A stretch of DNA of 64,000 nt from Bilabrum cf. latius (lineage: Eukaryota). Shown here one piece after another: positions 1 to 64,000 of the stretch (positions are counted from its first letter, which is position 1; every line of letters begins with the position of its first letter). Both the position numbers and the translations under genes were made by a program. The stretch is from positions 372,001 through 436,000 of the forward strand of contig OZ237757.1 of assembly GCA_965178125.1 (NCBI GenBank), read 5' to 3'. A model generated the notes under the pieces. The model saw only the letters and a list, made by a program, of their open reading frames with translations, had not been told where the DNA came from and made no database searches.

Positions 1-1
1 A

Positions 2-580
2 CGGCCGCTGATCCGAGCCGGAGAAGAGGACCGCATGGCAATGAGTCACGGTGCGCTGCCGCCAGTCAGCACCGGTGGTCGCCAGGGAACAAGAGGAGTA
101 GGTGGCGGGCGGTCACCGGCCCAGGCGTGGGGCACACCGGGCGGCATGCGTCCGGCCACGCCTATGGATGCACTGGCCGCGTCCAGGGGCCACACACCCG
201 GGTCTCGAGGGCGGAGCAGGGGTGGTGGTCAATCCAGGGGAGGACTGGGATCCACCGGTGGGTTCAGCGGCGGCCAAGACGGCGGGTTCGGGGCCGGGGT
301 TGTGGAGGACGACGGGGACGCCAACGTGAGCTCGCTGGAGCTGTCCCTGGCCCGGGCACAGGTGAGGGAGAGGGACGAGGCTGCGAGGCAGAACCACTGG
401 GGGGCTACCTCCTGGAGGCCTTGGGAGTCGGGTGCGTACCAGGGCATGGAGGACAGGAGGAGGGCGAGGTCGAGGCAGGGCGGGGAGCGCGCGGGGCCAG
501 GTGCTGGTCGAGGTCAGGGGAGGGGGCGGGGCAGGAGAGCCGGCAGTCGGGGGCGGAGCAGGAAAGGTCGAAAGGGGTGA
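2..580 (+). CDS. 3' end of a gene truncated by the window edge; Gly/Arg-rich low-complexity C-terminus, function unknown
   Basis: Frame is open from base 2 to TGA at 578-580. An AATAAA lies at about 648-653. Confidence 0.6.
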   Translation, partial: RPLIRAGEEDRMAMSHGALPPVSTGGRQGTRGVGGGRSPAQAWGTPGGMRPATPMDALAASRGHTPGSRGRSRGGGQSRGGLGSTGGFSGGQDGGFGAGVVEDDGDANVSSLELSLARAQVRERDEAARQNHWGATSWRPWESGAYQGMEDRRRARSRQGGERAGPGAGRGQGRGRGRRAGSRGRSRKGRKG

Positions 581-699
581 ATCTTTCACAGACAAGGCCA
601 GTACAAAGTGGTCGAGAGCCAAGGACGCTGTAGCGTTGCGTTTTAGCAATAAAATATGATATTTGCTTGCAGATCCCAATCTGGGACATTCCGCCCAAC

Positions 700-2378
700 A
701 TGCGAGCAATCCTGGCATCATTGGCGGTTAGCGGCGCGATATGTGCTGCGCAGCTGGTATAGCATCGGTATCCGCTCCAGACTGTATGGCCGATGCCTAA
801 AGAAATGAAGGTGGATGCGTCGGCAGGCCCGGTATACATTTCCAGCGATTTCAAGGTGGTTTGCCAGGGCCTGTGCGCCGACCCCATCGCTGATGCTCTA
901 CATCGTTTTGAATAGAACATTTTCATTAATGGCACGCCGTCAGCCGTTCCTAGCCCGGCGCTCAACACCTGCACAATGCAAGTCGAGAAGGATGCTCCCC
1001 TTGCGCTTGGAGCCGACGAGTCGTACACGCTCTCCATCTCATCGAGTGGATGCAAAATAACGGCACCGAATCAGTGGGGTGCACTGTACTCGCTTGAGGT
1101 CCTGTCCTAGCTGATCTTCTGGACGCCCGAGGAGAATACCTACAGCGTCCGCAATGGATCCGTCACGATCAACGATGAGCCGCGGTTCCCCTGGCGCGGG
1201 CTGATGATCGACACGGCTCGGCATTACCTCACCCCGGATTCAATCCGTCAAACCATCATGGCAATGGCGGCGAACCGCATGAACACGCTGCACGTGCACG
1301 TCGTCGAGTGAGTCCTAGGCGCGCGACTTGCAGCCTAGACTTGGCCATTCAGCTCCACGCTATTCTCTTCATGAATTCAATGTTGTATCGCAGCGACCAG
1401 TCGTGGCCTTTGGAGAGCATCAAGTACCCGGATTTCGCCGCGAAAGGCAAGTACTGCCCCCGCTGCGTGTTTACCCCAGAGGTCATGAAGGGCATCGTCC
1501 AGTACGGCGCCAGCTTCGGCATCCGCGTGATGCTTGAATTCGACATGCCCGCCCACAGCAGCATCTGGGCCAACGGGTACCCCGACCTGGTCATCACGTG
1601 CGACGAGCCGGACGCCCAGCCCCTGCTGGACCCCACAGGCCCAGTCTACGAGGTGCTGGACAACCTGCTCACCGAGTTCGCGGGAGTGCAAGACGCGGGT
1701 TACGTGCACCTCGGGGGAGACGAGGTCCACAGCTACGCGTGCTGGAACAGCAGCGCCAAGGTGCAGGCCTACATGAAGCAGCAAGGCATCCCGGCAGGCA
1801 ACATGACCGCGCTCAGGGAGCACTTCCAGTACCAGGTGCAGCTCGTGGTGCAGAAGCACGGGCTGAACTCTGTATTCTGGCAGGAGGTGTTCGAGGTGGG
1901 CACCAAACTGCTGAACACGACCGTCATCAACTCGTGGTCGTCGGCCCAGTCGGTGCTTGACGTGGCGCGGGCGGGACAGCCGGTGATCCAGTCGGACGGT
2001 TTCTACCTCGACCAGCAGCGGCCACGCGGGGAGAACTTTTATTTCCTTGAGGACACTTTCTTCGCCATGTACGGGCCAGTGTGGGTGGGCGATCTGGAGC
2101 CAGAGTACCAGAAGAACGTGCTCGGCGTGAGTGGGTGCCAATGGGGAGAGCAGGTGGATTCCTACGCTCTCTCTCAGAGGCTCTGGCCGCGCGCATCGGC
2201 CATCGCTGAACGGGCCTGGTCGCCGGCGTCCGTGAACTCGACGGACCCGAACGTTGTAATCCCTCGGGTGGGAGCCATGCGATGCGAGCTCCTTCAGCGT
2301 GGCGTCTACAGCACGCCGCTCCGGCCGTCTACGATCGAAGGCTACTGCCCCTTGCCTCAGGGTGAGTCAAGGCGGTAA
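700..2378 (+). CDS. Secreted beta-N-acetylhexosaminidase (GH20); 2 exons (700-1307, 1394-2378); 3 in-frame TAG read as Gln
   Basis: Signal peptide MRAILASLAVSGAICAA. GH20 motifs: GADESYTL, GALYSLEVLS[TAG]LI (cf. GALRGLETFSQL), DEPRFPWRGLMIDTARHY, spliced HVVDDQSWP, EFDMPAH, catalytic HLGGDE, LWPRASAIAERAWS. Ends in TAA. Confidence 0.93.
1308..1393 (+). other. Spliceosomal GT-AG intron (86 nt) in the GH20 gene
   Basis: gtgagt...tcgcag. Removal restores the frame and the HVVD-DQSWP motif. Confidence 0.88.
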
Positions 2379-2533
2379 TTATACGCGGCTGCGAGATTTT
2401 GGCGAGACGGCACCACATCGCGCTGGTTATCGTTGTTTTCTTTCGACTTTCCGACGAAGTTTCGCCGCATTTCTTGACGCACGCTCCCCGCACGGCGCAC
2501 ATCAAACACCGCGAACCAAGAATCACATTGGCT

Positions 2534-4498
2534 ATGCAATTAGCATCTGCTCTTGTTTCTTGCCTCGTGGCATGTGCCGTTGCAGTACCCTTTCCTCTAG
2601 CAAACGTTGAGAAGCTGGAAGCAACGGTGGAAGAGTTGGTGAGGAGGGCTGCGGTTCGGAAACGCGTACTTGTCAATGAACCATACGTTTGATCGCCTCG
2701 ACTTATTCATGTCCAAATATTTGTTTGGCTTAGACGAATTTGGTGGCTTGAAATGCGTTGCCGATCTCTCACAGCGGTCATAGAATCGAATAAAAGGTGT
2801 GCCCAAGCGAAAGATTCATGTACGGACTACTCTCTCTATATCCACTTATATTTCGCCATGTTGCAGATAAATGGTCACATGGAACGTACCATGCCGAACC
2901 ATAGGCGCAACCTGCTGTCATCACGCAAGGGGGCCTCTGCAGCCCTCGAAGTCGCCGTACAGGACGCCATGCTGGTAGCTAGCGACGACCCAGTCGCTTA
3001 CTGCAAGCAGAACCCAAGCGCAGGCTGCTGCAAGCAGATCATCCCTCAGTACGAGGCATGCGCACCGTACTTTCAGGGCGAACTGGACCCTGCCAAGCTG
3101 TGCCCATCGCAGTGCGCGAAAGAGCTCCGCGAGCTGGCGAGGACATTGCCGGGAAGTGGCGAGAAAGATGGCGTGTGCGCCGTCGCCATCCAGGGCGTTG
3201 CGCTGGTGAACCTGGGCTGCCCCAAGGGAACTGACAATGGGTATTGCTACAACGAGGTGAACACCATTGGGGCCCTCATCAACTAGAAGCACCCCTCCCA
3301 TGAGGCCATCGAGGAGTCCGTCCACTCCATCTGCGACGCGAGCGGCGGCGCCCACAGCTCCTGCATCGAGCAGATCATCGACGGTCAGGACCAGGTTTAC
3401 TCTCTCATGGAAGAACTTCTCACCATCGACAGCCCGTGGGGTTCCACCGACGACCAGTACCCGTACGACGACGATGCCTCAGGACGCAAGGACGATGACG
3501 CTGCTCCCTTCAACCCGCTGTGGACTGCACAGCCCATCGTGAGGGGGCTTGACCTGTTCTGCAACAGGGTGAGCGTGTCTCCTCTCTCGCCCAAGCAAGA
3601 CCTCTGCCTCATCCACATGGTCGACAACACCACCATCTTCGGGGCCGACGACGATTCCCAGCCGGCACCTGGGCACATAATCGGCTAGCTGGCAGATCCC
3701 TGCTCCAGGTCTTTCTTCGCGAGTGTGTAGAACACGGATCCTGTCGCGTTGTCAGTCGGCTCCTACGGTGCCGCGCGGCAAATCGCCACCAACGCCATGT
3801 GCGGACTGGCCACCGACTTCGGCCAGGTGACGCGTAACCTGACCGAGTTCTGTGCCAGCGATGCGGGCGGCAAGTCCAACGTCTTCGACGTGCTGGCCCA
3901 GGGGGAAGTCACGTGTGCGGTGCCCTGCCAGAACGCGATCTCCGTTGTGCTGGAAGACCTCGACTGCTGCTCCAACGAAGTCCTCTTCGAGGCGTGGTAC
4001 CTGGGCGCATCCTCGCCCATCCCCACTGAGCTGCGCCCTCCCATGGACTTGTGGATCCAAAGGATCCAGCACACCTGCGTGCTAAAGGAGTACATGTTCT
4101 GGGACCAGTGCGGGGCCAAGAACCCAGCAGCGCACGCAAACGTGATTGCGCACTTCGACAACGCAAACGCCAAGTTTTTCCAGACTCTCAACGAGACAGA
4201 GCAAGCCAGCTTCGCGTCTCGCCTGTGCGTGCACGTGGAGCGAAAAGTGGGCGCCCCTGTGGAGGGCTGCAAGGCCGAGCTCCCGCCCGTGCAAGACCCA
4301 ACCAATCCCAAGGGAATGGCCGTGGCACTGTCGGTCCTGATGGGCACTGAAGGGGCAGCCGCGGGGGCGCAGTCGCTTCTGACGGGGTCACCTGCAGCGG
4401 CTCGGGCCGCCGTTAAGTTCCTGGAGAGGAGGGCAGACCAGGGGGCGCTGTACGATGCGAGCAAGCCTGTGAAGGTCGACTTTTCGGAGGCAGCCTGA
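2534..4498 (+). CDS. Secreted cysteine-rich protein of unknown function; probable intron 2666-2866; 3 in-frame TAG
   Basis: Signal peptide MQLASALVSCLVACAVA. A phase-0 gt...ttgcag intron joins it to a frame (track ORFs 2753, 3407, 3749) broken only by TAG. Ends in TGA. Confidence 0.7.
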
Positions 4499-4611
4499 TT
4501 GCTTCACTAATGGCCTTGCTCAGCTCAGCGCAGGAACGTACTCTGCTGAACCTTCGATGGGATCCCGGAAAGCCGCGATGCTGTCAGTTTTGGAGCTTGC
4601 AATCGCCGTCA

Positions 4612-7600
4612 ATGCTTGCGTTTCATAGTGCTTCTTTGCAAATAATGTTTGGATGCGCCTGGGTGGCCTCGGTTGAGATCGGCAACACCCCAACACTGTG
4701 CCAGTTCGGGTCCTAGTGCGAACCTGTCAGCGATCCGATTTCCACGGTTACTTCTAAAGACCGCAAGGTTCGTGCTGCCTTTATCACTGAAAGTCTTGTC
4801 AGGTTAGAGTACGATGGATCAGGAACCGGTACTTTCACAGATCTTCAGTCTACTTTTGCGTGGAATCGGCGAGTAGACCAACCTCGTGTCACTGTCGAGG
4901 ATACCCCTGCCGGCGGTTTCGTGGCAAGTTGCGGGCTCATGAATGTATCATATACTCCTGACAATGTACCCCCATCGAACGCAACTCTGGGGCTGACAGG
5001 CGCAGGATTTCCAGCCAATGCAATCCGAGTACGATCGCTGGCGAGAGGCATCAACACGCCAGTCGGATCCGAAACGGTATGGACCCCAATAAGCAGCACC
5101 GCGGGCAATCTGCTTGGTACAATTCGTACTCTAGATACGATTGGGGGCCCGCAAGATCTGAACTGCAGCGCGCATGACCCGGAAGGCAACCCTCATGCTG
5201 GCCCCGGCTGGATTGTTCGCGGCGAGCCCGAGCACTGCGTGTATGGAGTTGCGTCTTCGACCGGAATATCAATTATTGACGACACAGATTCGCCCGTGTG
5301 GGGACCGTACCCTAATAGTGGCGAAATGGCAGCCAGCGAAGGCCAAGCGGATCCCTCCTACTACTGGAGGCCAAGACGAGCAGGCACTTGCCCCAGCGAC
5401 ACCCCAGACGAGCACAAAGCGCCGTGCGTGCCAGAAGCAAACCCTTCCGACGAGCAATCATGCGCAGCAGCTGGATGCTGCTGGCACACCCAGCCCATGA
5501 CGGTAAACCTGTACTACTCTGCCAGCAGGAACGACCACCTGTCGGAAGACGAGTGTACCGGGTGCGGTGGCGTATACAGCACGATCGGGCCGCAGATGCA
5601 GCTGTACCCTACTCCTTCTAACGGAGCGAACGTATCGCTATGGCTGTTTTGGAGCCAGAACTAGACGGACAACGTGGTGAGCGTGTCACCCCCGAAGCAG
5701 CCAGGGTACGAAAATTCAACCACCCACATCGGGTACATTTGGGAGAGCGAATTCCAGGGTTCAGTGCGGGTACAGCTGTGGTACAAGCCCGCAGCCGGCA
5801 CCGAGTCCGCTGACCACTTCACCACTGCCGGGGTCTAGCAGGAGGCCGAGGCCAAGCAGCAGGGCTATCAGCTCGTATCCACGCTGGGCTACGCCATGGC
5901 CCCACCGCCACCCCTGTCATCCCACTCGTCACACCTGCAGGCCTCTGCTCCTTCGTGCTTCAGGAGGCAGGGTCGCGCCGATCTGTACGTGTTCGCGCAT
6001 GGCACGGACTATCGCAAAGCCCTGAGCGATTTCGCGGCCGTGGGCGGGAACATACCACTCCCGAGAAAGCACTGGCTGGGCTGGTCCTGGAGCACCTGGA
6101 CGGACCCAGGCAGCGGATCGCAAGAAGTGCCTTCGAGGGCGGACTGGGAGTCGTATTTCAAGCAGCTGGACGCGGCCCAGATCGGCCTGAGCACGCTCAC
6201 TCTCGACTGCGAGTGGCACGTGTCGGGCTGCTGGGGGGCTACATACACGTACAATCAGACGAGGTACCCGGACCCGCAAGGCATGGCGCAGGAGTGGCTG
6301 GATAACGGCGTGCCGATCGGCGCGAACCTGCACGACACAGTGGGCGTGGGTCCCCTGGAATCCAACTACAGCAGCTTCGCAAAAGCCGTCGGTGTGGATC
6401 CCAGCTAGAACGCGACAATCCCCGCCAACTTCACCGACCTTGCCTACATGCAGGCTATGCAGAGCTACCTGCTGGATCCGCTCAGGGAACAATACCTTGT
6501 GTCTTTCCCGTGGACCGACTGGCAGCAGGGCATGGGACCCGCAAGCGGCGTCTCGGGCTCCAACCCGACCTTCCTACTCAACCATGCCAGGGGCCACGAT
6601 GAGGCAGCCACCGCTGAGAGCGTGCGGCCGCTCCTCCATTCCAGGTTCGGAGGACTGGGCGGTCACAGGTATGCCTCCATGTTTGGCGGCGACGTGCGGC
6701 GCGACATGCCTAGCGCCAAGTTCATGGTCTACATGAACTCTGTGGCTGCTAACGCTCTGGTGGCGTGGTGGGGACAAGAGCTCATGCAGCTAGGCAGCGA
6801 CCACCAGGAGGTCTTCACGAGGCTGGTGCAGTCGTCCGGTGCGTGGGGCCCTATTGCCACCTTCTGGGGGAACAACGGGGCCGATGATCGGATCTGGGAC
6901 ATGGATGACCCGTTCAAGTCGGCAGTGTACGAGTCTCTCCGGGACAGGCTGGCCACTCTACCCTACAGGTACATGCTGGGCAGAGTGGCACATGAGACGG
7001 GGCTAGCGCCCCAGAGGCCAATGTACTACCACACGACTGCCAGCAAGGACCCGGTAGCCTACGGGGAGTACACCAGGTACCAGTACATGCTTGGGGATGA
7101 CTTGCTGGTCGCGCCAGCGGTGGAATTCATGGATTCGGAATCGAAAACCACGGCGGTAACCGTGTGGCTGCCCGCATGCCAGGAGGGCCAGAAGGCTTGG
7201 GTGGACTGGCGCACCGGCGGGGCCGGCAACTGGTCCAGCCTCTTCGGCGATTCCACAGTGCCGCGCACCAGCTGTCTTGAGGCTGCATTGTTTGTCAACG
7301 TCAGCGCTCCCATCGACCTCGTGCCTGTCTTTGCACGGAGCGACTCCATCCTGCCCTTGCTGCCGCGTGAGCTGGCCATGCAGACGGGGCAGGCCTCGCA
7401 GAGCTTTCTGGACATCGAGCTGGCCGTCATGCCGGACGCATGGACATCCGGATCTAACACCACCATCTACGACGACGATGGACTCACCAACACCTACTTG
7501 ACTCCTACTGGGTACGCCAAGATCCTGGTGCAGGCATCTACGGACGGCACCAAGCGCACGCTGCAACTGTCTGCAGCGAGTCCAGCAATCGCTGCACCGG

Positions 7601-7839
7601 AGCCTGGCAGCCAGCTCGCGACCGCTCGCTCGTACTCGGTCCGAGCGCATGGCGTGCTCGATGCGCCAACGAGCGTGTCCATCTGCGGTAAACAGTTGAC
7701 CAAGGGCCAGGCACCATCTGCGCCTAGTCGCTCGGATCGGCCAGATGCAGGGCGATGGTGGTACATGGAGCAGCAGCAGGTGGTGATTGCCCGCAGTGGT
7801 GGTCCAGCGGCAGTGCCGTGCACCTTTGAGATGCAGTGA
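4612..7839 (+). CDS. GH31 alpha-glycosidase (WxDWQQG type) with an inserted trefoil/P-type-like Cys module; 4 in-frame TAG; start uncertain
   Basis: One frame joins track ORFs 4510, 4921, 5896 and 6448 across TAGs at 4714, 5662, 5836 and 6406. Motifs: LVRLEY, DLYVFAHGTDYRKALSDF, WTDWQQG, GGHRYASMFGGD, QYMLGDDLLVAP, YDDDG. Cys module EQSCAAAGCCW. Ends in TGA. Confidence 0.88.
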
Positions 7840-7940
7840 GCAGCAAGATGGACACAAGAATAGGGCTAGATGAATCTCAGTCACATGCACGAGCTTGTCA
7901 AGCAAACTAGAAAGAAGAAATCGATGGACTACCTGGTTGC

Positions 7941-10628
7941 TCACATGAAGCTTCCCTTGTACGACCTGTACCCTGCCTGCATGGCATCACGGCTTCCGTA
8001 CACGCCCTTGTTTGCCGTCCGCCACGCGTTGTACGACAGTCGCTGAGGTCCCGGCATAGGACCACCGATGGGAAGCCCCCTAGGCATCCCACCCATGTCC
8101 ATTCCACCCATGCCCATCCCACCCATGCCCATCCCACCCATGCCCATCCCACCCATGCCCATGCCGCCAAAAGGCATCATGGGAGGCATCATCATTTGGG
8201 CTTGGCTTGCTTGCGCAGCTTGCTCTGCTGCCTCCTTGGCCTTCTTGATCGCCGCGTCCGCCTCCTTTTTGGCCTCATCAGCGGCTGCCTTGGCCTTGGC
8301 TGCGCTGGCCTCGGCCTCTCTAGCCCGCTCCCTCTCTGCGCATAGCTGCTTCTCAGACATGCGCAGGCCGGCCGCGTCAACCTCGGCCCGCTTGATCCGA
8401 TCCAGGGCCACTCGCGCTTCTTTGACCAAAGCGTCCGCCTGCGCCTCGGCGCGGGCCACGTTCCGCTCCATCGTGGCGCCGCCGTCACCTCCTCCCCACG
8501 CCGCAGCGACCGCCGCGAAGTCCTCACGGCGGCATCGCACGCCAAACTGCGTCCTGCGAGCCTCGGCCGAAAGCTCCTCAACGCCGGCTGCTGCTGCCCC
8601 GAGCACAGCGGCGGGGCTGTCCACAGGCGGAGCCCTGCCCGCTGACAGCATCTCGTCAGCAGCGCCAGCCCCAGAGCTAGGACCCGTCCTCCTCATTGGC
8701 GTCTTGCGCTTGGGAGTGGCGCTGCCAGGCGCTGTGTTACCACCAGTAGCACCGCTGCCCCTGTCGTCAACTGGTTCATAGTCGTCTCCAAGAACTTGCC
8801 GCATCACTTGCTCGGCTGCAGCACGAGCTCGAGGACCACCACTGCCCACCTCGGCCTCAAACGCCTCGTCGATACCTTGGACGGTCTCTCCTGCCCATTC
8901 CGTAGCGATGTATGACCGCGTAGTCTTGCCGACCATCCTTCCAATTGATGAATCGCCTGCCAAAGCAGCCTCCAGGGCCTTGGCCTGCGAGCTGCGTGCC
9001 TGCTGGGCAGCGGAAGATGTGCCGTGGGACTGCTTCTCCTGCTCTGCCGTAGGAATTGCATCTCGGAGCGCAGCCATCGCAGGCGAGTTTGCCACTGCGT
9101 CTGCTGCATCGTCCCACGCCTCGTTCAGACCGGCCACGATCTATGACTTGGCAGCGAGAACTCCCGCGTCGATGTTTGCCTTGAGCTTGGCCAGCACCCG
9201 ATCGTATGCCGACTTGCAGACCTTCTCGGCGTTTTTAGGCACACTGCCAATCGTCATGCCAGTGCGAGCTTCGGCATGCGCCACGGCCTGCCTGCGCAGC
9301 TCATTAGCCATTACAGCCGCAGCGGCCTCTGCCGATTTGTGGCTCCGGACGCTCTGAACTGCAGCCCAGCACGGCGACTTCTCATCTTGCACTGCAGTGC
9401 ACACGTCGTCTGCCAGGGCATGCACCCACTCCGACGCGATATGATCGGCATGGGTCAGGAGCTGCTCCCGAAGGGTGCCGCCGTTGATTGTAGTCAGGCT
9501 GGGCGTCTTGTTGGTCTGCTGTGCCAGGCTCTGGATCACGGGTACGATGGAGGCGGGCACGCATGGCATGTCTGCTCTATCCATCAGCGTCCCGGTCACA
9601 GTCGACTGCAGTTCGTGCTGTAGTGTGCCTGACAACAGCCGGTCCAGCTCGAACCGGAGGTCCTCCTGGTTCTCCGGATATGCCTCTCCCTTGGAATTCA
9701 TCGCGACTGGTGGGATCAATGTCATGACAGTCCTTCGGAAGCAGCTCCGCAGGTCACGCCTCTGTTTGTTGCGCTTTTCTTCCTCAGATTCGTCCGCTAG
9801 AGGCGCGCGCTCGTCCTCGAACACATGCCTCCGAAGCTCCTCTAGTTTAGCATCATCGAGGTTTGACATGACCTGACACATGGAGAGCGTGCCCAGCACC
9901 TGCCCCTCTGACGCAGTTGCGGCCCCTGCTGGCTTCGCCGCCACGATTGCTGCATCGTGTATAAGCCTAGACATTTGAACAATCGGGGATAGCATGTCAA
10001 GCGCGGCATTTCGGGTGATGGCGTCTCGCTGTGCGCAGATGAGGGCACCCCGGGCCGACAGCACCAGAGCCGGAAGCACCGTCCGGTTATCGCGCTCCTT
10101 GGCCTCTGCGCCCGATCCCTCGCAGTCGATCAGCAGCACCACAATGTCCGTCGTCTGCCCGAATGCGCCTTTCGGCAGATGCACGAACACTCCGTCTGCT
10201 CCGCGCGTGCACGGCTGGACGGAATCGGACGTCTCGAAGAGGGAGGGCACGCGGGCCCCGCTGACCTTGCATGGCTCGAATTCCACTTTGGATCCATCGG
10301 TGTGCTTGACGCTGTCCTCGCTGACTGGCTCGGCGTATGCGTTCTTCAGCAGCCATGCCAGGGCGTAGTTCATGGTGGTGCTCTTGCCTGCTCGCGCCCT
10401 GCCGTTGATGGCGAAGGTGACGAGAGGAACAGCTCCTGGCAGCACATCAATGATTTGACGCAGTTTTTTCTCATCGGGCATGCTCAGCTGTGGTGCCTCA
10501 ACGCCGGGCTTGTCGTCCACTTGCCACAGGCGCACGGCTCGGGAGATGGCAATACAGGTGCCACCTGGCATTCTCGATCTCGACCCACTGGATGCAGCAC
10601 CTCCTGATGCGGCAGATGCAGCACTCAT
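7941..10628 (-). CDS. Guanylate-binding protein/atlastin-like large GTPase with helical region and GGMGM-repeat tail (copy A); 1 in-frame TAG
   Basis: G1 INGRARAGKSTTMN, G2 CTRG, G3 LIDCEG. TAG at 9141-9143 joins two same-frame ORFs. Ends in TGA. Confidence 0.82.
8085..8168. repeat. 15-bp coding tandem repeat (GGMGM), about 5 copies
   Basis: catcccacccatgcc units are visible directly. Confidence 0.85.
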
Positions 10629-10893
10629 CGTGTTGATGTTCTGGTTTGAATTCCTGGGAAGGTGAGTAGCGCGGTGGAGCCACTATCCTACAGGGATTGA
10701 TGAGAGGCATTCGTGGCTTAGCTACGTTCTCAACTAGTTTGAAGCTGCTCGCGCCACAAATTTTGATATATTCTCCATCAAACTGTTCAATAACTGGCTG
10801 CTAAACAATCCACATGACCTTAATAGTAGTACTTACTGTTGGGATCGATTCAAATCGGTAAATGTGAAGATCTGCGCCATGATCTTCTGCACA

Positions 10894-12513
10894 GAAATAC
10901 AGAAATACAGAAATACATTGTTGGGTAAAGATTCCACAAGCACCCAGATCCGTCGGTTGTAACTTACCCCGACACATTCATCACACCAATTCTTGACCGC
11001 AACGATCCCCGACACAATACAACTCGTCGATTATCACGCGACATCAATAGCGTATCTTCCATGTAATGAGGTTTTTTCATTGTGTAATTAGTGAATTACC
11101 ATACAACCACCGTAAGGCTAACGAGAGGAGCAGCACGCTGATCCAAATGCCACTGAAACCACAGTCCACGCTGCATCCCTATTGTGCAATCATTTCGACG
11201 AATAGAATGCGCTATTGGTCGACTTCATTACAGATCAAATAGGTATTTAAAACAAATCACCGCTCCAGTATGTCACAGAGAGTCCATTAGAACCGAGGAT
11301 GGTCTCATTTGACGTCAGATCTCGATTCATTTTGGGCAGAATCCAATTCACCACTGTCCTGATACACTTATAGTTTATTTATACATACGATTTGTTTGTG
11401 TATGGTACTGTATTTGTACAGGTCCTACAATTTCGCAAGTTGTGGCTGTTTCCAGTGGTTTGGTACCATTCAGAACACAATTGTGTCAAATCTATGAGGC
11501 CAGTACTAGTTTGAGACTAATCATGGTATTAATATACCTAATAAAAGGCAGTGTACGGATTTTCAGTCCCAATGGTGTAGAATAGCATGGCGTACTTCAG
11601 GTCTTCTGGATCTGGCCACCCGCACAGCTGCTGGTGCTGCTCGTGTCCTAATGATGGCCATAGTAGCCTCCTGTTCGATTTTCTGAATACGATCAATACA
11701 AAAAATGTAGTGGTTGGTCTCAATTCGCGGTAAGCTGCAGATTGGTGAGGTAAATGTGCAATAGCTAACTCTGCGGCCTGGTTCAGTCATCCTCACGGGA
11801 AACACCCTACTCATGAACCGCACAGCAGAATATGAGCGCGTTATTTGAATAAAGTCATCAATTTGCTCAGAATTATGAGGAGTGTAATCAAATTCAGTAT
11901 CTCAGAGGGCCAATCGAAGCAAGTTTGTTGCGGCTGCCAGAGGGATGACCGTGGACCCTGTCGTGTCCAAATGAATCTTATTCAGACATTCGTCTGCACA
12001 GCAGCGTATAATTTAGCATCATTATCATACAGGTATATTTTTAGGTCTATTTTGTAGACTAGAAAGGGGTATGCGGGCAGTGTCGGGGTGTCGTGCGACA
12101 CTAATCACACAGTTTTGGCGCCGCGCAAAGCTGCAGCTCCCTGCTAGAGGCCAATTCTTTGAATGGCATGTTAACAGACTTAATCTCATCGTATGGAGTT
12201 GAAAGGCGCACCAGCAGACTCGCAAGAGCGCGCTGAATCGAATTGCATCATGATTTCTTCTCCGAATTATCTGGGCGCCGCGCAAATTGCTGATCCGGAA
12301 CCGGCAAAAACCAGTAAATTGTGTATTGTTCCGTTACATTCGACGGATGCACCGTTGCCCCCGAAGGAGTTCGAGTGATCACCTGAATCCAGAGGAGTCC
12401 TCAAACAAGGACTACAAGACCCCCGACCCTTTCAGGCCAAAGGCCCCCCAATCTCAGCCTACACCGCCGAGTCCCCTTTATTCGCCATCAATGTGGTCCC
12501 CCACAAGCCCTCA
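10894..12513 (-). mobile_element. 5'-truncated (~220 bp) copy of the 3' end of the LINE at 44.5-51 kb, split by a DNA transposon; TSD TGCACA
   Basis: 10894-10949 and 12347-12513 match the LINE 3' UTR and (AGAAATAC)n tail contiguously. TGCACA occurs at 10888-10893 and 12514-12519. Confidence 0.85.
10950..12346. mobile_element. Non-autonomous DNA transposon, 1397 bp, with imperfect 14-bp TIRs (CCGTCG..TGTAAC) and 2-bp TSD AT
   Basis: Interrupts the LINE sequence CCCAG-AT-GCACCG as CCCAGAT|CCGTCG...CGACGG|ATGCACCG. The interior is AT-rich with no intact transposase ORF. Confidence 0.8.
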
Positions 12514-12807
12514 TGCACACCGTGACGCTAATGTTGCGCGCACTTCAGGTTATCCAAAAGATGAGGACAGAAGAATCCACATCAGCAGCGATACTAGAAG
12601 ATTACTAAAAGCACAGAGGTGTGAGGTTACGATGAAATCAAAACATCCAAGCTACTCAGGATTCTGAACTCGCAACAACGTAGGCCTGCTTGTATCCAGA
12701 TTGGGTGTGTCCGGCAGCCAGAAAACGGGGTTTCGACTATTTTTCATGGACTTGTCTCAACAATACGCAGTAGTGAAGCAGCACACTGGAAACAATCACC
12801 CTTCCCA

Positions 12808-15255
12808 ATGAGTGCTGCATCTGCCGCATCAGGAGGTGCTGCATCCAGTGGGTCGAGATCGAGAATGCCAGGTGGCACCTGTATTGCCATCTCCCGAGCC
12901 GTGCGCCTGTGGCAAGTGGACGACAAGCCAGGCGTTGAGGCACCACAGCTGAGCATGCCCGATGAGAAAAAACTGCGTCAAATCATTGATGTGCTGCCAG
13001 GAGCTGTTCCTCTCGTCACCTTCGCCATCAACGGCAGGGCGCGAGCAGGCAAGAGCACCACCATGAACTACGCCCTGGCATGGCTGCTGAAGAACGCATA
13101 CGCCGAGCCAGTCAGCGAGGACAGCGTCAAGCACACCGATGGATCCAAAGTGGAATTCGAGCCATGCAAGGTCAGCGGGGCCCGCGTTCCCTCCCTCTTC
13201 AAGACGTCCGATTCCGTCCAGCCGTGCACGCGCGGTGCAGACGGAGTGTTCGTGCATCTGCCGAAAGGCGCATTCGGGCAGACCACGGACATTGTGGTGC
13301 TGCTGATCGACTGCGAGGGATCGGGCGCAGAGGCCAAGGAGCGCGACAACCGGACGGTGCTTCCGGCTCTGGTGCTGTCAGCTCGAGGTGGCCTGGTGTT
13401 CGCTCAGCGAGACGCCATCACCCGGAATGCTGCACTGGACGCGATCGAGCCCATCGTGGAGATGGCGAAGGTCGTGCAAAGTGGACAACCGAGCAAGCCC
13501 AAAGCAATGAAAGGCCGTTCTTCTGCCCATCGGGTGCCAAGTGCCAGGTCCAGAATGGGCCGCATGTCCATCGTACACTTCATGGCGGGAAAACTCGCAC
13601 CTGCTGATGAAATGGAAAAACTCAAGGCCGCCGTCTTCAAGTACGAGCCAACCTCAGAGGCTGGAAGTGATGGCCGCAATAAGAAGCGAAGGATCCTCAA
13701 GCCGGCCTTCCGGTCCCTCGGCCTCGCCCAGCTGCCTGCCGTAGTGTGGAGCAGGAGGACAGGAAAAGTGCCAGCATCCTAGCAGCATCGGCTGCAAGAG
13801 GCACTGCATGGTTTACTTTGCAATGTGCTCGCCGACGAACTGCACGAGGTGGGAACGGGATATCTGCTCGGCGATAAACGCCTGCCCGCCTGCCCAGCAA
13901 GCTTGCTGCCGGCACTGAGCGCTATCATGGCGGGCGCAAATCGGGTCATGGACGTCACCCACATCGACGGTTCAACCATCCGAGACAAGCTACAGGCTGC
14001 AGCGCGCCATGCCGCGGAGAGGTCCTTGCGCAAGGCCATCGGGGCCGTGCAGGCTGCAGCTGAGGGGACCCCGGGCTGCAGGAGCGGGTTTCAGGCTGCG
14101 CTCCGATAGATCCGAAGCTCCGGTGCCATCGATTGCTTGCAGAAGAAGCTCTGTAAGCACGTCGAGTCCAAAGCAATGGAAGCTGCTCGCAAAGCAACTG
14201 GAGTTTACCCGGAGGAGCTGGCCTCGATTCGCCGCACCATCAGCCAAATGGTTGGCAGGGCGCTCGCCAATGTCCAGGACAGGATCATGCGCGACGTGGA
14301 GTAGGCCCAGGAAATGCTGTACCGTGAGCTGCTCAAGGCTGCCGAGACTGCCCAAGTGCATGGAAATGGTGTTACGAGCATTCGGCAGCTGCAGACCCTA
14401 TACGAACAGATCGGCAGGGAGGAGGACAGTCTGAGGGGGCACGACGATGGGTCCATGCGCCGGCGGGGCGCAAGGATCGATAGCATGTCCAGAGCGCTAC
14501 TCTCTTACCAGAAGGCTGATCAAGATGCTCGAAATGCATTCCAATATCACATGGACTCGCAGTACCAGCGGATCATTTCCGCGGTTGCCTCTGCCAAGAG
14601 AGCCGAGGAGCTGCGCGGAGCGGAAGCAGCAGCTCACGCGGTTCTACGTGCTGTCAAAACCACTGGCAGACTGCATTCATCCACAGCGCGACATGGAGCG
14701 GCTACAGTGGTGATCGGATGTGCTCAGGCTAAATACGGTTCTAGTCCTCCTCTGTTGTCGGCATGGAAAGACGCCAGATCCATGCTCGAGTACATCGACA
14801 CGGCCTCACGTGGAAACGTCAGGACGACCATTGCCATTGCGACGCAGAAGGGAGCGACTGTCAAGTTCGCCCAGGATGTCGTGGCATACGCCAAGACCGT
14901 GCTGAACCGCATGGAACAGTGGGACTGTGACGCCAAGGAGCAGCTCCGCCTGCAAAGGCAGAGGGAAGAGGAGGCGAGGCGGAGGCAACAAGCAGAGGAG
15001 GCGGCCAGAAGGGAGCAAGAGCGGCTAGCTGAGCAGCAGAGGAGGCGGAGAGAGGCCGAGGAGGAGGCCGAGCGGGAGCGGGAGCGGGAGCGTGAGCAGC
15101 GCCGTCGCTAGTAGATGATGATGCCTGGGATGGTCGTGATGGGTCCCGGCGGAATGCCGATGGTGATTCAAGGGGGCTTCGGTGGACCTTTCATCGGAGG
15201 GTTCGGTGGTGGCTTTGGTGGCGGCTTTGGTGGCGGCGGGTTCTACTATGGGTGA
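12808..15255 (+). CDS. GBP/atlastin-like large GTPase with coiled coil and Met/Gly/Phe-rich tail (copy B); 5 in-frame TAG
   Basis: The first ~193 aa are almost identical to copy A. The frame continues across TAGs at 13780, 14107, 14302, 15109 and 15112 to TGA at 15253-15255. Confidence 0.82.
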
Positions 15256-15292
15256 GGGCTACTGCAACTGCCAGCATCTAACTACAGCTCCG

Positions 15293-15568
15293 TGACCTGC
15301 CAATGCCCACAACCTCAGACCAGCAGAATGAACTCGGAGCCAATAATAATTTTGTGGGCATTTATTGTCTCGATTTATTGTTCAATCAGTATCTCATTAG
15401 GTTACACGTCTGGTTTCTCACTGGCCTCTACTGCTGTGCGATTGCAGCTTTCGGAACATCCGGATATTCACGAAATTCGCAGTCGCAACAGCAGGTATCG
15501 GTGCAGCTCTCGTGCCAGTAGCCCTTTCTGTGCCCGTGCTTGGCTTGTTACTGTTCGCGGGTGGAGCA
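15293..15568 (+). pseudogene. Decayed, internally deleted duplicate of the 5' region of the MFS gene
   Basis: Shares blocks with 19725-20200, e.g. gacctgccaatgcccacaa, cgtctggtttctcactggcctcta and ggtgcagctctcgtgccagtagccctttctgtgcccgtgcttggctt. The ATG is lost and the frame is shifted. Confidence 0.8.
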
Positions 15569-15936
15569 TTCAACATCGCTAACCAAATTCCGCCTAATCC
15601 TTTAGCGTTACGCTGAGCGGGCTGTTCGGCAGGCGGTAGACGGCGGGAGACTGTGCGCAGCGCAGCCTCGTGGCAGTCCCAGACAAGAAAGAAAAAAAGC
15701 GCCCTTCGACAACGAGGACCACCGCGGTACTCACACTGTACCATGCATGCGGCAGGCCGGTCTGACCTCATCGTCACTTTTTCCACATTCCAGCGCAGCG
15801 CAAGCGGCGCGGCAAGAGGCTGGGTGATCCGGCAGTCCGCAGTAATTATATACACTTCAAACCGAGCCTTCGGCATATCTGTTGCGTGACAGACACAGCG
15901 AATATTGCTCCTGTATTTGTGTGCGAATCCAAAGGA

Positions 15937-17919
15937 TTAGTCCCACTGACTTTCATTCTGCCCCAGAGCTTGTGTGATGTTGCCCCATAGCAGCGTCACG
16001 TTGTAGTAGTACGAATCCCTGTCGATCTCTGATTTTTTCGAGCCCGTTCTGCACAAGGACGACCACGCCTTTCTACTGTAACCGCACGGTTGGCTCGGAC
16101 CGGCGTCGCGCCCGATCGCGATTTTCAGTCGCTAGTAGGGCAGCTCCAGTGTCTCGGCGAGCATTGGGAAGAACTGGTGACCCCACCCTTCGGCTGGTTT
16201 AAGCTCGAATACCCGTGCCCCATCTGGCAAGAAGAGCATGTTGGATAGGCCGGCTCCATGCACCCCTACGAGGGCAGCCGTGCTGCGGTGGGCAAGCTGA
16301 CGAGCCGTGTCTACGGTGCTCACACCATCTTCCAGTGTCTCGCAGACGAACTACGGTGGGCAAGTAGCCAATAACTCAAGGATATTGATAATTCGCCTCC
16401 TCTTCGAGCGGTTAATGATAACGATCCGCCGCTTCCCAGGCACTACCACCCTCGACTCGTTGAAGCTGGACACTGCGGCCCACACGGGCGTATGCTCCTC
16501 CGACGATCCGGCGGTTATGTGGAAGACATTCGCCTGGCTTGCCGACAGGGGCGGAACTTCCTGGTCGTCGGATGGTCCGTACTTGCCGACCTGCAAGTAG
16601 TGCTAGATGTCGTCCCTCACGTAGCCGAAGCGCGGGTAGTGGCTCGGGTCTCTCGCCGGCCGCATCACCCCAACGACGAGGTTGGGCAGGAAAATCGGGC
16701 GGTGCTGCGTCGCTCCTTGGAGTAGCATCGCCGAAGTCGTGATCGGGACAGGACTCAGCATGCCTGCAAACGGTAGCTTGCCCAGATTCGAGTAGTGCCG
16801 TGGGCTGGGCATGGAAACTACTGCAGGTGGCCACATGACTCGCCTATCTCGGTCGTACACCGCTCCTAGCATATTCAACGTCACCAGTGCAGAAAAAAAC
16901 CCATCGATCATGTCGTGGTAGAAGGCTCCAAGGTACCACTGCTGGAACATGAGGACCAGAGGCGCGATCGGAACTTGATTCTGCTGCTGGTGGCCACCGT
17001 GATCATTCGTTCTGCCGATGGAATGGCTGGAACGAAGCGTTCGCCGCATCTTTGTTGAATCAAATGGCTAGTGCTGCCACAAGCATGGAGCTTTGGCAAC
17101 TGTACGGGAGCTGTTCAGCGGCATGTACGCTGAGCTCAGGTTCTTCGTTGCCATGATGCTCTCGGCTTGCAGAACGGCGTCCGCGCTAACGAATCGCAGT
17201 GGATCTAGTCGCTCGCTTACAGGCACTGCCAACGAAGTGTTTACACTCTGAAGCTGCAGGGTACTTTTGGTCCATTCGCGACCGTTGGGAGGTAGCATAG
17301 GGATAGATACCCCACCAGGCATGGTGGCACCTGCCGGGAGGCCTTTCCACCATCTAAGCCGTTCGTGCTGAACGCTAGAAGGGGCCACTTTGTCCCTCAA
17401 GTTGTCCGTGTGAGTTGATGGAACCAGCAGACCCTCGTAAATTGCCTGTTGCTGCTCGCACTGCAGGGATGACAGCTCCCGGACGTGCGGCGCAGGAGCA
17501 GAGCCGGTCGCGGCAGCGTTGGCGGTGGTGCACGGAAGCGCCACATACTTGGGATCCGCAATCGCTCCAGGCTACCACAGGGCTGCATTTGTTTTATCCA
17601 GTTGTTGCCAACCGAGAGACACCCTAATGCTCACCTTCGCAGCTTCCCTAAACGTAAGAATTGCCTCACTCGCGAGCCATTCGCCCGTTTTCTGGGCATC
17701 GCCCATACAGATGCTTTTAATTTGTGATAGAGTCGGCTCGCTTGCGTTCCACTGTGCCTCTGTGAGCTCATATTGCACCTTATCTGGAGTGAGTAGATCT
17801 ACTGTATTGGTCCATCCCAATGCACGGATGCAAAGGGCCGCAAGAAGGAGTACAGTAGACGCCATGAGGATTGCTACCACAAAAGGCTTATTCTTCTCGG
17901 TGGTATCCAAAGGATTCAT
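15937..17919 (-). CDS. Type II membrane glycosyltransferase, GT61 family (EOGT/xylosyltransferase-like); 5 in-frame TAG
   Basis: N-terminal TM segment. Motifs FYHDMID, IINRSKRRRIINILEL and ALVGVHGAGLSNMLFLPDGARVFEL. Five same-frame track ORFs are separated only by TAG. Ends in TAA at 15937-15939. Confidence 0.88.
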
Positions 17920-19524
17920 CTTAACCCTAAAGATTCATACGTGTACAGCCTGCAGCAGCAGAATTTGCGGCAATCACACGCAACAACTCAAATGGTTCCC
18001 GAATGAGACACACACCAAAGCCGCAGCATGCGGAAGTAAGCACTGTTTGAAACATGTTAAGCGCTTGTCAGGTTTACTCACGCTTGAGCGGTGCGTACTT
18101 ATTTCTTGATAGGAGTGAGGAGCCGAGCCACGCCTGACGGCCGTCTGGTATTGGCTCAGTTACGTGCACAGCGATTCATCAGTCATGATTCCACGACAAC
18201 CGCTGCAATTGGGTGGAAATAGATTTCGACTCGGATCAAAAAATCACAGCAACAAGCTAGATCTAGCCGAAAGTATAATAAATCAAATGATAATTATTTC
18301 TGTTTTGTATTGTGGTGCGCGAGGCGTGCCTGAGCGAGACGTATTAGAGTTGATATGTTGTAGGATGTTTGGTCACGGCAGAAGCCGCCCTGGTGCCTCA
18401 TCCGGATCTGCCGCAATATAGGGTCTAAATCAATTTCCTTGGTTACTAAGGTTGAAACGACGGGCAGCAGAGATTATCAGAAAGTCATGTTGAGCGCGGA
18501 CGAGGCGGAGAGGAACCAGAGCGGACACAGGCACATGCGACGATAGCGCGGTGCCAATGGGACAACATAACAATAGGAAGGGGGCTGCAGGTGCCAGGTA
18601 CGAGGGAGACGAAAGTGGCAGCGGGCTGCATGGCCAGCAGCGCACAAAAGAGGCCAACAGGCGGGTGGACGGATGGGACGCATGACAGATCGGCCAGGAC
18701 CTGTGCGTGAGCTGAGAGGATATGGCCAAGGTGGCGATGCAGGGAGCAGCGCACAAGGTACGGGAACAGGAAGCCATGCAAAGACAAGACCAGTCGACTT
18801 GCATCAGGAAAGTGTCGTGTTCATTCGTAGGATCAGAGGTATTCCGCATTCAGACGGGCGGGTGAAGACCCAGTCGTTCGGGGTAGAGCCCAGTAGGTCT
18901 GCGAGAGCGGGGCCATGAATGCTTCATTTTTCCCATGTGCTGACCAGCAGGGATGGTAGCAGTCGTGAAGTTGAGCCAATGGGTGTCTGATCTGTAGTAT
19001 AGGAACAAGGGGCAAGCAGGGGTGGGTATGATGTGGCCAATGTCGGAATGAATGGTCGTGTAGGTCCACTTGTTTTCAGTTTCCGGTTGACCCAAAGTAT
19101 CAGGAGTTTTTTTAGGCGTTTAAAAACTGCGAACAGTGGGATAATGAAGGCGGGATCTGGGGCCGGTATGGCGTTCGCGGCGTGTGCAAGACGCAGTCCG
19201 GGGGCACCCCGCGAATCGGTGGTCCGCTCTCAACTCCCGAGAGCCCTCGGCAGCATATGTACGAGGCAAGCCAGAAAAAGATAGCGTTTCAGCAAACCCG
19301 AGGATCCCGGCCCCCTTGTGCGAAGGATGACCTGCCGGGCGCACGCAAAGGCCATGGAACGCCGCTACTTTTTTCCGACCCCGCCGCCGCTGCGCACCCA
19401 CTAGGGAGCCGTGTCCTTATAAATCCGTATCCGCGAAGGTAAGTGCGGGATGTACGCGCGGTGCGCGCGGTGCGTGCGGACGGAAGCCAAGGGTGTCTGC
19501 TGTTGCAAGCGGCAGCGAGTCTCT

Positions 19525-19680
19525 CAGTCGTGCCCGACGCACGCCAATTTGGGAAATGGCCTCGGGAAGCGGCTCCTGGGCGCCCAGGTTTTTCTATGGG
19601 TGCAGTCGTGCCCGACGCACGCCAATTTGGGAAATGGCCTCGGGAAGCGGCTCCTGGGCGCCCAGGTTTTTCTATGGGTG
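19525..19680. repeat. Perfect 78-bp tandem duplication upstream of the MFS gene
   Basis: The unit cagtcgtgcccgacgc...tttctatgggtg starts at 19525 and again at 19603. Confidence 0.92.
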
Positions 19681-19878
19681 AGAGCAATTGCAGCTGCCAC
19701 CAGCGGGGCTCAACCACCGCTCCCTGACCTGCCAATGCCCACAATGCAACCCCTGGCCAGCCAGAATGAACTCGGAGCCATCAGCCACCGTTCTCCATTG
19801 CTCGAAAATCAAGATTCGTTCGTTCGTTCGTTATTACGGGCGATTTTTTGCTTGAGTTTATTGTTCGATCAGTATACC

Positions 19879-21801
19879 ATGCGGTTATACGTCTGGTTTC
19901 TCACTGGCCTCTATTGCTGCGCGTTTGCAGTTTTGGGGGCTTTGATTGCTTCGCTTGGGCCAGTGCTCCCAGAGATCGCGGCGCAAGTCAACGTCGGGAT
20001 TCGTGGGACTGGCCCAGCGTGGCTTGCTCGTTCAGCTGGCTATTTGGTCGGTTCCTTTTCAGGACCCTTGTATGATTTGGCTTGGATGGCGCCGAACATT
20101 TTCACGGGATTCGCAGTGGCAACAGCAGGTATTGGTGCAGCTCTCGTGCCAGTAGCCCTTTCTGTGCCCGTGCTTGGCTTATTGCTGTTCGCGGGTGGTG
20201 CTGGTATGGGGGTGCTTGACTCTGGTGTGAACGTGTCGCTGCTGTGGCTCTATGCAGCAGAAGAGGAAACTATGTCGGCCCGTGGCCAGGCCGAACCACG
20301 CGACGTAGCAGCTGCAGGCGGAGAGGACTCGACAGAATCTCAAACCAACGACAAGCAGCACGAACAAGCTGGCGGTGCAGCGGAATCCGCAATGCAAGCG
20401 CTCCACTTCGCGTTCGCTGCCGGTGCCGTTCTGTCCCCACTCGGGCTCCAGTACGCAACCGAGCAGCACAGAGATCAACTGGACGAAGCGAGCAGCAATA
20501 GCACCGCAGATGCCGAGTCAGGCCGTCGAGAATTGGTCGACAATGGATTTTGGAGGTAGGCAACAGCTGCAATTTCAGCGTCGTCCTCGGGGTCGATCAC
20601 AAGGGAAGACATCCTGGATGACGGTGCCTTGGGGCTGCCATTCTACGCTCCTGTTTTCTTTGCAATGGGTGCGGTTGGGCTGCTCATCGCGCTGTGTATT
20701 TGCTGCACGCCGAGTCCACCGCGGCCGTGGGAGCGAGAGAAGAAAGTAAAGGGCTCGGGTGATGACGAGACTGCGCTGGCGGGGGCCGGTGAGGGGTTGA
20801 ACGGCGGGGGTGCTGCCGCCGCTGCTGCAACCACTCAAGTCAGTCAAGACTCAGACGGTGCATCGTTCGGTGCAAACGTTAGCAGCAGTTCGCTTGCGGT
20901 AGCTTCTGCCAGCGATTCTGAAGCGAAAGGCCGTGCTGCCGACATCGAGATGGTCGCAGTTGAGCCACAGGGCGTCGCACCGAGCCCAAGATCGGACCAG
21001 GGATCGGATCAAGGATCGGATCAAGGATCGGGTCAAAGCAAGGCGTGCAGCTGCTGCTGGGGAGGGTGTTCTCCGTACGACCACCACCGATGGGTGCTTA
21101 TCAGCATTTTGGCAGTGCTGCTTGGGCTTTACGTCGGGTGTGAGGCTGGGTATGGTGGGTTCGTGTCGACCTTCGCGCGGTACAAATTGGGCTGGACAGC
21201 GACGCAGGCGCAGACCCTAGCTGCGGTGTTCTGGGCGGCGGTGGCGGTGGGACGACTGGCAAGCGTGTGGGTGGCGCGTTGCCTGTCATCCGAGTGGATG
21301 ATTTGCCTTGCCGTGGGCGGGTCGGCAGGCTCAGCCGGTCTCCTGTGGCTGCTCCTGGGACACGGTGCGGGCGGTGGTGTCGCGACGATCGGTGGTGGTG
21401 TTGAAGATGTGCTACTGTGGGCGCTATCTGCGGCGGTGGGTCTCTCGATGGCAAATGTGTTCCCTACAGCGATTTCACTCGCGGAGGGGTACACCTCAGT
21501 GGAGGGCAGGCACGCCACATTGCTGATTGTAGGGTCTGCCACGGGCGAGATGCTACTGCCGTACTGCATTGCATTTTTGACTGGGAATGAGGTGGAGGGG
21601 GGAGAAGGAGGAGCTGGAGGGAGCGGGCAAGGCCTGGACGGGGTTGACGACGACATTAGCGGGGCGGCGGCGGTTGGCACTGACGGTGAGCCCGCGGCGA
21701 TTTTCGCTGTGGTGGGTATTGGCTGCATCGGACAGCTGGTATTGCTTGCAATCGCCATGTGGTGGGGAAGGCGTGGGATTGGATTAGCTGAGAATAAGTG
21801 A
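19879..21801 (+). CDS. Major facilitator superfamily transporter (MFSD4/FucP-like); 1 in-frame TAG; start uncertain
   Basis: Multiple TM helices. Motifs ASLGPVLPEIA, ARSAGYLVGS, GLYVGCEAGYGGF and FWAAVAVGRL. TAG at 20557-20559 joins the two halves. Ends in TGA. Confidence 0.85.
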
Positions 21802-22326
21802 TAGTGTCAATGCATCAGGCATTCTTTGTTGGTGCGACCAAAGGTTCACGAGCTGCGACCATATCGATCGTGCAATGCACTCACGCCAACGGATGCAGTA
21901 ATCTCTTTACGTACATACCATGAGCTCCCAATACAAGTTTGGGGGCGCTAAGAAAAAGCTAGATGACGTTGATATTATACCTCGCCTTCCAAAGCACCCA
22001 AGTTTGCAGGAAACTGCCAGAATGACCTGGTAGCAAAGTGCAATAATTGTGCAGAATCCGGATAAGCCGCAACCAGGTGCGTCCTTACGAGAAATAATTG
22101 GATTGCTGATTGTTATGGTTGTATATTATTGTGAGCATCACACGACTTTGATCGTTTAGTCCTCGCAGATGATGATCCAGACTCGGCAATGCAGTAGCTG
22201 CTGAATGGGATCTCGCCTGCTGGAGAGCACAAACAGTCGGAAGGAGGCTCAGACTTCTTATTGAATTAGATTTTAGCAAAATCAGGTCAATGCTCACCCT
22301 CGAAAAAGACCAAGCCGTCCCCAGCT

Positions 22327-25300
22327 ATGCGCACACGCAAGCGTCGCGTAGAGCGGAGCGAGCAGGCCACGGCAATCAGGCTCGCCCAGCGGCTGAAAGA
22401 CGATGTGGCCACAAATAGCGGTGTTAACCCCGAAGAATTGCGGGTTTATGAACAGGAGCATAACATGCGCGACCCTCTAGCCGAGCGGGCAATGAGGGCG
22501 ACCGCCAGACCATCCACTCAAGCGGGCAAGTCCTCGTTCTCGAGCTCCATTCGGGGCAGGGTGCACGAAGCCCACAAGAGGCGACAGGCAATGCAGCGGA
22601 GGATCCGCGAGGAAGAGCAAGCGCAGGCGATCAGGGAGGCCGACCGCCGCGCGAGGAAACTCGTCAGGAAAGCTCTCCGGCAGGCCACTCGTCACACTGC
22701 AGCAAGCCGTGCGGGCTAGTCAGGCAGGGCGCCGCCCGCGCCCCTCGCACGGCCCGGCGTTCTTTCTCCCGGGCGCGGCGGGGTAGAGGACGCATCCGAG
22801 ACGCCGGCGGGCAGGGTCTTCGTCCCGTTCCAAGGGGTCCTCGCCCACAGCGGACGGCAGTACAACTCCTCGAGCAGCGACAGTTCCGGTTACCAGGACA
22901 CGGATTCGGAATCGGATTCACACCTGTCATTTCCGTCCGAACCGGGAAGCAAAGCGGGGGCGGCCCCTCCTAGGATCGTGATGCCCGGCCGCAAATGGTC
23001 CATCGCCCGGTCCGTGCAGGGTGCCTCGCCAAGGTCAGTGTTCAGTCAGTCGATCAGCGAGCGGATCTCGATGAGGCAGAGGAGGGAAGACAGGGGAAGG
23101 AAAGTCTCTTTGCTTCATAGGTAGGGCAGCATGGGCATCGCGGACGATGAGGCTGACAGCGTGCACGTGGGCCGGGCGAGGGCAGACAGCGTCTTCTCCA
23201 TCGCCCGAGGAAAATTCGGAGCCGGAAATCCCAAGCGGGGCAGCCAGCAGAAGGGCCGCGGGAGGAGAGGCTCACAGGCAAGCCTACTCTCAGAGATCGA
23301 GTCCCCGAGCGCGCGCGCGTCTGGCCGTCCTGTGCACTCCTTCAAGTCGCCGCAGGCGCCCGTGTGGAGAGAGAAGAAATCCAAGGCGGCTAGATGGGCA
23401 GAGGAATTCGGAGCCAAAACCATGACCAGGAAGGAAGAATTCGAGCTCAGCCGCAGGGCAGGTGGCTTCGCTGAGGCCCAGGAGAGCCTCGACGACCGCG
23501 TCGGCTTCGGTCAGGACATGGCTGACGCGCACGCTCAATAGCTTCTTGCAGCAGGTCTACCAGGCGGGTAGGCTGCGGAAGACAGGAGAAATAAGAGGTC
23601 CAAGCGTGGAAAACTAGAACGCTCCATGTCAAAGAAAGCGAAGGAAGACAAGCCCTACATCATGGCGCTGGGCAAGGCCTCCCGACAGCCAGGTGCCGCG
23701 CCCTACTCCCAACCGGCTGTGATGAAGCAATACTACGAGCACATGGCAACGCTGGCCGCATCTACGAATCGACAAGGCGGTGAAATAGCTGGCGATGGCC
23801 GATAGAGCGTATCTCGATCACATCGGTAGGAGCTGGGAGGCGTGAGCCCCAGCAGCGTGTTCAGCATCGACCGGCTGCATTCCGCCATAGGACGGCGAAA
23901 GCGCGACCAGTCCGGTGCGCAGGCCGAAGACCACCGAGTTCAGAGGGCCGTGGAGGCAGGGACGGCAGAGGCTGTTCTGTACGTCCTCGGGGCTCTGGCA
24001 AGGCAGCCGCACCCTGTGAGAGCCAGGCAATTCGTGGAAGCTGTGCGCACTCTATGTAACAACTTGCAGGGAGCCACACAGCGCGCGAGTAGCGGGGTGA
24101 GACAGAGCCAGAGCGGAGCAAAGGGGGATGCAGACGACGGGAAGGATCCTATCGAGATGCTGAGCCCTTCGCAGCAGGAAGCCATCTCGACCTCCGCGGC
24201 CCTCATGCTGGGCGTGCAGCCCGCACAACCAGCCGCAACTGGCACTGGCTCAGGTTCGGGCCCCCGTTCAGCGGCTACATCGATGCGAGGCGGCGCACGG
24301 AGAAGGTCCATCGGAGACCAGGCACCACCGCCAGTGTTCGACAAGGTAAGGTATGAGAGCATGCTGCAGCTGGCCGCCGAACTAGCCCTTGCAGTTCCCG
24401 GCTCTGTGTCTACGGAGAGATCCGCCCGCAAGCTGTTTGAGAGCGACCCCACCCAGTTTGAGGAGTGCATTCGGAGAGTCTCGGTCCAAGCCGCGTATTC
24501 GCTCGTGTCTGGGGTGCTTGCTCAGCTCGTGTCATCGCTCGTGCCCGTTAGGAACGAGCAAGAAGCCACCATCCGTAGTGCCCTGCATGCAACCGCCATG
24601 CAGAAAATCAGCGACGCCAAGGACGAAGCGGCGCTTGCAGAGGTTCCCAAGGATGTGGGGGAGGGTAACGTGCACATTGAGGCGGGTGGTAGGGCGGTTG
24701 CAACCGCAGGAATGCGAGACCTGGGCAGGGGACGGGAGCTGGACGGCATCTTCCGTCCCAAGTTCATGGCTGGTGCAGACGCTCTAGCAGCTACCGGCCA
24801 CCAGGGCAGCGCCTCGGGTAACGGGGCGGGTGACACCAGCGCAAACCTCGCGGATGGCAAATCGATCTCACAGGCAGTAGGTCTGGCCGGTGGTGGCGGC
24901 TCCATCGGTCGCCACGTGGAGTCTATCTCTGTGGCATCGGATGTCTCCGAGCAGAGCTCCAAGGCAAGCACTCCGGCTCGGATTGTCAGACAGAGCTCCC
25001 CGTCGAGTGGTCGAGCTCACGGGCAGTCTACGCTCAAGATAGGCGGCGCAGATCTTTTGCAGCCCAAGCGCAAGGGCGAAGATCACCTCGTGCAATCGCC
25101 GTTCGTCAGCCCTGAGGCGAAGGAGCTGCTGCAGGCAGGCTCGCTTCGAGTGGCAAAAAGAGTGCAAGCCAAGGGTAACTGGAGGCGGGTGGCGACTCAG
25201 TTCAAGGAACAGCCGCAGACAGCTTTGTCCATGGTACAAAAAGTCAAAGACGCAGCCGATGGTAATGTTGGGAAAGGTGCGGAGCAAAGCAGCGCTGATG

Positions 25301-28300
25301 CGGCAAGCTCCGGTTCTGGGGAAGGCAAGGAAGTTGAGGGCGACAGTGTCTCTACCATGCCCGCTCGCGGTACCGGTCAGCAACCAAATGCACCGTCCGA
25401 TTCCGCGGACCAACATCTGCACGGGTACATGCGTACAAGCAGTGCTGCGGCTGGGACGGGCGGTGAAGAGGAGGGCCCGTGGGATCCAGACCTCTCCAAG
25501 GGCCACCCCTACCTGGTCAACCAGGCCTATGTTCTCTTCCGGCTTAAGAAAGATCCGCAGCAGTTCGACCAGGAGTGGGCAGCGGAGGCCTACCAGAGGT
25601 AGGGCGGGACAGCTGACGCCATCACGGGCTATCGAGGGCTGCTGCCTGGCAATGCTACCGCCATCCCGGCTGAAGTAGCCGAGCGGCTAGGCAAGAAATA
25701 CGCAAAGCAGATCAAGCAGTCAAGTGAGGGAGAATCCGGGGCAGCAGCTGGGGCAGGACCTGCTGCTGCATCTGCAAGTATGGGTAGAACAGATGCACGC
25801 TCCGCTCCGGCAGTTGCTAGCATTGGTGGTGCCATGTCAAATAGCCCTTCGGCCGGCCTTGTCCCATTGTCCCCTATGCGTCCCATGCGCCAAGTTCATG
25901 GCACCGCTACAGCCGTAAATAGCCCAGTCACGGCTTCTCCTGGCATTGCTCGAACTGCTGCTGCTGCTGCTGCCACAGCTAGGACCGAAGGACGCGAGCA
26001 ATCCGTACCAGCTGTGCGCCGGCCGCTTTTGCCACCCAGCTAGCGCCCCGCCCCGGGCAAAGATCCACTTGGTGCCATCGTCGGGCATAAGGATCGAAGA
26101 TAGGCCGCCATGCCGAGATTCGGCTGGCGGTTCGGCAGGACCAGCAGGACGAAAGGGCCGGCGATGGGGGGTCTTCGGTGGTACGACGTACGAGAGCTGC
26201 TGCAGGCCCGGGCAACCGTCCGTCGACTTGGCCCGTTGCTCGAGATGTACGAGTCCGGTAAACGGCCCGCTACCTCAGAAGAGATCACAAAGCTTTAGCC
26301 GCTGAAGTCTGAGACCGCGGGTCAGGCGGCCAAGCTCCAACCAACGACGCCATCAACGGCCGGGCGCGAGAGCTTGCGATCGTCGCACAGCCGAGCCACT
26401 GGTCAGGACAGCCGACCAGACTAGCCTGAAAAGATGGAATAGCTAGCAACCGTCGATCTGCCTGCCTCTGAACAGACAGTTCTGCTGCGCCAGACTAGGG
26501 CCGAGCTGCAGGCTGCCAAAGACAAGGTCGCAGAGCTGGAGCGGAGGGTTGCTGGGCTGCCTGAGCCCGCTTCGCCCGTTCAAAACGACGATGCGGAGGG
26601 CGACGACGAAGATTCAAAGGGGGATCGTTTCATGGCCGCGACCGTGATGGCTGTGGCAAGTGCATAGAGTGGAGACGCCCCCAAATCGAAGGGTTTCGCT
26701 GCTCTTCTTCGAGATGCCATGGTGAATCAAAGGGGTGCAAACGCAGATGAAACCTCCCCTGAAGCCACCTCCGCTGATGTGGATACAGCTGTTGGTGCGA
26801 TTATTGCTGAGCTTGGAGCAAAAGAGTCGGACGCACTAGCGGGCAGTGCCACAACAGGTGCCGGTACCACCTCGTCCCAGCGAGAGCGGGTGTGGGGTGC
26901 TGGTGGGCAGGATGACCACACGCCGGAAGGTCAGCCCACAGATGGCACAGCACCACCAACCTCCTCGAACGAATCATTATGGGCAACAGCCCCGGCGGGA
27001 GCAGATTCACCAGGCCAAAGCAGGACGCCTGGGTCCTCCACCCCGGGAGATGCGAAGTTCTCAGTTGATGCGGCGGCAGCGCACCGGCGTGCTCTCAAAG
27101 CCACAACCAAGGACCATCGCCGCCGCCGCAGCATCACTGCATAGACTCTCCAGCTTGAGGCTGAGGTGGGCACCCCGCAGTTGGGCTCAACCCAAAAGAA
27201 CCACAGCTTTGCTCAAGCTCAGGTGGAGCGATCCCGGTATCATGGGATCTCAGGTGTTAGCGAGCTTCGAGACATCTACCACAAGCAGTCTGCCCATCCA
27301 GCACCGGAAAGGCAACGCCCCAGCACGGCCGACATGGTCAAGGCATCTGACCCTGGGGGTTTGCCAGGGGACTTTTTTGATGACGGCGATGATTTCATCC
27401 AGAACGATGATGGTGAGTCACAGGACGAGGAGCCGCCAAAGCGCCGTGGCAAGTCGATGCAGTCATCAGTGGAGATGCCACAAACTACCCTGCAACGAGT
27501 ACTAGGGGAGGCCCGGGAAGAGTCGGCCGCCGATGGACTGGATGTGGGGATGCCTACGATTCCACCTAAGGCTCCACCGTCAAGGTTAGGTGCATTCATC
27601 GCAGGCACGCAGCCTAATGAGACGCTGAATAGAACGACCAGTACGCTAGGTATGAACGATCTCATCCCTGCTGGGTCAGTAGGCTCTGGAAGATCGAGTG
27701 CAGTGTCGCGAGTGGTGGAAGGCAAGACTCGACAGGCAATATTGCACGCTGCAGATGAGGAATCTAGGAGAGTTGCGGTGCTGCGAGCCAAAACCACGGG
27801 TTTCTCTATGCTGCTGGAGCAAGGTGATTCTGAAGGCGCTCAGCTGCCGAAGCAAGTGACCCCGATGCCAAGGGACTCAGTCTAGCTGAGCACTGGGCTG
27901 TCGGCCTCACGGTCCGCTCTGAATCGGATGCCCTTAGATCCCATCCCCATCCCGATGTACGAGGCCCCTGCATAGTATGAGGACGGCGTTGGCATGCAGA
28001 TCATTCTGCAGCATAACTCCAACGAATTTAAGGAGCTTTAGTCTCCAAGGCATGCATACATCGCGGCATGCGCAGAGGCCGGTGTCCCTCCAGAGTCCAT
28101 CCTGATTCGGCCAGACGACGAACCTGCCCTGCGGCTGAACGGCTTCGGTCTCGGTGACCCGCGTATGGCTGCTCTAGCCAAGGCAGTCCCAGACCTGCCA
28201 AAACTGTATGAAATACACGTGGCTGACAACCGGATGTCCGATACAGTGGCTGGGCTATTCTTGAACGCAGTAGGCAAGCGCAGAACAAAGGACCTCTTTG

Positions 28301-31300
28301 TCTTCGATTTCTCGCAGAACCCTCTCGGCAGCATTGCAGGAGCGGCCTTGCAAGATCTCTTAGAGTCATCGGCGAGCGCACTCACCCTTAAGCAGCTATC
28401 TCTGAAGAAGTGCAAGATGGGTGACGCTGCAGCTGCCAGCATCTTCAACGCCGCCAGCAATTTGAGATCTCTTCGGGTGCTGGAGATGGACGACAACGGG
28501 ATCGGGGTGGAAGCAGGCCTCCCAATCGCCGAGGCTATATCTGCGGGGTGCTCCATCCGATCGCTATCTCTGACGTGGAATGGCCTGGGCACGCGTGGGG
28601 TGAGCCTCATTGCCAATGCGTTGGAGGAGAACTTGACGCCGATGCAGGACCTTGATCTTGGCTTTACCAACTGTGGTACGCCAGGCGCAGAGACAATGGG
28701 TAGAGCTCTGCTCAAGAACACCACGCTTGTGTCGCTTGGACTGACCTCAAACGGCATTACCGCTCATGGAGCCGTTGTGCTTGCTGACGGCATGGCAAAG
28801 AACGCCAGCCTACTTCGGCTGGACATCAGCGAGAATCCCATCGGAAGACTTGGTGCAAGGGCACTGATTTAGCACACCATGGTAGCGCCAGAGCGCCGAG
28901 TGGCCCTTCTGCGCGCCCGTCGCAACGAGGCGCAGTCGATCCGAAAACGGCGCAGCTCCGTGTCAGGGAAGTCGAAGCCAGACGCGAGAAAACACGGCAG
29001 GGCCGCTGGGATCTAGGTGCCTCCAGAGTACGAAACCGACGAGGACGAAGACGTGGATGACGCGAAGCGCGTGTTGGGCAATGTACCTGTTCCCAAGTAT
29101 ATCACGGACTAGCGCTCGGTCACGGATCTGCAAAAGGACCGGGTATTTCGGGACGTTCGCATGCGCAACTGCAGCTTTCAGGACGGCCAGCTGGGCAAAG
29201 GCTTCGACCCGTCGCAGCCGAACGGCGAGCTGGAACTTGACCTGGAGGTTCCCTTTGATCGCACCATCGCGGAAAGGCTTTTACGCCTGGCAGAGGAAAG
29301 CTAGGATGTCAACTTTTCCAAGGTCCTCTACACCCCACCCAGGGTCACAGGGCTCCGGAAGGGCCATTTTGAGTCCGATTGGGAAGACAAGGTGGCAAAA
29401 GAGAGGGGGATGGCGGTGACTTCCGAGGTGGACACGCTGCAGCTCATGCCTGCGGCAGCGAGGGGAGGCCGCAGGGCCTCGCTGAAGGCGGCCTCCATGG
29501 AGGCTGCGATTGCGAAAGCCGCTGCCGACGCAGCCATGCAGGCAGCTGCCGAGCTCGCTGGAACCGCTGACGACCGCGACGGGAGGCCCCCCACATCCAA
29601 CACCGGCAGGCGGGCAGATGCGGCAGCACGGCGTGCCATCGCGGCCAACACGTCGGATGGGGTGCCAAAGGAAAGCAAGAAGGGCGCCAAAGGCAAGATG
29701 TCCGAGGCCAAGAAACGAGAGAAGGAGGCAATTAAGCGTGCGCTAGGGGATGTGATATCCTCAAAGCCGATCAAGCTGTGCGTGCTGCGCGTTCGTCGCA
29801 AGCTGAAACGAAGCGTGGCTCTGTGGAGGGCGCTGAGAAGCAACATGGACGATCTCGTGGACATCACCGCGAGGCACCTGGCTGACGACCCATTGGCGCA
29901 GGCGGGCAGACCACATACGCCCGACGCGAGGTTTCCGATGGAAGGAACGGCCCCTGCTGACGGTCGCGCGCATACAGCAAGTGCTGCGGTGCGGGGAGTC
30001 GATACATCTACTAACCTGGGCGTCCACGCCGACGACAGGGGCGAGATCCTGGAGGCGTGCTTCGCGAAGAAGTCCTCTCAAATGAAGGCCGAGTCAGAGC
30101 CTTCTCGCCCCAAGACCACAGACTCTCCCAGCGGCCAGCGCGGCAGGGGTAAATCACCTTCCAAGTTTGGCGCAAGCGCTGTGCAGGGTAACTCTTCGCC
30201 TGGGAAGAAGGGCACCTCGTCAAGCCGGGGATACAAGCAGTACAATGAGGATGAAGAAGCCATGGAGGGCGATTCAAGCGCGGATGCCAGGAAGTTCTAG
30301 TTGCCCTACGCCGGGACTCTTCGGGTGCGTGTGAGGACAGCTGTGGTGGAGCCGCACAAGCGTCGCCGGGCCGAGGAGGAGGCAGCGAGGGTGCGGATGG
30401 AGAAGCTCCTAGGCGGTGGCCAGGGCGGGGTAGGATCGGGAGGTGGGGCTGGGGCTGCTGCATCCGGAGCAGGTGGAGATGACGATGGCGATGCGATCGA
30501 TGATGAGCTCGCTGCCGTGTCTTCATCCGCTAGCAGGCTGCAGACACTTATTCACGTGCTGAACCGGCCAAAGTCTAGCCTAGACAGGCCCATCACACGT
30601 GGCTCGTAGGTTGGCTCGCGGAGATCAAATCGGTCTGCAGGGGCAAAAACGCCTGGAAAGGATGGAAGAGACTCGGATGAAGCTCAGTACGACGGCAATA
30701 CTGGAGATGCCGTGGAGCGGGCGCAGCGCCGTCTGTCAGCGATTGAAGACGAGAGGATCGACGTGGTTAGAATCGCGCTGCAAGATATTTGGCTGTCCTC
30801 ACAGGAAGCAGCGGCCCTCATGGCCACGCCTGTCATGATGGCTGCTTCAAGAGAGAGCAGAGTGGACGTGTTCACCCGCTTCGTGCAACGTATCGTTGAC
30901 AAGGGATCCGTGCCTGAACTCATGCAGAAGTCGCTGGAGCTGTGGGAGCGGCGCATGGTGCAGGCCAGAGTGGGGCTGCCCGCCATGCGCCTGCTGCTGG
31001 GGTACTCCACAGGACGGTGGAAGCTCGATCTGAGTGAGCCGGACGAGCGCACCATCCTGTAGCGGCTCGCCAACGAGAATCTGGAGCACAGAAAATGGCT
31101 CAGGTCCAGATACCCTGGGCTGGACACATCTTAGTGGGGCAACCAGGAGAGGTTTAGGAATGAGTCCTTAGACGGCCAGCCATTCAAGATGACGGCCGGG
31201 TGGCTGGCGAAGCTGCCCTCATCCGGCATACTGCGATTCGATTTCGTCGGTTGCGTGCGGCCACCAGCGCGTGCCAGGCCCATCAACTCGATCAGATTCG

Positions 31301-33480
31301 CTGGAATGCTCCGCGATGCCCGCATTTTCCAGCTGCGGGAGGCCGTGGAGGCAGCTGAGGCGGTCACGTATGACTTCGACCTGGAGACTATCTACCACCA
31401 GCAGTTGGATGCCAAGGCCGAGAAGCGATGGGGTGTTGATTCAGCGTTTGGCAGCAAGTCTGGCTCGCGATCCAGAGGTGGTGGGAGTAGCAAGAAATCG
31501 TCATCATCATCATCGTCGTCGTCACCGCGCTGGGCCGGCCCACCACCTGGAGCCATCGTGATTCGTCGGGGAGACCGGGTGGTGAACAGGAGCAGCATGT
31601 CGGGCTGTCCATGGCCACCCCGTGGAGCGCGCACCATCCACGATCTTAAAGTCGCACCAACACCGTCTGGGGCGAAGCTTTCCGTGTCCCAGCGGAGCGC
31701 GGCAGGGCTCTCATAGACAGCTGGTGGGCTACTGGGCAGAGTGGCAGGATCCGGGCCCTCGGACGCTCAATCGCTGGAAGACGTTGCGGTGATTCGGTCC
31801 GCGGGTGGCGTACAGATTGGCCTGCGTGCTCCAGGGGAGATAGCCCACGGGTCTGCCGGCCGCAAGCAGGTGCTCACCAGCATGTATCGCAAGATTGAAA
31901 AGCACCTCACGGGGGGAGTGCAGGTGCAAGACCCCGTGCTGAAGAAATTGGCCATTGCAGCAGACGACGGGCAGCTGCTTCCCATCACGCCGTGCCCCGA
32001 GGACGCCATCCCGGAGCAGCTGAAAGCTAGAAAGCCAGCGTCTGTGGGCGGGATCCTACCGTCTGCCCAAGCCAGCACGTTTGAACCCACGAGGCGAGCC
32101 AAGCAGGCCGGCAGCACGATCGTATACACGCCAGCAGTGTGGATCTCAGACCGCGTGCTTCAGCTGCGCGAGCGTCGCCGCATGTTAGGAGCAAAAGCAG
32201 ACATGCAAGCGGAAGCGGACGCGGCAGCAGGAGGCAAGGCGGCCTCAGGAGCCGGCTCTGGCGCGATGTCTTCGGGAGCCAAGGCGTCCTCTGGCCGGGG
32301 CAAGCCAGGGAGCAAGAGCGAGGCATTTAGCGCTGGCGAGGCGTTCCAGCAGCAGATGGTGCAGTCCAGGCTCGATCATCGCGCAGATGCAGGGCCTGGT
32401 TCTGAGAACTGGCATGAGCTCTACGTGCCTCACGCCCTCGATTTTCAGTGGACGACTGAATCGACGATGGACCCGGCAGAGCTTACACTCTTGAAAGCTC
32501 GGCAAAAGGGGAGGAAGGGGGACCAAGGAGGCACCTGGAGGCACGATGACGTCGCATACGATGGGTAGCCAGATCCGGAAGGAGACGAGATTCAATTGTT
32601 CGAAGCACCGCCTCGGTTCTTTAGCGGATGCGCCTCTGCCCCCAACGACATCCCACTGCCTCCGTTTGAGGCCTACGTTGATGTCCGACCGAGAAAGAGG
32701 GGCGACGGCAAGGAGAAAAACGACGATGCGCTTAGCCTTGGGGGCAGGCGCGGCAGGCAGCCCTCAACTGTCTCTGAGTACCCCGACGATGACGAGGAGT
32801 CCGGGCTCGTTGAGGCAGGCAGCACGGAGGAATCCCGCGAAATTCCTCGCATGGCGTATGAGTCCTTCCCGGGCATCTTCATGCCCCAGAGGCTGGAGAT
32901 CCGACCGATGCACCCTGCTGCTGCTCGCGCCCTCAGGATTCAGGCCGGCCTGGTGCTGGTGGATCTTTTAGGGCTGCTGGTGAGGTCCTACTTGTCCTCG
33001 AGGCAGCTGAGCGATCTTGTCAGGCTGCTTCCGCTATCCATGACGGCCCTGCGGATTGAGGTTGTGGTTGCGTTGTTCCCCAAGGTGGTGGACCTGCCGC
33101 AGTTCTACCGTGTGATGTTTGCCCTGTCGGTACAGGAGAGGCGGGAGATCATCCACAGGCTCGGGCTGCTGAACCTATTGGACCCCTTCAACATAGATGG
33201 TGACGTTGAGCTCAATTTCAAGTACTGGGATGAAAGGCAGGTGGGTGGCATGCTTGCAAAGCTGTCTGTGGTGGAGACGAGCAAGAGCTTCCGAGGGCTT
33301 GGAGGAAGAGGCACGCCGGATTTCAACGCGATCCAGGGCTGGAAGCTCCCTTCCTCCTGGCTGGATGAGATGCCGAAAGAGGGCGTGCTCAAGGTGCACT
33401 ACAGCTCGACGGCTCAGGGTGCGGCTTACGATGAGGAGGCCAGAAGGAACCTCTGCAGGCTGGTGCTGACCTACTGCTGA
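22327..33480 (+). CDS. Very large (3717 aa) single-exon protein with an RI-like leucine-rich repeat block (LRRC74/NLRC3-like) and long disordered regions; about 27 in-frame TAG
   Basis: All 14 long track ORFs lie in one frame. The gaps were read by hand and contain TAG only, with no TAA or TGA until 33478-33480. LxxLxLxxNxI repeats lie at about 28100-28870. Confidence 0.87.
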
Positions 33481-33654
33481 TTGGATGTAAATGCGGGGTA
33501 TCTGATATTTTGTGAAATCAAGTCAAAAAGCAGCAAATGCCCTTCCACAAGCCCTCCATGAATTGATATTGTTGCGTGCTACTCCGAATACCAGAAGCCT
33601 ACACACAGGGTCGTTTGGGTTGCACGCCAGAATACTCGCGTCATACAGTCCATT

Positions 33655-36402
33655 ATGAGGGCAGCGGTTGAGCTCTTATCGCTGATTGCAATGAATCTGG
33701 TTGCATTTTCTCAGGGTATGACCATTCCGAACAGTTACGGGTGCACAAACCCTGGGGACTCGAAAAAGTTCACATGGTGCGACGCAACGATCCCACTGCA
33801 AGAGCGAGTGCGCGCCGTCATTGATGCCGTTCCGATCGAAATATGGATGGATCGCATGAATGATGGAAAGCAAAGTGCCTACCCGAATGCATCGCTGGGC
33901 ACTTAGTTCTACGATGGACCAGAAGCGCCGCACGGAATCGGATCGGTCTGTCTCAACATTTCCGGCGAACTCCGATGCCCCACCACCTTTCCGTCCCCCC
34001 CGGCAATGGCTGCATCATTTAATGAAAGTATGTGGTATGCCATGGGCGAGATATCGTCTGTTGAGCAGCGGTCCATCGTGAACCGTGACGGCGTGCGCGA
34101 TCACAACTACGGACCAATGGGCCTTCTTGCCCGAGGACCCGTGCTCAACATCAACAACCGCGACCCTCGGTGGGGCAGGAACCACAACAGTCCATCATCA
34201 GATCCTGTACTGACCGGCTTGTACGGAGCTGCTGTGGTTCGCGGCATGCAGGGAGTGGACGACCCTTCTGTGGATTCGGTCGGGCCAGACGGCGCCATCC
34301 GGCCCGACAAGTACGTGAGGGTGTGGAGCGAGTTGAAGCACGCGTTCGCTTACAACATCGAGACGAACCGTGGCGCTTTTGTAGACAATGCGCGTCCTCA
34401 GGACATGGACCAGCTGTTCCTGCCTCAGTTTGAGTACGCCATCCGAGCCGCCCGTCCTGTCGGGGCCATGGCGGCTTACCCTGCCTACAACCGCACGCTA
34501 CTTCTGGGCGACAAAGGGGGCTCGGGCGGGAATGAGATCGAGGCTTTCTGCGGCTCTGCTCACTTCAGCCAGCTGGTGATGAGGTCATGGGGCTTCGGCA
34601 ACGGCTCCACGGAAGTGCTGGAGGCGGGCTCCGGGGCGGTGGCTGGCTACATTGAGAGCGACTGCAGCTGTCTGGAGAACATTGCCATCGCACACAAACT
34701 GGTCGCTACCAAAGAGGATGCCGCAGCGGTGGCCGTAAATAACGGAAGTGTGGACCTCAACTGCGGGAGTGTGTATGGCGGCGGCGACAGCCCACTTGCC
34801 AAGGCACACTCGGACGGCAAAGTGAGCAACGAGACCATCCGCAGGTCCGCTGGCCGCGTGATGCAGAGTCTGATGCTCGCTGGCGGCATGGACGGAGACC
34901 ACTGGCAGGAGCAGTCCTTCGTGCAGATTCCTCCCGAGGCCATGGGCTCCCCCGAACACGCTGCAGAGAACCTGCGGGCGGCGAGGCAAGGGGTGGTGCT
35001 CCTGGACCGCGGGACTAACGCAGACGGATCTGCCCCGCTGCTGCCGCTGGATGGCACGAAGGCTCCCAGCATCGTGGTGATCGGCCCGTGGGCATAGGAG
35101 CAGGAGGGCATGGTGGGCGACTACTGCGGGTGGGTCTGCGTGAACAACACGTATGGCTGCGTGCCGTCGCTGACTGATTCACTGCAGAAGGTGGCGAAGC
35201 TGGCCAGCTCTGCCGCACCTACCGTACAGCAGTTCGACCCATGCGGAGGTATGGAGTGCAGGTCCATTTCCCAGTCCATCCTGGCCCAGGCCAAGTCCGC
35301 CGCCGCCTCGGCAGATGTGGTGGTGCTGGCCCTCGGGACTACAGTGAAGACCGGAGCGAGGGAAGCCCACGACAAGTCCAACATCACACTTCTTGGTAAG
35401 CAGCCGGAGCTGTCGCAGGCCGTGCTGTAGTTTGGCCGTCCGACAGTTGCGGTGGTGCTGACCGGTGAGGCGCTTTCGCTGGGCAACGCAGGCCTCACCC
35501 CTGTCCCACCTGAGGGTCAGGCGGGTCCCAACCAGCACGCCCTGCTGTATGCAGTGTACCCAGGCATGGTGGGAGGCATTGCAGTCGCAGAGGCTATCTT
35601 CGACGTTGATTCGATGGCTGGTGGTGGGCTGGACCGCCGGAGTGGGGAGCCCCGTTCTGTGCCTAACCTATTCGGTCGGATGCCGTTCGAGCTTTACCCT
35701 GTAGAGTTCATCGAGACTGCTGACATTGCAGATATTGCGTACGACGCCGCGCCTGGTCGAACGTACCGCTTCTATGATGAGTCCCGCGCTGGTGGCGTGC
35801 CACTGGAGGTGACCTTCGGGGCTGGGCGCACGTACGGAGAGCTGTCTCTGGCTGCTGCCTCCGAGGCTTCGGGCAAGAAACCCATGAATGATGCTGCTGC
35901 TGGATCAGTGGTGGATCTAGGATGCGCCAATCAAATGGCAGCGGATGGACTGGCCACTGCACTGTCAGATGCGTCATCGCTGTGGGACGGGGCAGGCAGC
36001 GGCAACGGCTCTGCCACGACCGTGTGGCCGGTGCGTCAGTCGTTCCAGGAGTGGCCGGTGTCGAAGACGCGGGAGGCAGCTGCTGGTGGGCTTGCTGCCA
36101 ATCTGCGAGTATCGAATGACGGGACCAGGGCGGCCGATGCTGTGGTCACGCTGTACGCGGTGCCTGACGCCGGCAAGTGCGGCGTGAGCACCCGGGAGAG
36201 TGCAGACCTGCCGACCCCCAAGGCTTCTTTGCTGGGCTTCCAGAGGGTGACAGTGGGCGGCAGTGGTGACTCGACGATTGTGACTGTGGGTCCCACGCGG
36301 TGGCATGCTGCGTGGATGGCGGAGTACGGGAGGCTGGCAGAGTCTCGGCTGGTGGCCACGCTGGGCGCTGCACCAGGCGCTGACGGGACGGTCCGGCAGT
36401 GA
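33655..36402 (+). CDS. Secreted GH3 glycosidase (beta-xylosidase-like), copy 1; 3 in-frame TAG
   Basis: Signal peptide. Motifs WCDATIPLQERV, TTFP, RDPRWGRN, LKHAFAY, nucleophile YIESDC and GRTYRFY. TAGs at 33904, 35095 and 35428. Ends in TGA. Confidence 0.9.
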
Positions 36403-36692
36403 GCCAGCTCGTCATGTCGTTCGGTTCCAAAATTCGTATGGCTACCAAGGCCCCGAACGAAGAAACGATGCAAGCTTGGGCTGGTGAAGGGCCCTACAAG
36501 ATCTAGGATCGGACTGAAGTGGATCGTAGATCTAATGAGAGTGCATTCCTGATGCTTGCTGATCTACCCACATTCATCGGATATGTTCAACCACCAACCG
36601 GCACAAGTGCAGTGTCTTATCCGGGATCCGCAGATCCGACTCATCACAAAATGACCTGGCGTCCCCACACTACTAGATCTACGGGTAGCCAC

Positions 36693-38807
36693 TTACAGAC
36701 CAAAGCGCTGCTTTCCGAAGCTGGGTCCCCATTCCGTGCTTCCACTTGCAGCGCTGCTGTCACGGCGGTAAAACGCCGGAAACTGGTCCAGTGGAGTGTC
36801 AACCGTCACCACATCTCCTCCCTGGTGAGCGGTGCTGGGGTCATATAGATAGGCCCATTCCTGGCCATCGGGGATGACGGGCAAGTATATGGGCCAGTTG
36901 GAGGCGCCTTGTTTGGTCACCGGGGCGACAACCCAGTCTGGTCCGAACATGAACTGGGATTCCATGGCCGCGGTGGGCTCCGATGCCTTGGGGTCTTCTG
37001 GGAACTGCAGCGCCATGGGCCTCATCATGGGCATACCTGTCTCGCTCGCGGTCTTTGACAGGCTCCTGACGTACTCGCCCAAAGAGTTCCTGACCTGGAT
37101 GAGCCCTGCCAGGATGGGTTCGATCTCCTCCCCGTAGGTCCATATCTCATTGGGGCCGTTGGTGCTGCCGCAGGCATCGGCGGGTGGCCCGCCTGCCCTC
37201 TTGCCGTGAAGCCTCATGAGAGGTGAAAAGAGGCTGTACTGCATCCAGCGCACGATCAGCTGCTGCATCATTGGGTCAGTATTTGGCGGGGCATCTTTGT
37301 ATCCCCCGGTGTCTGTGGTAGAGTACGGAAGTCCTGAGAACGCGACTCCCTGCCCCACCACGACCTGTAGTGCAAGCTCCTCAAAGGTGCTTCGAATATC
37401 GCCCGACCAGCTGGCCACACCGTATCTCTGGGAACCGGTCCAGGCGCTTCGTGTCAGGGCCATAAAATCACCCCTGTTTTGGCCTGACTCAATCAGGCCA
37501 TCGTACACCATTCTGTGGTGCTGCTGCACCCAAGCCTCACCCACTTCTGCGAGAGGCGCTCCAGCTCCTGCCAGGAATCCCGCGGTGTCCTCCGCGTCCG
37601 TATCGTGTTGCGGCTCGTCTGCATCCAGCCAGAACGTCTTAATTCCGTACTTTAAGTAGCCTTCCTTCATCTTGGCAAACACCGCTTCTCGAGCCTCGGC
37701 CGATGTGCTGTCGTAGGTGTAGCTCCCAGCGCTGAATTTCATGCTCTGGTGGGTGCTTCCGTTGAGAATCAGGAACTTCTCTGCGTCAAATTTGTCGAAC
37801 GAGTCGGATGGGTTGGCCACCTCCGGCCACATGCTCACCATGAGCTCGATGCCCATCGAATGGAGCTCGTCCACCATGCCCTGCGGATCGGGCCAGCAAG
37901 ACTCCGTAAAGCGCCAGTCACCCAGTGCGGGCCAGTGGTAATAATCAATCACAATTAGGCTAACTGGAACTTTCCTGTTGAAATATCCCCTTGCGACATC
38001 GAGCAGCTGTGACTGGTTCCTGTATCTGTTCTTGCACTGAATGAAGCCCGTCGCGTAGTCTGGGAGCACGGGGGCGCGGCCAGTGGCGAGGGAGAAGCGA
38101 TGTAGGAGTTCTCCGTATGGTACAGGCAAGCCGCTCGATCCGGAGTCTGCAGGAGTTGTTGCTACCCACATGTCGATTTGGTGGGTGCCGTTGCTGAACC
38201 AGGTCTGGTGGCCTGCATCTGTGATGTTCACAGATCCGAACGAAGCCATGTTCCAAAGAAATGCATAGCCCTCACTTGACATCAACATAGGAATCATGGC
38301 CTGTCCTCCGTATGAGATTGGATACTGCTGATCCTTTCGAAACTCTGAGTAGAACGGAAGCCTGTTCAGTTGTTGCTGCCGTTGCTCGCCGAACCCGTAG
38401 ATTACCTCGTCGCTTCCATGGCCAGCAAATTGAACCCTTGCACTAAATGCTCCTGGAGAAGCGGCAGGGTACCCATCAGGGGGCCCAGTCACGACAGCGG
38501 ACTGTTGCATCAGGATCTTTCCGTCGCTGACTCTTGTGGCCGTAAATAGATTGTTCCGATCAACCGCTACGTGGAGGTTTCCGACTGTGATCGAAGAATT
38601 ATTCTATTGGACTGCAACACTCGGCGCCCCGTAGTACTTGGATTGCTCTGGTCCGGTTGTGAGGAGCCCTTGCAGTTCTGGATTGATGATCTCAGGCCCC
38701 ATTCGGATTCTCACGGCATCGGGACCAAAGGGGTCAAGCCTAAACTATATTCTACCATATGCCTACAAACAAGGAACGATAGCAAGTCCAAATAGGGCAG
38801 CAAGCAT
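36693..38807 (-). CDS. Secreted GH31 alpha-glycosidase (alpha-xylosidase-like); 3 in-frame TAG near the N-terminus
   Basis: Reading through TAG extends the 605-aa track ORF to the signal peptide MLAALFGLAIVPCL. Motifs IQCKNRY, IVIDYYHW, WLDADEP, WSGDI and MRLHG. Ends in TAA. Confidence 0.92.
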
Positions 38808-38835
38808 GGAACTGCGAAAAAAATGAAACATCGTT

Positions 38836-41246
38836 CCGTCTGAAGGTTCATAGCTGAACTTTCGGTGGTGGCAGGCGGCATAGCTGAACTCTGACTTCAT
38901 CACCGAATACCTCCATGAATTTCGAATTAATTGGAAGTCCAACTTTGCTACAACAATAAACAGTATTTTAAAAATTCTTTGCCTGTGTAGGCACGAGAGA
39001 TCCTAAGTTGAGGCGAGTTGTGGCGGCAGCCGAGGCCCATGTCGAAGGTGTACGTCTGTTCGAAGTGACGCAGAAATGGTGCGAGGATCTCATCCTGCAG
39101 CCTCATTGGGCATCCATGCATATAGAGATTCGCAATTTTTGGAAAGGGCAGCCGAAACTGTCTGTCGAGACGGTATGTGCCTCACTATGGTTCACGGCCC
39201 TCACAACGGCCGGGCTGGGCATGGTCACCACTGTGTAACCAATGACCGGCCGGGTAAACATTGGCAAGGAAAGTATAGATCTAGGATTCAGTTTTAATCT
39301 GACTATACTGCAACCGTACCGCTCGGTGGACGCGGTCATCTGCGGGAAGGAGCTGTCCTACGTGTACGGGAACCGGCCGGACTGGAACAGACTGCTACTT
39401 TCCTCCCGATCGTGAGAGGCGCTTAATTAACAACCATGAGTATACTTATATTCTAGGCTGGCGAGAAAGTGACAAAGAGGGAGAGAGAGCAAGCCGCAGC
39501 TGCCGAAGCAAGTGTTGCTGCAGCCGCAGCGGAGGCCACAGGTTGTAGGGACATGCCATCGCGCAACTGAGGGCTACCGGAGAGCAGGACATGTCTGAAG
39601 GGTGTTAACTGCTCCTCCTCCGACTCCGACTCCGACTCCGACTCCTCCTCCGACTCCGACTCCCCCTGCTGTTCCAGTGCTGCTGGTCAGCAGGATGTGG
39701 CTGCAGCTTGGCTGGTACCAAGCCTATCGGGGACAAGTAGCAAGGAGCGGATAGACTGTTGAACTAGACGGAGTGAGAGTGTTCGAGATACTCAAGCTGG
39801 TGCTCCGTGCGACCGGGAGGCCAAGCAGAACGTCGCGACCACGTCCAGGCGGCTCAAGAACAAGCAGGAGAAAGGTGAGGCGGAGGCGATTGGCAAGGTT
39901 CGGAAGGCGCTCAAAAGCGCCCGAGAGGCGCTGCGTGTAAGGCGGCAGCTAGAGGTGGTCGAGATCCAGACGCACCGACTCAACTCTGGGACCCAGAACC
40001 CAACCTCCGCGTAGCTTCGTCAGCTTATTTAATACAATCATGGGCAAAGAGGCGATATGGGGTAGATATAAAGGCTACCCATCACTTTATCAAGCAGTTG
40101 TTCATCCAACGTCAGCGGGAAGCATGCCAGCAGGACTACCCCACGGCCCGGATCGACAGCCAAGGCACCGGGAGGTAGGGCAGGCCTCAGGGTGAAATTG
40201 GGCGATCTGGGTGCTAGTCTGAATTCTGGTCACTTCCTGAGTGAGGCAGTAGCATTATAAAGTGTATCCAGGCGGACTCAAGCTATTATGTTCTTCAGAG
40301 GAGCAGATGAGCTACGTGGGATGATGTTCAGACGATGCAGGCTGGTGCCATCGCTACTGCATTGACGGCGGCAGAGGGTGCGCGGCACTTCATGAACCGC
40401 GCTAGCTCTCCCCCAAAAATGGAAGATAAGGGGGGTTTTGAGTTATACGCGGCAAAGAGTACTGTATTGAGCGAGCGGAAAGCGATCCAGGAGAGGGCTA
40501 ACAGAAGCAGGCGAATTCGGCATCGAAAGAGGGCAAAAAGGCATTTAATGACTGGTAGATGAAGGAGCTGCGCAAACAGATTGAGTGTGAGAGGAAAGGA
40601 AAGCGTGCAGCATTGAACCGCGTGAAAAGGTCGAGGCAGAGCTGTTGGGGCAGCGCGCAATGGTCCAGGCACTGAAGAGCCGTGCGTGATAAAATGAGCT
40701 GGACACCGACTAGGTCGATCGAGCTGAAAGCGGGGGAACGTAATACAAGCCAATAGAAGGAAATTATTGTGGTTGTGTTGCATGGGGCAAGAAAGCGGAT
40801 AGTAAGGTCGTGGATCGACCCGGAAAGCGGCGGCGCATTCTGACTGACCGGGCAAGGAATGTGGATGGGCTCCGACCACCGTATAAGTATCAACAATTGC
40901 TGACATGAATAATTAACCCTATATCTAATAAATTTGTGAAAATTGGAGGCTTAATCCCATAAACAGACAAGAAAGGGGGCGAACAATGGGAGTTCAGCTA
41001 TGCCGCCTGCCACCAGAGGTTCGCTCCAGATTCGGCGGTCGAGGCCAAAACAGTTCTCTTTGGGCCCAGATATCTCGTCTTCTAGATGTTTCTGGCAAAA
41101 TTAGACCACAAAATCATGATAAAAAACCTAATATTTATTGATATAGGTCATCATATACTCAAAAATGCTTACTGGTACTTTGTACAAGGCCCCGCGAGGA
41201 GGGCCCAATCGGCGATTTCGGAGTTCAGCTAAGAACCTTCCGACGG
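38836..41246. mobile_element. Decayed or non-autonomous DNA transposon, 2411 bp, with 25-bp TIRs, an inner 26-bp inverted repeat and putative 2-bp TSD TT
   Basis: ccgtctgaaggttcatagctgaact (38836-38860) matches the reverse complement of 41222-41246 at 23/25. 38866-38891 and 40990-41015 form a perfect inverted repeat. Only broken reading frames lie inside. Confidence 0.8.
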
Positions 41247-41392
41247 TTAATGGTTTTCTTCTTCTTCTTCAAGTTGAATTTATGTGTTCTTGCGGTTACA
41301 ACCGTAGCGTAGGGCAGCGGAGCTGGTATAAATAAACCCCAAGACATCCTCCCACACCGTTTCACGTGCCTGTGGCGATACGCCGAGCTGGC

Positions 41393-44140
41393 TCACTGCC
41401 GGACCGTCCCGTCAGCGCCTGGTGCAGCGCCCAGCGTGGCCACCAGCCGAGACTCTGCCAGCCTCCCGTACTCCGCCATCCACGCAGCATGCCACCGCGT
41501 GGGACCCACAGTCACAATCGTCGAGTCACCACTGCCGCCCACTGTCACCCTCTGGAAGCCCAGCAAAGAAGCCTTGGGGGTCGGCAGGTCTGCACTCTCC
41601 CGGGTGCTCACGCCGCACTTGCCGGCGTCAGGCACCGCGTACAGCGTGACCACAGCATCGGCCGCCCTGGTCCCGTCATTCGATACTCGCAGATTGGCAG
41701 CAAGCCCACCAGCAGCTGCCTCCCGCGTCTTCGACACCGGCCACTCCTGGAACGACTGACGCACCGGCCACACGGTCGTGGCAGAGCCGTTGCCGCTGCC
41801 TGCCCCGTCCCACAGCGATGACGCATCTGACAGTGCAGTGGCCAGTCCATCCGCTGCCATTTGATTGGCGCATCCTAGATCCACCACTGATCCAGCAGCA
41901 GCATCATTCATGGGTTTCTTGCCCGAAGCCTCGGAGGCAGCAGCCAGAGACAGCTCTCCGTACGTGCGCCCAGCCCCGAAGGTCACCTCCAGTGGCACGC
42001 CACCAGCGCGCGACTCATCATAGAAGCGGTACGTTCGACCAGGCGCGGCGTCGTACGCAAAATCAGACATGTTGGAAACCTGGATGAACTGTACAGGGTA
42101 AAGCTCGAAAGGCATCCGACCGAATAGGTTAGGCACAGAACGGGGCTCCCCACTCTGGCGGTCCAGCCCACCAGCAGCCATCGAGTCAACGTCGAAGATC
42201 GCCTCTGCGACTGCAATACCCCCCACCATGCCTGGGTACACTGCATACAGCAGGGCGTGCTGGTTGGGACCCGCCTGCCCCTCAGGTGGGACAGGGGTGA
42301 GGCCTGCGTTGCCCAGCGAAAGCGCCTCACCGGTCAGCACCACAGCAACTGTCGGACGGCCAAACTGCAGCACGGCCTGCGACAGCTCCGGCTGCATACC
42401 AAGAAGTGTGATGTTGGACTTGTCATGTCCTTCCCTGGCTGCCGAATTGACTGTAGTGCCGAGGGCCAGCACCACCACATCTGCCGAGGCGGCGGCGGAC
42501 TTGGCCTGGGCCAGGATGGACTGGGAAATGGACCTGCACTCCATACCTCCGCATGGGTCAAACTGCTGCACGGTAGGTGCGGCAGAGCTGGCCAGCTTCG
42601 CCACCTTCTGCAGTGAATCAGTCAGCGACGGCAAGCAGCCATACGTGTTGTTCACGCAGACCCACCCGCAGTAGTCGCCCACCATGCCCTCCTGCTCCTA
42701 TGCCCACGGGCCGATCACCACGATGCTGGGAGCCTTCGTGCCATCCAGCGGCAGCAGCGGGGCAGATCCGTCTGCGTTAGTCCCGCGGTCCAGGAGCACC
42801 ACCCCTTGCCTCGCCGCCCGCAGGTTCTCTGCAGCGTGTTCGGGGGAGCCCATGGCCTCGGGAGGAATCTGCACGAAGGGCTGCTCCTGCCAGTGGTCTC
42901 CGTCCATGCCGCCAGCGAGCATCAGACTCTGCATCACGCGGCCAGCGGACCTGCGGATGGTCTCGTTGCTCACTTTGCCGTCTGCGTGTGCCTTGGCAAG
43001 TGGGCTGTCGCCGCCGCCATACACACTCCCGCAGTTGAGGTCCACACTTCCGTTATTCACGGCCACCGCTGCGGCATCCTCTTTGGTAGCGACCAGTTTG
43101 TGTGCGATGGCAATGTTCTCCAGACAGCTGCAGTCGCTCTCAATGTAGCCAGCCACCGCCCCGGAGCCCGCCTCCAGCACTTCCGTGGAGCCGTTGCCGA
43201 AGCCCCATGACCTCATCACCAGCTGGCTGAAGTGAGCAGAGCCGCAGAAAGCCTCGATCTCATTCCCGCCCGAGCCCCCTTTGTCGCCCAGAAGTAGCGT
43301 GCGGTTGTAGGCAGGGTAAGCCGCCATGGCCCCGACAGGACGGGCGGCTCGGATGGCGTACTCAAACTGAGGCAGGAACAGCTGGTCCATGTCCTGAGGA
43401 CGCACGCTGTCCATGAAGGCAAATCGGTTCGTCTCGATGTTGTAAGCGAACGCGTGCTTCAGCTCGCTCCACACTCTCACGTACTTGTCGGGCCGGATGG
43501 CGCCGTCTGGCCCGACTGAATCCACAGCTGGGTCGTCCACTCCCTGCATGCCGCGAACCACCGCAGCTCCGTACAAGCCGGTCAGCACAGGATCTGATGA
43601 TGGACTGTTGTGGTTCCTGCCCCACCGAGGGTCGCGGTTGTTGATGTTGAGCACGGGTCCTCGGGCAAGCAGGCCCATTGGTCCGTAGTTGTGATCGCGC
43701 ACGCCGTCGCGGTTCACGATGGACCGCTGCTCAACAGACGATATCTCGCCCATGGCATACCAAAGTGACTCATTGAATGATGCAGCCATTGCCGGGGGGG
43801 ACGGGAAGGTGGTGGCGCATCGGAGTTCGCCGGAAATGTTGAGACAGACCGATCCGATTCCGTGCGGCGCTTCTGGTCCACTGTAGAACTAAGTGCCAAG
43901 CGATGCATTCGGGTAGGCACTTTGCTTTCTATCATTCATGCGATCCATCCATATTTCGATCGGTACGGCATCTATGACGGCGCGCACTCGCTCTTGCAGT
44001 GGGATCGTTGCGTCGCACCATGTGAACTTTTTCGAGTCCCCAGGGTTTGTGCACCCGTAACTGTTCGGAATGGTCATACCATGAGAAAATGCAACCAGAT
44101 TCATTGCAATCAGCGATAAGAGCGCAACCGCTGCCCTCAT
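41393..44140 (-). CDS. Secreted GH3 glycosidase, copy 2; 2 in-frame TAG
   Basis: Near-identical paralog of 33655-36402. It has CAG at 42365-42367 where copy 1 has TAG at 35428-35430. Confidence 0.9.
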
Positions 44141-44531
44141 AATGGACTGTATGACGCGAGTATTCTGGCGTGCAACCCAAACGACCCTGTGTGTAGGCTT
44201 CTGGTATTCGGAGTAGCACGCAACAATATCAATTGATGGAGGGCTGCAGCGAAGGCCAAACGGGCGCTCGCAAGGGCGATCCGAGAGGACTTTGCCAGCC
44301 TGGCTGTAGGGGCAGCCGAAAACAACACCTCGCCGTGGCGATCGCCAACGTCAAGGCAGGGTTGGCTCAGAACGGGCAGCAGGACGGGGTGCCGGCAGCG
44401 GGCGCCGGAGGGAACGTGAATGCTGACGCTCCCCATGGGGAAATGGGTCCCCAGGGTGGAGCTTAGGTGGTTTAGGCCATTGCAGCTGAAGCGTGAAGTC
44501 TGGTAGGTCCCGGGCCCTCGTTCCAGAAATA

Positions 44532-47500
44532 CAGAAATACAGAAATACATTGTTGGGTAAAGATTCCACAAGCACCCAGATGCACCGTTGCCCCCGAAGG
44601 AGTTCGAGTGATCACCTGAATCCAGAGGAGTCCTCAAACAAGGACTACAAGACCCCCGACCCTTTCAGGCCAAAGGCCCCCCAATCTCAGCCTACACCGC
44701 CGAGTCCCCTTTATTCGCCATCAATGTGGTCCCCCACAAGCCCTCAGCCTGATGCCTTCACAGGGAGAAAGCATACAGGTGCGGAGCATGTGCCCGGCAC
44801 AAAGCGCGGTCCAGCCCCACATCAGGGTCCCCTGCCGGGACCCACCATTTCCTCCTCCATGACCGTCTCTGCGTCTCACGGTCCTTCAGAGAGGCTAGCA
44901 TGCACGCGCTCATGCCTTTGGCCCATTGCCTCTCTATGTCCCTTAGCAAGCCGTGGGGCTTAAACATCCGTCGCTGTAGCCGAGCGTTCGCATTGGTTGC
45001 CGCTATCAGAAATACAGAAATACAGAAATACATTGTTGGGTAAAGATTCCACAAGCACCCAGATGCACCGTTGCCCCCGAAGGAGTTCGAGTGATCACCT
45101 GAATCCAGAGGAGTCCTCAAACAAGGACTACAAGACCCCCGACCCTTTCAGGCCAAAGGCCCCCCAATCTCAGCCTACACCGCCGAGTCCCCTTTATTCG
45201 CCATCAATGTGGTCCCCCACAAGCCCTCAGCCTGATGCCTTCACAGGGAGAAAGCATACAGGTGCGGAGCATGTGCCCGGCACAAAGCGCGGTCCAGTCC
45301 CACATCAGGGTCCCCTGCCGGGACCCACCATTTCCTCCTCCATGACCGTCTCTGCGTCTCACGATCCTTCAGAGAGGCTAGCATGCACGCGCTCATGCCT
45401 TTGGCCCATTGCCTCTCTATGTCCCTTAGCAAGCCGTGGGGCTTAAACATCCGTCGCTGTAGCCGAGCGTTCGCATTGGTTGCCGCTATCAGCTCTTGCG
45501 TGGCCGTGGCGGCAAAAGCAGCCGCCGCATCGCCTCGCATCCACTGCCTGCACGTCAGCTACTCCTGCTAGCGCAGCTGGTTCCTGATCACCTGCACCAC
45601 TCGGTTGGCCAGCTCCTTGACAGCTGTCCGTTCCGATGACCGCGCAATCGTACGCTCTATCCGAGTGAGTGCGTCTTCGACGATTGGCTTGGCCCTGCTG
45701 GTGCGCTCCAGCTTCTCGTCCCAAGGGTCCTGAGCGAGAGCTGTCTTCGCCCATGCTTTCCGGAGGGAGGCAGGGGACCTCCCTCTATTCTGATCCGCAT
45801 CATCGGGTTGCCACGGTCTCGTTCCGGCATGATGGTCATGCTCGGCCCGCTCCATCTGCTCTACCGCGGTGCCCATCACTTGAAGGTTGGGCGTGCCCTG
45901 TTGCGGGTATTGTCCAGCTCGGATGCGCAGAATTCGTCTTCCTTGGTGGCCGTATTCCTGCACCACCGCTGCTGTTGGCATGGCTCCTGGTCCGAAGGCA
46001 TACCGTCCCTTCGTTGCGTACCGGTTAAGCATGACCACTCCGAGCGCAGCTCTCTCCCGGTCCCAATCCGACAGTGCCGGATCGTGCGAGCATCCCAGGC
46101 TCAGGCTTGTGAACGATCGGTCAGCAGCTCCGGATTTGGATTTCCTCCACTTTGTGACTTTTTTTGCAGTCTCCTGGCATCCCAGCCAGTCCTTCGCGTC
46201 ATCGATCCGGTGGGTCCACCCTGCCATCTTGATCCTGAATCCCAGTGCCAGCGCGGCCCCGAGTGGGCCTGTCTGTACTGGTGGTCCCTGCAGGAATCGG
46301 CCCTGGTGGATGAACCTGGCCGCAACATCAAGGCCCTTCTTCGAGGGACACTCGATCAGGTCCAGCAGGCCCATAGCAACACGCCCTGCTGCCGATGCCG
46401 TCAGCAGCTCAGTGTCCATCGCAAGGTTTGGCACGTATCGACCGCCCATGGTGAAGGGCCTTACCTGTGTCGATCCGCTGACAATCATCCAGCGCGTATC
46501 CAGCAGGAATTTGTCCAGCATCTTGAGGACTTCCAGGTTCAGTTCCATCCAGTAGAAAACTTGGGAACCATATCCTAATCCTGACAAGGTGTCCCATCCT
46601 GTTGCACATGCCGCTGCCTCTGCTCCGTAGAATGCACTCGTGATTGCTCCTGCATGGAGCAGCTGGGCGTGCAGGGAGACCGCCCAGTTGCCGTTCACCG
46701 CCGCTCGTGTGATGTCCCTGGCCGCCCGGTACGCCATCGCAATCCTCCTGCGTACGTGGGGTGCCATATCAATTACCCAGATGTCTCTCGCCTGCGTCAG
46801 CCCAGCTACTTCATCTGGGCTGATCCGTACTGGTTGGGTCGAAATGAGTAGACCGAGGTACAGGTAGGATGAGGCAAGTGGGATGGTCCACTCCCCATCC
46901 GTCTCTCCCGCGTCCGCTGCTCTGCATGCGACGCCCTCTGGCATGTCCCCAGGAATTGAGTCCCGAGCGTAGCCAAAGGCCATGATCGCTGTCTTGGTTC
47001 CCTGGCCCGATGCTGTCAGGGGCTTGATTCCCAGCTACATGCCCGCAAGTGCAAACAGGCTCTTGACTAGCTTCATGACCGCCACTGCTTCGTTCCAGTT
47101 CGACGTCAGTGCCACGTAGTCGTCTGCGTACCCGGCTTGTCCACATTCAACGTATCGTCCGGTGTCGGTCACGATCCTTTGATGGTGCCCGTGCTGGAGC
47201 CTCTCTTTCCGCAGCGTTTCCAGGAGAACCCCCATCAGTACCAGGAAGATGGTGGGAGACAGAATCTCGCCCTAGGGGGTGCCCGCCGTCTTCTGCACTC
47301 TGGTAGAGACCCTCCTGGTGAGTGGGTCTCGAACGCGGATGGCCACCTGCATGCGGGCCATGAGAAAGCGGACCGTCTGGCGTCCCCATCCTTGCTCCGT
47401 CATGATGGCCTCGATGATGTTCCACTTGCAACTGTCAAATGCTCCTTTGATGTCAAAGAATACCAGAAAACCTCCAGCACCCCTTCGTTGGGTAATCCAT

Positions 47501-50500
47501 TCCATCACCGCTGAGTAGGCCTGCTGGCAGTTCTTGCCGATGCGAAATCCGGCCTAATCCTGGCCGAAGAGTCCGTGGTTTTCGCAGTACCACATGACCT
47601 TCTGGTTTGCGATGGTGCTTACGACCTTCGAGAGAGCCGAGGTCCAGCATATTGGCCTGAATTCGTCGACTACTGTGACTCCTGTGCCCTGCTTGCGCTT
47701 GGAGACCGGCCGCATGAACCCCTCCTGAAAGGCCTCAGGCTGAATCCCCGAGAAGAGTGTGAGATTATAAATGGCCCTGAGGAGGTCCAACAGAGCGTCA
47801 CTTCGCCGCAGACACCCGTCCTCCTCAGAGCATGGCTAGCATTTGGTCAGCAATTCCGCCCTGATCCCATCAGGTCCCACAGCTTTGTTGTGCTTGAGCT
47901 TGTCCAGTGCTTGATCCACCTCTGCGTTCGACCTGCAGAATAGGTTGAGCGGTGTCGCTGCCCTGGGCATGTGCGGCGCAATCCTGGCCATAAATCCGCC
48001 CACATCCGCACTTCCATTCCCACCTGCGTGAGAGAGCTGCTGTGCGTGTGCCTCTAGGATATCCTCGACGGCCGTAAGCACCTCTCCGCCTAGGTTCGTG
48101 ATTGGTTCCAGTCCTGGTGCAGCTCGTTGCCTTCTAGAGATTGCATCAGCGATCTATCGGTGGGCTTCCCTCGGACTTGCTGTTCCCAGCATGTTCCGCA
48201 GTGCGTGGCCCGTCCTGCGTGCCCCTCGCTCGGTGGTCTCGAAGACAGCCCGTCGATCATGGTCCAGGTTGGCAAGGAGCATCGTCCAGTACTCCTGTCC
48301 CTCATGGGCCTACTGGTTCACCTCTGTGCTCCCCCAGAGTGTTGCCTGCATCCGTCCATCTAGCCCCCGCTGTCGCCCTTCGAGGCGCAGGCTGGCTCGG
48401 CGATGTGCAGCCAAGCATGTTCTGGCCTCTGAAAGAGCTTGTTCCGTGGTTGGTCCCGCGATAAGGGCCTTGAGGCTGGCATGGGCTTTTCCCCACGTTT
48501 CAGCCCATCTCGTCCGTGCCGCCCAGGTCCTGCGGTGGCGCTTGCGTGACGCTTCCACGTGCCCGGCCTGGCCGGTGTTTGCCATTTGTCGGCCTGTAAC
48601 AGTCTCGGCTGCTGCCGTGAAACATCCTTGCAGAAGCAGTTTGACGGAGGACACGGCCTGCGTAACCGCTTGCCCTGCAGCCTCTCGGTCAGCCGAGGTT
48701 CCCGTCGAGCTTTTGAGGTCGCGAATTGCGTCGAGCACACAATGAGTGATGTCGCGGACTGCACTTGTAGCCTACCCGAATTCCTTGACGTAATAGTCCC
48801 AAACCAGGCGTTCTTGCTGCACATGCATGTCGGACACCCGTGAGTACGCTGCCCTGAAGGGGGCGTCATCGTCCTGCTCCGTTGTTGCTGGGACTGCAGT
48901 TGCTCGCGTTGCCGGGTCCTCCACTTCTGGGACTGTGACCAGCAGGTCTGCAATCACCCCCGTGTGGTCTGAATATGTGCCTGGCTCTTGAGCCACTTCA
49001 CTGGACACTAGCTGCAGCTGCGCAGAAGTGGAGATGCAGATGGCATCCAGTGTGTTGCCTCCTCTGTGCGTAGGCCCGCCCCCTGCAGGTGCTCGGTACA
49101 TGTCGATCATGCCCATGTCGTTCTCCAGATACCAGTCCATCTGACCAGCTCCCTCTTGGTCCCGGGCCTACGTCGGGTTGAAGTCACCGGTAACCACAAG
49201 TCGGTCCCTGGTGAAATTGCCTGCCGGTCCTTGACTCCGTCGCTGTCCAAGGGTCAGCTGGGGATCGACCACGAAAGCCTTGCCCAATACTGAGCCCCTT
49301 GTCTCTGCCCCGAGGGCAGCCCCTTGCGGTGGGTTGTAGCAGGCTATTACCGTCAGCATGCGTCGGTCGTGGTGCAGGACGTCACATACGAGGCAGTCCG
49401 GCGCATCCAGGTCATCATCTCCCATGTCTGCCCACCGTCTCAGTACGAGGCCTGAATCTCGTTTGACGGCGACGCATACCCCGTGTGGGGCTCCGTTTCC
49501 TGCCCTCGTCTCCATCGCGTACAGGTCCGGGACGTCAGTGACGTAGCGTCCTCTAGCATCCTGTGTCTCCGTGCCAACAAACACATCGGGCATCTTGGTC
49601 TCCGTAAGGGCAACCTCCATCGCTTCGAGGTTCCCTTTGCGTCCCAGATTTTTGGTTGCAATCCTGACGTACTTGGGCGGGGTCGTGTCCATGATCCTGA
49701 TCTGATCCCAGCCCCCGCGAGTACCTTGGACGCCTCGTGGCTGATGTGCCGTGCTTGTCCCGGGGGCGACTAACCACACAGATTCTCGGTCCCCCACTAC
49801 CGCATTGCGGTTATTGATCCAGGGGAAGCACTCCGGTATCCAGGTCCTGTCGGTCCTCTGCTCATCCGTAAGCATCACCCGGAGAGCTCCAAGCAGTTCC
49901 GCCCCGGTCACTCCGTCCTCCCATTGGTCTCCTGGGCGGACTGATAGGACCATGACCGGTTCCTCGTTCAGTTCCCCTCTCGTTGACAGCGTACGCACAA
50001 CTCTGGCATCCGCATCTCCTTCCTCCTCCCGTTGCTCAGGTCGCAGCACCAGGCAGGCGTGCCTCCGGGACCCGTGTCCACCCGGCGGATTGATTCCTGT
50101 AGGGATGAAGACCTCACAGTGGGTGCGGGAGATGGCAATATTCATCGTGCCCTGGATCGCTTGGTCATCGGTGGCGTCCGAGTTGAGTCGCTCACACCAG
50201 TTGGCAAGGCTGGTCCCCTCTTTGTCGGCTGGGTGGAGTCGCACTGAACCCCCTCGCTGCTGTGCCAGGGCCATCACTGACAGTGTGAGTCCTCGCGGGC
50301 TAAGCCCGTGGATTCCTTCCCCTTCCTCGCCAAAATAGGTGCGGAGTGTGTGCATGATGGTGGAGCTGGGGTCTAGGCCAGCTAGAACGGCGAGGGGGAG
50401 CTACGCGCATCCCTGCCAGCCTAAGTGCTCTGGCGGCCCGAAGAGGTTACCCGTGCCTACCACGAGTGGTTCAAATGCATCGTACGGAGTAGTCAGAAGC

Positions 50501-51059
50501 GCAGTTCCTCCGCCGCCGGGACTCCAGAGGCACTCGGCCACACTGTGTGGGATCGACGTCAGGGTTTCCTGGAGGGACTTGCTTCCGGACGAAAATGAAA
50601 AACCGTGTAGCCCCGAGTCCATTCTCATACTCAGCGGTAGATCGGCTAGTCGTACTGCGGAGTAGTGCCCTCCTGCCACCCTGACGCATCCTCTCGCCCC
50701 GATTGATCCCATCGTCTCAGTCGAACTGGGCAGGTGGCGATGTAGCGAGAAGTTCTCTCCTTGGATTGCGATGCTCATGATGGCCGTCCTCGTGATCTCT
50801 GCTGCGAGCGTGACGGAGAGCGAGCAAGGTAGCTCTCCCACCGAGACTCCGTCTGCAGTGTAGGTAGCCACCGCCTGTTGGATATACCAGGCTACTTGGG
50901 CCTTGAAGGGGTCGCTAGTGCGGCGCTGGGCTGCGGCCACCAGCGCCGCTGCTTCTTCTCTTGCGTGAGCCCCTGCATCGAAGTCTCTCGTGGCCATGTC
51001 CGACCTCCTCGCATACACCGACACTGACAGAGCTGCCACTACAGGAAGAAAAAACAGGA
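44532..51059 (-). mobile_element. Apparently full-length non-LTR retrotransposon (45007-51059) plus a tandem 483-bp 3' duplicate; (GTATTTCT)n tail; candidate TSD AGAAATA
   Basis: APE and RT domains. Octamer tails at about 44524-44548 and 45007-45031. AGAAATA at 44525-44531 and 51060-51066. Confidence 0.88.
45241..50997 (-). CDS. LINE single polyprotein (~1918 aa): unrecognised N-terminal region, APE endonuclease and reverse transcriptase; about 11 in-frame TAG
   Basis: APE motifs IATKNL, VGTET, ACYNPP, TGDFN, LDAI and SDH. RT motifs KAVGPDGI, FRPI, [TAG]AGFR, FFDIKGAFDS, GTP[TAG]GEILSP, YADD and YLYLG. One continuous frame ends at TGA 45241-45243. Confidence 0.9.
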
Positions 51060-51208
51060 AGAAATATCAGATGTTTCTTCGTGATAGCGTGCGCTTTTGA
51101 GTTGAGTCCACAAAATATCAGATCCCCCCATGGAGGGCTTGTGGAAGGGCATTTGCTGCTTTTTGACTTGATTTCACAAAATATCAGATACCCCGCATTT
51201 ACATCCAA

Positions 51209-51828
51209 TCAGCAGTAGGTCAGCACCAGCCTGCAGAGGTTCCTTCTGGCCTCCTCATCGTAAGCCGCACCCTGAGCCGTCGAGCTGTAGTGCACCTTGA
51301 GCACGCCCTCTTTCGGCATCTCATCCAGCCAGGAGGAAGGGAGCTTCCAGCCCTGGATCGCGTTGAAATCCGGCGTGCCTCTTCCTCCAAGCCCTCGGAA
51401 GCTCTTGCTCGTCTCCACCACAGACAGCTTTGCAAGCATGCCACCCACCTGCCTTTCATCCCAGTACTTGAAATTGAGCTCAACGTCACCATCTATGTTG
51501 AAGGGGTCCAATAGGTTCAGCAGTCCGAGCCTGTGGATGATCTCCCGCCTCTCCTGTACCGACAGGGCAAACATCACACGGTAGAACTGCGGCAGGTCCA
51601 CCACCTTGGGGAACAACGCAACCACAACCTCAATCCGCAGGGCCGTCATGGATAGCGGAAGCAGCCTGACAAGATCGCTCAGCTGCCTCGAGGACAAGTA
51701 CGACCTCACCAGTAGCCCTAAAAGATCCACCAGCACCAGGCCGGCCTGAATCCTGAGAGCGCGGGCAGCCGCAGGGTGCATCGGCCGGATCTCCAGCCTC
51801 TGTGGCATAAAGATGCCCGGGAACGACT
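51209..51828 (-). pseudogene. 5'-truncated duplicate of the last ~200 codons of the LRR gene
   Basis: The translation from MPQRLE onward is identical to the end of 22327-33480. Homology stops at the telomeric repeat. Confidence 0.85.
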
Positions 51829-51830
51829 GG

Positions 51831-51851
51831 TAACCCTAACCCTAACCCTAA
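51831..51851. repeat. Interstitial telomere-type repeat (CCCTAA/TTAGGG), about 3.5 units
   Basis: taaccctaaccctaaccctaa at the duplication breakpoint. Confidence 0.8.
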
Positions 51852-52044
51852 AAAGGGTCTGGAAGCTCGGAGGCCGTCGGGACGACACAGGCAGGCAGGG
51901 CCAGCCAAGTGTCGAGTGGCAGCAATGCATGTTGCCCCCGCCATGATCTGAGTGGAAGGGCGCCTGTAAGGTCTGTCTTTTCAACATGCATAATCGTGAT
52001 AGCGTGCACCTTTGAGTTGAATTACAAACTATTAGAACCCCCCC
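51852..52044 (+). mobile_element. Short repeat-family fragment ending in C7, related to 51067-51129
   Basis: Shared block cgtgatagcgtgc..tttgagttga...acaaa.tat.aga.cccccc. Confidence 0.55.
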
Positions 52045-52428
52045 GTAGAGTGTCTAGGTCACCGACAGTCGGTGGCAGGACTCGGGCCTCTGCTTGTCGC
52101 AGTGAATAACGCAAAGCATGACAGCCAAGCAGTAGATGTTCGCCTTCCAGTCTCGCCTCTTGCTCAGTGCCTCGCTGCTGACTAGGGACACTGTGGCCGC
52201 CGCTGCTAGCCTCGGTAGCCGATTCGTTGGCGGTGGTCATCCACGCCGGTGCGGCATGGGGCGATCTAAGCATGGCGGTGCTTCCCATTAGTCGGTACCG
52301 AAGGCGCTGTCGTTGAGGCGATGGTGCAGGCCATCTAGTCGCGAATGCGCCTGCTGGTAGATTGTCCTGGTGATGATAGCTGCAGCTGCTGGACTGGCAC
52401 TGCTGATGTGGGTGTGTTATGCTAGTGA

Positions 52429-52850
52429 GGGGGGGGGGCAGGGGGCAGGGGGCAGGGGGGTTGATTGAGGGAGTGAGGTCTCCGAGGGAGGGTGTGCTGA
52501 TATAGGTAGCAGGAATGTACGATTATCAAACCAGCTAGTGATAACCTCCGAACGTCGCAACTGGAGGTTTCCCTGGTACGTGGTGCTTGAGAGCAACTGG
52601 AGGTTTCCCTGGTACGTGGTGCTTGAGAGCAACTGGAGGTTTCCCTGGTACGTGGTGCTTGAGAGCAATTTGCTGCTTGCGCTAGTCTTATGACTACCCC
52701 ATCCTGCTCTCATGCACCCCCACACATGACCCCGCCTATCCCGTCCATGTACCTCTGGGCCTCCTCCATCCTGCCCTCGTCTACCAACAGCCGCCCCAGC
52801 TCCTTCACCATGTCCCTGTACTCCTGGCTCTGCTTGCCCTTCGGACACTA
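52429..52850 (-). mobile_element. Probable 5'-truncated retroelement fragment: ORF end, UTR with 36-bp tandem repeat and (CCCCCTG)n/poly-C tail
   Basis: Minus strand reads ...EYRDMVKELGRLLVDEGRMEEAQRYMDGIGGVMCGGA-TGA, then UTR-like sequence and a C-rich end. No TSD was found. Confidence 0.4.
52557..52668. repeat. 36-bp perfect tandem repeat, 3.1 copies, no spacers
   Basis: gcaactggaggtttccctggtacgtggtgcttgaga at 52557, 52593 and 52629. Confidence 0.92.
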
Positions 52851-53165
52851 ACTTCATAGTCTATACTGTAACTTGCCCAGCGTGGTCTGTGCGATCACCG
52901 CGGCCCGCTGGCCCTCTGCCATGACTGCAGCAGTGCAACTGGTGCAAATTGATTCCCGCGAGCATGGCGACACTGGAGCTCCTAGCCGGTTCAATCATCG
53001 CTTAGCGTTGCCTGTTGCTTACGACGGAGCCTCAGAGATAGCTTGACTCCGAAAACGCTTCAGCGCTTCGAGGGCCTCTCTGGTAGACGAGTGCGATGCG
53101 CCGCGGGTCACAAGGAAGACCTTCACAGCCTCGGCAGCATGATATTCGGCTTCGACAAATCGTTT

Positions 53166-56100
53166 TCAATGGCCTAAGCACTGCGCTAGCACCAAGTATG
53201 CATTACCTGCGTCAGAATGGGCAGCCCCGTCGACATCCTTAAATGCAGCCAGCGCTCTCGTGGCGATATCCACGGCCTCATCACCGCTTCCCGACCTAGC
53301 AGCCAAATCCGCCTGCAGTAGCAGAGATCGTCCGAATGTATGGGTATCATCTAGGCCGGCATCGATCAGGACCGACTGGTTCCGCACAATCGCGGCAGTG
53401 GCTTCCTCGGAGCTGACAATGCCGGATTTGAGCTGGCACCGTAGCAGACCCAGCTCGATCTCGACGTGGCTACTAATCCTATCGTTAAGCATACCTTCCG
53501 AATAAAGAGACTCGTTGCCATCCAAACTGCCGCTATCACCCCCACCATTGCTGCTGCTGCCACCGTCTGACCCATCAGAGCCGCTGCTTGAGTTCGTGTC
53601 GCTATCTCCAGTGTATTCTGAGCCGTCTCCCTCGGTAGACTCATTGCTGGACTCGGAGTCGCTGCCAGTGAGCTCGCTGTCTGTCTCCAGGGGACTAGCC
53701 TCGAGTTCCGCAGCTCGCTGGATGGCTTCCTCAACGGCCATCGCAGGTGGACCTGCCCGTGCGTCACGCTCACCGACGCCGCTGCCCGCCGCGTCACTGC
53801 AAGGCGTACGCTCTTGCACAACATCCTCATGAATGGCAGCAGTCCATAGCAGCTCATCAATATGGTACGTCCGCTTGTTTTCCTCATTACTCGGCAACTC
53901 TACCGACTTCCTCGCTCTGCCGCTCATCTTTGCAGCCATCTCAGCATCTAGCTTCTCGACTATGCGCAAACACCTGCCGTACAGCACCGCCGCAAGTTTG
54001 TACTCTCCCATCTGCTCAATGTACTTTGCCATGCGCCACAGAGCCGCAGCGTAAGATCCGCTCTCTGGGGTGGTCGCGACGCGCGTCATTCGCAGAACAG
54101 CGTGCATGACAGCCACTGCAAGCTTTGGGAGCTCCAAGTCAGACAAATTCCTGCTAAGCCTATCTAATGACACAGCATAGTCGTAGCGGACTTGGTTCAG
54201 AATGAAGTCCCCCCAGTCCTGCTCCCCCGAAGGATCGTCCCCGGGCAGCAACACCGCAATTCGAAGCCGGGCGCCACGGTTGCCATCGGATGGTACCACG
54301 GCCAATCCACCAGGCAGCCTTGATGTAAATTTTGCGACACTTTCAAACTGGTCAATCAGCTCGATTGAAGCCAATCTAAGGTAGCACTGGGTTCGAAGCG
54401 GGGTTGTCACGGCGTTCTACACGGTCAGCAAGCTGATCTCATCCAGGATGTTTTGCTCGTCGGCGCCCACCCGCTGCAAGTGGGCCAGCTCTCGGAACAG
54501 CGCCTTGATCCTGTCAAAGCGCGATTGTTGGAAACCAGCTGCAAGCTTAGTCCCGACGCAACCACTGCTATTCGCTAGGTGCCCGGTGCCAACGAAGGCA
54601 GGGCTCACTACCTCGTCATGAAGGGCGTGTAGCGTGCTCGGCTCCATCGCGACAGCGACGCCCTTTGAGGCAAACAATCGCGATTCGGAAGCCATCGCGA
54701 GAAAGGCGGGGTACAGGCCATCCACATCTTGAGCGCGTTTCCCCGCCACCTGCTTGCCAATGCTGCGCAGCAAGCCCGCAAGCTCCACTACGTGAGCTAG
54801 CGAAAGGGATGCCGCTGCATGGAATAAGAAGCACTAGCCGATCACTTGCACGATACGGGGCTACTTAGAAACATCTGCCGCCGCGTCGCTGCCATATTGT
54901 TGAAGCAGCAGCCGAACATATCTCAGGCCCAAGCCATGGTCGTGTAGCACCTCTTTCACAATGGCCCTCACCTCGAGAAATGTCTCGCGCTGCCGTCCTT
55001 GCGGGCGGCCCGTGGCATCGCGAACCTCGCGACCTGTGCTGGCCGGCAGGTCTGATGACTCGGGAGGTACCTCTGCCTCGATCCTGCGCACAACTTCTCT
55101 CCGCACGCTTGCTAGTCTACCTGGGCTCGTAAGAGCCCGGACAGCATTTACTGCATTGTCTCTGTTGCCCCGCATGGTGGCATCTGGTGAGACCGGCACA
55201 ACAACCGTCTCAGATTCTACAGCACTATGCTCGGAAAGATCGGAAGAGATCTTTCCCTGATCGGTACTTGATTTGGCAAGGCACCCCTTCCTTGTGGAAG
55301 TATGCATTCTTCGCAGCTCCCTTGCTCCTTCCGGTGGCAGGGTGCATGTCAAGAACGGGTTCTTGCCCCAGTACCAACGAGGGCAGGACACAACAGCTAC
55401 AGCACTGCATGATGTGGCTTCAGCTGCCCCTATTGAAGCATGCGATTCTGCGGCTGCGGCGCATGAAACTCCTTTGGAGTTTTGCATTCCAATCAGAATA
55501 GCTCCCTAGTCGGGGCACACGCTGGCCTGCGTGACCCGCCAGCCAGGATGCCCCCTTGTTTCCTACAGCCAGCGTGCTGCTACTGCCGCAATGTGTCTGA
55601 CTGCTGCTGGCTCTCGCATACCACGTTTTACTGCCGTCCTGTTTAACTGAGTCAAAGCACCACGGAGCACCGTGCCTTCAGGTGGACCGCGATGCAAGCC
55701 AGCAGCGGTTGCCGCTTGGCTACCCAACAGCACCGCCCATACTCTAGGTTGTGCTGAGAACGATTTGCTCTACATCCAAGATATCCAGTCAGCGTCCGGT
55801 ATGAGCAGCCTGTGCGTGTCAAGAACCATCCTTTGGCCGTTTTTCATTTGATGCACTTCCACATCGAAAGGCAAAGCGGTCTTGAGACCAACGTGAGCCT
55901 TAGCTTCTTGCCCGACTTCAGTCGTTTCAATGCGATCTTCGATGGATTGGAAGCAAATTCGATCCGAGAGGTCTGCACCCGAGTGCTTCGCCGCATCGAT
56001 CAGCTCACGCAAGAGCTATGTCTGCTACAACATTAGCTACTGCAGCGAGGCCCGGCTCCCGGGATCCAACGAAGCTGAGCCTTCACGTTTTGACAGTAAG

Positions 56101-58097
56101 AGAGATCCGTGGCTTGGATCCGATGCCGAGTCTCTAGAGGAAGCATCCCCAATGACAGCACCGTCGCCAGCAACAGCTGCATCTTTAGGTAGAGCGCTCC
56201 CAGCACTTTGGCTAGTTTCGGCAGTTTCGGCAGTTTCAGCAGCAAGAGCCGTTGTCCAAACCCGTGTCTCCTAGAGCATACTCTTTACATTAACGCCAGA
56301 GTCTCGCAGAAAATCAAGGACGCTCAGTGATACACTGTTATGTGGCGTAGATGATGCGCACCCCGAGGCAGCACCCGCAGAATCCGCTTCAACATCGCTA
56401 AGCCGCGGGTCGACTACACCTGAAGTTGCTGATCCGGCAGTTTGGCCGTCGGCACCAACAACAGATTTGCTGGTCAAAGAACCTGTGAGCGGTAAATCGC
56501 GGATCTCGTCGTTATCGAGCACCTGTTCATGGCCGCTTGCGGGACCAGCAGTGCCAGGACCTGAAGTGGTCACATCTCCAGCATCATCCACCGAGGATAA
56601 GTAGCCGAAGGCCTCCATCACGTCGTCCTTCATGGCATCCCATCCGTCTGGGAAAAAATGCTTTAGCTCCTTCTCAGCAATCGTTGCATTCGTTGTGGGA
56701 AATATCGAGTCGGCTTCGGTCCGCTGTGCGACGTACTGGTGCGCGTGCACCCACTGGCAACCTGGCTACAGGCTCGGCCCTAGGAAGAAGTGCTCTGCTA
56801 GCGGCCTAACCACGTCATGCTCCTATTCAAGGTCTGTATGCATCGACATAGCGCCATCTGCTGATCCAACACGTAGAGTCGTCTCGCCCGGGCCACCACC
56901 AGCTACACTGGCCATCGCGAAGACTTGCACTCGCAGTACCCTGGCGCCCCCCCTTGTTGTCCTGACAGGGAGGTCCACGACCTGCAGGAGAGGAGTGCTG
57001 ATCGCAACCTTATCCATGGCATGCACCCAGCGGCTTGCCGCCGCCTCTCTTTTCGCCGCTTTGGCTGCCATGGTCAATGAACCGTAGATGCCTTCGTTGT
57101 CGAAGGCAAACTTGAGGAAGAGGCCGAGTCTGCGGTGCGCTGCCTTGACACCACCCGCTCTGCCCCCTGCATTCCGAAGAAATTCCAGCTCTGTCTTTGA
57201 TTCAATCCTTTCCATATCCCGATTGCTGAAGCCGATGTGACCTTTCTCGGTGCGCAGATCCAGCGGCGGTAACCCTGCCAAAGCCGAATGGGCAGAGGCC
57301 GAAAACCGCTCACCGAGCGCTTCCAATGCTTCCTTGCGTTCTTCTGCGTCTTGTCTCGACAAGGCAATCATGCGCTTGAATTCCTCAAAGGCTTCCTGCG
57401 GCCGCAAGACCTCGTCCGTATCGTCATCATCATCCGCCGGCATTCTTGCGTCCGACTGCTCGTCCTCGTCGGTGGCGGAGCTTTTAGGGCCACTAGCGCA
57501 GAGATCTCCAACGCCAGCCGCAGACGTAGACAAAGATACAGACTGCATTGGTTTGGCGTCACTTCGACTCATGTCGTCGTCTGTTTGGCTAGCTGCGGCC
57601 GGCTCAGCGGCCTGGTAGCAACAAGTTGCTCGGTGCGAGTCTGCTCGTTCCCCACTACCTCGAATAGACGACCCAACGTCAACAAGTGAGTACGATGATG
57701 CAATTGGCACTGCAAACGCACCGTGTTCGTACTAGGATGCTGTGCTTGACTCTATTGGCGGACTCGTGCCAACCGCGCACTCTGCTCCGGCTGCGACACT
57801 CGATGCAGCTATGTCAGAAGAGCTGATTGGCTGACCAAGCACGTGTGATTCATATGTATCCAATGTTTGGGATACCAAGTGTTCAATTGGAGCTTCAGTT
57901 TCAATGTCAATCGCGCAATACGAGTCTTTCGGCGAGTGTTCCAGCGAGGCATCAGGCTTTCCCAGGGAACCGTTCATGTATTCACAGTAGACACGCCTCG
58001 ACCTCTATCTACCTGCTAGTTTTGTTAGTATAGTACTGGCTGAAGCCTACTGAATTTCAGGCACGTCAGAGAGCTGGCTGTCACGCATGCGATGCAT
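53166..58097 (-). CDS. Clu-domain protein with C-terminal TPR-like repeats (~1640 aa); about 15 in-frame TAG; start uncertain; may extend to TAA at 53019
   Basis: One frame is broken only by TAG. Clu-like motifs: AAKAAKRE, TPLLQVVD, TLRVGSADG, FDVEVHQMKNGQRMVLDTHRL and LHDHGLGLRY. TPR-like helices such as GEYKLAAVLYGRCLRIVEK. Confidence 0.72.
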
Positions 58098-58664
58098 CGC
58101 TAAACTGCTATATCTCTCGGTAGTTGTGGATGCAACGACCTAAGTTGCAACGTAAGTCTAACTCAAACAAATACAAAAGCACTAATCGTAGCTCGGTGTT
58201 TATTGATTCCCGTAATAATAGGTCCGATTGTGCAAATGTAGCTTCACCCATCCGAAATTCCGGATCCGGATCCGGGATCGGATCAATACTGGTGGTGGTG
58301 GTTGTGGCCTCCTGATGAGCATCGAGAACAGCAAATAGATAACTAAGCAGTAGAAGGCAAACACCAACCACTGCTCTACACGCAGCGGCAACTGTACACT
58401 AGAATTCTATACACTAGAAGGCAGTGAATGCCAGTGGCTGAAGGTGAGGGGTGCTTCTCCGGGCGAGGCTAGGGCTCTGCAGGTCCAGCTGCCTCCGAGG
58501 GGGATCCAGACCTGAGTGCTTGACTTGAACTCAATTTAACAAGTGGCGCCCCGGATGGGTGCACTCATTGAGGCAACTTCAGCTTGCATGCTTGAACTGC
58601 ACTTCCTCGTCCTGCGTGTTCAGGATCACCACTGGCACCGTCAGCCTGTCCTCGTTGGAACTGA

Positions 58665-59126
58665 AGCATTCAAACAAACGGCACCCCCGTGTGGAACAGC
58701 ATAGACAGGGGCCTGCATTGAGGTGCGTGCGGGGGCATCGCAGAGAACGGCATGGCCATGTTCGTGCCGGGCAGTCGGACAGGGAACTCGGCTGCGGGGT
58801 CTGGATGGGCTGCTGCGTAGACAGCCGGGTATTTGCAAGGCAATGCAGCCGCACTGTACCGCACGCTTGACTTTTGCGAGACGTTCTCATCGGTGGACTC
58901 GGTCGCCACGGTCCCGTTAGAGCCCGGTGCCCTCTTCAACCTGACCATTCCGACCCAGCACGGACCATTGGTTGATGCAGAGGCAGACACCGTCGTGGTA
59001 TTTGCGAGCGGGTTCAATATTGAAACGAGTAAACCCCGGGAAATGACGGTGTGGGCCTCGGTGGACGGCGGCAAGAGCTTCGTGGATACTGTTGCGCCGG
59101 GCAATACCCAGTGGATGAGCCAATGA
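58665..59126 (+). pseudogene. Fragment of an Asp-box/BNR-repeat protein with in-frame TGA
   Basis: Three Asp-box-like motifs in one frame: NSIDRGLH[TGA], RTLDFCETF and ASVDGGKSF. No convincing start. Confidence 0.4.
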
Positions 59127-59501
59127 GGTAAGAGTGGATCAAGTGTACACATCCCGTGTGTGGTTTACAACTGCCGGGTGGAGCGCACAAATCATGGATC
59201 TGGTGTGAAGGCAAGTCTCTGGTCGCAGCGATTGACATGGTCGCAACACCAGATTGCAGCGAAAGCTGCCTTTACGTACTTGCTGTGACTCAGAACGGTC
59301 CAATTCTTGCTAGATACATCTGCAAATACAGAGAATGAACGCATGGTTAATTCAAAGTGGCAATCGAGGGACTCAGGAGCCACGTAGTTAAGTGTGATTT
59401 ATTATTTGTAGCGTGCGTGTATTGGACGGATCTGGATCCAGACCAGCTTTGCTCCACTACAAACTCAGTGGTATACGCTCAATTCTCTTGATTTAAGTCA
59501 A

Positions 59502-62500
59502 ATGGAAGGCGGTAGTAGTATCCTCATCGATATCGATCCCGTGCTGCAGAACTTGGTCCGCCGCGGGTTTCCATTCCGCGCTCATGATGTTGTAGAGGCT
59601 CTCAGCAGCGTCTTTGAAGTAGAGACAGATCCCAGTTGTGGCAACAATTGGCACGTATTTACACAATCCAATAATTTGGGTAAACTACCCGAAGGTGTTC
59701 ACTTACAGCAAGTAGCGCAGAAGCCAAAGCTCCTACAGGCTTTCGTTGAGACAGCCTTGTCTGCTTCGCCAGCTACTTCCCCAAGCGCAATTATAGTATC
59801 AGGTGAGATAGCCGTATTAGGATTTTGTGAGGGAATGTCAGAGACACTTCATTGTAGTTTTGCCGCGCCCCTTCTAGATTGACTGCAGCCGCTGCTGATG
59901 GAAAATCACGGGCGGACTCTGTCCGAGTTGTCATAAACCACCTCCTTGATCGAAGGGTGAGCGTTGAATTTGTTACAGATACAGCAACCCCGCTTGGCAA
60001 GGAGATGCGGTAGCGGTCTCGAGGTCCCGATAGCCTTGGCCTCTCCGTAACGCACGTGACCGACCTGGCCCAGCCCGACGCTGGGCTAGCTACTACTAGT
60101 ATTGGTTCGAGTCTCCCTCGCTAGCCTTGGTTGAGCGTAGAAGACCGCATGTTCATGCGTGACTCGCTCGTTCAGCCGAACCTCAGAGCGCACATGCCTG
60201 ATGCAGCTCTGCTTCATCATTAGCGCTCAAGTTGGACGCTCGCCGCCCAGGCCGCGACGCAGCGCACATTTGCACGGCGTCATGTGAGCGACGTCTACGG
60301 CGAGATGCCGGAGTCATTGGACGATGCAGTGGCAAAGGTGTAGGAGCTCGCGCCAGCCATGCGCCGAGAATCCAACGGATCTGGGTCAGTCGCGCATGCG
60401 TTTGATCGACATGTTGCAGACTCGGTGGCTGCTCCTCTGCCTCAAGCCGCACGAGCACGTGAAATAGACGAAAAGGCCAGAGAGTCAGGCACCGAACACG
60501 GTGCTAAAGGTAAATGGCATGATCCAGCGAGCGTGCAATGTGTCCGCTACTTTGTCGGCAGCGCGCTGCAAGCCTGCATGCGTAGCCTGGCTGGAGATCT
60601 GAGCCGTGCTTCCTCGCGTATTGATGGTATGCCCCTGCATTCAAACTCACCCGGCAGGCAGAATGGGCAACATCAGTCTGAAAACCCATCGAGAGAGAAC
60701 GTCGTTGCAGCCTCAGGTAAAGGGAGCGGCAGAGGCGGGGCAGCGGCCGCAATCGACCCCGACTAGGAATCCCGAGGTGCTGAGAGTGCAACTTGGGGTG
60801 CAGCGGCGAGGCAATCCGGCTCTCATGCTGGCGGTGGAAAGAGGAAACACAAGGACAAAGGAAATGCCAGAGGCAACTAGGGTGGTAGAGGTCAATAGCA
60901 AGGGAAACACTCGCGAGCGCAAGGTCAGGTCAAAGCCACACAAACCAAGCAAGTATCGATGGCCCCTCGAGCAGTGGCCCTCAAGAGACGGCGCGAGCTT
61001 GAGTTTGATGCAGAGCTTAGCGCCGCGGTTCGCCGCGCAGGCATGCTATACACCCGGTTGCTGGCCGATGCAATGTAGCTTGGTGTTGCTTGCACGTCCT
61101 CGCTCGATGTAACGATAGGATGTAATCCGGATCGGCCAGCAGTAGCTGGCAGCGACGCCGGTCCAGGTCCAGAAGAAGGAGATGATCTAGCAGATGAGAA
61201 GCAGGTCATGCAGAAGAAGGAGGACCTTGCGGTTGCTCGGATCGTGGGACTTCCCGTGAAAGAGAGGAAGGACCAGATCATCAGGAGGCTTGTCCTTGCG
61301 TTTGCTCGGAGGTGCAAGAGGCACCTGCGCGGATTTCGGCGTGAGCTTGCTGTGTTTGAGACGGCACCTCAAATTGCGCAGCAGCTGCTACCCGTGGTAG
61401 GTCACACGACTGGACTAACGAGCTTCGCAAGAACCGGAGAACGTGAGGTTCTGCAGTAGCACCCCATCGCGGTGCTCACGGGCGCCCCAGGGTCAGGAAA
61501 ATCCACCCAGGTGCCCCAGCTGTTGGCAGACGCAGGCGTAGTGCGGGCCTTCAAGGGACATAGGCTGCTCGTGATTGAGCCCCACCCAACGATTGCATCA
61601 GCACTGGCTCGACACGTGACGGATGAATGGCACGAACCAGGCGTGGCAGAGGCCATGCGCGCGCGAGGGCGAGGGTTCGAGATCGGACTGGCGCTGCACA
61701 AAGAGCAGGCCCTGCAGTGGGACCCCGACACTACCTCGGTATTATTTGTGGACGAGGACACGGCCGTTACCATGCTGGCGGCATGGAAGCATCGTGAGGT
61801 GTACGCTGGGGTATCATCGAAGAGTGGGCGTGGAAAGTGTGGCGTCGGAGCATCGCTGCCGTCCATTGATGAGTTCTCGCTGGTCATGGTGGACGAAGCG
61901 CACGTGCGGAGCGCCAGGTGCGATGCACTGCTTGGCATGCTAGTGGACTCGGTGAAGAAGAATCGTGACTGCATGGGCACCGATGGAGTCGCAACAGCAG
62001 CTTCGGGCGCAGCCGTAGCAGTGCCGAAGGCTGCGATGCGTGGAGATTTCCCAGTGCGTGGTCTCATCGTGGCATCGGCTACCCCTGACCTTCCGCTGCT
62101 CGACTAGTACATCGGCAGTGACCACATCAGCGTGGATTTGGGCAAGGGCGAGTTTCAGGTGAAGACCAAGATCGAATCGCTCCTGTCCCTCCGAACGGCA
62201 CTGGAAACCCACGAGAAAGAGCTGCACTCCGGGTCTCGTTTCAGCATCCTCGGGTCGGATGCCCCGACTAAGCGAGGCAAGGGTGGAGGCTCCAGAGGAC
62301 AGCGACAAGAGCTACCACGGGTCAGCTCCATGCTCGGCAAACGGATTGCAAAGACGGTTGCAATGCTGGCATTTCGAGAAGCACACCTCCTCGGAGCAGA
62401 AGGGAGAAGCGTGCTCGTATTTGTGCCAGGTAGGGAGGAGGGATACGCTGCTGAACATGCGTTCCACCTGGCCCAAAGCGTACAGGGCACTCAGCCTGGC

Positions 62501-64000
62501 AACGGCCTCTACAGCACCATAGTCATTCATGAGGACAACATGAACGACAAGAGTATCCGAAGGAGTATGCAGGGGTAGTGCGTGTTCTTTGCCACGCGGG
62601 TGGCCGAGTCTTCCATCACGCTGCCCAACGTGGCCTGCGTGATCGATTGCGGCTACGACTGGCAGGACTTATACGATCCAGATCTCAGGACCTATCAGCG
62701 CAGGCTAGAGCGGATCTCGCAAGCGTCCTCTCGCCAGAGGAGAGGACGAACGGGTCGCACATGCTCAGGCAGATACATCCAGATGTTCTCCCGCCAAGCA
62801 GCCAAGGCCATGCCGAGGCACCCAGTGCCAGGCGTGCTACGGGACGACCTGGCGCCTGTCGCGCTTGATCTCCGTGCATGTGGACAGGACCCGACGTGCT
62901 TTCGCTGGATTTCACCACCGAGGTGTGGCGACTTGGTCGAGGCAGATCAGCGGCTGATAGCACTTCAGACCATCCCAGGATTTGATGCCTCGCCGCTTGC
63001 ATCCGCTGTGGAGCTATCTGAGGCCTCATCCAGGGCAGCCACGGTCGCGGAGACCCAAGTGCTAAGACAGCTCGGCCTGCAGCCCTGGCTCGGTGCACTG
63101 GTGCTGCGCGGAATGCGCCGGAATTTCACAACTCGCGTATGCAGCGATATCGTGCAGCTGGCTAGCTTGATTGACCTCGGTGCCATCGATCGGATGCTTC
63201 CCATGCAGCCAGGGGTGATGCAGCTGATTGGTGCCCCTCGAGGCGATCCCATCACTCTGTTGAGAGTGTACAAGGCCTGGAAGCAGGCAATGGCGCAGAG
63301 AGGGTCCAAAGCAGCCCTGGCCATTCTCCAAGCAGTGTATTCAAGGCACGCCGCAGACGACATGCACGGCATCTTCGGCAGGGCTGAAACTAGAGCGGAA
63401 ACCCTGGTGCGTCTTGCCGTCCGGGTTGGGGTGCGGTTGTCCCCCGAAACTCAAAAGTACACGGAGGCTAGCCTGCCCGACGAAGCATTGGATTTGATTG
63501 CCAGCGACAGCCGAGAGGCGGATGCACTGCATGCGTGCGTGAGAGACTTGTCGGATGCGTACGTGGAACATCCCACTGGTATCGAATCGGACATCGCAGT
63601 GCTGCTGGGCTGGGCCCTGAATGACCGGCTGGCGGCCAGAAACGTGGGTAGGAGAGCAGGATACAGCGTGTCAAGGGCGGGTAAATGGCTTGGGATTGGG
63701 CATCTTGACCCGAACTCAGGCCTGGGCATCTCCGGCATCAAGCACGTGGCAGAAGAACCGCCCAGCCCAGAAGGTGGGGGAATAGCCGCATCCGAGGCGG
63801 AGTCGCTTGAGCTTGTGGCCTTTACCAGCGTTGAGAACGACGGTGGATTGCTGCTGAGGGGATGCCTGAGCGTCAGAAGGCAGGAGCTAGTGGATATTGC
63901 TGGGCTGGACGAGAAGCTTATTCCACAGCCGCTCGTCATGACTGAGAGGATCATATCTGGGATATCAACAGCAGGGTACCGCAGCCTGCTCGGCGAAGAT
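59502..64000 (+). CDS. DEAH-box RNA helicase with long N-terminal extension, running off the window; probable 86-nt intron 59803-59888; about 11 in-frame TAG
   Basis: Motifs GAPGSGKSTQVPQ, VDEAH, SAT, LVFVPG, ATRVAESSITLPNVACVIDCG and QRRGRTGRT. The frame from 59889 is broken only by TAG as far as it was read. The first exon and intron are inferred from frame compatibility. Confidence 0.85.

What the first reader, a model, noticed from the sequence alone, without database searches (positions are those of the whole stretch)
700..64000. Variant nuclear genetic code: UAG = glutamine while UAA and UGA remain stops
Seen: about 90 in-frame TAGs across nearly all genes on both strands. No internal TAA was found, and genes end in TGA or TAA (TAA at 2376, 15937 and 36693). 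The 3717-codon ORF at 22327-33480 has about 27 TAGs and no TAA or TGA. Evidence for Gln: (i) GH3 paralogs have CTG-TAG-TTT (35428) versus CTG-CAG-TTT (42365-42367, minus); (ii) TAG at 1108 sits at the Q of the GH20 motif LETFSQL; (iii) TAG sits at the Q of the RT motifs QxGFR (47554) and PQG (47272); (iv) GBP tails read TAG-TAG-MMM versus QAQ-MMM. Established: UAA and UAG are usually reassigned together in eukaryotes. UAG-only Gln (the NCBI table 15 assignment) is known from few nuclear lineages, such as the fornicate Iotanema and some phyllopharyngean ciliates. Inference: if this GC-rich organism belongs to another lineage, this is an independent origin. It would require a tRNA-Gln(CUA) and an eRF1 that ignores UAG.
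Basis: partly seen in the sequence, partly recalled or inferred. Interest (0 to 1): 0.95.

Follow-up and report, generated by a model that had tools for sequence, protein, structure and literature searches.

The report
UAG read as glutamine, eukaryote nucleus
This GC-rich stretch of a eukaryote's nuclear genome is only readable if the stop codon TAG is translated as glutamine while TAA and TGA still end genes, a rare variant of the genetic code known from only a handful of lineages.

Summary
In 15 ORF pieces (16,696 codons counted from each first ATG) there are 99 in-frame TAG. The 3 TAA and 10 TGA are all terminal. Reading TAG as sense raises the longest ORF from 637 to 3,782 codons; reading TAA as sense does not.

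TAG most likely encodes Gln. With TAG masked as X, it falls on columns that are Gln in 130 of 138 and 137 of 139 reverse-transcriptase homologues and in 33 of 33 bacterial GH20 homologues. Over 11 alignable TAG columns the summed log2-odds are Gln +8.8 and Lys -2.9, the next best. Without the retrotransposon, the 7 remaining columns do not decide (Lys -0.0, Gln -0.9).

TAA is a real stop. About 40 internal TAA would be expected from the CAA/CAG ratio and none is seen. Sequence after the TAA stops scores as non-coding.

A spliced contig from another study keeps 11 of 11 helicase TAGs unchanged.

tRNA-Gln(CUA), eRF1 and the organism's lineage could not be examined, because no genome is held. This is a new member of a known kind (the Iotanema / Protocruzia / phyllopharyngean type). 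It is unusual in being GC-rich and ending genes mostly in TGA.

The parts
700..1307 (+). GH20 beta-hexosaminidase, exon 1 (signal-like N-terminus, GH20b domain, start of catalytic domain). TAG at 760, 913 and 1108.
   Evidence: Pfam PF14845, PF02838 and PF00728 positions 1-40. The TAG at 1108 column is Q in 33 of 33 bacterial homologues and in human HexB.
1308..1393 (+). Predicted 86-nt intron of the GH20 gene, GTGAGT...CAG.
   Evidence: It is the only GT..AG pair of matching phase that joins Pfam PF00728 positions 1-40 to 41-347. No RNA was laid here.
1394..2378 (+). GH20 exon 2 (catalytic domain). No TAG. Ends in TAA at 2376-2378.
   Evidence: PF00728, 189.7 bits. Stop shown.
2693..4498 (+). 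Cysteine-rich ORF with no family match. 3 TAG (3284, 3686, 3728). Ends in TGA.
   Evidence: The tail after the last TAG scores as coding, 0.351.
4417..7839 (+). GH31-like glycosidase. 4 TAG (4714, 5662, 5836, 6406). Ends in TGA.
   Evidence: Pfam PF01055, PF21365. PDB 7wj9, 1e-38.
7941..10832 (-). GBP-like paralogue a. One TAG inside the shared coding part (9143) and 3 further upstream. Ends in TGA. Tail reads QAQMMMPP.
12625..15255 (+). GBP-like paralogue b. 5 TAG, including the tandem TAG-TAG at 15109-15114 just before MMMPGM. Ends in TGA.
   Evidence: The 46-codon tail after the last TAG scores as coding, 0.303.
15937..17934 (-). GT61 glycosyltransferase. 5 TAG. Ends in TAA at 15937-15939.
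   Evidence: Pfam PF04577. The in-frame run after the TAA scores 0.018, i.e. non-coding.
19423..21801 (+). ORF with hydrophobic stretches on both sides of a single TAG (20557). Ends in TGA.
   Evidence: The standard code splits it into 378 and 413 aa. The tail after the TAG scores as coding, 0.189. No Pfam match.
22135..33480 (+). Giant ORF of 3,781 codons with leucine-rich repeats. 29 TAG, no TAA or TGA inside. Ends in TGA.
   Evidence: All 20 of 20 inter-TAG segments of 40 codons or more score positive, 0.03 to 0.39.
33562..36402 (+). GH3 paralogue a. TAG at 33904, 35095 and 35428. Ends in TGA.
   Evidence: Pfam PF00933, PF01915. Paralogue comparison.
36693..39089 (-). GH31 alpha-xylosidase-like. 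TAG at 38765, 38747 and 38606, plus 39005 upstream. Ends in TAA at 36693-36695.
   Evidence: PDB 5zn6, 391 bits, aligned to within 20 residues of the C-terminus. The run after the TAA scores -0.004.
41393..44350 (-). GH3 paralogue b, an inverted copy of a. TAG at 43891 and 42700. CAG at 42365-42367 where a has TAG.
45241..51066 (-). Non-LTR (LINE-like) retrotransposon ORF of 1,941 codons. 11 TAG, including 47556 (QxGFR motif) and 47274 (PQG motif). Ends in TGA.
   Evidence: Pfam PF00078. PDB R2, L1 and group II RT. 150 homologues.
53166..58199 (-). Very divergent CLU/TPR-like protein. 15 TAG after the first ATG. Ends in TGA.
   Evidence: Weak Pfam PF13236 and PF13424, both below the cut-offs. 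No homologue found. Contigs of run X6 cover 12 of the 15 TAG places with no differing letter.
59472..59802 (+). Exon 1 of the DEAH/HrpA-like helicase gene. The open frame runs from an ATG to the splice site.
   Evidence: Contigs of runs X6 and X8 join across the intron. Frame shown.
59803..59888 (+). 86-nt GT..AG intron of the helicase gene. It contains the TAG at 59855.
   Evidence: Joint 59799>59886, 'skips 86, GT..AG (cut +3)', seen in runs X6 and X8. Sequence.
59889..64000 (+). Helicase exon 2, which runs off the window. 11 in-frame TAG.
   Evidence: Pfam PF00271. 120 bacterial HrpA/HrpB-like homologues. An X6 contig covers 59886-64000 with 0 other letters and 0 gaps.

Best explanation
The window is nuclear DNA of a GC-rich (about 58%), intron-poor eukaryote. 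Its cytosolic translation reads UAG as glutamine and ends proteins at UGA (10 of 13 complete ORFs) or UAA (3 of 13).

Shown here:
- TAG is a common in-frame codon, about 12% of the inferred Gln codons.
- It sits on conserved Gln positions.
- TAA and TGA occur only at ORF ends.

Inferred from what is established for other UAG-only codes (passages of PMC5304391):
- Decoding needs a tRNA-Gln with anticodon CUA, which pairs with UAG but not with UAA. It is most simply derived from a duplicated tRNA-Gln(CUG).
- It also needs an eRF1 whose N-domain no longer recognises UAG but still recognises UAA and UGA.

Neither molecule could be looked at here.
For: TAG is sense.
- 99 in-frame TAG, against 3 TAA and 10 TGA (all terminal), in 16,696 codons. 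TAG is as common in frame 0 (99) as in the other frames (127 and 96), whereas TAA and TGA are excluded from frame 0.
- ORF totals and longest ORF rise only when TAG is read as sense.
- Coding score after the last TAG is positive in 11 of 11 genes and negative in both other frames. 20 of 20 inter-TAG segments of the giant ORF score positive.

The amino acid is Gln. TAG was masked as X in every search.
- RT columns are Q in 130 of 138 and 137 of 139 homologues.
- The GH20 column is Q in 33 of 33 homologues and Q in human HexB.
- Of 1,782 columns with 10 or more homologues, 12 are at least 80% Q. The window has CAG or CAA at 9 of them, TAG at 3, and nothing else.
- Summed log2-odds over 11 TAG columns: Q +8.8, K -2.9, R -7.2, E -9.6, L -32.1.
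- The same method decodes 20 of 20 sense amino acids correctly.
- Random sets of 11 columns from any non-Gln class reach Q of 8.8 or more in at most 1.25% of 2,000 draws (Glu). True Gln columns reach it in 41%.
- GH3 paralogues: one TAG faces CAG and two TAG are conserved.
- Related LINE fragments from metagenome proteins show Q opposite our TAG 1171 (3 of 3), 1265 (6 of 6) and 919 (4 of 4).
- Among those fragments there are 8 distinct C-terminal ends that could be placed (overhang 0 or 1). 5 of the 8 fall exactly on a Gln of our copy. The ORF is about 5% Gln.

TAA is a stop.
- CAA/CAG is 0.41, which predicts about 40 internal TAA. None is seen.
- The runs after two TAA stops score 0.018 and -0.004, against a coding mean of 0.219 (sd 0.093, n = 86).
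- GH31 ends with its homologues.

Not an error and not edited.
- Contigs of runs from 3 studies carry no differing letter in 52813-64000.
- A contig that has spliced out the 86-nt intron keeps 11 of 11 helicase TAG.
Against: - Without the retrotransposon the aggregate does not decide. Over 7 columns it gives K -0.0, Q -0.9 and R -3.5. Cellular genes contribute only one decisive column, GH20.
- Several TAG columns favour other residues among distant homologues: DEAH 897 (R 64, K 19, Q 6 of 103), GH3 447 (D 11 of 14), GH3 558 (K 6, A 5 of 13), GH20 72 (K 4, R 3 of 13). True Gln columns are also mostly variable: Q is at least 80% in only 9 of 88.
- Gln is not enriched next to TAG (ratio 1.00, permutation p = 0.52).
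- Runs X6 and X8 are only guessed to be RNA. The tool marks X6 'probably DNA'. The splice joint and the near-zero intergenic depth are my reasons for reading them as RNA.
- The best DNA holder may be the sample the window was assembled from.
- No tRNA, eRF1 or peptide evidence exists here.
- All counts come from a single 64-kb window.
Confidence: 0.85

Rival explanations
1. Dual-use code. UAG is read as Gln inside genes but also ends some genes, depending on context, as the reassigned stops do in Condylostoma or Blastocrithidia.
For: ORFs were delimited by TAA and TGA, so a gene ending in TAG would not have been recognised. The 105 codons after the last TAG of the LINE ORF score only 0.040, so that ORF might really end at a TAG.
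Against: Coding score after the last TAG is positive in 11 of 11 genes and negative in both other frames. The tail after TAG-TAG in GBP-like b matches the paralogue's tail. All 13 complete ORFs have a TGA or TAA followed by non-coding-like sequence.
Confidence: 0.08
2. TAG is a sense codon for another amino acid, with Lys, Arg or Glu the best alternatives.
For: Without the LINE columns, Lys (-0.0) is level with Gln (-0.9). Single columns favour R, K or D.
Against: Three columns with 94-100% Gln carry TAG, whereas none of the 1,683 columns encoded by other, non-Gln codons is a column with at least 80% Gln. Totals are K -2.9, R -7.2 and E -9.6 against Q +8.8. One paralogue difference is TAG to CAG. 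Fragment ends of related LINE copies fall on Gln.
Confidence: 0.04
3. The common UAR = Gln code (NCBI table 6 type), with TAA merely rare because the genome is GC-rich.
For: GC3 is 0.66 in the ORFs, so A-ending codons are disfavoured.
Against: CAA is still 206 against 506 CAG, and A/G ratios of other codon pairs run from 0.20 to 1.17. That predicts about 20 to 40 or more internal TAA, and none is seen. All 3 TAA sit at ORF ends. The sequence after two of them scores as non-coding, and GH31 ends with its homologues. Reading TAA as sense adds almost no ORF length.
Confidence: 0.02
4. Not a code change: pseudogenes, systematic CAG-to-TAG sequencing error, or UAG removed from the mRNA by editing or splicing.
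For: None positive. The RNA status of runs X6 and X8 is a guess.
Against: Decayed genes would also collect TAA, TGA and frameshifts, and none is seen in 16,696 codons. Contigs of runs from 3 studies agree letter for letter over 52813-64000. The spliced contig keeps 11 of 11 TAG. Two TAG are conserved between paralogues that differ at 2.7% of sites.
Confidence: 0.01

Closest known systems
Iotanema spirale (Fornicata) nuclear code: UAG = Gln, UAA and UGA stops (PMC5304391, passages read)
   Same: Only UAG is reassigned, and to Gln. In-frame UAG is common. No UAG terminators were seen. A tRNA-Gln(CUA) is predicted.
   Different: Iotanema ends genes mainly in UAA (104 UAA against 15 UGA). Here it is 10 TGA against 3 TAA in a DNA of about 58% GC. 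Its eRF1 GTS-to-GGS change could not be checked here. Whether the organism is related is unknown.
Phyllopharyngean ciliates and Protocruzia tuzeti with UAG = Gln (PMC11687900, passages read)
   Same: The same codon assignment. It arose independently several times.
   Different: In those ciliates UAA is the commonest stop, and the phyllopharyngean GC range is 27-54%. Here TGA dominates. The gene-sized chromosomes of phyllopharyngeans are recalled, not read; this window is a contig of at least 64 kb with a LINE and about 15 genes.
UAR = Gln codes (many ciliates, hexamitin diplomonads, Streblomastix, ulvophytes, Amoeboaphelidium; listed in PMC11687900)
   Same: A stop codon is captured by Gln, presumably through a near-cognate tRNA-Gln.
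   Different: There UAA is reassigned as well. Here TAA was tested and behaves as a stop.
Other UAG-only reassignments: rhizarian exLh (Leu) and Scotinosphaera (Ser) (PMC5304391, PMC11687900)
   Same: The meanings of UAG and UAA are uncoupled.
   Different: The amino acid differs. Here Leu scores -32.1 and Ser -10.4 against Gln +8.8.
Code 15 in crAss-like phages (PMC9523058, abstract seen)
   Same: TAG = Gln.
   Different: Those are phage genomes in bacterial hosts. This window has spliceosomal introns, a LINE and eukaryotic genes.

Membership tests
UAG-only Gln nuclear code (NCBI table 15 assignment) | In-frame UAG in genuine coding sequence | tested here: met
   99 TAG in 16,696 codons. They occur within Pfam- or PDB-supported domains of GH20, GH3, RT and the helicase.
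UAG-only Gln nuclear code (NCBI table 15 assignment) | UAG positions correspond to Gln in homologues | tested here: met
   Three conserved columns: 130 of 138, 137 of 139 and 33 of 33 Q. The total over 11 columns is Q +8.8 against K -2.9. Without the LINE the total does not decide.
UAG-only Gln nuclear code (NCBI table 15 assignment) | UAA is not a sense codon | tested here: met
   0 internal TAA where about 40 are expected. The 3 terminal TAA are followed by sequence that scores as non-coding. One window only.
UAG-only Gln nuclear code (NCBI table 15 assignment) | UGA is not a sense codon | tested here: met
   10 TGA in frame 0, all terminal, against 303 and 365 in the other frames.
UAG-only Gln nuclear code (NCBI table 15 assignment) | UAG is not used to end genes | tested here: inconclusive
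   Tails after the last TAG look coding in 11 of 11 genes, but the LINE tail only weakly (0.040). No 3'-end data.
UAG-only Gln nuclear code (NCBI table 15 assignment) | tRNA-Gln with anticodon CUA, and none with UUA | not testable with these tools
   No tRNA in the window. No genome held.
UAG-only Gln nuclear code (NCBI table 15 assignment) | eRF1 N-domain altered so that UAG is ignored | not testable with these tools
   eRF1 is not in the window and no genome is held.
UAR = Gln code (NCBI table 6 type) | Both UAA and UAG occur in frame at Gln positions | tested here: not met
   No internal TAA.
All-stops-ambiguous codes (Condylostoma, Blastocrithidia, Amoebophrya sp. ex K. veneficum) | UGA and/or UAA also occur in frame | tested here: not met
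   Only TAG is in frame. The Amoebophrya genome is described as AT-rich (passages of 10.1101/2024.09.05.611473).

The most novel reading that the evidence does not exclude
The window comes from a eukaryotic lineage outside the ciliates and the caviomonad fornicates. That lineage reassigned UAG to glutamine independently, in a GC-rich genome that ends genes mainly in UGA. In such a setting the usual 'rare codon under AT pressure' route to codon capture does not apply. Relatives with the same in-frame stops at Gln positions occur in environmental assemblies.
Probability: 0.4. Interest if true: 0.78.

Novelty: new member of a known kind. Interest (0 to 1): 0.66.

Why it matters
UAG and UAA almost always share one meaning in nuclear codes. 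The papers read here list only a few cases where they are split (PMC5304391, PMC11687900).

A further case would matter for three reasons:
- It would add an independent data point on how eRF1 can discriminate G from A at the third stop-codon position.
- It would test codon-capture ideas outside AT-rich genomes, because here GC is about 58% and TGA is the main stop.
- The contigs are long, so tRNA and eRF1 genes should be recoverable from the assembly.

There is also a practical point. Standard-code gene calling breaks this organism's genes into fragments. Related LINE copies already sit in public protein sets as pieces that end at Gln positions.

Tried and rejected
- Neighbourhood test, asking whether Gln is enriched within 3 residues of TAG: ratio 1.00, p = 0.52. 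Uninformative.
- Homologue search with the CLU-like protein: none of 8,000 scored candidates reached E of 0.001 or better.
- GH3: only 16 distant homologues.
- GH31: its TAG lie in the variable N-terminal part. PDB alignments start after them. In 30 bacterial loci the three columns had 0, 1 and 10 residues, and the last was variable.
- GH31-like: the TAG at 6406 sits in a variable loop.
- GT61: a match in only 2 of 121 genomes searched, so it was not used.
- Metagenome scan with the LINE protein: one locus (L001), 42.6% GC, matching only 24 residues. Unrelated.
- Genome-contig scan with GH20 exon 2: nothing.
- Rfam on the whole window: 0 matches. ARAGORN: 0 tRNA.
- Lineage. The nearest named LINE relatives are arthropod elements at 24-30% identity. 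GH3 and helicase hits carry no organism names, or bacterial names for the helicase. No placement was possible.
- No RNA holder is listed on record for the stretch.
No whole genome is held. The protein-atlas search did not take the recoded CLU translation, and I did not pursue that route.
- Four literature searches found no report of a GC-rich eukaryote with UAG-only Gln.
Full report
**What the window is.** It is 64 kb at 54-61% GC. It carries about 15 protein-coding units on both strands:
- GH20 hexosaminidase, two GH31 glycosidases, two GH3 paralogues and GT61.
- Two GBP-like paralogues, a cysteine-rich ORF and a hydrophobic ORF.
- A 3,781-codon leucine-rich-repeat protein.
- A non-LTR retrotransposon.
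- A very divergent CLU/TPR-like protein and a DEAH/HrpA-like helicase.

Two 86-nt GT..AG introns are present. One is seen as a joint in contigs of two runs. The other is inferred from frame and homology. A LINE and spliceosomal introns mark this as eukaryotic nuclear DNA. No tRNA and no Rfam family lies in the window, and no whole genome is held for it.

**The observation.** Under the standard code the long genes fall into pieces. ORFs of 300 aa or more total 9,768 aa, with the longest at 637. Reading TAG as sense gives 23,061 aa and a longest ORF of 3,782. Reading TAA as sense changes almost nothing, at 10,218.

Counted from each first ATG, 15 ORF pieces hold 16,696 codons. These contain 99 in-frame TAG, 3 TAA and 10 TGA, and every TAA and TGA is terminal. 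In the two other frames of the same DNA, TAA occurs 38 and 83 times, TGA 303 and 365 times, and TAG 127 and 96 times. TAG is therefore tolerated in frame, while TAA and TGA are excluded.

A few of the 99 probably lie upstream of true starts: three in GBP-like a and up to two in the giant ORF. One TAG listed (59855) is intronic.

**Which amino acid.** In all searches TAG was masked as X, so that the query could not pull in Gln.
- PDB alignments put the TAG at 1108 on the Q of human HexB, though all 5 alignments shown are that one protein.
- They put the TAG at 47274 on the Q of R2, L1 and a group II RT. They put the TAG at 47556 on the Q of L1 but on S in the group II RT.
- A full HMMER search with the endonuclease-RT part of the LINE gave 150 representatives. 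The two motif columns are Q in 130 of 138 and 137 of 139.
- For GH20 I took 34 loci from genomes of one bacterial phylum. The column of TAG 1108 is Q in 33 of 33.

I then pooled five families: LINE, helicase, GH3, GH20 and GH31. This gave 1,782 columns with at least 10 homologues. Twelve of them are at least 80% Gln, and the window encodes them with CAG or CAA (9) or TAG (3), never with anything else.

A Codetta-like sum over the 11 alignable TAG columns gives Q +8.8, K -2.9, R -7.2, E -9.6, S -10.4 and L -32.1. The same procedure decodes all 20 sense amino acids correctly. Random sets of 11 columns from any non-Gln class reach the observed Gln score in at most 1.25% of draws, against 41% for true Gln columns.

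**Results that do not point to Gln.**
- Eight of the 11 TAG columns are variable or favour other residues among distant homologues: R and K in the helicase, D and K/A in GH3, K/R in GH20 position 72.
- Without the retrotransposon, the 7 remaining columns do not decide: K -0.0 against Q -0.9.
- Real Gln columns behave similarly. Only 9 of 88 are at least 80% Q.
- Gln is not enriched beside TAG.

**Independent hints for Gln.**
- The GH3 paralogues are 97.3% identical. They share two TAG and differ once, TAG against CAG.
- The tail after TAG-TAG in one GBP-like gene parallels QAQ-MMMP in the other.
- Short proteins from ENA, JGI and Logan assemblies are 25-87% identical to the LINE. They look like related copies cut up by standard-code gene callers.
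- Those fragments show Q opposite our TAG 1171 (3 of 3), 1265 (6 of 6) and 919 (4 of 4). Opposite TAG 1344 they show E, T or Q, and opposite 1077 and 971 they show A/T/R and V.
- Of 8 distinct fragment C-termini that could be placed (overhang 0 or 1), 5 fall exactly on a Gln of our copy, in an ORF that is about 5% Gln. The other 3 fall on G, L and Y. Twelve fragments with overhangs of 4 to 23 residues could not be placed and were left out. I did not see their DNA, so which stop codon ends them is not known.

**TAA and TGA.**
- CAA/CAG is 0.41, and other A/G-ending pairs run from 0.20 to 1.17. A Gln-coding TAA should therefore appear about 20 to 40 or more times, and it appears 0 times internally.
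- After the TAA stops of GT61 and GH31 the frame stays open for 172 and 218 codons. Those stretches score 0.018 and -0.004 on a codon-usage log-odds measure, where 86 coding windows average 0.219 (sd 0.093, minimum -0.012).
- The GH31 alignment to PDB 5zn6 ends 20 residues before the TAA, with 17 residues left in the chain.
- Stops are TGA in 10 and TAA in 3 of the 13 complete ORFs.

**Does TAG ever terminate?** Segments after the last TAG score positive in frame 0 in 11 of 11 genes and negative in both other frames. The LINE tail is weak, at 0.040. This cannot exclude occasional TAG terminators.

**Error, editing and splicing.** Runs filed under three organism labels in three studies hold the stretch. 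I laid four of them on 52000-64000. The only differing letters lie in 52737-52810, outside the genes.

An 8,884-nt contig of run X6 covers 59472-59799 and 59886-64000 with no differing letter and no gap, and it skips the 86-nt intron. Run X8 shows the same joint. All 11 helicase TAG are thus kept in a spliced molecule. X6 contigs also cover 12 of the 15 CLU TAG places without a differing letter.

There are two caveats. The kind of these runs is a guess by the tool, which marks X6 'probably DNA'. Contigs also drop rare variants.

**Comparison with what is known.** Passages of PMC11687900 and PMC5304391 list UAG-only Gln in Iotanema spirale, in Protocruzia tuzeti and twice within phyllopharyngean ciliates. 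They list UAG = Leu in a rhizarian and UAG = Ser in Scotinosphaera. PMC9161772 (passages) shows that Iotanema's free-living relatives keep the standard code and the standard GTS motif in eRF1.

Iotanema ends genes in UAA 104 times and in UGA 15 times, and the ciliates also prefer UAA. This window is about 58% GC and prefers TGA. Amoebophrya sp. ex K. veneficum is AT-rich and uses all three stops in frame (10.1101/2024.09.05.611473, passages), so it does not match either.

I could not place the organism. Its proteins are very divergent, and the only named relatives found were bacterial helicases and arthropod LINEs. Four literature searches found no description of such an organism.

**Verdict.** The mechanism (tRNA-Gln(CUA) and an altered eRF1) is inference. 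An independent origin is open.

Noticed in passing
33562-36402 (+) and 41393-44350 (-), flanking 36693-39089: The two GH3 genes are an inverted duplication, 97.3% identical over 2,841 nt. They bracket the GH31 gene.
   Followed up: partly
7941-10832 (-) and 12625-15255 (+): The two GBP-like genes face away from each other. They share a nearly identical N-terminal stretch of roughly 250 residues and then diverge. Both end in Met/Gly-rich tails. Neither has a Pfam match.
   Followed up: partly
44524-45492; also 10891-10917: A 483-bp unit is repeated twice (99% match) across the 3' end of the LINE ORF. Each copy starts with the 8-mer CAGAAATA about 3 times. A similar 8-mer array (ACAGAAAT, 3.4 copies) lies just upstream of GBP-like a.
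   Followed up: no
19525-19680: A perfect 78-bp tandem duplication lies upstream of the hydrophobic ORF.
   Followed up: no
1308-1393 and 59803-59888: Both introns found are exactly 86 nt long and begin GTGAG.
   Followed up: partly
52737-52810 and 52401-52801: This short stretch downstream of the CLU gene has many alternative contigs and much higher summed depth (116.9 in run X6). It looks like a dispersed repeat. A 36-bp unit is repeated 3.1 times at 52557-52668.
   Followed up: no
52784 and 61510 (run X5): Contigs of run X5 end in about 23 letters that do not match the window. From memory they resemble a template-switch / SMART amplification primer. One X5 contig spans the intergenic region and the unspliced intron.
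   Followed up: no
59889-64000: The best matches of the helicase are bacterial HrpA/HrpB proteins at about 30% identity over a fifth of its length. No eukaryotic DEAH protein appears among the 120 listed.
   Followed up: no
window 52000-64000: Runs filed under three different organism labels in three studies hold this stretch with no differing letter inside the genes.
   Followed up: no
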